From the NCBI RefSeq assembly GCF_026210795.1, contig NC_089429.1, forward strand, positions 4,340,001-4,404,000: DNA of 64,000 nt, in the 5' to 3' direction. The notes under the pieces were generated by a model that searched no databases, was not told where the DNA came from, and saw only the letters and a program-made list of their open reading frames with translations. This document shows positions 1-64,000 of the stretch, piece after piece. Within the stretch, counting starts at the first letter, position 1. Each line of letters opens with the position of its first letter. The stretch is from Rhizophagus irregularis. Lineage: Eukaryota. The translations under genes were made by a program, and so were the position numbers.

Positions 1-869
1 TTTTTTTATTTTTATTTTCGTTTCTTTAATAATTTTATTCTTTTTTTTTCAGTTCTTTAATTTGAAGAAGTAAAAACCAGATTTGAGTAAGTTTTTGCTT
101 TTACTTTTATTTTTATTTTTATCTTTCATAAATTTTTTTATTCACGTTATTTTTAATTTTTTTGGTCTCAGATAACAAAATTGATCATTTCATATTGGTA
201 ATTCTTAACCTTCCTTAGTGATTAAGGTCTGCTTTTGCTATAGGGGGCGAAGGCTATATATCTTTTCTGAATTTACAAGCTATTGCATATTTACTAGTAA
301 TATGATAAAAAAAAGTACAATTTCTTTATTATAGTTTTGTGTTTTAACATTAATTATTATATAATTTAGGTATGTACAATAATCTATTAGTATTATTAAA
401 AATTACAAAAAAATTATATATTATGAAATGTAAGTTTTTTAAATTGCGCCTAATAAAATTACAAAAAACCAAAATAAAATTACAATAAGTTATGTATTAT
501 AAGGTTACGAAATGTAAAATTTGTAGAGAATTATGCCTAATAAAATTACAAAAAATTATGCATTATAAGATTACGAAATGTAAAATAATTAAAGACTTAC
601 GCCCTTATAATTTTACGAAAATACTAAAGAATGTAAATATTCAAAATACTACACCTAATAAGATTACAAAATATTACATTTTGCAAGATTACACAATATT
701 ACAATTTGCAAGATTACATTTTGCAAATCTATATAAAATTACATTTTATAAGATTACAAAAATATTATAATATGTAAACCTTCGTGGGCCTTGTAAGTTT
801 ATATAAATCTACGATATAAAGGAATTTTAGAAGTTTACGCCATATTTAATTTACTGATGTATCACTCAA

Positions 870-1886
870 TCGTCAGAAATTGTCTTAAAAATATTGCATT
901 TGCACTCAATTGTCCAAAAATTGTCAAACCATTGTCGCTCAATTGTCTAAAATTGTTAAAATTTTTCTAGCATTTGAAAGTTGAATTTTGGTAAAATGGT
1001 CCATTTTTCCAAAATTTGACAAAAAAAATGCACAATTTACCAGAATTTTCCTGGTAAATTGTGCAACAATGGAAAATTTTTATTTCAAATTTGCAATTTA
1101 CGTATCATTACAAAAAATTCATCACAATTTACATAACATTGGCCTAATATTGCTAAAAATTCACCACAATTTGCACTTCGTTTACATAGCATTAACTAAA
1201 TTCACCACAATTTGCATTACGTTTGCATAAAATTACTAAAAATTTGACTAAATTCACCACAATTTGCACTTCGTTTACATAACATTACTAAAAATTTAAC
1301 TAAATTCACCACAATTTGCATTACGTTTGCATAAAATTACTAAAAATTTAACTAAATTCACCACAATTTTCATTATGTTTACATAACATTACTAAAAATT
1401 TAACTAAATTCACCACAATTTGCATTACGTTTGCATAAAATTACTAAAAATTTGACTAAATTCACCACAATTTGCATTACGTTTGCATAAAATTACTAAA
1501 AATTTGACTAAAATTTACACAATTTACATTATGTTTACATAAAATTACTAAAAATTTGCCTAAAATTCACCACAATTTACATTACATTTGCATAAAATTA
1601 CTAAAAATTTAACTAAATTCACCACAATTTGCACTTCGTTTGCATATCATTACTAAAGATTTGCCTAAAATTTCCCACAATTTAATGATAATTCACTGAA
1701 AAATTTCTCAACATTTGAATTAGGAATTCTGTAGGAATTCCGCCATTTTGACAAAATTTGCCAAATTGTAAGACCTCCATTATCCCAAAATTGTAACACA
1801 ATTTACCCCAATTTACCGGGATAATTCTCAATTTGCCAGAAAAATTCCAGGCAAATTTTGCAACAATGACATCTGTTCGACCTGTG
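870..1886. mobile_element. Right part of a non-autonomous CACAG-type (CACTA superfamily) element; left end not identified
   Basis: Terminus ttcgacctgtg at 1876-1886 (= CACAGGTCGAA reversed), same terminus as 44132-44142 and 54593-54603; left boundary approximate. Confidence 0.6.
1130..1680 (+). repeat. Tandem ~50-bp repeat (aaattcaccacaatttgcattacgtttgcataaaattactaaaaattt) inside a CACTA-like element
   Basis: About 10 imperfect copies visible; lies upstream of a ttcgacctgtg terminus ending at 1886. Confidence 0.85.
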
Positions 1887-2013
1887 TCAGTCGATTTGTG
1901 ATTGATTTTACCAATTTTTACCGTTGGTCAAAAAATATGACGAATCACATGACCAATCGGCAAAAATTATGCTGAAAGCTCTTAACGGTCGAAAGTTTTG
2001 ATTTCGACCAGTG
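1887..2013. mobile_element. Terminal segment of a CACTG-type element
   Basis: Ends ...gttttgatttcgaccagtg at 2013; resembles in inverted form the terminus at 41819 (cactggtcgaaatca ... tcacgtgattcgtca) and the end at 56815. Confidence 0.7.
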
Positions 2014-2214
2014 CATCCCTTTATCATTTTCAGATGCAAACAAACCTTATCAAAAGAAACTGTAAATTTAGTGAAAGTTGAAAAGTAACAATTTTGTATT
2101 AATCGAAGTAGTATTGCTATAATAACAATATCGCTACAGAATATAAATATACAAGGAATATTTTCAATTTTACTGCAAATTTTGACAAAGTATAACTTGC
2201 CGCATTAAAGTATA

Positions 2215-3020
2215 TCAAATTTTAACGCAGTAGAATGCTAACGATTTTCTTATTATTATTAATTGATTTGACTTTTTAATTATGATTTATAGTTGATTTT
2301 TCAATCAAGAAATCAACGCAGTAGGACGCTAACGATTTTCTTATTATTATTAATTGATTTGTCTTTTTTAATTATGATTTATAGTTGATTTTTCAATTGA
2401 GAAATCAACGCAATAGGACGCTAACGATTTTCTTAATTTTAATTAATTGATTAGTCTTTTTTAATTATGATTTATAGTTGATTTGCCAATCGAGAAGTCA
2501 ACGCAGTAGGACGCTAATGATTTTCTTAATTTTAATTAATTGATTTGATTTTTTAAATTATGATTTATAGTTGATTTGTCAATTGAGAAGTCAATGCAGT
2601 AGGACGCTAACGATTTTCTTATTATTAATTGATTAGTCTTTTTTAATTATGATTTATAGTTGATTTGCCAATCGAGAAGTCAACGCAGTAGGACACTAAC
2701 GATTTTCTTAATTTTAATTAATTGATTTGATTTTTTAAATTATGATTTATAGTTGATTTGTCAATTAAGAAGTCAATGCAGTAGGATGCTAACGATTTTC
2801 TTATTATTAATTGATTTGTCTTTTTTAATTATGATTTATAGTTGATTTTCCAATCGAGAAGTCAACGCAGTAGGACGCTAATGATTTTCTTAATTTTAAT
2901 TAATTGATTTGATTTTTTAATTATGATTTATAGTTGATTTTCCAATCAAGAAGTCAACGCAGTAGAATGCTAACGATTTTCTTATTATTAATTGATTTGA
3001 TTTTTTAAATTTATAAATAG
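2215..3020 (+). repeat. Tandem ~90-bp micro-exon/intron-like array upstream of CACTA second gene (copy A)
   Basis: About 9 units: ttatag|ttgattttccaatcgagaagtcaacgca|gtaggacgctaac...; GT donor, CTAAC, TAG acceptor; 28-nt putative exon. Confidence 0.7.
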
Positions 3021-3081
3021 GACGATATGACGATATTGAACCTGCTTCAATTTTTTAAACGAATATTGAGTGAATATCAAA

Positions 3082-5493
3082 ATGTCAAATAATAGCAATA
3101 ATAAAAAAAAACAATAAAAAAAATAACAAACAAAAGCAACAGAGGTTTCAAGAAGAAATACCTGATGAAGTATCAAATCGTCAACGAAGAAGAATGGAAG
3201 AAGAAAGTAATCCAAATGAGACGAGTGACAAAACCAATAAATCAGCTAGCAAATCGTCACCCACCAAGTCAAACAAACAAAAGCAGCAAAGGTTTCAAGA
3301 AGAAATACCTGACAAAGGATCTAATCGTCAACAGGGAACAACAGAAGAAGAAAGTAATCTGAATGAGATGAGTGACAAAACCAATAAGTCGACTAGCAAA
3401 TCGTCACTCACCAAGTCAAACAAACAAAAGCAGTAAAGGTTTCAAGAAGAAACACTGAGCGAAGGATCTAATCATCAACGGGAAAGAATGGAAGAAGGAA
3501 GTGATCTAAATGAGACGAGTGACAAAACCAATAAGTCGACTAGCAAATCGTCACTCACCAAGTCAAACAAACAAAAGCAGCAAAGGTTTCAAGAAGAAAC
3601 ACTGAGCGAAGGATCTAAGCGTCAACTGGGAAGAACGGAAGAAGAAAGTGATCCAAATGAGACGAGTGACAAGACCAATAAGTCGACTAGCAAATCGTCA
3701 CCCATCAAGTTGATTCTCAAATCTGCAAAGTCGACTAAACTGACTCAAGAAGAGTCTGACGATAAGGTTATAGAAATTGAACCGCCAAATATTTCTAATA
3801 AAGGTAATTGAATTTTGGAAAATTGCTGATTGATATGTACGATAATTAATAATTTTTATAGATCAACAAGAGATGTTATCGGAAATGAAAAAACAATATG
3901 GGAATATTTGAATTCCACAAAAATTCGTATTAGTGGTTAAAGACGATCAAGGTAATGAAAAGGTGATCGATAACGATGATACTGATTTAGAAGCAGGTAT
4001 GATTTTGACTTCATTCGTATAAATTCAGAATTATTCGTAAAAAAATATTACTATTAATAAAATTCTTTATTTAGAAAATCTAAAATTAAAGAAACAAATT
4101 AATGAAGTACAAGTAGAGAATGCAAGGCTTTAACGCGAAAATAACTGATTATTCGACGAAAATCATTTTTTGACTTAAGTAAACGAGGCCTTTGCAGACG
4201 AGAATGACAATCTATGCAAAAGCTTAAACAGATATTCAAGAATCTGCCTGCCTAAAGCCATTCATAGGCAGATGGATCTTGAACAGCCGGCAAAATGTCA
4301 AAAAAGAATTAAGACAAAAAGTCCGAGCGATACGAGAAAGAATCAGAGGAAGAACAGTCTGGTTCTAACAATAATGATGAGTACGACGAAAAAGAAGCTA
4401 GAGTATATTAATTTTATTTGTCTAATTCAGTTATTTAAAATTGCAGTATTGAGTAATTAAGTACCGGTTATCACTATTTGATTGTTATATTTAGGCTGAA
4501 ATGAAGTCTATTTTGAAAACCATCGATGAAACTCGAAGACTAGATTACAATGAAATGTTCAATAGCGCGAAAAATCTCAAGATTCGTCATAAGCTAGTCC
4601 CTGAATTGCGTTCAGCCCTTGCTCTGTATTTTCCCGCTTCAAATAAGCAACTTCCAAAATGGTTGGGTTGTCTTCACAAGTCTCTTCGTTTTCATCAAAG
4701 ATTAATGAATAGGAGAAAAGCCGATGAAAATAAACACCGGGTGCACTCAAACAATCGAGTATACGATGTTAGTAATGATTTATAATTATTATGCTGAATT
4801 TTATTCTGATTATGTATTGAATTTTATTCAAATTATAACGTATTTTAGAAGAAAATCCGCTGAATGAAAGCGGCAAAGAGGTCATATAGATTTGACGATG
4901 AACGGATAACAAAATATGATAAGCGTAGATTACTAAAGATGTTATCCAATCGCTTATTTCATTCTCCAGAAATAAGCGAGACAGACGAAGAAGACCCAAC
5001 AAAGTCCATAATCGCTATTTACGACTATTCGTGGAAATCTGATGAGGTTAGAACTTCTGAATCTTGATTTTTCAGACAAATCGCTGGATTTAATTTTATA
5101 TTTTATTGTTTCTTCAGCTTAAAAATTTACTATGAAATGTACTCGATGTACACTCATCAAATAAGTGAAATTAATACGTGAATGTAGATACGATGATGAG
5201 ATACAAAAATATGACTGACCACATCTGTCGAATGCTCCCGAATGGTCTTATATCGTACAACAACAAGATTTAATATTCGATACTGATATTGATTAGGGTT
5301 TAATCACTGAATATGAACTGAATATGATAAAGAAGTAGAAGAAATTAGTAGAGGGACAACACCAGCAACTGGCAACACCACCGAAAATTATGAAAACCAT
5401 AACAAGAAAGAAGAAGAAAAACCATCAAAATCAACGGTCGGCGACAATCATAATAATTCAGATTCTGATTTACATATGGACGACGCGCAATGA
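3082..5493 (+). pseudogene. CACTA-element second gene (copy A), multi-exon, with 120-bp coding repeats at the N-terminus; several stops
   Basis: ORF fragments 3194-3811, 4501-4785, 4864-5067 are homologous to 20103-31590 (MKSILKTI..LVPELR..QLPKWL..LHKS; HSPEISETDEE..YDYSW); intron after YDYSWxSxE in both copies. Confidence 0.75.
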
Positions 5494-5639
5494 ACGAATC
5501 TGAATTAATTTGGTAGAAAACTTTCTTTTTTTCGTCAAAAATCTATATATATATATAATTAATATTCCAAATTATTAGTATTAGAATTTTCCATAATTCA
5601 AAATAAATTTGTCTTAATTCAGAAAAAAATTAATTACAA

Positions 5640-5900
5640 TTCGAAATAAATTTACTGCAAATTTACCGCAATTCAGAATAGAAAATTTACTGCAATTCAG
5701 ATTAAAATTTACCGCAATTCAGAATAAAATTTACCGCAATTCAGAATAAATTTACTGTAATTCAAAATAAATTTACCGCAATTCAGAATAAATTTACTGC
5801 AATTCAGATTAAAATTTACCGCAATTCAGATTAAAATTTATCACAATTTATCAAAATTTACCATAATTCAGAATAAATTCACTGCAATTCGGTAAATTTA
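5640..5900 (+). repeat. Subterminal ~21-22-bp tandem repeat (aatttaccgcaattcagaataa)
   Basis: About 10 copies before the CACTA-type terminus at 6093. Confidence 0.8.
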
Positions 5901-7053
5901 TGAATATATTTTTTTAAACAATTTGGATTAAAAATACTAAGCAATTCAGATACAATTTGGATATTCTGATCGGCGTCAATCGGTCTGCCAATCGGAACTT
6001 TGCCTAAATTAATAAATCGGCCATCTTTATTACCAAATTTGGCTTAAAATCGAACATCCGATTTCTAGCTGATTTGGACTATTTCGACCAGTACATTCTC
6101 AGAAAGATGTTCTCAGAGAGAGACCGTTGCATATATTGTAAAAAATATTCGCCATTGATCTGCAGTAAAATTTGAAAACCCATCTCCACAATTGACTTTT
6201 CCTGGGATACGACCTAAGTCAGCTGGAACTTTAAATTCATCCATTTTTTTCTGAACTGTTTTCAAAATATGTATTGTTAATACGCCATTTTTGATCTAAA
6301 GTCTTCTTACAATTCATTTTGCAATGCCCAGAAACAAGCAGTGCATCGGATCGATTGTAATGAACCGAATTGGATCGAAATATGGTAAAATCAATAATTC
6401 AGACCATCTAACTCCAGTTTGCTTTACAAATCGCTTTCTTGCTGCATCTGAATTACAGCATCTCCATCCTATAGCATCTTGACGTTGTTGAGCTGAATCA
6501 CGGCAAGTAAACTATTCGTCCATTTCATTTATCTCAGCGAAATTATGCTGCCGAGTTTCATAATTCACCTTCTTTTTGCATCTATGATATGACACCAAAG
6601 CAGAAATATGTCCGCAAATTTTTCTTGCAGCCGGTATGTCACATGAAACAAGAATCAGAGCTGCGCGAATTCTTTTCCCTTCTTGACATTTATACATTTG
6701 ATTTAATGTTACTCCTTCCTAAAGTGACTTCAACTCATCAATGATTGGCACCAGATAGTGATTAATCTTATGTAAACTTACTTTATCTGGGCTGGGTAAT
6801 AAGCCAACTAGTGCTCCGAACAGGTCAGGTCAGATCAGGTCAACTGGTTAACCCGACCTGATTTTTTTTTTCAGGTCGAATCAGGTCAGGTATAATCAGG
6901 TAAACGGGTATAACCTGATCTGACCTGTGACCTGAAAATCAAATAGGCAATTTCGATTTGCGACATTGGCATTCCTGCAGATAAATTGTGTAACAATTTC
7001 AGTTTTTTTAATTTAAAAAAAAAATTTTTAATTTCTTTTTTTTTTGTTTTAAG

Positions 7054-8131
7054 CGAAATGTTTAATCCGGATTTTGGAAGTAAGTGGAGGAAAGAGGGGA
7101 GAATAATTCATTATTTTTTTTAAGAGAAATGTTACGCTTCTCTTTCTTTATTGTAAGTTGCCAGACGAATATACAACCTGGACTTTAGAATTATGTAAGT
7201 GGATGTGGAGGATTTTTTTTTAATTATTTTTTATTTATCAAGGGAAACGTTACTAACGTTTTCTTTTTCTTTTTTATAGGTTGCCAGATGAATATTACGA
7301 CCTGGACTTTGGAATTATGTAAGTATAGGAAAGAGAAGTGGTTTATTTTTTTTTTAAAGAGAAATGTTGCTAACGTTTCTCCTTTTCTATTTTGTAGGTT
7401 GCCAGACGAATATACGACCTGGACTTTAAAATTTTGTAAGTAGATCCGTGGAGGAGAGGGAAATATTTTTTTTTTATTTTTTTTTTTAATCGAAGGAAAC
7501 GTTATTAACGTTTCTCTTTTCTTTTTAGGTTGCCGGACAAATATTATGACCCAGACTTTGGAATTATGTAAGTATAAGGAAGGAGTGTTTTTATTTTTTT
7601 TTTTTAAAGAGAAACGTTGCTAACATTTTTCTTTTTCTTTTTTGTAGGTCGCCGGATGAATATACGACCTGAACTTTAGAATTATGTAAGTGGATCTGTG
7701 GAGGAAGGGGGGAATATTTTTTTTTATTTTTTTTTATCAAGGGAAACATTACTAACGTTTCTCTTTTTCTTTTTTATAGGTTCCCGGACGAATATACAAC
7801 CCGGACTTTGGAATTATGTAAGTATAGGAAGGAGGAGTGTTTATTTATTTATTTATTTATTTATTTTTTAAAGAGAATCGTTGTTAACGTCTTTCTTTTC
7901 TTTTTGTAGGTTATCGGACGAATTTATGAACCGGAATATGTAAGAGGAGGAGTAGTGGAGAAAGGTTGAGAATATTTTTTTTTCTCGAGAAACGTTTCTA
8001 ACGTTTCTTTTTTCTTGTTTGTAGGGTTGCCGGATGAATTTACAAACTGGATCTTGGAATAGGTAAAGGATCGGAAGAGAGCTTTTTTGTATTTACTTTA
8101 AAGACTTCTCTAACATATCTTTTTTTTGTAG
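7054..8131 (+). repeat. Micro-exon/intron tandem array inside the hAT element
   Basis: About 9 units: tttgtag|gttgccagacgaatatacgacctggactttagaattat|gtaagt; mostly 38-39-nt exons; intron hairpin gaaacgtt-act-aacgtttc overlapping CTAAC. Confidence 0.85.
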
Positions 8132-8590
8132 GACTGCCGGGATATTCAGAAATCACGTTCAGGAATGCATTTATTCTATGAAGGAGAGCCCTTTCTCTAT
8201 GCGATTGGTAATACATATGGCTTTAATCTATTGAAAGATCTCGATATCGGTGCCATCATCTCTGATAAATCGTATACGGCCATGACGGAGACTTCAACAA
8301 TAAGAACAACTTCTCAGAATACAATTTGATAGACAACATCGGCTTGGATGCCGTATGTAATATTTGGCAATCCTGAATCCTAATTCGTGGAGTAGTATAC
8401 TTTAAGCAACGCATATGAATGAAGACAATGTCTTTGTGTAGGATTATTGTAAGTTTCGGAATTTTTGGTTTGAGGTCAATTACAATTTCAAAAAGTTTTC
8501 ATATATTTTATAGTAGTGATTTATTATTATATTATAATGTTATGCTTTTATTATATTATTTATATTTATACTAGAGAAAAAAATAATTTT

Positions 8591-11436
8591 TTACATATAA
8601 TCGATCCAATTTTTGATACACATGCATGCTTGAATAGATTCATTATTTAAACTAGATCGCTTTTTTGTAATTAAATCAGTACTTCTAGAGAAGATCCTTT
8701 CCACAGGAACGCTTGTACCTATATAATACAAATTTAAAATTATATAAAAATAATATAATAATTATATACATATACAATAAAAATCTAAATTACCTGGGAT
8801 TCCGAGATAGTCGCGAGCCATAATTGAAAGACGTGGATATTGTTCTTCATTATGCTATAATTTATGTTATTAAATTTATTATATGTAATTATAGCTCTAT
8901 ATTACAAAATCAAATGCAATTTACCTTCTACCATATTAATGGATTCGTTTTAGGTCCTTCAACCAACTTATTAAGATAGTCTTCTACCTCAAACTCATCA
9001 CTACTATTATTATTATTAGCTCCAAATAATTCATACAAAAAGTCATTCTCATTATTATTATTTTCGCAATTATCATTAATTATATTAGTTTTACTAGCAT
9101 AATCACTTTTAAAAGTGTTTATAAAGATTAATTTCGCGGAGTCAATAAATTTTTGTTCCCATTGTTGTTTTTTGTAATAATTTAATTTCAACCTCGGATC
9201 AAGAACTGTATATACAGTATAAAATCAGTATAAAGAAAATACGTTATATAATTATATTAAATTTGAACAAATATTAAAATTAAAATAAAAAAATTACTTG
9301 TTGCAATTGTATACAGTTGCGAATCGTCAGTCTTAGAATAGTAAAGCTTCAATTTTTCGTATCCCTTTGTTATCGCATCACGTATTTCCGGATAATGACA
9401 ATATTTCTCATGATTTTCATCCAGTAAATTCTCAATATGTTCAAGAATCATATTATACATGGGAACCGATGATGACAAAGTTATATACTTTGACATTGAC
9501 ATGTATTCAGTAGCCTTATAAAATTTCTGAAAATTGTATTCATAATTATTTATTAGAATGAAATTTTGAATAAAAATTTTAAATTAAACTTACTTCAAAA
9601 ATACGACATAATTCTTCTATAATATCCCATTCATTAGAAGAAATTAAAAATTTTTTTAAATCATGTTCAAATGCAGCAATATCATTGAGAGGCTAATAAT
9701 AAAATATTATTAATACAGTAATATTAATAAATATTTTTATTTTATCATAATATTAAAATTTACTTACATCTTTAAGTTTTAATGAGCGTTCTAGCATAAG
9801 GTACGTTGAGTTCCATCACGTACGAACGTCTGAGATGAGTTTTAATGACTTTATATTATATAAATCATACTGACGGGCAAATTTTTCACTTTGCTGTGGG
9901 GATAGATTTATTTTAAATATTAATTTTCGTAATTTTGGAATTACTTCTACACCACTTTGAGAATTTTCAGTTTCTGTAAGAATATCATTTTCTTCCTGAA
10001 CTTCACTAGCAGCCTTGATATGTCTTAAAATTTCTTGTGACGTTAGATTTATTATGTGAGCTAAACACCTGACATGATTTCTTTTATGATTGAAATTAAT
10101 TTCATTTCTACCACAAACATTTTCGAGTTCTTTTAATAGAGTTGTGTTATTTGCTGCATTATCCGCAGTTATTGCTAAAATCTATTTAAAATTTATTAAT
10201 ATAAATATTATGAAATAAAAAAATAAAAATAAAAAATATGGAAGTACAGTATTACCTTGTTAAAAATATTAAATTCATTATCAACACAACTTAAAAATGC
10301 TTTTGCCAGATTCTCCCCTGTGTGAGATCCTGATAAATGAACAAAATCAACGAGTATATCATGAAGATTCCAATTAATATCGATATAGTGGCACGTTATA
10401 CCAAGAAAAGCAACAGTATTCGTTGATGTCCAACAGTCCAAAGTAAAACTTAATTTTCCTGGAACATTCTTTAATAGATATAATAAAAAATTTAATATTA
10501 TTTATAATTATAAAATAATTTTAAAATTTACTAACTTGTAATTTATTCTTCATATTTGTTCGATAATTATTATATAAATTTAAAATATCATTGCGAACAG
10601 TATCTGCTGATGGAATTTCAACTTTTGCGTTACATAATTTTATTAATCGTTGAAATTTATCACCCTCAGTTACAGTAAAAGGCTGATCATCTGACGCTAC
10701 CCAAATTGCTAAGTTTTCACGAAAACCTGCATTACTAAATGCCTGTAAAAAGATTAATTCTATAAATAAATAATAAAAAAAAAATCATAAAATATAAATT
10801 AAATAATATATAATTATTACAATTTCTTTTTCCTTATTTTCCCCCAAAAATTTCTTCATAAATTCCGCTTGCTTTTTAACAGAAGGATCGATTTTATCCA
10901 TATGATTCTTTAAATGTTTATTTAGATTTCCTGTACTACCATTTGATTTTCCATCCATTCGAAACTTTACATTACTATTATTTATAATATTTACAATATG
11001 TATAACTATATAATTTATTAATATAAAAATTATATTTACTATAATATTAATGTTATTCTTACCTACAATATTTACATTTTGCCCATATCACACCATTTTT
11101 ATCTGTAAATTTTTCGAAGTGGTCCCATACAAAACTTCTTATTTTATTATTTAAATTTTTTTTATTTTTTTCTAATACACTATCTTCTTCAGAAACTTCA
11201 TCATCATTTTCATCGGCAATAATTTCACTTCCAGAATCTTCTGTTTCTTCATTATCTTCTGCTTCATTATCTTCTGCTTCATTATCCTCTACTTCATTAG
11301 TATTTTCTGTTTCGTTATTGATGTCTCTTTCTTTTTCAAATTCTATATCATCCTCTATTTCAATTATTCTATTATGACGAGCACGTTTTGATTTAAGAGA
11401 AATATTATTAAAATTATTTCGCTTTTGTTTATTCAT
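8591..11436 (-). pseudogene. hAT transposase, intron-rich, with BED finger and C-terminal dimerisation region; at least two nonsense codons
   Basis: VWDHF..AKCKYC, DCWTS..AFLGITCHYID, RCLAHIINL, DVRT*WNSTYLML (tca at 9816-9818), VPVERIFS..KRSSL; GT-AG introns. Confidence 0.9.
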
Positions 11437-13467
11437 TTTAAAATTTTATAAAAATATTTTGTAGAAAATGTTAGTTGAACTTTGCAAAAAATATACGAAG
11501 CTACAATAAGGGGTTAGTTTTAAATACCAATTAAAATCTGCCATGTTACATAATTATATTGCATAATGATAATCACTGATAATAAATCAACATTTCAATT
11601 AAAATAATGAGTTATAATTCAATAAAAATAGAATTATAAATAAAATATTACTATAAAATAGAAGTTTGAAGCGAAGAAATTTAATCAATATATTTCATTT
11701 GGGATTGATGATATGGTATCACATGATAAAATTAGAATTTTCTAGTATTATATTATATAACACTTGTCATACAGTTTATCCATACAAAAATTAAAGATAT
11801 GACGCATCTTTGCATGTAATAAAATTAGTAAAATTTATTCAGGTTAACAGGTCAATCAGGTCAGGTTAAAACTTTGACCCGACCTGATACTAGATCATAA
11901 ATTTAATAACCTGTGCTGAATATTTCAGGTCAACCCGATCAGGTCACCTGAAATCACCTGATCTGTTCGAAGCACTAAAGCTAACAATCAAAATATTATT
12001 GTGCTTGAATCTGACATCCTTCGAAAGGTTACCGATTGCAGCGTATATTACTCCGATGCTGTGGATTGTGCCATCGAAGGGTTGAAACCAATCTAAATTC
12101 AAAATCAATCTGAGATACGAATCAGTAACATCAGATCAGAAAAAATTATTCGAACTTTCATCTGTCGTTTCTTTAAAAGTTTTCCAAACTTCACCATCGT
12201 ATATATCAGTTAAGATATTATCGAAAGTTGGACGATTTATCCAATGCCTTAGAGAATTTTCAAAGTTAGGTTGACGATACATTGCTTTCAATTGCTGCTT
12301 AATACTCACAAACGGAAATAATAATTCAGGTTTGATTGAAATTTGGTTATTTAACAATGTTGTTTTTTGTGTCAAAGGTGTTTGGCACAACCTTAATCTT
12401 TGAGTTGTCAAATTAGGAAATTTGACATGGCAACACTTTATGATGGCAGGTTGCTCATTTTGGAGAAAACTTTTTATTTCCTGTTTGTTGTATAATTTGT
12501 GGCATTTGGAACACGCCACAAAACTATGAAACCGGTCTTCAAGATTAAGGGCTTTTTTTGCTAGATATAAAGTGTCAGGAAATGTGTCAAAATCAGGACT
12601 ACCGATTTCTGTTAGAACAAGCTTCAAGAATTTTATCAATGATTCTGTAGCTGTTTCTGGTAAGTTAAACCTGGTTCAGAAGCTCATGATCCATAATAAT
12701 ATCTATAAGAACCGATTATTTATTGATTGTTCAGTATCAGAATCTTGAAATGGTTCGAAAGGTGGACATAAATAATCTTCAAAAATTCTGTGGTATTCGT
12801 CATCATTGGATGGTTCATTATCAAATGATTTATTTCTATCATCGATATTTGCATTTTCCTCCATAGTATATTCAGAAGATTCAGAAGATTTATCATCTAC
12901 TATATCTCCTAATTCAGCAATTATAACCAGTCGAACATATTTTCTTGATCGTTGTCTATTAGGCAATTCAGCTTCCGATTCTCTCATTTGTGGTTCATCT
13001 GATATTGAGGCACTTTCGTATAGTTTGTCACTAGGCAATTCAGCTTCATCAGGTAAATGTACTTCTGTTTTTTCTGAATCATCATCCTCTAAATCTTGGT
13101 TAATTTCATGGATAGTTTTCGTATGAGGATCTACTAATCGTCTATTACATTCAGAACAATTATATACAACTAACCTTCCAATACGTGATGATGTAGAATA
13201 GAGCTCCGAATTTGACCTGATGGATCGGGTAACCCAATGGGTTGACCCAAAAAATTCAGGTCGGGTAGCAGATTTAATGACCCAACCTCAGGTCGGGTTA
13301 GTCACAATCGGGTACCTGACCCGACCCATTAACCCGACATATTTTGGTCAAAAATAAGACATTTCAGCATTTTATATATATAAAGCCAAACTGACCTGAA
13401 TCTGACATTTTTTCATTAAAAATAATTACAAAACGTCTTTTTTTATTAAAAACGTCGGGTTCAATTA

Positions 13468-13724
13468 CAGCTATTTTCTAAATTATTGACTTCCCTCCTG
13501 TTATTTTTAAAAAATTTTTCAGATACAGTCAGACGCAGTCAGACACAGTAATTCAGGCTGACTTATAGTGCCGGCCAGAATTATGAGTCATGTGGTTACA
13601 CAAATTCCAAAAAAGGAAATTTTTGAATTTGCAAAAATCACAAAAAATATCCCGAATTACTGCTGACTGTGTCTGAAAATTTTTTTAAAAATAATAGGGG
13701 GGTCAATAATTTAGAAAATAGCTG
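13468..13724. mobile_element. Tc1/mariner-type MITE nested in the hAT element
   Basis: About 60-bp TIRs (cagctattttctaaattattgac... / ...gtcaataatttagaaaatagctg) flanked by TA on both sides. Confidence 0.8.
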
Positions 13725-13729
13725 TAAAG

Positions 13730-14450
13730 AAATAAAAAAAAAATGTTTTTTTATTAAAAAACATCGAACCTGACATTTTTTATTAAAAGAAACAAAAAAA
13801 ATATTTCTTCAATTAAAAAACGTCGGGTTTGATATTTTTTCATTAAAAGAAACCAAAAAATGTTTTTTTAATTAAAAAACGTCGGGTTTGACGTTTTTTC
13901 ATTAAAAGAAACAAAAAAAATGTTTCTTTAATTAAAAAACGTCGGGTTTGATGTTTTTTCATTAAAAGAAATAAAAAAATGTTTCTTTAAATTAAAAAAT
14001 ATCGGGTTTGACATTTTTTCATTAAAAAAAACAAAAAAAATGTTTCTTTAATTAAAAAACGTTGGGTTTGACATTTTTTCATTAAAAGAAACAAAAAAAA
14101 TGTTTCTTTAATTAAAAAATGTCGGGTTTGACATTTTTTCATTAAAAGAAATAAAAAAAAAATGTTTCTTTAATTAAAAAACATTTCATTAGAAACGAAA
14201 AAATGTTTCTTTAATTAAAAAATGTTGGGATTGATGTTTTTTCATTAAAAGAAACAAAAAAAATGTTTCTTTAATTAAAAACGTCAGGTTTGACATTTTT
14301 TTATTAAAAGAAACAAAAGAAAATGTTTCTTTAATTAAAAAACATCAGGTTTGACGTTTTTTATTAAAAGAAACAAAAGAAAATGTTTCTTTAATTAAAA
14401 AATGTCAAACCTGACATTTTTCATTAGAAGAAACAAAAAAAATACGTTTT
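13730..14450 (+). repeat. ~60-bp tandem repeat, two hairpins per unit
   Basis: Unit aaaaaacgtc-gggttt-gacgtttttt plus aaagaaaca-aaaaaa-tgtttcttt, about 12 copies. Confidence 0.85.
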
Positions 14451-14655
14451 GGCGTAATAAAAAGTGCTAAAACGTACTTTTTCATAAAATAATTGTAAAA
14501 GAAACGTTTTTTTGACCTAAAATATATCAGGTCAATGGGTTGGGTTGGGTATCTGAACTGACCTGTAATATTCGAGTCAGGTCACCAAATTCATGACTTG
14601 CCTTGGGTCGGGTCAAGTCAATTATCCGACCCGACCTGACCCATTCGGAGCTCTA

Positions 14656-17600
14656 ATCTTTATTACACTGACAAATAATTTCGTTACAACAACTATATGG
14701 TGATGATGAACGGGTGGGAGGAGGTTGACAATCTTTACAAATACAATCTTCTGGATGAGGTCCATTGGGGTTGTCGAACTCATATCGAATTCCTGAAATA
14801 ATATTGATAGGAGAACTATTTCCTGATCGTTCTTCAATGTAGCTTTGCATATCGTATAATAAATTATCACAACGATTTAACAAATCGATAGCTCTTTGAG
14901 CAGGTCTATCAGTATAATCATCTTCTGAATCTGCATCATACTCTTCATGTACTGGAATAAAGCTTTCATTAGCATTAGTTTGTTTTTCTTTTTCGATAAA
15001 AATCATGAAACAACTAAGAGTTTGATTATCTTCTTCAAACATTCTGGATAATGCGTCTGCATTTGCATTTGCTTTTCCTGCTTGATGCTTAATATTAAAG
15101 TCATACTGTTGAAGGTCCATGACCTATCTCGCACGGCGACCTTTTGGGATTTTGGATGTCTTTAACCATTTTAGAGCAGAGTGGTCGGTAACAATTGTGA
15201 AAGGTTTCAATCCTAAGTAGTGTTGGAAATGTTTGATAGCCCACACTATCGCAAGACATTCCTGGTCAGTTATAGGGTAATTGCACTCAGCCTTATTCAA
15301 AGATCTGCTGGTATAAGCGACTACATGTTCTTTTCCATCCTCTCTTATTTGTGATAATACAGCACCAAGTCCAGTTCCAGATGCATTTGTATGGATAATG
15401 AAGGGTTGTTCAAAGTCAGGATATATTAAGATCGGAGATTTAATTAATCTTTCCTTCAAATAATCAAATGCAGTTTGCTGTTTCTCAGTCCAATGAAAAG
15501 GGGTTTCCTTCTTTAAAAGTAATAATATTGGTTTGGCTATTTTTGAGAAATCTTTGATGAACTTTCAATAGTAGGAGAATAAGCCTAATGCTGAGCGAAG
15601 TTGCGTTAGGTTTATTGGGACTGGAAAAGTTCTAATTTTCTCAATTTTTTCTGGATCAGGTTGGATACCTTCTTGTCCTACTACATGTCCTAGGAAATGA
15701 ATATTTCCAAGGCAAAAATAACATTTCTTAAGTTTAATCTTCAAATTTGCTCGTCTAAGAGTTTCAAATACTTGTCTAAGATGATCCAAGTGTTGCTCCA
15801 AGGTTCCCTTTGAGTAAATGATTACATCATCTAAGTATACTGCCACAAACTTTCCTAGATACTCTTGAAGTATTCTATTCATTAGTCGTTAAAAAGTTCT
15901 AGGCGCATAAGCTAAACCAAAGGGCATAACTAAAAATTCATATAGTCCAAATGGAGTGATAAAGGCAGTCTTTTCAACATCTACTGGATCCATGGCTACT
16001 TGCCAATAACCACTGGCTAAATCTAATGTGGTAAACCATGTTGCATTACTAAAAGATTCGAGCATATCATCAATTCGAGGCAATGGATAGGCGTCTGCTT
16101 TGGTAACAGCATTCAATTTGCGATAATCTATGCATAAATGTTTTTCTCCTCCTTTTTTATCAACAATTACTACAGGTGAAGCCCAAGGGCTAGCTGATTT
16201 TCTTATAAGTCCTTGACTTTCCATTCTTGTGATTTCACCTTGTAAAAATTCTCTATATTTAGGATTACATCGATAGGGTGGTTGAGAGATAGGTGTAGCA
16301 TCTTTTGTAATAATTTTGTGCTTAATTACATTTGTTTTCCCAATTTCTGTTTGGCTTTTAGCACAAATATCTGCATAGTCACTCAAGAGTTGTTGAAATT
16401 GGTTTTGTTGGTGGTAGTCTAGTGGTCCTAAATGTAAGTCTGGATTGACTTTTTCTTCACTATATACTTCTGCTTGAGCTAAATAAATGGCAGAATTTGA
16501 TTCTTCCAATTCTTCATCTTCATTATTTTGGTGGGCAGGAGATATTTCATTTTCCCAAGGGTTAAATTCAAGGGATTCTTCTGTAGAATAACCAGAAAAA
16601 TCAGACATATAGATTTGAGCTTCTTCTAACTCTTCAGACTCATATTCCTCTTTGTCATCATACTCAAATGATTGCTTCATTTTAATAGGTTTTGGAAGGG
16701 TAAAAATCACAGGGACTGTTGTAGATCGTCCATTGTATCTGATAGTTAGTGTCTTTTTGTCCCAGTCAAGAGCAGCATTTACCTTTCTCATCCAGTTATT
16801 TCCTAGAATGAAAACACTATCGCTTGATTCTATGATTTGAACATTGGTTTTAATAATTAAATTTCTGACTTTTAGGGGTAAGTTTTGGATTTCTCTCAAT
16901 GATCTAACTCTAGTTCCATTGGCGGTTTTAATTACATATTCTGAAGGTCCATCGATAGTTAATTTCAAAGTTTTCATCATGGCAGTAGTCATAATACTAA
17001 CTGCAGCTCCACTATCAATTACTGCAATAACTGGTTGTTGGTTAATATGAAATTCACATTTAGCAGCGGTAGTGGGAGTTTCTTCTTCTGAGTTGAAGTC
17101 TCCATAGTAACTTTCTCCAATATAATTATTGTTATCAATCTTTTCACGCTTTCTCCTCATACTTTGAATTAATCCTTTCCTGTAAACAGGAAGTTGAGCT
17201 GTTGCTTGACCGATAGATAGACCACAAGGAAGGTCACTAATATATTTAGCTATATCAAATTCATTGACGTTTTCAATAGGTGCAGGGACCATTTTGGTTC
17301 TTACTTTTCTTTTTGTTGAAGGTTCTGCTGTAGCATCCATATCCATTGGTGTAAAAGGAGTTACTGGAGGAATAAGTTGGGTACGTAATTGGTCTTCCTT
17401 TCGAGATTCTAAAAATCTTGTTCTTTTTCCTCTAGGAGAGGATATCTCATATGGAACAGATCTAGAACGAGTTGTAACATATGCTTCATATTCATCTTCT
17501 TCCTCCCATTCTTCCTCATATTCATCCTTATATTCATCATAATAAATCTCTGCTTCATCATCTGCATAATTAATAGGTGTAACTAATGCTTTTTGGCGAG

Positions 17601-19140
17601 GGCGATTATTATTATTATTGTTACCATTAATATTTCCATTATTGGTATTTCTTCCCATTTGGCAGTTTCTGGAAATATGTCCCACATTTCCACATCTGAA
17701 ACAAGTAATATTTGGATTGAAGGAATTCTGAGTAGGGGCTTGACCATTTTGACGATTTTGATTGTTATTATTATTAGGTCTAGGTCTAGTATTTCGAGGA
17801 GTGCTTTGTTGAACCATTAGAACTGATGAAAGATTTGCATAATTAAGAGCGAGTTGTTGCATTTGTTTTGTCAATGCTTCTATTTCATCTACTTGTGGAG
17901 TTGGTTTAACAGTAGTAGTAGTAGTAGTTGGAATAGGTTCTGTAGTACTAATAGTTACAGGTGTTGTAGTTAAAAGAGTAGTGTTTACACCTAATTCTAC
18001 TAACTTGGCTCGGGTAATAGTTGCTTCCAAAGTATCAGTATTTCCAATTACTACCTGTCCAACCAAGAAAGACTTGAGACCATTAATATAGTAGTTAATT
18101 TGGTATCTTACGGCTAAAGCTTCTCCTTAAATAGCTTTATTTAACAACTTCTTAAAACGTCGGGAGTAGTTTTCTACTGATTTATTGTCTCCTTGTTTAA
18201 TATTTTGCAGTTCTCTGGTCCACTGATTCCTTCGAGCAGCAGTTGCAAAGTAGTTTATAAATTGGGTATCAAAATTATCATTATTATTATTTACATGCCA
18301 TTGATTGATATTCCCTCTATCCTCTTCATACCAATCCCGGGCAGCTTCCTTAAGAAATCCAGCGGCTAAAGCAATTTTTCGATTATCTGGCCATCTATTA
18401 GCTGCAAAGGCAGCTTCAAAGAGTCAACACCATTCGTATGGATCTTCATTATCACGTCCATAGAAAAAGGGAACATCTACAACTTTAGATGTAATACGAT
18501 TTTGGTTGGCAGTTGTAAGGGCATTAATGGCATTAAGATTATTTTGTAACGCAGTAGTAATGGCAGTTTTATTATTATTCAAAGTATTTTCCAAAAGGTT
18601 TCCAACATTTCTGGGGTTAGTATTATTTGTTGGGTCAGCTTCCCAAACTAACTTCATAAGATCTTTCATCTGACCTTCATTCATGTTGGCGTTATTATTT
18701 ACTGGTATATTATGAAAAATTTGATATGCGTTGGTCACTTGAGTATTGGTTGATAAACTCTTGAATCCGTTTGTTAATTCAAATAATTTATGTAAATAAA
18801 AGGATAATTCTAATAAAGGGGTATTTATTTGCCGAAACTTTATACTTTGTAAGATCTTAGTAGTTATACCGACAAGTGTATTGAGTTGTGTAGTTGTAAA
18901 GAATTCAGTTTTTAATACTTTAAAAGCAGCTACTGTTGCTCCAGTATATTGTTTTGCTGTATACTGAATAGAAATCCAAAGCCAAAATTTCTCAAATCCG
19001 TCAGGGATATTGTCAGCTGGGATAGAATCTGTTGGATAACACTGAATACAGTAAACTTCCTTTTGGTTGATCACTCTTCCTCTACAATATTTTCTTTGAT
19101 GTGATTTTAATTCTGCTTTAGATAAATTGTAAAAGGGCAT
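14656..19140 (-). pseudogene. gag-pol: Gypsy gag-pol polyprotein with in-frame stops
   Basis: Gag (FYGRDNEDPYEW..AARDWY), CCHC knuckle CFRCGNVGHISRNC, protease VIDSGA, RT (LDLASGYWQV, MPFGL, YLDD), RNase H (HTNASGTGLGAVL, TDHSAL). Confidence 0.93.
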
Positions 19141-19159
19141 TCAATTTCAAAATTCAAAT

Positions 19160-19370
19160 TGTTGCAAGTACGTCTGCTAATATCTCAAGTACGTCTGAGA
19201 AAGTAAATTTCGTTTGCAAGTGCGTTTGCAAGTATTCTCAAGTTCGTCTGAGAAAAAAAAAATTATGTCTGCAAGTTCGTCTGCAAGTATTCTCAAGTTC
19301 GTCTGAGAAAAGAAATCACGTCTGCAAGTACGTCAGCAAGTATTCTCAAGTTCGTCTGAGAAAAAAAAAT
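19160..19370 (-). repeat. Short tandem repeats in the Gypsy 5' leader
   Basis: 3-4 copies of gcaagtattctcaagttcgtctgagaaaa. Confidence 0.75.
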
Positions 19371-19399
19371 CAATTGTTAATTCACAGTATAGCCTTTTA

Positions 19400-19416
19400 C
19401 CTGGCAGGAATCACCA
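19400..19416 (-). promoter_or_regulatory. tRNA primer-binding site of the Gypsy element
   Basis: TGGTGATTCCTGCCAGG on the minus strand, 2 nt after the LTR end; tRNA identity not determined. Confidence 0.8.
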
Positions 19417-19418
19417 CT

Positions 19419-19965
19419 TGTTAACCGATTCGGTACGTTGAATAGATTAACTATGATTTGCAGTCAGGGAGATTAAGTACGTTTAACTATGACTGAAATC
19501 CAATCAAACAAAACACGCTTAAAATAGGGAGTTCATTTATAGTGTAAAAGGTTATACTTTATTATAGAACTTTATAATTATAAGAATAAGAATTAAGGAA
19601 CTAAAGGTAAACTAATTCGAACTGAAGGAACTCAACTTATAACGAAGGAAAATACCAACGTTATTTATATAAAAGTTACTACATATAAAGATATAATAAA
19701 TATAATAGATATAATAAATATAAGAAATATAACTAATATAATAAATATAACTAATATAATAAATATAATAAATAAATTAAATATAATAAATAAAATAATT
19801 ATATCGATTATATTAAATATAATTAATATAATAAATATAATAGAAATAATAGGCTAAGTAGGCTGCGGCTAGGTCGGCTTGGCACAGTTGGGCACAGTAG
19901 ATCCTAATTTTCCATATGATTTCCAGCGCAGTAAGTTATAACTCTACACGTGACTAGGGGTAACA
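19419..19965 (-). repeat. 5' LTR of the Gypsy element
   Basis: TG...CA ends (tgttaacc ... ggtaaca) next to the PBS. Confidence 0.75.
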
Positions 19966-20550
19966 GCGTTCAAATCATTCAATTAATAATATTAATAATA
20001 AAATAGACTATTCGATCAGTATGATGGTGAAAGTTTCTTAAAGTTTAATTTTTTAAATAAAACTTCATTTTTTCTCACTAACCTTTTCTTTTTAGAGTTT
20101 TAATGTCTAATACTCTTCGCAACCAAAAAAAAAATAAAAAAATAATGAGCCAAAATTCGCAACCAAAAAAAATAATGATCTAAAATAGAAAAAATAAAAA
20201 TACTGAAAAAGGTTTGGCTAGTGATAATCGAAATAAAACGATTACTAACATAAATAAAAGTTCGTCCAATATCCAACAAGCTGTTGAAGGGACTGCCACG
20301 CCAATTCATGAGCGAGCTCAAACTACTAACATCAATAAAAGTTCATCCAATATCCAACAAGCTGTTGAAGGGACTGCCACCCCAATTCATAAGCGAGCTC
20401 AAACTACTAACATCAATAAAAATTCGTCCAATACTCAACAACCATTTGCTGCGCCAAGTCATGAACGAGCTCAAAGTGTAAAAGAGAGATATAAAAATCT
20501 TCGGCTTCTGGATTCATCCAATACTCAACCACCATCTGCTGCGCCAAGTC

Positions 20551-20986
20551 TAATGTTGCTTGCCGAAATCAAGTAGTTTAGGCCAAGGCCGAAACTTTTT
20601 TAAAACCGAAAGTTTAGGCAATTAAAAGTAAATTTGCCGAAATTATACAATGCCGAAACTTTTACCGAAAGGCCGAAATTTGGCCGAAATTATTGGCCAA
20701 CATTAATACTATAATTCTGGCCGGAATAATGATCGACACGTAATTTCCTTTTATGGAAATTTGTGTAACCTTTGTGCGACACATTTCTCCGATTTTACTG
20801 GGAAACAAATTTTCCTTTTTTGGAAATTTGTGTAACGTCACGTGACACAATGTCATAATTTCGGCCGAATTTTAATTTTGGCCAAAATTAAGACCGAGTT
20901 TCGGCCTAATTTCGGCATTTTCGGCATTTGATTTGATTGGCCGAAACCTTTCGGAATTTCCTTTTTAGTTTCGGCAGGCAACCTTA
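20551..20986. mobile_element. hAT-type MITE
   Basis: TIR taatgttgcttgccgaaa / tttcggcaggcaacctta; perfect 8-bp TSD gccaagtc (20543-20550, 20987-20994); gccgaa subterminal repeats. Confidence 0.9.
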
Positions 20987-22496
20987 GCCAAGTCATGAAC
21001 GAGTCCAAAGTGTAAAAGAGAGATATAAAAATCTTCAGCTTCTGGTCAGATATCAAACTAATGAACCTACTACAATGATGATGCATCAACAGGTCTGTAT
21101 CATGTATATATCGTCAGTTAGATTTAGTATTTTTTTTTTGTTAATTTTACATTTTTATACAAAGAATCGGAGGTTATCTCAAGAAGTATCAGATTTGCGT
21201 GTGAAGTGTTTACAGTTAGAATGACAAAATAATGAATTAACCAAACATACAGCTGTCGTTGCCACTAAAATAGCTCGCTTACGAGAAGATAACGAATTTC
21301 TTGCTGGTGTTAATGCAGAATTCAGTTCTGAAAATGATGACTTGAAAGAAGAAGTTAATGAATTAAAAATGAAACTCGAACAATACCAGATACGATTATC
21401 ATCTGAAAGCCTTGATGTTATTGATGTTCCAGAAGAACGGTTAGCAAAATGGTTCAAATCGGATGGGTCAAAAAAAGGAAAGAAGACGGTACACTACGCC
21501 AAAAATCAACCAAAAGAAGAACAAGAAGAACAACATGAAAAGGAGGTGAGGGTTTGTAATTTTGTAATTTTAGGCAGAATTGTACAGTCTTTATACTTTT
21601 ATACTAGTTGTTTCGATTTAAAGATTGAAATGAAAATGATCCTCAAAACTATTAAACCTAATAACAATTTGGATAATAACGAAACGTTTAATAGTCCAAA
21701 AAATGTTGAAATTCACAGTAGATTAATTCCCGAACTTCAAAGAGCGATGTTTCTGAATTATAAACCTTCAGTAGCACAATTGACAAACTGGTTGAGCGCC
21801 CTCCATAAGTCACGAAGATCACAAATATAACTGAAAAAAAGTGGAAAAAGTGACGAGGACAGTCGCAGAATTCATAACAACAGTCACGTACAAAATGTAA
21901 AATTGTCAAATTTTTTCCTTTATCATCATGTTAATGATTTATGCTAATTTTCTTATATATTTATCATTTAAGAAAAAATTGCGTCGAATTAAGGCTGCAA
22001 AGGATTTTTATAGGAAAAGTGACGAAAGAATAATTGGTTATGAAAAACACCAATTATTAAAAATGTTGGCAAATTGATTTTACCACTCGCCGGAAATCAG
22101 TGAGTCAGATGAAGAGAATCCAGATAAGACGATCATATGCGTCTATGATTATTCTTGGCGATCACAAGAGGTTTATACAGTCAACTCTCTTTATAGTCAC
22201 ACATTTGGGACAGTCCCATATTTGGTGATTATGAGCAAACAGTCATATGACTTTATCTTTTATTATAAATTTTAAAACGAAAAGTACAATAAACAAATCG
22301 AATAATATTACAAAATATAAGAAAATTAAACAAAAAATAAAATAAAAAAACTAGCTTCACGATTCATACAAGTAAAGAAATTTAAACAAAATAAAATTAA
22401 GTAAAGAAAAACTAAACTATTACAGAAACGCATACCCCATCTTTACCCGAAGGCCAGTGTGAGTCAACTATCCAGCATATCCTAAGATCCGATCCG

Positions 22497-25400
22497 TTAC
22501 CAAAAAGAAATCCTAAGTAGAGGCTGAACTGTTAAGCGGCGCCAAAAATCCAAATGCGAAATCCAAGATCCCCCATGGATTATATAAGAGGAAACCCAAG
22601 AAACCCAGGAATCCAAGGAAACTGTCGCCAAGGAAGGTGTCGAATAGTCAGAAGGAATGTTAGAAGAAGAATAAAAAAAAGTAGAAGGCCCAAGAGCTGA
22701 CGATTTTATTTTCTTTGTGATACCTTGAGCTGATTCCCAATGATGAAAAAAAATGGAACGGCACAACCAGATTTGTACATAAAGGTCAAAATGAAAGTCG
22801 TGCAAAGGTGTATCTAGGATAGACCATATGGTAAATGAAGAAAAGTAATTTCCAAGAAATGTTGTAAGGGATATCGGTATAAGTCCTCGTGCGAGTCGCA
22901 GGCAGGAAATTGAAGGAGGGTCACAATCCCAACAATTAAGAGCCATAAAATCAGCAGCAAAAGAGTCCGGTAAAGGTGATGAAGATGACGTGGAAATGAA
23001 TTTGTTAAGATAATTGGTTCGAAGAGCCAATAAAAGTATTTTAAAGGTATTTAAGGGGCTAAATTCTGGTAAGATATAAGGACAAGTCCACAAGTGGTCT
23101 AAAGTCTCAGGAGAAGAATTACATTGAGGACAAAGCCAACTCAGATTATAAAGGTGAGGCTTTCGTCTTTGAAGAGTTGTAAGCGTCGGAAGCATATCTA
23201 ATAGTAGTTTGATACGGAAACCATAAAACTCGGAGCGGCCATTCCGATGGGAGACAAAGTGCTTATTGTTAGTGAGACAAAATTTGGTACATGCCCAATC
23301 AATATCAGAAGTTGAAGAATAGGAATTAAATCTTGGTAATACAGCAAGAGTTAAAAGGCTCTTAGCGTCAAAAATATCTCTAATAAATTTCCGGATATTC
23401 ATATCCACAGGCAAAGAATTAAATTGTAGAGTGCAAAGAGCCAACAATTCCAATAATGGACGAGAAGAAAGATATGAATCCATATGAGCAGCTTTAGCTA
23501 ATGCATCCACATGATTATTTAAAGGGTCGTCAGCATGAGCAGGAACCTTAATTAAGGTGACATCCAGATTCTTTGTTGACGTAATAGCACGTATGGAGAA
23601 CCACAAAAGGTGGTTAGGTTCTTTAAGCAATTTTGGAATAAAAGGAGCATCCACATACAAAGACCATAAAGAGAGTAATTGAGCACAATCAGTGGCGACA
23701 GTAATTTTTGAATACCGAGGGAGGGAGTCCAATCCATGCAATAAAGCAAAAATTTCTGAGCGTAATGCAGAAGGAAAAATGGAAGAAATAATATTATAAT
23801 AGGATTCCAATATAAATCCATCAGGATCCATAGCGGTCCATGCATAAGCCATCGAAGATATCGGATGACTAGAAGGAGGAAGGAAGGAACCATCGATATA
23901 AAGAGTAGACACTGAAGAGGGAAGTTGGATATCAGAAATCCTAGGCATCAGTACATTCAGAGAAGGTAACCGATCTGGAGCAAAAAGATGAAACAGTAAA
24001 AGGGATTTGGCATAGCCTAACGAGGCAGAAAGTGAAACTGAACGAGTATCTGCATGTATATAAGTACGAGGTTTCGTCGGATAACGGATCAAACTTGATA
24101 AAGACACATAAGAGAAGCACTTTTCAGAAGGACATCGTTTAAGCAATGTCTTAGAGGTAGAGGATCGCGGGAGAGCAGAGGCACAACCTTGGCATGCAGT
24201 AAAATCAGAAAGCAAGTCATCGACCGAGGACGCAATCCAATGTGAAATAAGAGCTTCATTACGTGGAGCAGGATAGGTAGTAATCACACGGCCAACAAGA
24301 AAAGAGTTAGTATTACGATTAAAAGAAATAGCCCATTGAGGGTTAAACCAATAATTACGACTAATGTCTATAAAAGAAATAGAAGCTACAGTATGAGAAT
24401 TAGGAATTCTAAATTGTTGTAAAATAAAAAAGGAAGGTGAATTAGGAACAACAATAAGATTGAACAAATAGTTAAACCAAGCAGGCACAAATCCTTTGTT
24501 CGATACTCGTTTAAGAAAGCGTAAATCTTTCCATGAGAGAAGTCGAGAGCCACACGGTGTAATCAGTTGAGCAAGAAAACGAGTGCAGAAATTTTTTTGA
24601 ACATTTTTCATGGAAGTAAATAAATCTTTTGGTAAAATAGACCAGAGTGGAATCGCCGGACGTAAATCTTTCCTCGGAGGTCGGAACAATAAAGACCACG
24701 TGATATTTAATCGAGAAGAGAACAATAACGAATTGAACAAAGAATGTGTCCGCAGGGAAAGAGTATGGGACCATGGTTCCAAATCAATAGTAGAAGGACA
24801 GGCATCACAGTCCAAAAAACTTTGGAGATAAGTAATCATATAATTGGCGAAAAGTTTATATGAAGGGTGAGAAAAAATCTTCTGCCATGAAGCCACATGA
24901 GATGAAAGAAATCGACCAAATGCTTGTTGGATTGAGAACGGTAACATTGTGAAAAGCGCAGAAAGAGGAGTGACTGAAGCAAAACCAGCCTTTTGTCGAA
25001 TAAGGGAAAGCATCGGAGAAACCATGCGATTAATGGTAGATTCTGCAAATAATGTGGTTTGTAGGCGAAATTCAAGCCTCGGAAGCAGGACAACGTTATA
25101 AAGGTAGGCTATATGTTGTGCCAAAAGTTTTTTAGGACTGAGAAGAGCGGCCATGTCCTTAACCATGGAAGCGGTTTGGTTATGAACAAAGCGAGAAGAA
25201 GCCGAAAGACAGAACCAAACTCCTAGAAAACGGAAAAAAGTGGATAAAGCTAACGCTTTTAGAGTAAGAGTAGGACTTGAAATTAGAGGAGAGGGAGAAA
25301 GATCAAACACAATAGTTTGAGAAAATTGTTCAGAAGAAAGAAGAATATATTTTGCTGAATTTGCTTGAGTATTATTTAAGGTATAGAATTCAGCAGTAAT

Positions 25401-27971
25401 AGAAAGGCGATCTTCAATTCCTCGTTTAGATGAAGCAATCAAAGTAGAGTCATCCATAAATGTGATATGTGAAACAGGAAGGTTGTGTTGTTCATATTTA
25501 ATCGGAGAATAGTATAATAAAGCAGAGGATTTCAAAATAAAAGGATCACAAGCTTCTCGATTAAGCGTCGTAAGTAAAGGATCCAAATAAATCACCCATA
25601 ATAACGGGGAAATAATTTCACCCTGATCAATACCGATTCTAACTCTATATCCGGAAGTATCACCATAATGGGTAATAATTTTGTTATTGCGTCTTGTGAA
25701 AAGATTGATAATAAATTTTATCAACAGGGGCGGGATATGTAAACGGATTAAAGCCAGCTTGAGCATATTTAAATCAATTGAGTCAAAGGCCTTAAAAATG
25801 TCCTGAGAAACAATCCATAATTCTTGGTCATCAGATTTGTCGAAACGGCGTTGGTGAATAATAGCATCAAGCATTTTAATAGGAATGTCAGTGGAACCGC
25901 CTGGCAATCCAGCAAAATTACCACCTTGGAGCACTTGATTGTCAGCTAAGATTTTTGAAAGGCGAGTTGTAACGACCTTAACCACACATTTTCGTACTGT
26001 TTCCAATAGAGTGATAGGGTGCGTATTCTTCAATTGGGCGTCAAATTCATGAGGCTTTGGAATGGGATAAACAAGCGCTTCACGCCAATCAGCAGGAATA
26101 TCTCCATGAATCAGACAGGCGTTAGCTAAAATAAGGGATAAATTGAAAGCTTCGCCAGTTAAATGTTTGAGCATCTCATAAGAAATTTTGGAAGGACCAG
26201 AGGCTTTGTTATTAGGCATAGAATTGAGAATGGTCTTCCATTCATCTTCCAGAATAGGAGACATGACCGAATTATATAATGTCGAATCAATATCAGAAAG
26301 AGGAGTGTATGCTCTTTGCCAACGTGGAGGAAATGAATCCGTAGAAGAATACTGGACCAAAGGAGGAGTAACAACCGATTGGAAATGTTTAATAGCAGCT
26401 TGTTTGATATCTGAAGGATCAGTAAGCAATGTGGGTTTGGAGTCAATTACAACCAAAACTCTGTCAAGAACGATAGAACGATGTTCCACTGATAGGGCTG
26501 AAGAAATAAAGGAGCCCGGAGATGTAGAGAAATGTTCATCTCTAAGAGCAGTATAATATTCAACGGAATCCACATGATGTTGATGAAATTGCGTGGAAAG
26601 ATAAGCAGAGACCAAAGCTTTTTGTGAACGCAAAAATTTGACAAAAGTGGGAATTGGTGTTGTACTATAAGAAGGTATAGTATAATCTTTTAAAAGAGAT
26701 TTAAGGAGAGTTAATTGTGTAGGTAAAGAATTAATCATTTGTGTAATTTGAGCAGGACGACTAGACCTAGAAGTGGTCAATTTGAACAATAATCTATCCA
26801 AAAATTTGTTGATAGCAATAAGCATTGTAAGTTCCGGAGAATATTTATGGTGATGAGTATTGGATACATGTTGGAATGGTAGAGAATCAATAGCACCACC
26901 AAGAATAGAACGTTTAAGAGCATGCCAAAGTTTGTCCAATGAAAGAGCTGAAAGTGAAGATACTGAAGGGTGGTGTGTGGTCAAATATAACTCAAGACGT
27001 GAGTTTACTTCATTGGAAAATTTGTCCCAAGTATCTTCTTTCAAATTCTTGTAAAGAAAGATGGTGCGTTGTTCGCTTTTCTGCTTTAATCTAGCTTTGG
27101 ATAAAGTAGCGAAACATAAGCTAAAATCAAAGGCCGTTATAAGTACACGGTGATCAGTAAATTGATTGTTATTCAGCATAGGACAAGTTTCAACATGAGA
27201 GAAAAGGCCAGGAGCAGGAAATCCAGGGGATGACCAAATATAATCAAGTCTTGAAGAACCATTTTGATAATAAAAGGTAGGGCTAGGACCTGAAATTGAA
27301 GAGATATGGGATTGATGATCCGTAAAATATCGAGAAGAAAGTGATCGTAAAATTTTTAAATGATGTTGAGGAAGATGTGAATGTGAAATTTCATCTGCAT
27401 TAAAATTACCAAGGATAACTACATGATAGGTATTAGCGCGGGCTTTATCAAGCCATAAATTCAACTGAGCAAAAATAGTATCACGTTCTTTGTAATGAAT
27501 AGAATGATAAGGAGGAATATAAACAGAAATAATAGAAATTTTTGTTTGATGGAAAAAAAGATCTAATTTTAATAAACGACCTTTCCAAGGATCGATCTTC
27601 TGGACATGTTTATGTAAAGGATGGCGAAGCAAAAGACCAACACCATCATGTGGTCGTGAATTACAAGGGGAAGGAGCCCAATATGACTTAAAATTATATA
27701 AGGAATGTTCATTTTGATAAATAAAGTTAGCACCAGAAGAAGTAAGGCGAGTATCATTTAAGGATAAAACGCCAAAGGAGGAATGGAGAAAATAATTTAA
27801 CAAATGCAGTTGTTGAACAGGAGAACACAAACCATTGACATTGATTTGTCCAAAATTAATAAGGGGGGAAGAAGGAGAAGAGAGATTATTAGGATTATTA
27901 AAATTAGATATCGCACTATTAGGGGGGTGAAATCCCTGTGATACACCCGATATAAATTGGTGTTCAATCAT
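22497..27971 (-). CDS. LINE ORF2: APE endonuclease - reverse transcriptase - RNase H - C-terminal Cys/His motif (about 1824 aa from the ATG at 27971)
   Basis: NVNG, GNFN, SRLDYIW, TDH (APE); KAFDS, GIDQGEIISPLL, FMDD (RT); YIDGS, ATDC, KVPAH..NNHVDALAK (RNase H); CPQC..ETLDHLWTC. Confidence 0.93.
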   Translation of the reverse strand: MIEHQFISGVSQGFHPPNSAISNFNNPNNLSSPSSPLINFGQINVNGLCSPVQQLHLLNYFLHSSFGVLSLNDTRLTSSGANFIYQNEHSLYNFKSYWAPSPCNSRPHDGVGLLLRHPLHKHVQKIDPWKGRLLKLDLFFHQTKISIISVYIPPYHSIHYKERDTIFAQLNLWLDKARANTYHVVILGNFNADEISHSHLPQHHLKILRSLSSRYFTDHQSHISSISGPSPTFYYQNGSSRLDYIWSSPGFPAPGLFSHVETCPMLNNNQFTDHRVLITAFDFSLCFATLSKARLKQKSEQRTIFLYKNLKEDTWDKFSNEVNSRLELYLTTHHPSVSSLSALSLDKLWHALKRSILGGAIDSLPFQHVSNTHHHKYSPELTMLIAINKFLDRLLFKLTTSRSSRPAQITQMINSLPTQLTLLKSLLKDYTIPSYSTTPIPTFVKFLRSQKALVSAYLSTQFHQHHVDSVEYYTALRDEHFSTSPGSFISSALSVEHRSIVLDRVLVVIDSKPTLLTDPSDIKQAAIKHFQSVVTPPLVQYSSTDSFPPRWQRAYTPLSDIDSTLYNSVMSPILEDEWKTILNSMPNNKASGPSKISYEMLKHLTGEAFNLSLILANACLIHGDIPADWREALVYPIPKPHEFDAQLKNTHPITLLETVRKCVVKVVTTRLSKILADNQVLQGGNFAGLPGGSTDIPIKMLDAIIHQRRFDKSDDQELWIVSQDIFKAFDSIDLNMLKLALIRLHIPPLLIKFIINLFTRRNNKIITHYGDTSGYRVRIGIDQGEIISPLLWVIYLDPLLTTLNREACDPFILKSSALLYYSPIKYEQHNLPVSHITFMDDSTLIASSKRGIEDRLSITAEFYTLNNTQANSAKYILLSSEQFSQTIVFDLSPSPLISSPTLTLKALALSTFFRFLGVWFCLSASSRFVHNQTASMVKDMAALLSPKKLLAQHIAYLYNVVLLPRLEFRLQTTLFAESTINRMVSPMLSLIRQKAGFASVTPLSALFTMLPFSIQQAFGRFLSSHVASWQKIFSHPSYKLFANYMITYLQSFLDCDACPSTIDLEPWSHTLSLRTHSLFNSLLFSSRLNITWSLLFRPPRKDLRPAIPLWSILPKDLFTSMKNVQKNFCTRFLAQLITPCGSRLLSWKDLRFLKRVSNKGFVPAWFNYLFNLIVVPNSPSFFILQQFRIPNSHTVASISFIDISRNYWFNPQWAISFNRNTNSFLVGRVITTYPAPRNEALISHWIASSVDDLLSDFTACQGCASALPRSSTSKTLLKRCPSEKCFSYVSLSSLIRYPTKPRTYIHADTRSVSLSASLGYAKSLLLFHLFAPDRLPSLNVLMPRISDIQLPSSVSTLYIDGSFLPPSSHPISSMAYAWTAMDPDGFILESYYNIISSIFPSALRSEIFALLHGLDSLPRYSKITVATDCAQLLSLWSLYVDAPFIPKLLKEPNHLLWFSIRAITSTKNLDVTLIKVPAHADDPLNNHVDALAKAAHMDSYLSSRPLLELLALCTLQFNSLPVDMNIRKFIRDIFDAKSLLTLAVLPRFNSYSSTSDIDWACTKFCLTNNKHFVSHRNGRSEFYGFRIKLLLDMLPTLTTLQRRKPHLYNLSWLCPQCNSSPETLDHLWTCPYILPEFSPLNTFKILLLALRTNYLNKFISTSSSSPLPDSFAADFMALNCWDCDPPSISCLRLARGLIPISLTTFLGNYFSSFTIWSILDTPLHDFHFDLYVQIWLCRSIFFHHWESAQGITKKIKSSALGPSTFFYSSSNIPSDYSTPSLATVSLDSWVSWVSSYIIHGGSWISHLDFWRRLTVQPLLRISFW

Positions 27972-30087
27972 TGGAAGGGGAGGGTTTTGAAGGAGAGAAG
28001 GAGTCCAATTTTTCCATAATTGAACCAAGTTGGGCAGAAAGGTTCTTTTGTGTATTAGTAACATTAAAGATTTCTGTTTGTAGACGGGAAGAATTAGCAT
28101 CAGGGGCAATAATAGTAGGTCGAGAATTAGGTAACGGAACATGTCGTCTCGATAGGACAGAGTTAGGATCCAAAGTTGAAAAGGAAGCATCTGGAGAAGT
28201 GCCCATAAGAGAAGGTGAAGTATGAGGAGGAAGATTGAATCCAGAATTCGTGTCATTGGCTTGGATATCATCCCATCCATTATCATAAGAATGGTTATCG
28301 TGATCATTATGAGGTGGGTACAAATCTGAATCACCCGGATTATTGTTATCATAATTCATCATTGATTCGAGTTCAGATATTCTATAATCATGATTTGTAA
28401 TAGTATCCTGCATCCAGGAAACAGTTGCATCGAGAGATTTAAGGGTAGTAGCAATCTCTTTGATCTGCGCCTTTAATTCATCAATAACATGTTGAGGAAG
28501 TACATGAGCAGGGCTGTCAGATGGCGAAGTAGGTGTAGAACTGATAGAATGAGGTTGGTCTGGAGATTGAGTAGGACCGGAGGAATTACCATTGTTCCGG
28601 GGGTTGTTATTATTGTTGGACCAGTTACTGCTTCGAGAAGTATTAGGACAGGAAGTGTTAGTGTTATTGTTGTTGTTGTTATTGTTGTTGGAACGGGGTG
28701 AAGAGGAATTGTTATTGCTGGATCTAGAATTGGATCGCGATCGTGAATGGGAGGTGGAATTGTCACGTGATTGACGCGAATCCTGACGTCCACGTCTAGG
28801 GCCAGCATTAAAGCGAGAATAAAGTTTGTTAAGGCGATCGTCTACTTTCCGTGTGGTATGAGGATTACACACAGAAGGTGAACAACCAGGACGCCCACAA
28901 ACATGGCATAAAATTTGTGCTTCATTAGGAGGGTGCCAAGTTAATCCTTTGCCGCGGAAAGCCACGGTCATTTCTTTGGCAGCTTCAAGAGATTCGAACG
29001 AGGAGAAATTCAAATATACATAGGGTTTAGGTTTGTAGGAATTAATAGATAGAGGAATGTTAAGGGCCTTAGCATTAACTTGAGTAGCAATTTCAAGCAG
29101 ATCAGCTTCTTTAATATTCTTTGGAATGCCGGCAAGAATAGCGACATGTTTTCTGCGGCTATCGCGTTGGGATTTCAAAAAGGATGCCGGGCAGACACGT
29201 AAAGAGTTACCAAGGCAAATGATCGCCCAAATATCATTAAATTGGGTAATTGCATCCGCGGAGGAAAACTGTATATGTCCATTATAATAATGCTTCCTAG
29301 GAGTAAGTTTGCACTTAATTACAGTGCCATATCGGGAAAATGCTTGGCGGACTTGAGTCTCATTTAGGAAAAGAGGGATATCAGTGACAAACAAAGACTT
29401 CGCTTCGTCGCTGAGTTTGGCATCTGCAGGGGAATAATGGGTGAAGACTAAATTGAGAAGATCAGCACGTGGAGAGGTGACACAATCGGTAAAATCCTGT
29501 TGATCATTAAAGAAGACAAGGATCTTTTTGTTATCTCCTGAGCCATCGCAGCGTGCGCGGGCACCATAGGAAGGATATCGGGAGAGTGAACAATCCACTT
29601 CGTCACACATGGAGCGATTAGTGGTGAATTTAGTTTTGAACGCGTCAGGCGCGTCACGTAGGTAGGCCGCAGCATGATAGCGAGAAGGTGCGGATTTGAT
29701 AGCAGCAGCATTACCATCGGGAGATGGTCGTCGTTCTGGGATATCGAAAGCAACAGCTTTGCCTTTGCCGCCGGTGTTAGAGGGAGCATGAATAGAAGCG
29801 TCAACAGTTTCAACAGGAGTAGTAGTATTAAGAGGAGGGATGATCACTTGGACTTTGTTGACAGGGAGACCAGAAGGAACAGTAGAAGTAAGGGTGGGAG
29901 CAGGAGCTGGGGGCGAAGTTATATCAACATTCATCGCGTCATCAGAGACAGTACGTGTATGTTTATTAGGTGCGCCAGCAGTACTAGTGGGAGATAAAGG
30001 TCGATCTCCAGAGGGAGTAGAAACAACATGACGTGGTGGCAGCGGGATATCCGGGTTAATAACAGAAGGAGCTGGAGGTGTAGTCAT
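27964..30087 (-). CDS. LINE ORF1 nucleic-acid-binding protein (RRM-like domains, Cys motif, coiled coil), 707 aa
   Basis: LFVTDIP..QVRQAFSRYGTV and YVYLNFSS RRM-like segments; CHVCGRPGCSPSVC; stop overlaps the ORF2 ATG. Confidence 0.88.
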   Translation of the reverse strand: MTTPPAPSVINPDIPLPPRHVVSTPSGDRPLSPTSTAGAPNKHTRTVSDDAMNVDITSPPAPAPTLTSTVPSGLPVNKVQVIIPPLNTTTPVETVDASIHAPSNTGGKGKAVAFDIPERRPSPDGNAAAIKSAPSRYHAAAYLRDAPDAFKTKFTTNRSMCDEVDCSLSRYPSYGARARCDGSGDNKKILVFFNDQQDFTDCVTSPRADLLNLVFTHYSPADAKLSDEAKSLFVTDIPLFLNETQVRQAFSRYGTVIKCKLTPRKHYYNGHIQFSSADAITQFNDIWAIICLGNSLRVCPASFLKSQRDSRRKHVAILAGIPKNIKEADLLEIATQVNAKALNIPLSINSYKPKPYVYLNFSSFESLEAAKEMTVAFRGKGLTWHPPNEAQILCHVCGRPGCSPSVCNPHTTRKVDDRLNKLYSRFNAGPRRGRQDSRQSRDNSTSHSRSRSNSRSSNNNSSSPRSNNNNNNNNNTNTSCPNTSRSSNWSNNNNNPRNNGNSSGPTQSPDQPHSISSTPTSPSDSPAHVLPQHVIDELKAQIKEIATTLKSLDATVSWMQDTITNHDYRISELESMMNYDNNNPGDSDLYPPHNDHDNHSYDNGWDDIQANDTNSGFNLPPHTSPSLMGTSPDASFSTLDPNSVLSRRHVPLPNSRPTIIAPDANSSRLQTEIFNVTNTQKNLSAQLGSIMEKLDSFSPSKPSPSND

Positions 30088-30329
30088 AGTTTAGAGCTCA
30101 GTAAAGAGGAAAGCAACTGGGAAAATATTAGTATTTAGAACGAGCACTTAGAAATTTTCGAATGAAAATTTCAAAAATAATTTTTATTGGTATTTTCAAA
30201 AATTCAGGAAAGAGTTATATTTGGTGATTATAAAGAGATGTGACTATATAAAAAATTTCTTATATTTGTATATCATAATTCCGGCCAAAAATTAACATAA
30301 TTTTAGCCGAATTATACTTAAAACTTTAT

Positions 30330-30900
30330 TGTATTGTAACTTCGCCAATATTAATTGTAGAGAGATGATCTTACCGCCATTCGATTCGTATTGATGAGAC
30401 GGTTCTAATGGTTAAAATATGTCGAAATCAAATCACTAGATTAATTTCTGAAATTAAAAAAATATTAATGGTTTTTGTGTAATAACTCTGCCAATATTGA
30501 TCCTAGAAAGACGATCTTACTACCATTCGATTCGTCTTGATGAGACGAATCTAAGGGTATAAAATACATCGAAATCCAATCACTAAATCAATTTCTGAAA
30601 TTAAAAAATATTAAATGGTTTTTAAGTAATAACTCCGTCAATATTGATCACAGAGAGATGAGCTTACCACCATTCGATTCGTCTCGATGAGGCGATTCCA
30701 ACGAGCTATAAATCGTCTTTTTACAATCACTAGGTACCGAGAAATCTAGCAAAATGTTAAATGGCACAGTAAACGTAAATCAAGAAATATTATAATGCTG
30801 ATGTTTAACATTTTGTTAAATAACTCGTCAGCCAGTGATTGTAAAAGGATAAAACTACCACCATTCGATTCGTCTCAGTGAGACGATTCTAACAAGCTAT
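30330..30900 (+). repeat. Four copies of a module centred on the palindrome ccattcgattcgtct-n5-agacgaatc
   Basis: Copies at about 30377, 30523, 30670, 30861; first three about 146 bp apart. Confidence 0.8.
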
Positions 30901-31136
30901 GATACATCTTTGTACGATTATTAGATGCCAAGTTATTTAATATATTCTTTATATAACTGTGATTATAAACAGTTCTTTTTAATATAAGATTTTTGAGGAT
31001 AGGTGTGATAGTGACTATAGATAGATTGTGACTATATAGGATAGATTTTAATAATAAAGTGTTTTGAACATTCAACTGGTGTGACTATATAGTAGAATGT
31101 GACTATAACGGGAGTAACTATAGAGGGAGTTGACTG

Positions 31137-31250
31137 TACTTCGATATTTATTATACTTCGATATTTATTATACTTTGATATTTATACTTTGATATTTATA
31201 CTTTGATATTTATACTTCGATATTTATACTTCGATATTTATACTTCGATA
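31137..31250 (+). repeat. 13-16-bp minisatellite (tacttcgatattta) in an intron
   Basis: About 8 copies right after the pogo-like TIR. Confidence 0.85.
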
Positions 31251-32643
31251 TATCACTCTTGTTCCTTTCTTTATTTTGTATTTATTTTATTTATATTGTC
31301 TTTTTTAGCTAAAAAATTTACTTCGAAACGTCATTGACTCACATTCGGCAGATATTCAAATGGCAAAATTATAACAACTTCGCCAGTATGATGATGAAGT
31401 TCAACACTTCGACCGAATGCATCCTGAAGATGCTCCACAATGGTCATATGTTGAGCAAGAGGATTTTATATATGATACGGAAATCGATAGTAGAAGTGGT
31501 TTCGACAAAGATAAAGACTATGGTGAAGAAACGGAAGAGGTGTTAATCGATAGTCAAAAAAGTGCAGCCGGTGATGATTTAGCTGAATGAAGTGGAACTA
31601 TCGATTACATTTATTTTAAATTTTTTTTTTCATGTATTATTCGTAAATATTTTTGATAATTAATATATAACGATAATAAATTTAAATCAAATTTTCTATA
31701 TATAATAATTTTCCGAATTTAGTATGATTTAGTTCTGATTTATGTCTGATTTAAGTTTCGAAGTACATCTGATTGACTGTCCGAATTTAGTATGATTTAG
31801 TTCTGATTTATGTCCGATTTAAGTTCTGAAGTACATCTGATTGGCAGTCAATCAGATAACAATCGGAATATATTTTTTTTGTAAAAATCGGACATATTTC
31901 AGCTGTAATTTGACCTAAAATCAGATATCCGATTTTTAGCTGATTTGCCTTATTTCGACTAGTGGCAAATCCCGAAGTTCCTCTTCTATGAATTTTTAGC
32001 CACCATATATATAGCTTGACCAAATCGAATACCAGCTACAACTACTGTATTTCTAGCATTAGCATTTGGTGCATTTACAGGAGCATTAGTAGAACAGCCA
32101 CCTGCTATACGCCAGTCTTCATTCCAAGCATCTTCTACAGCTCTTAACTTGACTATTGCATTTCCTGGTTGGCCAACAGCCTCATTTAATGCATTAACTC
32201 CTATTTGTACTGCAGTTCGCCCATTTACTGCAACTAAGTTAGCCTGCCCTGTATTATCGAGTAAGTTAGTTAGCTTCCAATTCTGCTTTGTAGTAATCTC
32301 ATCATCGAACCATTCTAAAGTCCTTCCTCTCATATATACAGGCTCTTAAATGTCCTATTGCATTATCTCTTCCTATTGGAGGACCTGCTGCATTATCATT
32401 TAGATCTATTTCTCGATTCTGCAAGTCTAGTCTAAGTTATGCAAGAAAGTCTGGGATACTATCATCCCAGTCAAAATATGGATGAGGTATTCCTGCCATG
32501 TTTACTTGATTAGGTGGATTATTCTGAAACGCCAAAATTTGTCTCTGTAAATTTAAATTATTCTGGCGCTCTGCTTAGGTCTTATTTTCCATTTCTCGTA
32601 TCGTTCATAGAGCCTGTCTCGATTAACTTCTAACAGACCTATA

Positions 32644-32799
32644 TATACATGTCACCCAAATTATTTTGGACTGCCGTAATTATAAGTAAAATCCCAAATT
32701 CAATTATGGCATCCCAAATTATTTTGGCACTTTACATAGTAAATTATATATAAACCGAATGAATTATGGCATTCCAAAATAATTTGGGCAGCATATATA
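32644..32799. mobile_element. Short MITE
   Basis: About 38-bp imperfect TIRs (..cccaaattattttgga.tgcc.taatt); flanking direct repeat (a)gacctata(t), 8-10 bp. Confidence 0.8.
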
Positions 32800-32894
32800 G
32801 ACCTATATCCCTTCTACTTCGCTGTAAGTGGTGGGCATTTTCCTAATACAATAATTGTAAGGCAAATTTTTCTTGTATCAGCACACCTATACGG

Positions 32895-33545
32895 TGTCAC
32901 CGATACCTGCCACATATCAGCAGATTAAACTCATACTCAGTTCAATATTATGCTTGGTTTAGATTTCATTTTCTCTTAACTTCTCGCTCTCTTTCTTTTA
33001 CATTCATAATATTCCCAAAATATTATTCTTTATGTAATATTTATTCTTTCAAATATTACCACTTTATTTCTTACAAACTGCGAGAGTTCTCTTAACTTCT
33101 TACTACAATTCATATAATAATCAAACTGGGATAATTTCCCTTACTTTACTTCTCTGGACTTATAATATAATATTAATTAATTCTCAAGCGTACAATGAGC
33201 ATATTCATATTTGAATAACTTTTAATAATTAATATTTAACATTATTTTATTTGAGCCAAAAATTGACTGCGGAATTCCTATCGAATCCCACCTATATTTA
33301 TACATTTTTAAGAAAATTATTTCTACTATTTCTAACTTTTCTACTAATAAAAATTTAAGAATAATAAGAAAATAAAGATGTATTATCATATAACTATCTC
33401 GTGACTAAACTAAACTATAAATATTATTTTATCGGTTAATTATTTATCCTTCGGCTAATTATTTATCCGTATTATATTTTCAGTTAACTAATTATCACTA
33501 TCTAACATTAATTTCTATGTAATCTATCCCATATCTTCGGTTACA
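32895..33545. mobile_element. TGT...ACA insert with 4-bp TSD (solo LTR or Ginger-like)
   Basis: Ends tgtcaccga / tcggttaca; TSD acgg / acag; removal restores the host frame; internal homology (inverted) to 58376-58860. Confidence 0.8.
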
Positions 33546-34622
33546 ACAGGCTTGTTTTCTTGCCATATTACCTATCATTCTATTTACCTGGTTTTGAGTA
33601 TTAGTTTGATATTGATGGAGATCACCAATAACATTAGTTATCCTACCTTCAGCAAGTTGCCTTCGTATAATTTCATTATCACGCTTAGCTTCTGCATCAT
33701 AATGCCTTCGTTGCTCACGGACTAAATCCTGATGCAAATTATTTTCTTTTCAGCGTATCTGTCTTGTAGCTTTTTTTATTTGGTCTATAAGAATATCCCT
33801 AGTTGTTGCTCGATTATCCACATATATATAACCATCTATAGCATTTGCTAGCTCTGTGATTGTGGCCATATTATCATCAGAATTATACAAGTCTAGAGAA
33901 TTCCCTTATTCAGGCAAATTTTTTCGCGATGAAATGCTTCTGATCTGGCATCGCAATTTCTTAACTTGTTCCTCAGATTCTATTAACTGCTCTTCTAAAC
34001 TAGAAATATATTTCCCTTATCTCGCACATAATTCCTAGCTTTATATAGCTGACTTTTTAGGGTAGAGATTTCAGATTTTAACCCTACTATTTCTTCTTTC
34101 AAAACATTTTCAAGGCACTCTATCTTCTTATTGAGATCTTGAATTTCTTGCTCACATCGGGTATAATCCCGTTTCAGTTGATTAATTCGTCTTTCATTCT
34201 GGCGATTAGTATCAACTTCTATTTGCAATTCACTATGAAGATGATAGTTCTCTTCTTCCAGCTCAACTTTATGTTCTTCATATGTTCTTCTCTGTCTTGG
34301 GTGTGATCTGCAAAATGACATTCTTTTTTTGTAATTATAAAAAAGAATGGAAGAACCCCTTAAATCAATTTATATCAATCTTCAGAAAGCACATGATCTT
34401 AACTGGGATCTGGGTTAAGGACTAATCTGAAAAATTTGGCAGGTGATACATTTTATGTATAGCGCCTTCAACCAATTTTATTAGGCGATCATGTATGCAG
34501 ATTATTTAACATAAAAAAATAAAGAATAAGTTATACATTGCACCTTTGGCTAAATAATATTAATTTTCAGTTAAAAGCAATAGTTTATAATGTAGAATAT
34601 TTCTCAGAATCAGTCAAGTCAG

Positions 34623-35231
34623 TTAAACAATCATGATTAGTGTTCCATCCCTCAATCTCAACGCAGTGCCTTTTGGCTGTTTTGCATACCGAGATGAAAT
34701 AAATATTTCACCTATATCACTTTTGCAATTTGATAACTGATAAGAAGTTAGTGGAATCATTTCTTGGTTACCAGAGGTAACAGAAATACAAGCTGGCTCG
34801 AATTTTGGAGCACTTGGCATAGTATTTTCTGCTATAGTTGCTTTGGCTGAAAGGTAAGTTTCATAGCTGACTGAACGAGTATCATAATCATATGATACCG
34901 ATGCCAACTTATCCTTTTCTGAGTCTGAGGTAGATTGGGAGAAAAGCTCTAGACAAAGACGATTAATTTTAGCCTCTTCTTGTAATATGTATTGTTTATA
35001 TTGCCAGATCTGAAATTTCCTCCTATCAATAGCTTGGAGAATTTCTTTTCTTCTTACATGTTCAATTGGATTATCTTTGCTAACAATACATCTCTTTAAG
35101 TGGCCATCTCGATAGAGAAATTCACCTATAAGCCTTTCAGGGATGAATACTAGGGAGTCACACACACTATAATATATATAATTTGTTAGATTTCCACTAG
35201 GATGCTTTACCATCTTCATAAAACTTTGCAT
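34623..35231 (-). CDS. Intronless hypothetical protein, 202 aa, in the virus-like cluster
   Basis: Open ORF starting 6 bp after the upstream ORF ends; no recognised domain. Confidence 0.5.
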   Translation of the reverse strand: MQSFMKMVKHPSGNLTNYIYYSVCDSLVFIPERLIGEFLYRDGHLKRCIVSKDNPIEHVRRKEILQAIDRRKFQIWQYKQYILQEEAKINRLCLELFSQSTSDSEKDKLASVSYDYDTRSVSYETYLSAKATIAENTMPSAPKFEPACISVTSGNQEMIPLTSYQLSNCKSDIGEIFISSRYAKQPKGTALRLRDGTLIMIV

Positions 35232-35237
35232 ACATGG

Positions 35238-35447
35238 TTATATGCGAATATATCCATTCTTAGAAAATATTTTTGGGTTCTCTTCAAGTATTTTTCTAAA
35301 TGGACCATGAACATGAGAGTACCACATTTCTGGTGTTTCATTATCATATTTATATTGTAAAAAGTATATTGCTTTTATTATCTCATTATATTTATCATCA
35401 CGATCAGGCGAACAAAGCTTATAGTAGGCATTACTATCTAAATTCAT
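35238..35447 (-). CDS. Small intronless hypothetical protein, 69 aa
   Basis: ATG-initiated ORF tightly packed with 34623-35231. Confidence 0.4.
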   Translation of the reverse strand: MNLDSNAYYKLCSPDRDDKYNEIIKAIYFLQYKYDNETPEMWYSHVHGPFRKILEENPKIFSKNGYIRI

Positions 35448-35610
35448 CTTTATAAATCTTTAAGCGATAAAATAGTGTCTTTAGTGATTTATATTGTTTA
35501 TAGTGATTTATAGTGATTTATATCAGTTTGTAACAAGTACGGTATATTATAATAAATATCAGATTCATTTTTATTTGATTTGAATATATGTAAAACTTTA
35601 CTAATTCTCA

Positions 35611-36749
35611 ATGTGATTAAAATTATCCCTGAATGTTGCTTGCATAATTGCTAAAGAACGCAATGGATTTTGTCTTTCTGATAAGTATATTAATAGCAAG
35701 ACTCCTTTAAAATGGTGTTATTCCAAAGGTTATGCAACACTTTATAGTATAAAAATCAAAATTCATGGTGTTCTACTTGTGCAGATCATCATCCATTTCG
35801 TCTTGAAATTGCTAAAAAGATTGCCAAAGAAAGAGGCGGACTATGCTTTTCCAACTAATGTAAAGCCACCAAAGAAGTATTACAGTGGAAATGCTCTAAT
35901 GGGCATGAGTGGTCAGTAACTTATAATAATGTTATACATGAAAAAAATTGGTATATGAAATGTTCGCATAGGAATCCTTGCACAATTGATATTGCCAGAA
36001 ATATTGCACATGAAAAAAAATTGTGCAGGTCGTAGTGTATCTAAACATACTCTTGAAAATGTTAGAAAAATTGCATATAGTAGAAATGTGAAATATCTTT
36101 CTGAAAAATACATTAATATCACAACAGCTTTATTGGCATTGTTCTAAAGGGCATGAATGGAATGCAACACTTAATAGCATTAAAAATGCAAATTCATGGC
36201 ATCCCCATTGTTCTGGATGATATGCTTGTGATATTGATCAAGCCAAGCAAATCGCATTTAGCCAGAATGGTGAATGTCTCTCTACCTCATATTTTAATAA
36301 CTATTCAAATCTATTATGGAAATGTGTTAAAGGACATATATGGCATGCAACACTTAATACTATTAAAGATCAAAGTACCTGGTATCCATTCTACCCTAAA
36401 TACAAAAGAGAAAAATTATGTCATGAAATTTTAACAAAATACCTTGGCTCTCCTTCACTAATCCGTAGGCCTGATTTCTTAAAGACACAAGAATATCCAA
36501 ATGGAGTAGAACTCGATATTCCCTATTATGAATATGGCTTTACTATCGAAGTACAAGACGTATAACATAAAAAATATCATGAATTCTTTCATAGAGGGAA
36601 CCCAAATAATTTCATCAAACAGCAAGCACAGGATCAACTTGAGAAGGAATTATGCGAAAAGAATTTGATTGCCCTAAGGTATGTCTAATTACGAAGACCC
36701 ATACATAGTTATTTCAGAACATCTCTGAGAACTGGGCCTTATAGAATAA
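35611..36749 (+). pseudogene. Zinc-ribbon-repeat protein with C-terminal PD-(D/E)xK-type endonuclease (type common in large DNA viruses), decayed
   Basis: Repeats like AKERGGLC..LQWKCSNGHEW and CSKGHEWNATLNSIKNANSW; C-terminus RPDFLKT..GVELDIPYYEYGFTIEVQ..H..YHEFFH..QQAQDQLEKELC. Confidence 0.7.
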
Positions 36750-36804
36750 AGACGAAACTGCATGTATTTCATTAAAATTCTTATTTTTTTGATATAGTAA
36801 TTTC

Positions 36805-37520
36805 ATGCTCAGCCTAACCAAAATGAGAAAAATGGAGTATTATATATACCATCTTAACGAGACCAAAAATTCAAAGAATATGAATCACTCTGCAAGTCCC
36901 GCATTTCCTTTTCATTTGTTAATTTGCGGTGGATCAGATAGTGAAAAAACCAATATTATTCTTAATCTTCTTCTTGGTAATAAAATTCAACATTTATACA
37001 AGGAGAAGAAAGGTGAGCGATATGTCAAAAATGATGATCTAGTATTAATCGGAAAGGGTATTAGTGAAAAACTGTTATAAATTATTTCAAAGGGCCTAAA
37101 AGCATATCAGGAGAATGTAACATTTCGTGCATTAAAAGCGGATGCAATTCCAGACGTAACTAAATTTTCTTCAGACAGGAATACGGTTGTAGTCTTCAAG
37201 GATTTTTGTGTTGAATCAAAAAAAATTCAGGATCGGATTGTTCCATATTTTATTAGTGGTCGACATCAGGGTGTATCAAGCATATATGTGAGCCAGAAAT
37301 AATATTTCACACTTAGCTTTATTTTGAGGCTCAGGAAGTCGTGAAGATATATGCAGAATTGTGCGTCAATAATCAATATACAGATGATCCAACAAAAGCA
37401 TCCAAGATAATTGACAAACATTTGCGAGATCAGAATTTTGTAGCCTTTGATTTTACTAAAGCAAATGATGATTCTCTCGCAATTAAATTAGGTTGGGACA
37501 CACCCTTAAAATTGGATTAG
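36805..37520 (+). pseudogene. A32-like (FtsK/HerA superfamily) viral DNA-packaging ATPase, decayed
   Basis: Walker A relic [23 protein letters not shown], Walker B relic TVVVFKDF, signature [17 protein letters not shown] (37247-37297), C-terminal NISHLALF..FVAFDF; stops and deletions. Confidence 0.8.
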
Positions 37521-37629
37521 GTTCTTATATTACATGCACATAAAGCAATCACAAATTGTAATGTCGATCATTTTTTTATGGATAATATACAGAGAAAACT
37601 TATAACGCAATACATTGCCTTTACTAATC

Positions 37630-40600
37630 ATTCTTATAATTTAGTAAAATTCAGTCAATGTCACAGGAGGTGGAATATTCAAGACTGGGATGTGAACCAG
37701 ATGAGAAGATGTATTCGAATCCCTATGATAGGACAGGCCAGTAGGTGTTGTTGGTCTATTCAATTCATCTATAAATCATAGTTCAACTCTTTTCTAATAA
37801 AGAAATAATAGCTATAATATATACTGACTTTCTTAAAAATAGACAGACATTATAATTAACAAACTCACCATTAAGCTATATAAATTTTCTATGACCGAAG
37901 TTATAGTTAAAAAATTTGCGTTTTCGGTGGGTAACAGCATTTTACCAATTTGCTTGAAACGATATAAGCCATCAAAGGGTATATCCATGCTGAAACATTT
38001 AATACAACATCCTGACCAAATTTATGTCTAGTTAGCTTGAAGATACTTGGATCAGCTGTAGTAAAATTACATTAACTTACCATTTATAATAATTCTGAAG
38101 GTTTCAGAAGCTTGAGAATACCCAAATTGTTTGTGCAATGAATCTAACGATCCCTTCATAAATTCCGCGAGTTTGATTAACGCTTTATTTACGATTACAT
38201 TAGTAGCACGTGGAGGTTTTATTTCTCCGAATATAATTTCACTTTCTTTATTGAAAAGAACCCGGAAATCTGGTTTCCGTCCATGTTTATGGTTATCAGA
38301 CTTCCGTCGTTTCTTTGAACTGTCAGATTCTCCATTGGCCCTGATTCACCAATTCAGGAACTAAGTATACGTATACATTGCATAGTTGCACTAATGAGGA
38401 TTTCACTTACCACACGAGTTTAAGATTACTTGTATTGAATATTTCTTCCAACATCGAATGGCAATATTTGTGAACAAAGGTGTCTTTGTCCATAATATTA
38501 TCAATACTATCTGACGGTATATTTAGAAAGCTGGAGAATAGATAGCAACAATACATCATTAGCAACACAAACAAAAACGAATAATTGCTAAAACTTACAA
38601 GTTTCTTGATACGAGTTGGACACATTCAAAAATATTCTTTTCTTCTTCGGTCATTGAATGTTCCCATTTAGTCCAGTTATGGCACCATTTCTCTCGTAGC
38701 AATTTTTTATCCGTTAGAAACTAAGCATAAACGGAAACAAATCAAGCCATTCATTAATTTCATTTATTACTTATTATAATGTTCCTGATATTGAGAAAGG
38801 ACTTACTCTACTATATTGCATAATATTTAACTGAGCACTGACTGGCAATTCTGAGGGAATCAAAGGTTTTGGTAACGCATCTTGCCAAATTTGTTCAGAA
38901 CATTTTAAATACTCCAGTTTATCCTCTTTCACGTAAATGATTGATGAAAGGCATCTGCAATTTGTATAAAAATTAAAAATTGAAAATATCAATCAATTCT
39001 GCACGACAAGATACTTACAGGATTTCATCAATGTCAGTCGCATATGAGAGTGTCAGATCATTTTTCAATCATTCAACCGTACTCATCTGGAAATCACGAA
39101 AATCCTTAGAAATATTATATCCGTTGGCTAACCACTATAAGTAAAAAAAATCAATGATTAATGGATGCTTACTATACCTATAATATTTCAATACTTACAT
39201 CATGATCCGATTTATCAGAAATTTTTAATTTGTCAACAACGTGTCCCCATGAGAATATCGTTTTTGACTGATAAATATTAACCGATTAATGTTTAAATCT
39301 TGCTAATTGTGGTCGATTACTCAAAAAACTTACTTTTTCCGCTTTTTCTGCTTTGACGGGTGATTCTGATTCATCACAGGTAGTTTGTCCAACATCAACG
39401 ATTGCATCATCGGTGTTAAAAATAGTGGATGTTCTTTGTATATTCATAGAGGAACCAGATGATTGCCCGCGTCAACAACAATTTTCTTACTTGATTTATT
39501 TCGTTTGACGCTCTTACTTCCAGTACCTTTCACTGACCTACGCTTTCTAGACGCATCTTTAACAACATTGGGAGGACCTTGGAAGAAAGTGTCTATCTCA
39601 TCCTGCAGAAATACAAAGTCAGTCAATACAGATTAGAAACGAACGAGCTTATACACATAATACGACAGACAAAACAAAAAAACATTACTGGAGAGGGAGA
39701 GGCCTCGGTTGATGTTTCGGCGTCAAAAGAATTATCTCCACTTTTATAGGATGGAGGGGGAGAACGACCGTGAAAGTTGGGAGGAGGTGTAATAACAGGG
39801 GAAGTTGCTTCTTCTGGTCGTTTTTTTGGATTTTCTGTTCCTGTTATTGTCTGTGAATAATATATTAATAAAGTATACAAATGTTTATTATCAACAGTAT
39901 TTCATACCAATGTATCGTTAACATTTTCGATTGCCGAATGAACGTTTCTAATTGTTGTTGCAAAGGTTTTTTTGGAAACACTTATCAACGAACTAACAGC
40001 TTCAATCTGTAGTCAGTAAAAGAAATAAATTAATATAGTGTCGAACTTTGTTGGAGCAACAAGTAAATTATAACCTCTGCGGTCTGTAACTGATCCTGTA
40101 GCTGTCCATTTAGTTCAATTTTATTCCAAAAAGCGTTGACATTGCAAAAAGTATCACGATGGCCCTAAAAATAAAGAATTAATATGATTAGTTAAAGTAT
40201 GGCCTCATTGGTCCATGTGGAATTAGTACACTGCGGAAAGCAGGTACAACGGACATTCCGACCATAAGGTAGACAGCATTCCATTGTCCACCGTAGTTGT
40301 ATGGGTTCCATTTTCCAATAGCGGACATTCCGACCGTAAGGTAGACAGCATTCCATTGTCACCGTAGCTATAAGAGCTCCCTCTGCGAATCACTTATACA
40401 AAGAATATTTATAAAAAAGAATCACTTGCCTTAAATTTTTTTTTAGCAGACTAGAAGTTTTCTTCGATTCTTCCGAGCCATCCTTTTCGAGATTATCGAG
40501 ATCCATTTGCAGTTTGTAGGATTCCTTCTGAAAAGAGAAAGTAAAGTCCACTTGCTTCGAACGGTATTTATAAAAGTTAAGAAAACTATATTCTTTAGGT

Positions 40601-40641
40601 TCGGTTTCACTAAAGTAAGCACACCACTTGCTAGACATTGT
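37630..40641 (-). pseudogene. Multi-exon gene with PD-(D/E)xK/REase-like C-terminus; probably disrupted
   Basis: First exon MSSKWCAYFSE..YSFLNFYKYR; many short GT-AG introns; RKPDFRVLF..IFGEIKPP..KLAEFMK near 38150-38280; apparent in-frame stops; 3' end approximate. Confidence 0.6.
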
Positions 40642-41037
40642 CTTTTGATCAATTAGAAAGCGGGAGTAAATTTTTTGATAAGCTTTGCCTTGGGCCTTGG
40701 GATTATATATATGAGAAATGTCGATCATGCACTATGCACGTGATTATATATCACAATCACGAGGAAACTATCAATTATACATAATCATAAATATAACGAT
40801 AAGTATTTGAGAATTTAAAACATACACGTTTTAAGAATTCAAAATAAAATCTTTATTAACTTTTTGTAAAGTAATACATGAGAAAGATGCCGGCTGGCTA
40901 AGTAAAAAATGAATAAAAAAAAATGATTGAAGTAGATCTCATTTAATAAAGCACGAAAAGTTAATGCCCGCCAGCCCCTAAGCCAAATATAGCGGTTCCT
41001 TCTCACTACTCCATGTTATTAACTACATTAAGTTTAT

Positions 41038-41818
41038 TATCTAACCATAAACCAAATATCACCTAAAGTACTAATGTACCCATCCTTCTTCTTGATATTT
41101 CTCTCATAAAACCCTTGAACCGTAACTTTCTTAATATTCCCACCTAATTCATGAATTTCCATTGCTACATGAAGACACATTTCTTCTAAGTTAAACCTTT
41201 TTTCTGCCTTAATTTTATCAAAAATTTCCTTGAATTGAGTCCAGATAGTTAAGCTAATACCCTTGAATGTTATTGTGCCTGAACTGATGAACTTTCAGAT
41301 GATGCTTCAGAATGGTTTGGTACACTTTGTTGGTCGATTTAGACTGGCTGATTTCTTCTGGCAATTGCATAATATTGAATTAATCCGTTTTGGAGAGCAT
41401 CGATAGAAGCATTAACTGAGGCAAAATCATTACAGCAGGCTTCTTCGATATTATTAAGTCTTGTGGTCACGTTGTTGATCATTGATAGAATTTTCTGCAC
41501 CTCCTTACTGAAGTCATCATCACATGCCTTGATCTTTTTAGCTTCTGCATTAAGTTTACCATTGATTTCGGCATAAATTCTACTGATTTCTGCAGTGAAT
41601 GATGAATTAAAATTGGAAATATTCGCGTTAACTTTTGCAGTGAGCCTATCGTTAATTTCAGTAAAGGTCTTTTCTATTTCCGGTGTATCATCATTGACAA
41701 TTTTAATGGCACGTGCATAGAGTTCATCAGAGACTTTCTGTTTGATATTTGACCATATGATTGCAAATCCCATGAATATCACTAAAAATAGCAAATAAGA
41801 CCAAAAATGGCATGCTTC
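41038..41818 (-). pseudogene. Membrane-anchored coiled-coil protein with a downstream helical segment; 5' end cut by a CACTA insertion
   Basis: ORF 41339-41821 starts at a GTG inside the TIR; hydrophobic FWSYLLFLVIFMGFAIIW then heptads; a further open segment (EEMCLHVAMEIHELGGNIKKVTVQGFYER) runs to 41038. Confidence 0.5.
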
Positions 41819-43149
41819 CACTGGTCGAAATCATTTCTTTCGGCATTAATACCTTTCGTCAAAGTTTGTCATCATCGTCACGTGATTCGTCACACATTTG
41901 GCTAATTACAAAATTTGGAAAAATTTTGGCATAAATCAACTGGTCGATTTTGGTCGATTTTTGGTTGAGCTGTAACATAAAAAAAACCATAAATCGACCA
42001 ATACTTCTTTTTTATCGATTTTTATTAATAACAACGATCAACTTAAAACTTTTTTGACGATTTTTAACCGATTTTTTAATTAATTTTAATTAATATCAAT
42101 AAATAATAATGACATATAAGTAAAATAAGAAAACACTGAAGTTAAAGATTCGTCAAATTTTATTGTAAATCAATTTATTCGTATTATTTATTATTAAATA
42201 ACCAATTCCATAAAATTTGTTAAACAATTATTGTAAAGAAAAATTCTGTAGCTTTTAGTAAATTACCGAATGTGAAACTTGCGATTTAATGGATTTATCG
42301 CTAAATATTCAGTTACGTTGCGGTTAGAAGAAATTTTATATTTAGCGGGCACAAATCGGCAAAGAATGTTGTGTACTGGAATAATACAATCCCTACTTTC
42401 AGGAAAAAAATCTGTTTTCCATAATTCAACATTGCATGTTTCCGTTTCTTCGGTATCATCAATACTAAAATGATACCGAATATTTGCTGTGTCTGCTGGT
42501 CGGTACTACCTAATAAAAGCCAAATAATGCTCAGTAGCACTGGTCAAAATCAATTCTATCGGGTACATATCAGGTACCTATATATCGGTGGCTAATCGGA
42601 TAAATATCAGGTATTTTTACATATCAGGTACCTGATATCTAAACTATTAGTCACTGATATGTATATCGGGTATTGATCTATCTTACACATATCAGGTATC
42701 CGATATGTAAATTTTAATACGTTAAGATTTTTATTTTGTATAACGTACTGTATTATTTATAATCCGTTTCAACTAAAATTTTTTATTTAAATTCATTTTT
42801 TAGATAACTTTTATAAATAATTTTTTAAGAAATTTTAAAAGTCCATTTGAATAATATTTAATAGGGATTTTATTTAAGAAACTTTTAGATTTTTTAGATT
42901 TTTTGAGAAATTTTTTGAGTCCGTTTGGAAAAATTATTTTTTGAGAATTTTTTAACTAAGGGGATCGTTTAGGGCATTTTTTGATAAAGAATTTTCTAAG
43001 GGTTTATTTGAGAAAATTATTTTTTGAGAATTTTTTAATTAAAGGTATCATTTGATAGAAATTTCTAAAAGTTCGTTAGGGAAATTTTTTTGTATTTTTT
43101 AATTAAGGGAATTGTTTAGGGGCTAGTGCTCCTAACAGATCGGTTCAGA

Positions 43150-45400
43150 CCTTCCTTTTTTTAAATCCTGGTCGTTCAGCTTCGTCTCATGTCCAGGTTT
43201 CCTAAAAAAAAGAAAGGAAACGTTAATTAGTACGTTCCCTTAAGTAAAAATAAAAAAAAATAAAAAAAGAAACGAACTTACCATAGTTCGTTCTTTTTTT
43301 TAAATCCTGGTCGTTCAGCTTCGCCTCACATCCAGATTTCCTAAAAAAAAGAAAGAGAACGTTAATTAGTATGTTCCCTTAAGTAAAAATAAATAAATAA
43401 AAAAAAAAAACGAACTTACCATAGTTCGTTCCTTTTTTAAATCCTGGTCATTCAGTTTCGTCTCACGTTCAGGTTTCCTAAAAAAAAGAAAGGGAACGTT
43501 AATTAGTACGTTCCCTTAAGTAAAAAATAAAAAAAATAAAAAAAAGAAATGAACTTACCATAGTTTGTTCTTTTTTTTAAATCCTGGTCGTTCAGCTTCG
43601 CCTCACGTCCAGGTTTCCTAAAAAAAAGAAAGGGAATGTTAATTAGTACGCACAGGTTGAAAAGTGAAAAATCAGGCATCAATCAGTCACCAATCGGTCA
43701 CCAATCAGGTACCTGATTGGTGACCGATTGGTGACTGATTGGCATTTTCGCCAAATACCGTCACCAATCAGGCAGTTTGCTAACTTTTGATCCAGTGATC
43801 AGAAAAAGATGAAATATAGCTCATTGGAATCGTCTCAACAAGACGAATCTAATGGTAGTAAAATCGCATTTCTAGAATTAATACTTGATGAAAAATTAAG
43901 TAAAATATAAAAATGAAAATGTATCATTTATATTTTATTTAATTTTTTATTAACTATTAATCCTAGAGATGCGATTTTACTACCATTAGATTCGTCTTGT
44001 TGAGACGATTCCAATGAGCTATATTTCATCTTTTTCTGATCACTGGATCAAAAGTTAGCAAATTGCCTGATTGGTGACGGTATTTGGCGAAAATGCCAAT
44101 CAGGCACTGATTGGTGCCTGATTTTTCACTTTTCGACCTGTGACGTTCCCTTAAGTAAAAATAAAAAAAAAACAAAAAAAAGAAACGAACTTACCATAGT
44201 TCGCTCTTTTTTTTAAATTTTGGTCGTTCAGCTTTGCCTCACGTCCAGGTTTCCTAAAAAAAAGAAAGGGAACGTTAATTAGTATGTTCCCCTTAAGTAA
44301 AAATAAAAAAAAACAAAAAAAAAAACAAACTTAATATAGTTCGTTCTTTTTTTTAAATCCTGATCGTTCAGTTTTGTCTCATGTCCAGGTTTCCTAAAAA
44401 AAATAAAGGGAACGTTAATTAGTACGTTCCCTTAAGTAAAAATAAAAAAAAACAAAAAAAAGAAACGAACTTACCATAGTTTGTTCTTTTTTTTAAATCC
44501 TGGTCGTTCAGCCTCGCCTCACGTCCAGGTTTTCTAAAAAAAAGAAAGGGAATGTTAATTAGTATGTTCCATTAAGTAAAAATAAAAAAAACAAAAAAAA
44601 AATGAACTTACCATAGTTCGTTCCTTTTTTTAAATCCTGGTCGTTTAGTTTCGTCTTACGTCCAGGTTTCCTAAACTTTTTTTTAAATCCTGGTCGTTTA
44701 GCTTTGCCTTACGTCCAGGTTTCCTAAAAAAAAGAAAGGGAACGTTAATTAGTACGTTCCCTTAAGTAAAAATAAAAAAAAACAAAAAAAAGAAATGAAC
44801 TTACCATAGTTCGTTCTTTTTTTTAAATCCTGGTCGTTCAGCTTTGCCTTACGTCCAGGTTTCCTAAAAAAAAGAAAGGGAACGTTAATTAGTACGTTCC
44901 CTTAAGTAAAAATAAAAAAAAACAAAAAAAAGAAATGAACTTACCATAGTTCGTTCTTTTTTTAAATCCTGGTCGTTCAGCTTCGCCTCACGTTCAGGTT
45001 TCCTAAAAAAAGAAAGGGAACGTTAATTAGTATGTTCCCTTAAGTAAAAATAAAAAAATAAAAAAAAAATGAACTTACCATAGTTCATTTTTTTTTAAAT
45101 CCTGGTCGTTCAGCTTCGCCTCACGTTCAGGTTTCCTTAAAAAAAAAAGAAAGGGAACGTTAATTACGTTCTCTTAAGTAAAAATAAAAAAACTTAAAAA
45201 AAAGGAACGAACTTACCATAGTTCGTTCATTTTTTTTAAATCCTGGTCATGTCGTTAGGCTTCGTTCGTCCAGGCTTCCTACTAAAAAAGAAGGGAACCA
45301 TTAATTACGTTCCCTCAAGTAAAAATAGCAAAAAAAGAAACGAACTTACCTAGTTCGTTCTTTTAAATCTTGGTCGTCCGGCTTCGTCCGTTCGTCCAGG
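43150..45400 (-). repeat. ~140-bp micro-exon/intron tandem array
   Basis: About 13 units; on minus strand ttttttag|gaaacctggacgtgaggcgaagctgaacgaccaggattt(a)ngaacgaactatg|gtaagt; hairpins over donor and branch point. Confidence 0.88.
43651..44142. mobile_element. Foldback CACTA-type MITE inserted in the array
   Basis: Ends cacaggttgaaaagtgaaaaatcaggca / tgcctgatttttcacttttcgacctgtg; 3-bp TSD acg/acg; nearly palindromic throughout. Confidence 0.93.
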
Positions 45401-45498
45401 AAAAGGTTTTTTAAAAAAAAATTTTTTTTTTATTTAAAAAAAAATTTGATCCGAATCTGTTCAGATTGGATCAGATTTTCTTGTATTATAGGGCATTT

Positions 45499-45560
45499 CA
45501 CTGGTCGAAATTTATACTATCGGGTATTTAGTATATCAGTATATTTGATTGGCCGATCTA
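45499..45560. mobile_element. Left terminus of another CACTG-type element; matching right end not identified
   Basis: cactggtcgaaatttatactatcgggta, related to the TIR at 42538. Confidence 0.65.
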
Positions 45561-45572
45561 CACATCTTTTTT

Positions 45573-47060
45573 TTTGTAGATTCCGGGTAAGTCCTAAAAG
45601 AAAGGCCAAAAAAAAGTGAAAGTCCTAAAAAGACAAAAAAAATGACCAAGAAAAAAAGAAGACAGTGTCTTAAAAAAAGTGAAGACCGAAAGAAAGAAAA
45701 GACCGAAATGAAAGACCAAAAAAAAGAAGGAGAAGTCCTAAAAAGAAAGACCGAAAAAAATGTAAAAAGTGTCTCTAAAAATTTTGTTTTTTTATGTAAG
45801 AACGTTCATTAAAGTTCTTTTACTGCTTTTTTTTTGTAGATTTCGGCCGGAACTTGGAAATGGAAATCGGTGAGTATTTTTAAAAAAAGGAAGCAAGTTT
45901 TTTCTTTAGTTTTTCATATGTAAGAACGTTTATTAACATTCTTTTACTTTCCCTTTTTGTAGATTTCGGCCTGTGAACTTGAAATTATGATCAGTAAGTG
46001 TTTTTAAAGAGGAAAGCAGGAGGTTTTTTTTATGTAAAAACGTTTATTAACGTTCTTTACTTCTTTTTTTTGTAGATTTTAACCTGCAATTCAGAAATGG
46101 GGACCGGTGGGTATTTGGAGAAGTAGGAGGTTTTTTTTTGTTTTTTATGTAAGAACGTTTATTAACGTTCTTTTATTTTTTTTTTGTAAATTTCGGTCCA
46201 GAACTCAGAAATGGAGACCGTTGGTAAGTATTTTTAAAGGGAGAAAGGGGATTTTTAAATTTTTCTTCATGTAAGAATGTATATTAATGTTCTTTTATTT
46301 CTATTTTTTTGTAGATTTCGGCCCAGAACTCAGAAATGGAGACCGGTAAATATTTTTAAAAAGGGAAGTGGGGTTTTTTATTTTATTTATGTAAGAACGT
46401 TTATTAACGTTCTTTTATTTCTATTTTTTTGTAGATTTCGGCCCGGAACTCAGAAATGGAGACTGGTGAGTATTTTTAAAAAAAGGAAGTGGGGTTTTTT
46501 ATTTTATTTATGTAAGAACGTTTATTAACGTTCTTTTACTTCTTTTTTTTGTAGATTTTAGCCTGCAACTCGGAAATGGAGACCAGTGAGTATTTGGAAA
46601 AGTAGGGGTTTTTTGTTTTCTTTATGTAAGAACGTTTATTAACGTTCCTTTACTTCTTTTATTGTAGATTTTAGCCTGGAACTTGAAAATGGAGACCGGT
46701 GAGTATTTCTAAATGTTTTTTTATATTTCTTCATATAAGAACATTTATTAACGTTCTTTTACTACCTTTTTTTGTAGATTTTAGCCCGGAACTCGGAAAT
46801 GGTGACCAGTGGTGAGTATTTTTAAAGGGAGAAAGCAGATTTTTTTAATTTTTCTTTATGTAAGAACGTTTATTAACGTTCCTTTACTTCTTTTTTTTGT
46901 AGATTTTAGCCCAGAACTTGGAAATGGAGACCGGTGAGTATTTCTAAAAAAGGAAGTTGTTTTTTTATATTTCTTCATGTAAGGATGTTAATAATGTTTC
47001 TTTTTTTTATCATTTTTATTAGGGACATGGATTCTTGGATAATAATACAAACTGTAAGTT
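45573..47060 (+). repeat. ~120-bp micro-exon/intron tandem array
   Basis: About 11 units: ttttgtag|atttcggcccggaactcagaaatggagaccg|gtgagt; mostly 30-34-nt exons; intron hairpin aagaacgtt-tatt-aacgttctt. Confidence 0.88.
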
Positions 47061-47158
47061 GAGTGGATGAAGGAGATTCTAAATTAATATTTATTATTGT
47101 GATATTTCAAAAAATCAGTGATTTAACTTATTGACTGGTATATGCATGATAGATTACC

Positions 47159-47679
47159 AGGACCCAGAAATATATATACAGGGGTAGGGTACACAGATGC
47201 GTCGCCATCATAGTGGAATTAGACGGAGTAAAGTTTTGATTTGCGTACAATTTTAGAATTTTTCATCTATAGTTAGGTCATCAAGATTGCGTATTTTTTA
47301 TCAAATTTTTTATATGTAAAAAATTAGTTTGCGTATTTTTGACCTAAATTTGGCTAATCTTATATATATAATATATTTACTGTACGTACTTATTTAATTA
47401 ACCGAATTGTAAGAAATTTCTAAGGGTTAAAAAGTGAAATTTTAGAAAAATATTATTAAAAAAATGGTAAATTCTATTTTTCACATTAGTATTTATAATA
47501 TAGAAGCCATGATAAAATAATTAATAACTTAATGTCTGAAATTTTATTTGCGTATTTTTGCAGGATTTTCAATATCAGGTGTCAATTATGCGTACTACTC
47601 ATATAAAAAGTCTCTGCGTACAGCTCATAGTAAAAAAATTTTTCGCCACCTGACCCCTATATATATATTTCTGGGTCCT
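47159..47679. mobile_element. MITE with 8-bp TSD
   Basis: About 27-bp TIR aggacccagaaatatatata.aggggt; TSD agattacc at 47151-47158 and 47680-47687. Confidence 0.88.
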
Positions 47680-47724
47680 AGATTACCGATAGGTACCCGA
47701 TATGTGACTAATTGGTATATTTAA

Positions 47725-48338
47725 GAGCATAGCGGACATCCCTATTTTATCACAATTTTGTCGATTATTTGTCGATCATTTGTGTGATCTTATCACATAA
47801 TACAAGTGCCGTTCGTTATTTATCAACAGGGAAAAATTTTAGTTAATATACATGGCAAAATAAAATAAAATAAATAATTTACTCTTGTATTTTCAAGATC
47901 TAAATAAAAAGATTTTGTTTTTTTATTAAAAGTTCATTAATAACAAATAATTAGCTAAATTCTCTATAAGTAAAAAACCTGTATTATAGGCCGAAACCCT
48001 GTATTATTTTTTTTGTAAATTATATATGATAAAAGAAATGTTTATGCAAAGTTTTAAGTTTCGGCCTTGCATATTCAGCTCTGGCCATCAATTTTTGTCC
48101 AGTGATCAGCCAAAATTTCAAATTATCACATATTAATAATATAGTATACAAAAATTAAAGAATTATATTAAAATTATGTAATTAAGTTATGTAACAATTA
48201 AGATGCCACACTTTTGATTTATTTTGTTAGGAATTTACTTTGTTAAATACTTTTTTAAAATTTTTAATTGTTTTTAATAATAAGAAAAATGTGATCGGCA
48301 AATGATCGGCAAAGTGATATAAAGCATGTCTGCTATGC
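47725..48338. mobile_element. MITE, possibly MULE-like
   Basis: Ends gagcatagcggacat / atgtctgctatgc; flanking repeat tatatttaa (47716-47724, 48339-48347). Confidence 0.72.
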
Positions 48339-49229
48339 TATATTTAAGTAGGGTTTTGTATTATTTAAAGCAATAAAGAGTTTAACTTGCAGTGTAATTC
48401 TAGTATAAATAGTATAAATGCATTTTATAAATTATAATAACCCGGATTGATATGTTTGGGTTAAAATCTATGGCCCAATCAGAATTTGTTGTTGTAATCA
48501 AGCGATTGATCACATGATTTCGGTATTTATATTTCGCATTTTGTTTATTTTTTTTTTTCCTTTCGTAAAAACCTTTCTCTTAAACTTTTTATTTAAAACA
48601 AACTCTTTACTTGGTTATTATAAAATAATAATATTATTATATTTTTTTATTTATTTTTATATTAGAAATAAACATAAAGGTATATTTTCATTATGCTTGT
48701 TTTTTTCTTTTATATATACATTTTCTATTGACGTTCTAATACTTTTTTTCTTTTCTCTCACTAATGTTTTTTACCACTTATTAACATTTTCTATTAATAT
48801 TAAATACTACTAACATGTTTTTATTAACATTCTCGTATTAATATTTTCTATTTTACTAACTTTTCTTTCTTTCTACTAACATTTTTACTAACATTTTCTA
48901 TATTTACCACTAACGTTTTTATTAACATTTCTATTTTTATTTCTCTTATTAATTAATATACTTACTAATATTTTCACTAATATTTCTTTTAAATGTTAAA
49001 CAGATAATTTTATTATCATTGCTACTTTCAGTAGAACTTTACATATTACATAGTATAATTATTTATTTTTAATGTTTAACTTTATTTGATTTTACGTATG
49101 TAGTAGATAGAGTAAGACTTGTATTATTGTTTAAATTTTAATAAAGTTGAATTTCATTTTATCTGAATTAAAATAAAAAAAAGAGATATATATCTATTAG
49201 TTTTAATATGAAATTTATAGCTACTAACT

Positions 49230-49480
49230 GATGTATTACAAATATTTTACTACCCGATATATGTGTGTTAAATATATGATATCTATAATATATATCACTG
49301 ATATTTGACTACCCAATATGTATAAGATATATACGTGATGTTTACAAGATATGTCACCGATATTTGACTACCCGATATATATAAGATATATACATGATGT
49401 TTACAAGATATGTCACCGATATTTGACTACCCGATATGTGTAAGATGTATATATGATGTTTACAGTATATGTCACCAATT
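49230..49480 (+). repeat. ~60-bp subterminal tandem repeat of the CACTA-type element
   Basis: Repeated gatatttgactacccgatatg...gatgtttacaagatatgtcacc. Confidence 0.8.
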
Positions 49481-50234
49481 TTCTACATTTCTACTACACA
49501 TATCGGGTACCTGATATGTGTAGTATTGTTAAATATCATACACATATATCACATATATTATACACATATCAGGTACCTGATATGTACGAATGTATCCGAT
49601 AGTATTGATTTTGACCAGTATAGGTCCATTTGGCAAGTCAATTTCATGCTTGAAATAATACTGGACTTGTCCAGGATAACGATCGACTTCTCCATCAGTC
49701 GTTATGAATTTGGTTAATATATATGAACTTTTTATGTGTCGAAATGACAACGCGAAGCCAAACACTTCAATCCAATACGACATCTTCCAAATTTATCCAT
49801 TTTTACATGAATAGTTATCGCATCTTGCTCTATAGCATCAGATGGTTTTCGGAAATTATACATTTCATATGTAGCAATATAATAATCGATCATTAAATCG
49901 AGCATTGATTGTGATAATACTACATTTTCAGAAGTAGGTCTTAACATTTCACCAGGAAACGCTTCGCATCCAGTAACAGTAGATTCCTGGATATTTTTTG
50001 AATTTAGCCAAAACCTTTCCATTTCATCTGAAGCGAATTGGTCATTTTCTGATAGTAATCCAACGGTAGGATGATTTTTGAGTAATTCAAAACCTTTCAT
50101 CTGAGCGCTAGAAGTAATGATATCTCTGATTCGGTTATCATTCATTAATCGACGCATTAGTTCTGGTTCAATTTTTCTGTTACTATTCGGTAATGATCCT
50201 AAGGGTTGTATTTAAAAGAAAATTTAAAACCAAC

Positions 50235-50278
<44 letters not shown>
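50235..50278 (+). repeat. (AAT)n microsatellite within an intron of transposase C
   Basis: About 14 AAT units between cctaag (minus-strand acceptor) and cttacc (minus-strand donor). Confidence 0.9.
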
Positions 50279-50279
<1 letters not shown>

Positions 50280-52070
50280 GGCCAGTGTATCTTACCGAGT
50301 ATTCCATTCATACGTTCGAATGAAAAACACTAGAACACATACAATAGGCCGAAATCATGACAACATTCGGACAAATGAAGTGAGAGATGTAGATTCAGCG
50401 TAATTTTATTCCTGCCATATTGTACCTCAATGAGTTTTATTATTTTAACAAGTCGTCTATGGGCTTCCTGCAACATATCGGATTCTATAATCCGACTTAC
50501 CAATATCGAACAAATTCTGACAAAATGAGTCAGAATTTTTCTATCTTCAGCTGAGAGATGGTCCCAAAGCGATACTGTGGCATAAATTGTGAAAAAATTT
50601 CACCACTGGTCAGTAGTGAAGTTAGAAAATCCTTCCCCGCAGTCGATTTTACCAGGAATTCGACCCAAATCGACCGGAACTTGAAATCGATTCATTTGTT
50701 TTTGAACTTCATTGAGCATACTTGAAGTTAAGATTCCCTGATCAACCCAAATTCGCTTCACAATCTATTTGCAATGCCTAAAAATAGACAATGCATTGGA
50801 TTAACGATAGTGAAAACGAATTGAGTCGAAATAAGGCAAGCGAAGTAGTTCTGACCATCTTACTCCAGTCTGTTTAACGAATCTCTTTCTTGATGCGTCC
50901 GAATTACACTGTTGCCAGCCAAGTGCGTTTTGGAGATGTTCGTTTGAATCCCTGCCAACAAACCAATCCTCCATATCTCCCATTCCAGCAAAATTATGCT
51001 GATGATTTTCATAATTTGCCTTTTTCTGGCATTGGTGGCAAGAAACTAATACAGAAACGTGCCCACAAATTTTTCTCGCAGTGGGTATATCGCACGATAC
51101 CATTATCAACGCTGCACGAATTTTTTTTCCTAACTGATGCTCGTATGTTCGATTTAGAATAATCCCTTCCCAGAGGGATGTCAGCTCATTAACAATTGGT
51201 GCAAGGTAATGATTAATTTTATGTAGACTCACTTCGTTCGGACCCAGTAGCATTCCAAGGAGCAGCAAGTTTTCTCGCTTAAATCATATGTTATGCGGCA
51301 AATTACAGATAACTGCATAAATGGCTCTGGTACTATGATTAGTTCCATCGAATGACTGAAACCAGTCAACATTCAACATGAGGCCAAGATGCGAGTCAGC
51401 AACCTCATTTTGGAAAAAATTTAATGAATTATCGTTGTTTGTATCTTTGAATTCTTTCCATATTCGTCCATCATAAATATCGGATAAAATATTATCCGAA
51501 TTTGATCGATTTGCCCAATGTCGGAGGGATTTTTCGAATTCAGGTTGACAAAACATATCAGAAAGTTGTTGTCGAAATCCAGCAAATGGGTATATTGATT
51601 CGGCTTGAACTCTTGAAACATCGATTTGTCATGATAAAGGTGTGTCGCAAGTGCGTGTACCTCAGCGAGATGAGTTTGGGAACTCGATATGGTAGCATTT
51701 CATAACCGATAAACTCTTGTTTGATGAAAGTTTTCTACATCCTGTTTATTATAGAGTTTGTGGCATTTTGTATATGGAACAAATCTCTGAAATTGGTCTT
51801 TTAGGCCAAGTACTTTTTTCGCTAGGTAAAGAGAATCTGGAAAAGTTCTAAAATTTTCACCACCGATTTCGTTTAGAACTATTTTCATGAACTTTATTAA
51901 AGATTCGGTAAGCTTAATTTTTTTTTTCGTTATACCGCAGCTGAAGCTGCAGTAATTATTAATAAGTAATATCACGTGATGCACGTGATATATAATTTTA
52001 TATAAATAGGGGCTTTCCCCCGCCCCAGAATTTTTTTTTTTATTTTAATAATTTTAAATAGATGTATATA

Positions 52071-53360
52071 TAGAGGGCGATCAAAATTATCCGGCCACTT
52101 TGTTTTGGCAAATTTATGCCAATTATGACGTAATAACATGATGTAATCAATACATTATTTTGTATTTATAATCATGATAAACATACCCCTTAACTTCATA
52201 TTTTCTAGAACTTTCTAAAAATATGAAGCCACTTACCCCAAAAACGCGTGGCGCAATTGTTTATGGACATAATTGTGGACAATCAAGTCGTACAATTGCT
52301 AAACAGTTGGGATGTGGGAAAACAACTGTTAATGATATACTTAAGCGCTTTCATGAAACACACTCCTTAACACCAAAAAAACAAACTGGTCGTCCACCCC
52401 TTCTTAATTCACCAGCTCAGCAAAAGCTTAAAGAATTTGTTCAAGAAAATGGTGAAAACCACCGACTTTGCACGAAAAAGCTTGCTACAGTATGAACAGC
52501 ACGTACAGAACAACCTGTTTCTGCTATTACTATACGTCGTAACCTTAAGAAAGTTGGGCTAACAGCTTGTATACCTCGTAAAAAACCTGCACTGTCGAAA
52601 GCACATTGTCAGGCTCGTCTTGAATGGGCCCATGTGCATGAAAATTGGAGTGCAAGAAAATGGAGACGTGTGCTTTTTTCTGATGAAAGCACTTTTACAC
52701 AGTTTCAACAAGGACGTCAGGAAAAGGTATGGCGTGAACCTGGGGAAGAATTAAATCCTGACTGTATTTCAGTTACTGTAAAGCATAGTCCTAGCAAAAT
52801 GTTTTTGGGGTGTTTGACTTGGACTAATTGTTCCATTAAATGGTTCAGTTACTGGTCAAACACACACTATAACCATTAAGGATTATGTTGTACCTACTTT
52901 ACAAAGACATTTTCCACAAGGTAATGGGATTTTCCAAGAAGATAATGCCCCACCACATCGTTCAAAGGTTGCTACGGCTGCACGCAAAAATGCTGGAATT
53001 GTGGTGCTTGATTGGCCTGCCCAAAGTCCTGATCTCAATCCAATTGAAAACTTTTGGGCAGAAATGAAAATGATGGTTTGCCGTCGTACACCACCACCAT
53101 CTAATATTAAAGTGCTTGAAAAATATGTTAAAGATGCGATATTCCTCCTGAATATTATAAAAAATTGGTTAATAGTATGCTTAAGAGAATTGAGGCAGTT
53201 ATTGCTGCAAATGGCAATAGAATTAATTATTAATTTTTACATAATTTAATAAATTAAATCATAAATAAAAACATTGATTTTAAATTTTTATTTTTTTTTC
53301 ATATTTTTATATAAAAATTTTTTATTTTTAAAGTGGCCAGATAATTTTGATCACCCTCTG
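52071..53360 (+). mobile_element. Tc1-type DNA transposon
   Basis: 30-bp TIR tagagggcgatcaaaattatccggccactt / aagtggccagataattttgatcaccctctg, TA flanks. Confidence 0.93.
52223..53233 (+). pseudogene. Tc1 DDE transposase with a stop and frameshifts
   Basis: HTH (SSRTIAKQLGCGKTTV), GRPP, VLFSDES, FQEDNAPPH, WPAQSPDLNPIENFW. Confidence 0.93.
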
Positions 53361-53679
53361 TATATGCTTATATATACATATATATATATCTATTAACTAA
53401 TACTTTACGATAAGCCCCTCCTCTGTAAACAGGTAGAGGCCATAAAGTAACTATAGAGGGAGAGCTATTGCTGCTCCTTCCGCCTGTTTATAGTGACAAA
53501 AAGAGGGAGTCTTCAGTAGTAAAGTTTAGTACTAAATTAAATATCACAACACATCGTATTGATACATTGTTTATATTAACAATATGATTTAATGTTAAAT
53601 AATTCATTTAGAATATAAATATTATAAATTTAATAATGTTCGTAATTTACAAATAAATAAAAATAAAAATTAACAATTT

Positions 53680-54603
53680 TAATGTAATTAAGTGTAATGC
53701 TACGTTATCCAGTGTAATTGTAGTATTTTTTGTGTGTTTTTTAGCGCAATTCCGCGTTTTTTAGTGCAATTCCGCATTTTTTAGTGCAATTCCACATTTT
53801 CTAGCATAATGTTACATTTTCCAGTATAACACGAAATTTTCTAAAAAATATAATAATTGTGGTACTTTTTAGTGTAATGCTACATTGTCTAGTGTAATTG
53901 TGGTATTTTTTAGTGCAATGCCGCATAATTTAGTAAAATGCTACATTTTTTAGTATAATTTAATGTAATGTGGAATTTTCCAAAAAATGTGATAATTGTG
54001 ATGCTTTTTAGTGTAATTTGGTGAAATGCTACATTTTCCAGTGTAATGCCATATTATTGAGCATTTTCAAAAAAAAATGTAACATTTTAACATTCTGACG
54101 AAAGTGAAACATTTGACCAAAAAAACATAAAATTTGCTGAAAATATGCAACATTTGACAAAAAATATAAAATTTTCATAAAAAAATGCACCATTTTCTAG
54201 GAAATCGGAATATTTGACAAAATTTGATTTTAATTGACAATGTTATAACAATTTTATGAAATGTTGTTACAATGATATCACATTGGAGATAAAATGTGGC
54301 ATTTTCATAAAAATGCACCATTTGCAAGAAAATTGGAACATTTGACAAAAAAAAAGTAAAATTTGATTTAATTGACAATGTTATAATAATATTATGAAAT
54401 GTTACATTTGAGATATAATGTAGCATTTTCCCAAATTTTCATAAAATTTATAAAATTTGCTAAATTGGACAATGTTGTAACAATGCTATTCCAAAAAATT
54501 GCTCAGTGTAATGCAACATTTTTCACAATTTCCCACCATTTTCCAGGAAAATGGGGAATTTGCATTTTTTGAATTTTGGACAATGGTGCCCCTTCGACCT
54601 GTG
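53680..54603. mobile_element. Right part of a CACAG-type non-autonomous element with short internal repeats
   Basis: Terminus ttcgacctgtg at 54593-54603; agtgtaatg/aattgtg repeats; left boundary approximate. Confidence 0.6.
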
Positions 54604-56815
54604 TTACTGAATTGTCAAATCCAAGGAGACCAAAAAAACCATATAATAAGGTAAAAAAAGAATTGTTAGAAGCTGTTCGTGAAGATAAAAAAAATAAAAG
54701 AATGAAAAAACATACCAAAATGTCGCATCTAGGATGATGTTTTAATAGATAGTAAGCATTAGTATACTTTGGAAGGTTCACTTCCTACAAAATAATGAAA
54801 TGTTAATACATTTCTTCAAAGTAAACTTTAAAAGAACTGACCTCCACACACTTACCCTGTATCCCAAAAACTACAGAAAGCTGAAATCTAAGAAAAAAAT
54901 TAAAAATTAATTCATTTTTTTTAAAAAAAAATAAAGTTTTGAAGTGTGTTCGAAATGAATTTACTTATCCAAAGTCTAAGAACCGAAGCTAAAACCTACC
55001 AAATAAAAGAAAATAATTAATTAAATAAAAAAAATTTTTGAAAAAAAAGACTCAGAGCTTTCACTTCGAAACTCACCTATCAAAGCCCAAGAACTGAAGT
55101 TGATATCTACAAAACAAAAAAAAATCAATATATAATTTTTTAAAAAAAAATTTTTTAAAAAAAAGAATTTCGAAGTGTTCACTTCGAAACTCACCTATCA
55201 GAACCCATGAACTGACGCTAATACCTACAAATAAACAAAAAAAAAGTTTATTAAAAAAAATATATATTAAATAATAAAAGTTTTGAAGCTTTCACTTCAA
55301 AATTTACCCATCCAAAGTCTATAATCTGAAACCCGAGACCTACAAAATAAAAGAAAAAAAAATTAATTAAAAAAAAACAAATATTTTTAAAAAAAAGCCT
55401 CAAAGCTTTTAGTTTCGAAACTCACCCATTAAAAGTCCATGAACCAAAACCCGAAACCTAAAAATAGAAGAAAAAAATTAAAAAAGATTATTTTAAAAGG
55501 TTTTGAAGCAAAAGCGAAGCTTCAAAACTTACCTAACAAAGCCCAAGAATCAGAAAACGAAACCTATAAAATAAAAAAAAACAAATTAATAAAATTAAAA
55601 AAAAAATTATTTTAAAAGTTTTGAAGCAAAAGCAAAACTTCGAAATTCACCTAACAAAGACCAAGTATCAGAAGCTGAAACCTACAAAATAAAAAAAATT
55701 AATAAATTAAAAAAAAATAACTTTAAAAAAGTTTCAAAGCGAAAGCAAAGCTTCGAAACTCACCTAATAAAAACCAAGTATCAGAAACCGAAACCTACAA
55801 AGTAAAAAAAAAGAAAGTTATTAAAAGTTTAAAACTTTTTTTTAAAAAAAAAAATTTCAAAGCAAAACGCTTCGAAACTCACCTAGAAACCTACAAAATA
55901 AAAAAAAGAAAATTATATAAAAGTTTAAAAAAACTTTTTTAAAAAAAAGTTTCGAAGCATTTGCTTCAAAACTCACTTGACAAAGCCCAAAAATCGGAAG
56001 CCGAAACTTACAAAATAAGAAAAAAAATTTCAAAACTTACCAAATTGAAGCCAATATCAAAATAGAAGAAAAAAAATTAATAAAAAAAAATAATAGTTTC
56101 GAAACGAAACTTTGAAAAAAATAAAAATAAAAAAATAAAAATAATTTTTTTATAGTTTCGCAACGAAACTTTGAAAAGAAAAAAAAAAATTTTTTAAAGT
56201 TTTGTTGTGAAACTTTAAAAGAGTTTTAAATAAAAAATAATAATTTAAAAAATTAAAATAAAAATAATTTTTTTATAGTTTCGCAATGAAACTTTAAAAA
56301 GAAAAAAATTTTTTTTTGAAGTTTCATTGTGAAACTTCAAAAGAGTTTCAAATAATTTAAAAAATTAAAATAAAAATAATTTTTTAAATAAAAAATAATA
56401 ATTTAAAAAATTAAAATAAAAATAATTTTTTAAATAAAAAATAATAATTTAAAAAATTAAAATAAAAATAATTTTTTTATAGTTTCACAATAAAACTTTG
56501 AAGAAAAAAAAAAAATTTTTTAAAGTTTCGTTATGAAACTTCAAAAGAGTTTTAAATAAAAAAAAATAATTTAAAAAATAAAATAAAAAATATTTTTTTT
56601 ATAGTTTCGCAACAAAACTTTGAAAAGAAAAAAAAAAGTTTAAAATTAATTTAAGTTAAAGATTATCTTATCTGTTATATACATGATAATCATTCAGAAA
56701 TAATATTCGTAAAGATTATCATATGTCAAAATTTTGGTCAAAACTTTGTACAGCCGAACTTTAGCCAAAACTTAGCCGAAAGTCACGTGACCAAAAGTTT
56801 TGATTTCGACTAGTG
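54604..56815. mobile_element. Right part of a CACTA element containing the array
   Basis: Terminus caaaagttttgatttcgactagtg at 56815; palindromic gtttcgcaacgaaac repeats at 56095-56640. Confidence 0.7.
54786..56070 (-). repeat. ~115-bp micro-exon/intron tandem array
   Basis: About 12 units; plus strand shows ctcac/cttac (donor), a ~30-nt exon, then ctac/ctat plus A-tract (acceptor); hairpin agtttcgaagc..gcttcgaaact at the donor. Confidence 0.8.
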
Positions 56816-58026
56816 AAGTGCGGCAAAATCAAATTACATAACAGCAATAGCACATTTCCTTGCCACCTTATTAGCAGCCCATCCCCAATTAGAAGAAAAA
56901 TTACATTATTGTGGTGCTTTTAAAATTTCACATGATGCTGAAGATGATTTTAAGAATGTACATCATATTTGCTTCAGATTTGATGAGGTTCTCAAGACAT
57001 TTGGAGTAAGATTTATCAAAAAAAATATGACTGGAAATTTTATTAATAAAAAGAATCTTAAAAATCAAATAAAAGCATCTCAGAATAAAAAAGAAAGGAT
57101 AGATCTTTTGATGAGTGAGTACCTTGATGATAATTCAATTTCACATAGTCCCTATAAAAAATATTTTTGCTAAAATATACTTAAAATAAACTTAAAATTT
57201 TATTTTATATTTAAAATATACTGAAATAGGCAAAAATTAAATATCATTTAAGTATAATTTAAGTATATAATAATATACTTAAAATATTCTTATTTTAAAT
57301 ATCCTTAAAATATACTGAAATGGGCAAAATTTAAATGTAAATTAAATATATTTTAAGTATATATTAAATACAATTTAATTCAAATTTTGCAAAAATTCAA
57401 TTTTCAGTATATTTTAAGTATAAAATAAGAAAATTAAGTATATTTTAAAGAAAATTAAATATATTTTAAACATATTTTAAGTAAAAATTTTTTTTATAGG
57501 GAGTGAGTGGGCAGTTAAATCACGTCAAGAATTTTTGTGAGAACTCGTTAATGACCTAGTAGCAATATTTGAAATGGATAATCCATTATCACACCAAATC
57601 ACCAATTATTTCAAAAATATATACCAACAGAAATGCATTGGGAGGGACTTGATCGTCTTATTACATGTTATCCAGGTGGATTGGAAAGAATTAAAGCAAT
57701 ATACCGGCAAGAGGTTTTAAAAATTGAAAACAGAAATCCTAAAGGTAGAAAAGCGGTAGGAGTAGTTAGAACTAAAGTGAAAGATTATAATAGTAAAAAC
57801 AAATCAAGATAAATTATTGCCAGATCTTCACAACAATAAGTGTAAGCCACAATCTAAACAAAAAAAACATCAAACTATTGAGGCAGAGACGTAAATATTT
57901 TCTGCATTGAAAGTATATAAAAATAAACTACCAGATGATGCTATTGCTTCTATTTGTGAACTTTTATCAGGTATTTGGACTAAAAAAAAAGTACGAGAGT
58001 GGTAGAATTATCATAAGAATAAATAA
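56816..58026 (+). pseudogene. Fragment of a large transposase-like gene (Academ/DUF6589-like by motif) with a homeodomain-like tail
   Basis: SAAKSNYITAIAHFL..CFRFDEVLKTFGVRFIKKNMTG; frame continues after removing the MITE (SHSEWAV); tail WTKKKVREW; family call is an inference. Confidence 0.5.
57150..57501. mobile_element. AT-rich MITE with CCC...GGG ends and 3-bp TSD
   Basis: ccctataaaaaa / ttttttataggg; TSD agt (57147-57149, 57502-57504). Confidence 0.87.
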
Positions 58027-58375
58027 AATGTACTTTTTTCGTAATAAAAAAAAATATTTATGTATTAGTTATATGCTTTGTTTAAATCAATATTATTGTA
58101 ATGGAATAAAAATTATGTAATTGTCGCAAAACTTACTATTTTAATCACCTTTTTACGCTTAAGTAACTTGATCATACGTAAAAAAATACATATAATTGGT
58201 AATTTAAAATAGTGTTTTGACTTTATTTAAGAGTTACATCTGGAGTTAAAACTAAAAAAATAGAAGTAAGTTGGGTATAGTAAAGTTTTTGTAAAAGTGT
58301 TGTATTATAAAAAAGAAGGTTGAAATATTTAGGCAAAAAAATAAAAAGTAGAAGTCCATTAAAGTTTTTATACGT

Positions 58376-58860
58376 TGTAATAACTGAGAACATAATAAAA
58401 TAGAATATAGATAAATAATTAGCTGATGGGTAAATAATTAGCCAATAAAATTATATTTATAATTTAGTTTAGTCACAGAATAGTTATATGATAATATATC
58501 TTTTATTTTCTTAAATTTTTATTAGAAAAAGATATTAAAATGTATAAATACAAGTGAATTTCGTTAGAAATTTCACAGTTCGATTTTTTTTATGAAAATT
58601 AAAAAAAATTAAAATTTAATTCGTTATTCTAATCCCAACACATTCTTTAGCCTTTTCTTATAAGTAAAAGTGCGTAATTGGGAAAACAAATTATTATAAA
58701 AATTATTAAATTTAGAAAAACTATCGCAAATTAAAATTTGGTAAGAAATAATGTTTTGAAATTAATTTTTATTTTAAATCAAGTAAAAATATTATTCGAA
58801 CTCAACATGTCGGTGGCAATATATGATAATTATTTATTATCCTATGGGCGGCGTGTCACA
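58376..58860. mobile_element. TGT...ACA insert with 4-bp TSD (solo LTR or Ginger-like), related to 32895-33545
   Basis: TSD acgt at 58372-58375 and 58861-58864; about 200 bp of inverted homology to 33270-33490. Confidence 0.78.
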
Positions 58861-59035
58861 ACGTTACTCAAAAAAAAAATCATGTTATATTATACAAGCA
58901 TTTTTAGTAATTTATTTGCCAATCATTTTTTAATTAATGATCAGAACATGATCTGACATGACCACTGATTGTTATGTAGAATTTAAATGATAATTTAGGA
59001 ATATGTTTTTTTTCGCATGTCACTTCTCCCTTTTT

Positions 59036-59459
59036 TGGAGGCCCGTTAAAACAGGTATAATCATGTGATTTAAAATTATTATAATTTGATAAATTTTTTA
59101 TAAACTAAAATTAAAGTGAACTTGAAAATCATTAAATAAGTGTATTTTAGCCTGCTATGCGAGTTTACTTAGGTAGAAAAAGTGGATTTTGAACAATGTT
59201 TTTGACTTCACATATGAGCAAATAAATTTTGCTGATCATACCCAAAAAAGGATAGATCAATTTTAACAAAATGAAAAAGTTGAATAAATTGAAAACGGTG
59301 TTCTAAACCCATTTTGTGCTTTAAGTAAACTTGCAAAACAGGTCAAAATGCATTTAATATATGTTTATTTGAAAGGTTTTATATATAACAAAAAGTTTTA
59401 TTTAAAAAAAAGAAAAATTTCAAAAATCACGTGATTCCATCTTGCTTTAACTGTCCCCC
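59036..59459. mobile_element. Degenerate MITE-like inverted-repeat element
   Basis: Imperfect ends ggaggcccgttaaaacagg..aatcatgtgatt vs reversed gggggacagttaaagcaag..aatcacgtgatt; internal inverted repeat about 59145 / 59350. Confidence 0.4.
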
Positions 59460-59465
59460 TTTTTT

Positions 59466-60543
59466 ATTTTATTTTTATTTTTATTAACCATGTGAACAAG
59501 ATTACAGAAAGATAGACAAGAACAAATTAAAAAATAAGTCAAACACTATCCTATACTACGCTATAATCAAACCGCCTGAAGACAGTGCCATCCTGGTGCG
59601 AAAAAAAGAGAACTATGGAGGTTCAACTGAAGCTTTTTCACCATTTAACACGAGGGAAATGGGACTTAGGGGATAAAAAAAATAAAAAACAAAAATAACG
59701 AAACTATATATTTATGTGAATTGATATGATGGCCTAAACTTTCGTTTAGAGAATACGGGTTATAAAGGTCCTCTAGTCGGAGTGTTGAAAAAAGGTGCCA
59801 CCTATATGAACAAATTTGTAGGTAATTAATAAGTGACTTAGTGGCAATCATGTGATTTGATAGTAAATGTAAGAGGCGTAGTATTAATTCCAATAACCAA
59901 TGTCATAAAAAGTAAAAAGTATCCTTAAAATTTTTTTAATTTTATCACGTGATTGTTTTATCCAGACCACTGGAAGGTATTGTTCCACGTGGAAGGTCAT
60001 CCTGATATGGGAAGTTAAAATTAGTGTACCATGGGATTTGATTGGTGTCAGTTTGATTTTATGTTTCTTAAAATGCACGTTACATGCAGCCAAGAAAGGT
60101 ATATTGTCGCACTTCGCACGTGATCATGCGAATGCCAAGGAATCGAAGGCGTGCTGGTCAAAGTTCTGAATGAAAGAGTCCTCTATCCAAAGTTCTAAGT
60201 AACGTGAAGAGACTCTATATAAAGAAGTCTTCTTCTTCCTGGGAATATTCTCAGGGTTCAGTAGTCATTGTTGAAGTTTGTAAAGGTTGTATTTATATAA
60301 GCCCGTTTTTCTAAAGGAAGGAAAGCCAAAAAGTATTTTTCTGTAGTTGGAAGCGTTGAAAGGCTGAGGGTTCCTCCTGGGCTATAGTCATGAGTAGAGT
60401 GAAGTAAAGTGTAGTAAAGTTCTTTAACACCTAACCGCCGAGTCCAAAAAGGACCCACCTCCTACGCTATCTAGCGCAGAAAGGTATTTTGTGTTTTTGA
60501 ATACTGCGGAATAGTAAATTCCAGACGGAAAGGAGAAATTGCT
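59466..60543 (-). mobile_element. 5'-truncated retroposed (LINE-like) insertion
   Basis: 16-bp TSD actgtccccctttttt (59450-59465, 60544-60559); (AAAAT)n-type tail on the minus strand; decayed coding remnants. Confidence 0.75.
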
Positions 60544-61541
60544 ACTGTCCCCCTTTTTTGGTAATTTTTATATATTAATTATGTCAATCATTTTGATCAC
60601 ATGACTTTTGTTAAGATTTCCCATTTTTTAAAAAATCCTGGCGGGAGACCTTATGCACTTACTATGTACTATAAGAAACCTTATACTATGCGTATTTTGA
60701 CCGCTCTACAAGTTTTCTTAATATATCAAAAAGGATTTAGAATGTCATTTTCAACTTTTATATGTAACATATTATAGGGGCGTGACATAACGCAGGTGCG
60801 ATAAAAAACAAAACCCTTAAATTTACATTATTTTATTAATAAACAATAAATTATACATTAAAATATCATTAAAATATAATATAGAATAAGCCCTTAAGGA
60901 TTATTTATTGGTAATTATAAACCCTTAAGGTTCCTAAAATTATTTTCATTATGTAATCCTCGTGGGTGGGGAAGATTTCTTAAGGATCCTCATTAATTAT
61001 GAATCTTGGAGGATCCGTACCCTAAAAAATTTATCTAAAACAAAGACTGTGCTCAAGACACTTTTATGCAACACATAATACTCTTTCTCCAAATTAGAAC
61101 TTCGGAGGGTTTGGATAGTTTATAGAAAGTTCACTGGACGAAACGTTTCAGATTTTGAAAAGTAGTTTTGCCATATTTCAAACTAATAATAAGCAGAAAA
61201 TGCTTCATTTTACTGATTAGTATGTAGACCATTTATAGATGAGCGAACAGAATTTTGATGTAATTGAGAATTCAGATTATTAATCTTTAAAAACGAGAAC
61301 AAATAAAAATTATTACTGTACTCAGAAAATATTTTTGTGATAATAAATCATTATGTAATAGAGTTACTAATATAACCAATGTTAAAAATAATTAAAGGTC
61401 TTTCATTTATAAACATTTATTATAAATTGATCATAAAATAAACCAAGAAAAAAAATAAAAATTGCATTTATTATTACAATAACAATGACTTTATATTATA
61501 AGTCTATAATAAAACTAAATAGATTATAATTATTATAATTT

Positions 61542-62285
61542 TTATGGCCATGATAAAATTTCTTTCTTAATAGCTTCATCATATTGTTCACAATTATTAT
61601 TATTACAAAATTTAGTATTAAAATCATTAATAAAAGATTTTAATTGAGTTTGAACATTTTTCTTACAATCACTAACCAATTTCTTTAATTTATTTCCTCC
61701 TATACCATTTTTTCTAGCTGTATCATTAATAGCATTTGTTAAAATTTTTTCAAAATCAGTTGATTTCCTTTTTAAATCATTTTTAACATTTTCAACACAA
61801 CGAGGTTTAACTTCTGAATTTAAAAAATGACAAATTGAAGGAGGATTACCACAAATATAATCCATTTTTTCACAAGAACTTGGATCCCAAGGTAAAGTTT
61901 TAGTTTGATTAATTCTAAAAGGTTTACTACAATCTCCTTTAAATTTAGGTTCTTGAACAAAAATTGAATCTTGAATTAATTTTGAAAAATTTCCTGAAAA
62001 ATCTTTTTGGAATTTTGATATAGCGGATTTAACAGCATTATTAATAACAGTTTTAATTCCATTAGCTTTACTGGTACTTCCAGTAATACTTTTCAAATCA
62101 ACATTCTTATATAAATTCTTTATAAGATTATTGCTGAAAGCATTAAAAAATGGTTTGATTTCCTTTGTATAAGCTGTTGCGAATCCTGATGCAACTCCTT
62201 TACGGCATGTACTTTCACATGCTTCAATTGGACTTAAAGAGAACAAAATTGCCAAAATAGCAAATACGAGCACAAAGTATTTCAT
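61542..62285 (-). CDS. Secreted cysteine-containing protein of unknown function, 247 aa, intronless
   Basis: Intact ORF; signal peptide MKYFVLVFAILAILFSLSPIEA; 10 Cys including CESTC, CEKMDYICGNPPSICH and CNNNNC. Confidence 0.85.
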   Translation of the reverse strand: MKYFVLVFAILAILFSLSPIEACESTCRKGVASGFATAYTKEIKPFFNAFSNNLIKNLYKNVDLKSITGSTSKANGIKTVINNAVKSAISKFQKDFSGNFSKLIQDSIFVQEPKFKGDCSKPFRINQTKTLPWDPSSCEKMDYICGNPPSICHFLNSEVKPRCVENVKNDLKRKSTDFEKILTNAINDTARKNGIGGNKLKKLVSDCKKNVQTQLKSFINDFNTKFCNNNNCEQYDEAIKKEILSWP

Positions 62286-64000
62286 TTTTCTTAAAGAGAA
62301 CGTAATGATAAGAAAGGTTATAGAAGGAAGAAAAAAAAAAGGATTGATGGATTAAGGGTGATAATGGATGATACAAAGGAACAAAATAGGAGGAAACGAT
62401 AGAATCAAAGGTATAATAATAAGGAAAGGGAATTAACCGAAAACAAGCAGTTAAACTTTTTTCGGTTATGGGAATTGAAGACACTTTTCCTGATGCATTA
62501 ATTCGCTTCAATTTTATACGAAATTTTTTTACTTGAATACATGAATGAATGTGAGGAATGTTAAATAATTGGTTAATTTCATAAACTCAAAGTATTCATT
62601 ATAATAGCATGAAAAAAGATGACAATAAATAAACTAATAAAAAACGAGGATGCACGAACAATTTATAGGACGATCAAAATCACAAAAGCCACAAAAAACA
62701 ACAAATAACGGGTACAACTTGTGTTCCCACTATATACAGTGAACTTACAATGAGCAAAACTACGAATTATTTGATATTAATGGTCAAAAGCGAAGCGTTA
62801 TATGTTTCTAAAAATATAAGTTCCGACTTCCGATTTCAAAAATAAATAAATAAATGATATAAACTTAATCGATTTCTTTTATGTGAAATAGATCGAATAA
62901 AAGTTTATTCATGTTTTTGTTTCTCTTAATTTAGAACAAAGGTATATTAAAATAAATATATTAGGAAAATCGGCTTTCGATAGTCGATTTCGAATATGTA
63001 CCAATCATACCAATCAATAGGATGCAAATGTAGTGTTATATAAATTGAACATACCCGTCGAAATTTATAAGGATATTTCCAAAACGTGAATTATATATAT
63101 GGTATTTGGGCATTTTAATAAAGAAGTGGTGTTAATAACATTGTAGATCCCAATTATGAATTGGCGTAAATGAATTGAATTCGAATTATATTGTTGAGAT
63201 ATGTTCTCTTGAAATTATATCAACCATAAATATTATAAACTTAGATTAAATTTCAAGTTTCGTAAGAAATTCTAGATAGAATTTTTTTTAAAAAAAAAAA
63301 ATGAGGACGTATCTACGATATGTCAAATAAAAAATAAAAAAATAGTACTTTGCCTCATTAGACTTAGACTCATTTATGTTGATCGTACCGTTTTAATATT
63401 TAGTACCCTACATTAATAATAACCAATCAGAAATTAGAATAAAAATCCAAAAACCGAAATGGTTTACATAAACAAACAACTATTGCATCTTAAAAGTATT
63501 TCCGAACTTTAAAAATAAAATGAAACATTATTGGCTAATACAAACATACCCCTATCTAGAACTACTGTAGTGTAACAAAAATTAATATGGGTAAACAATA
63601 AAATTCTTTTTTCGTTTTTTAGAAAATTAAAATTGGTTATCTTTTATATATAAAGACTTTTAAAGGTAAACAATTGAACACATAAAACTTATAGTTATAA
63701 TTCATATTAATTTTTTTTAGTCAATGTTTTTATAAAAAAAAAAGGGTTTCATTGCTAATCTAAATAAATATATGTAAATAAAAAAATAATTTATATAAAA
63801 AATAAATTATTATTAATAATTAATAAATTACCATATAAAGTTATACGTCAAGTTAAAATTAATGTTTTAATAAAAAATATTTGTTTCGTCAGCATATGTT
63901 TTGTATGCATTTTAAGGACAATATATAATTCCAAAAAGAAGGGCGTAATTATTAATTAACACAGTGACAATTTTGGTAAATTTATGATCATTCGGTTCAT

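Follow-up and report, generated by a model that had tools for sequence, protein, structure and literature searches.

The question raised by this locus is whether short blocks that recur in tandem between apparent splice signals inside DNA transposons are the exons of intron-dense transcripts, and what such an arrangement might do for or to the element that carries it. We studied this in a window of Rhizophagus irregularis DNA, i.e., the whole stretch of 64,000 nucleotides that was analysed, and in related sequences from metagenome contigs. The window is AT-rich and packed with nested transposons. Its protein at 61545-62351 shares 98% identity with one from R. irregularis, compared to 74-82% for the next relatives.

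Five tandem arrays and their host elements

Inspection of the sequence bore out the positions and strands of the five tandem arrays reported by a first-pass annotation. Units follow one order, i.e., branch-like motif, T-tract, AG, a block of 28-60 nt and a GT donor, with intron lengths of mostly 59-94 nt. Array 1 (2215..3020, plus strand) holds 8 full internal 28-nt blocks in units of 89-93 bp with a GTAGGA donor. Array 2 (7054..8131, plus) has a first block, 8 internal blocks (38/39/38/39/38/38/30/38 nt in order) and 9 introns. The 13 blocks of array 3 (43150..45410, minus) are mostly 57-62 nt long (about 59), one of them being doubled, while array 4 (45573..47060, plus) combines a 7-nt first block with 10 blocks of 30-34 nt and a 31-nt last block. 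Array 5 (54786..56070, minus) consists of about 12 blocks of 30-32 nt; one is shortened to 8 nt with the splice sites on both sides intact. As annotated, four arrays carry a hairpin: it covers the branch point in arrays 2-4 and lies on the donor side in array 5, such that splice signals are enclosed in each case, and it is missing from array 1. Some introns of arrays 2 and 4 fold almost end to end.

Arrays 2-5 show a long T-tract, near-consensus donors and a branch-like motif about 18-32 nt 5' of the AG. That is, donor, branch motif, pyrimidine tract and YAG are ordered on one strand as in U2 introns, which holds only weakly for array 1. One of the examined sites has a broken GT/AG in each of the five arrays. 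Given its weak GTAGGA donor and the lack of a polypyrimidine tract, a hairpin and excess conservation, array 1 is a weak member of the group; its final acceptor is at 3020 and an ATG at 3082 lies 61 nt downstream.

Joining the blocks in silico yields 4-23 stops per frame in all three frames of every array. The arrays are therefore no repeat-protein gene, and we rejected that ordinary explanation. The earlier observation that exon lengths mostly break the frame was confirmed along the way. A micro-exon protein gene whose frame-preserving exons make up one ORF was found neither in the window nor at the metagenome loci.

The hallmarks of hAT elements are short terminal inverted repeats (TIRs), an 8-bp target duplication and a hAT transposase, while CACTA/CMC elements show TIRs starting with CAC at both ends, a 3-bp target duplication and Transposase_21. 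All arrays had been placed inside such elements. This stands for array 2, where a complete hAT element (6809..11977), itself sitting in a CACTA transposase gene, has both TIRs and an 8-bp target duplication with 1 mismatch. Its intron-containing transposase gene (8600..11445, minus), the 5' end of which has no array in this copy, is 31-35% identical to the hAT transposase of the metagenome locus L051 (E 1.6e-21); Pfam gave no match on the window's single exons in this test. Array 2 starts 245 bp inside the left TIR and runs inward, antisense to the minus-strand transposase. The last exon behind it contains an internal fragment of a captured host gene (8156..8320, plus) of MYND-finger/DUF4470 type with 85% identity to residues ~536-594 of P0097.

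For arrays 3-5 the placement rests on one TIR each. A hAT-type TIR (43124..43138, plus) directly follows the last unit of array 3, which appears to fill a hAT-type element with an internal deletion, its other end presumably being cut at 45499. One intron of this array has its branch hairpin interrupted by a 492-bp CACTA-type MITE (43651..44142) with a 3-bp target duplication. Array 4 runs inward from a CACTA-type TIR (45499..45510, plus) located 75 bp before it, and array 5 runs inward from 56815, i.e., from an upstream CACTA-type TIR (56804..56815, minus). For array 1, support is limited to a CACTA-type right-end TIR (6082..6093, minus) about 3 kb downstream; we looked for the left end of this element and did not find it. 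Between array and TIR lies a decayed multi-exon gene (3082..5460, plus) with 147-bp coding repeats that belongs to a Mucoromycota hypothetical protein family. Thus, the CACTA-type hosts of arrays 1, 4 and 5 have one TIR each, with Transposase_21 in a neighbouring element. The window also contains many other subterminal tandem repeats, which lack splice grammar.

Conservation and kinship of the introns

We compared how often the GT/AG letters change among the units of an array. In an alignment anchored at the block borders, 5/184 GT/AG cells are changed compared to 106/736 exon-edge cells, although anchoring itself favours a low GT/AG count. When the units are aligned blindly with MAFFT and CpG columns are dropped, the count is 10/184 for GT/AG versus 133/1356 non-CpG exon cells (p=0.03, pooled) and 490/2766 intron cells (p=1e-6). 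When each array is related to its own exons, array 5 alone is significant. The claim that splice signals are kept is hence sustained for the pooled data, against introns as well as exons, but not for arrays 1-4 taken singly against exons, and the conservation signal from the window alone is modest.

The five arrays had been described as unrelated in sequence. For the exons this is correct: between arrays, exon likeness does not reach significance (best pair: arrays 4-5, z=2.0 among 20 comparisons), which leaves shared exon ancestry unsupported. It does not apply to the introns of arrays 2, 3 and 4, whose branch regions are alike (z 2.2-4.2) due to a palindromic motif whose fold covers the branch point. 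Here, 23 of the 25 matches of this motif in the window fall within arrays 2-4, and the combined pattern of motif, T-tract and AG has 10 matches in the window compared to 0 in 100 shuffles. Array 5 is linked by the loci L020 and L022, in which the branch hairpin and a donor-side hairpin of array 5 type occur in the same intron; three analyst-chosen introns with both hairpins have z values of -3.1 to -3.9. Because these loci combine both hairpin types in one intron, arrays 2-5 are, as far as their sequences tell, best seen as one intron family rather than as independent inventions. The architecture does recur in hAT and CACTA elements, as had been noted, but this looks like a shared family and not like convergence. 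The coding genes of the window showed no insertion of such an intron.

A scan of metagenome contigs with the motif, T-tract and AG pattern returned at least 127 stretches. We analysed 121 loci, 117 of them non-redundant and 80 with flanks. The contigs are probably fungal, judging from their low GC content and their likeness to window repeats (66-88% at the DNA level). In viral contigs the same pattern matched 7 times, always singly and never as an array, which we took as background.

The search pattern makes no demand on the donor, such that donors can be counted independently. Among the metagenome matches listed, a strong donor follows 81/170 distinct acceptors within 6-75 nt (300 shuffles: mean 22, maximum 32; reverse strand: 3), and 50/81 of these donors read GTAAGT. 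Many of the other 89/170 acceptors have weaker GT donors when inspected by eye, while some are chance matches in bacterial DNA. At least two chained units are present in 75/117 loci and at least three in 48, with none in 42 (matches listed). Within chains, the branch motif sits 21-33 nt before the AG, which is found 3' of 272/276 branch cores, and a donor from a looser list occurs in 177/188 intervals, a figure that has no chance level behind it. Introns have a median length of 81 nt, partly set by the chaining rule.

The exons of these loci behave differently from their introns. Their median length is 37 nt and lengths modulo 3 are spread over all classes (54/54/69 of 177). Clustering at 70% splits 81 exons into 55 families, and within-array exon likeness is 0.25-0.34 in L008, L019, L055, L063 and L066 compared to 0.28 for random pairs. 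An ATG is present in 92/177 exons, which makes them a poor translated leader.

Covariation across families, named in the first-pass annotation as a check of the hairpins, is indeed observed. The three outer stem pairs switch jointly between A-T and G-C in 71, 61 and 56 of 80 representatives compared to 41, 35 and 44 in 2000 shuffles; these pairs lie outside the searched core, and the representatives share ancestry and thus do not amount to 80 independent events. Stem pairs 4-6 give no covariation signal in the same representatives. Since the core shows no G-U preference (26 G:T vs. 31 A:C in 291 units), a DNA palindrome and an RNA hairpin are not told apart. Rfam matches, i.e., to known small-RNA families, were absent from the window and from 10 loci at E 0.05. 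Taken at the level of sequence, we consider the architecture real, widespread and selected, and its units are very probably selected intron units.

Placement in related elements and RNA evidence

The placement of the arrays speaks against a reading as free-standing RNA genes. At seven loci an array shares its contig with a Pfam-supported hAT transposase: it lies upstream and in sense in L016, L045 and L051 (the latter with a 643-aa open transposase frame), and antisense at the 3' end of the transposase in L012, L013, L078 and L080. In L012, a second array, worn and in sense, lies upstream. Both ends of L069 are hAT-type TIRs that enclose hardly anything but an array, and L022 is a small CACTA-type element with a TIR and an array. 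Where a contig also holds a transposase or TIR, arrays face inward, be it from one end or the other. Exon turnover is fast even inside one TIR family (array 4 vs. L022). In L042, an open Tet_JBP frame of 447 codons is preceded on its own strand by an array of about 5 units. TET/JBP genes are known from transposons of Basidiomycota and Pezizomycetes (PMC12730594); the available part of that paper does not mention Glomeromycota. In total, a transposase or TIR was seen at 14 metagenome loci, most contigs being too short to tell. Relative to a transposase or cargo gene, an array can be a leader in sense orientation or run antisense.

At the RNA level, we compared the region 2000-8700 (arrays 1-2) at 82% likeness with four sequence sets, namely two poly(A) runs, a run whose type is uncertain, and a set of contigs presumed to be RNA. 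Poly(A) coverage of array 2 is thin (about 3-22 per bin) and array 1 has a depth of about 0-2, with poly(A) reads covering intron positions of array 2 up to 28-fold. Two contigs of run X7 match 7124-7580 and 7960-8250 without gaps or differences, thereby crossing four predicted introns. None of the predicted GT-AG junctions was found among the 15/21 joints displayed, a comparison that skips repeats in array 2 and has no ordinary-intron control. The libraries appear unstranded, so that retained introns are indistinguishable from antisense read-through, and 84-97% of the aligned raw reads continue into other loci. That is, unspliced RNA-type sequence of array 2 exists, and splicing is neither shown nor excluded.

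A protein search with the unspliced frame of array 4 turned up nothing of spliced type in unannotated sources. P0101 and P0102 resemble relatives in unspliced form, and P0104 is an NCBI gene model with one exon-exon join, the model being a prediction.

Possible roles and relation to known systems

What could such units do for an element? The arrays may act as a landing strip for the spliceosome just inside hAT or CACTA ends, facing inward. A promoter in the element terminus would fire through the array, U1/U2 and branch-point factors would load on each unit, and the branch or donor hairpin would slow or tune excision. Unequal exchange or gap repair would add units, and elements could acquire entire cassettes from one another by capture. 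The loaded RNA might then evade or dampen RNAi and DNA methylation; at one terminus it would form the leader of a transposase or cargo gene, at the opposite terminus an antisense RNA. We hold it tentatively, at somewhat less than an even chance, that the array makes element RNA resemble an intron-rich host transcript and in this way blunts silencing. The more elaborate version, namely a portable, intron-only and hairpin-tuned anti-silencing cassette that is swapped between hAT and CACTA elements and disguises transcripts of the element or its cargo (including the TET/JBP dioxygenase), is doubtful.

Silencing pressure of the respective kind matches the shielding idea, since R. irregularis makes TE-derived 24-nt small RNAs and shows CG methylation of TEs (PMC8647823). 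In C. elegans, introns hinder nuclear RNAi (PMC5554785), and introns counter HUSH without a need for splicing (PMC8770142). In Cryptococcus, on the other hand, poorly spliced TE introns and stalled splicing provoke RNAi (PMC6232588). The precedents for protection by introns are thus from animals, whereas the Cryptococcus precedent is opposite in direction. These three studies likewise tie the introns of invaders to silencing; in their available parts they describe host mechanisms of other lineages and no transposon-borne intron array.

Other explanations account for part of the data. The arrays might have grown without benefit of intron number, i.e., a leader intron with its exon was duplicated by slippage in a TE subterminus and splice signals are kept since a broken intron spoils the transcript. 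The many subterminal tandem repeats without splice grammar, the window's hAT transposase without a 5' array, and the quick exon turnover between array 4 and L022 are in accordance with this neutral amplification. It leaves unexplained the antisense arrays at 3' ends, non-autonomous elements dominated by their array (array 3, L069, L022) and the covarying hairpin in 80 representatives, such that we deem it unlikely. The opposite role, where hairpins stall the spliceosome and convergent transcription leads via dsRNA to siRNAs that restrain the element as well as host genes of which it carries captured fragments, would fit the unspliced RNA on array 2, the masking of splice signals by hairpins, the convergent orientation at four loci and in the window, the host fragment behind array 2 and the Cryptococcus precedent (PMC6232588). 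But signals are near consensus rather than weak (GTAAGT in 50/81 strong donors), and unstranded libraries cannot separate retained introns from antisense read-through; a self-limiting module of this type seems quite unlikely to us.

Two further readings are less probable still. CpG-centred palindromes could bind transposase or a host factor at the DNA level with splice grammar as a relic, for which speak the inward orientation at both ends that is typical of subterminal repeats, the near-perfect Watson-Crick pairing with few G-T pairs and the absence of spliced reads in the region of arrays 1-2 (examined without a positive control). The fixed order of branch motif (21-33 nt), T-tract, AG and donor, far above shuffles and on a single strand, makes this very unlikely, as does its occurrence in two unrelated transposase superfamilies that each have subterminal repeats of their own. 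Least probable is that the excised intron or hairpin is itself the product (snoRNA- or mirtron-like) or that the intron is mobile like an introner. Introns conserved between drifting exons and the nearly end-to-end folds in arrays 2 and 4 would suit a product, while the common stem of only about 8 bp and the lack of Rfam matches do not; mobility is at odds with introns that are in tandem together with their exons and do not interrupt coding genes of the window. We keep to the shielding role as working interpretation.

How do the arrays relate to known systems? They resemble the subterminal repeats of hAT and CACTA elements, which likewise form tandems beside the TIR, point in opposite directions at the two ends, differ in copy number and persist in non-autonomous copies. 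The differences are that the units, 90-140 bp long, have a complete splice grammar, that intron signals are retained while the GC-richer core drifts, and that one intron family is common to two superfamilies. Micro-exon genes of schistosomes also have runs of very short exons, which are frame-preserving and coding, whereas array exons occur in all three phases with stops everywhere. Pack-type DNA transposons capture fragments of host genes. The element of array 2 resembles them in having a host fragment behind an inward terminal transcript and differs in the many-intron leader to which this fragment is attached.

Among described routes of intron spread, gain by tandem duplication (PMC4974935, PMC3443670) likewise multiplies introns by local duplication. 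As described, these are isolated events in host genes; the arrays reach up to about 16 units and are found in many genomes at non-coding TE ends. The introner-like elements and sister stwintrons of Hypoxylaceae (PMC8469720) are also related, structured spliceosomal introns of fungi. Those are dispersed at new gene positions and have terminal inverted repeats of 45-55 nt, whereas the introns of the arrays are repeated in tandem, move together with an exon as part of a DNA transposon, and have hairpins that are short and internal. A description of such arrays was not found in the literature searched, which included few subscription papers and no supplements. The available portions of R. irregularis TE and genome papers do not mention them, and curated TE libraries in supplements may hold the sequences. 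The ingredients that the arrays combine are known ones.

In the arrays, introns have been multiplied on a large scale within transposons. Should the arrays be spliced or bound by the spliceosome, they would serve as a natural experiment that asks if mobile DNA is shielded or exposed by its introns, and existing RNA, small-RNA and methylome data would permit comparisons across many families and unit numbers. Repeats make up about half of the R. irregularis genome, and two-thirds of its TEs have no class assigned (PMC11075540). The recurring intron cassette offers a handle on part of this unclassified fraction, and it probably accounts for some spurious repeat-protein gene models such as P0104.

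Candidate cargo associated with the arrays

Besides the splice-related sequence, we find host-derived or protein-coding material next to the repeated units. An internal piece of a host MYND-finger gene (8156-8320, plus strand) has been captured by the hAT element and could be a source of small RNAs that target its host gene. At L042, i.e., a metagenome-contig locus matching the intron motif of the arrays, an open frame of 447 codons (L042:571-1911, minus strand) is positioned behind the intron array and shows a Tet_JBP match (E 3.4e-8, slightly below Pfam's cut-off). PMC12730594 reports TET/JBP carried by transposons in other fungal groups and makes no mention of Glomeromycota.

Array-like stretches and the palindromic core

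A natural contrast to the intron arrays is the hAT-type element at 13198-14655, which is packed with a partly inverted 60-bp tandem repeat in which the splice grammar is absent.

Further splice-like sequence is observed at 48680-48995 (plus strand), where a CACTA-type element has, close to its end, a stretch that resembles an intron and is dense with repeated branch-point-like motifs. At the start of the window, T-rich DNA holds one acceptor-block-donor unit (53-86, plus strand), perhaps the trailing end of a sixth array. At the metagenomic locus L080, a row of several outward-facing donor-like motifs adjoins the TIR by the element end.

The palindromic core, which folds over the branch point in introns of arrays 2-4, recurs as a 147-bp tandem repeat (30337-30900) upstream of the LINE, in the MITE (43651-44142) lodged in array 3, and at L057, another such contig locus.

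Other elements and a conserved gene

A LINE-type element with long open frames spans 22497-30090 (minus strand); its ORF1 comprises 708 codons and contains an RRM, while the second frame (1952 codons) encodes endonuclease, RT and RNase H. A Tc1/mariner-type element (52071-53360) retains TIRs and a broken DDE_3 transposase. Finally, the intronless gene at 61545-62351 (minus strand) matched no named family; its cysteine-containing, predicted secreted product is conserved in Glomeromycota, Mortierellaceae and Mucorales.
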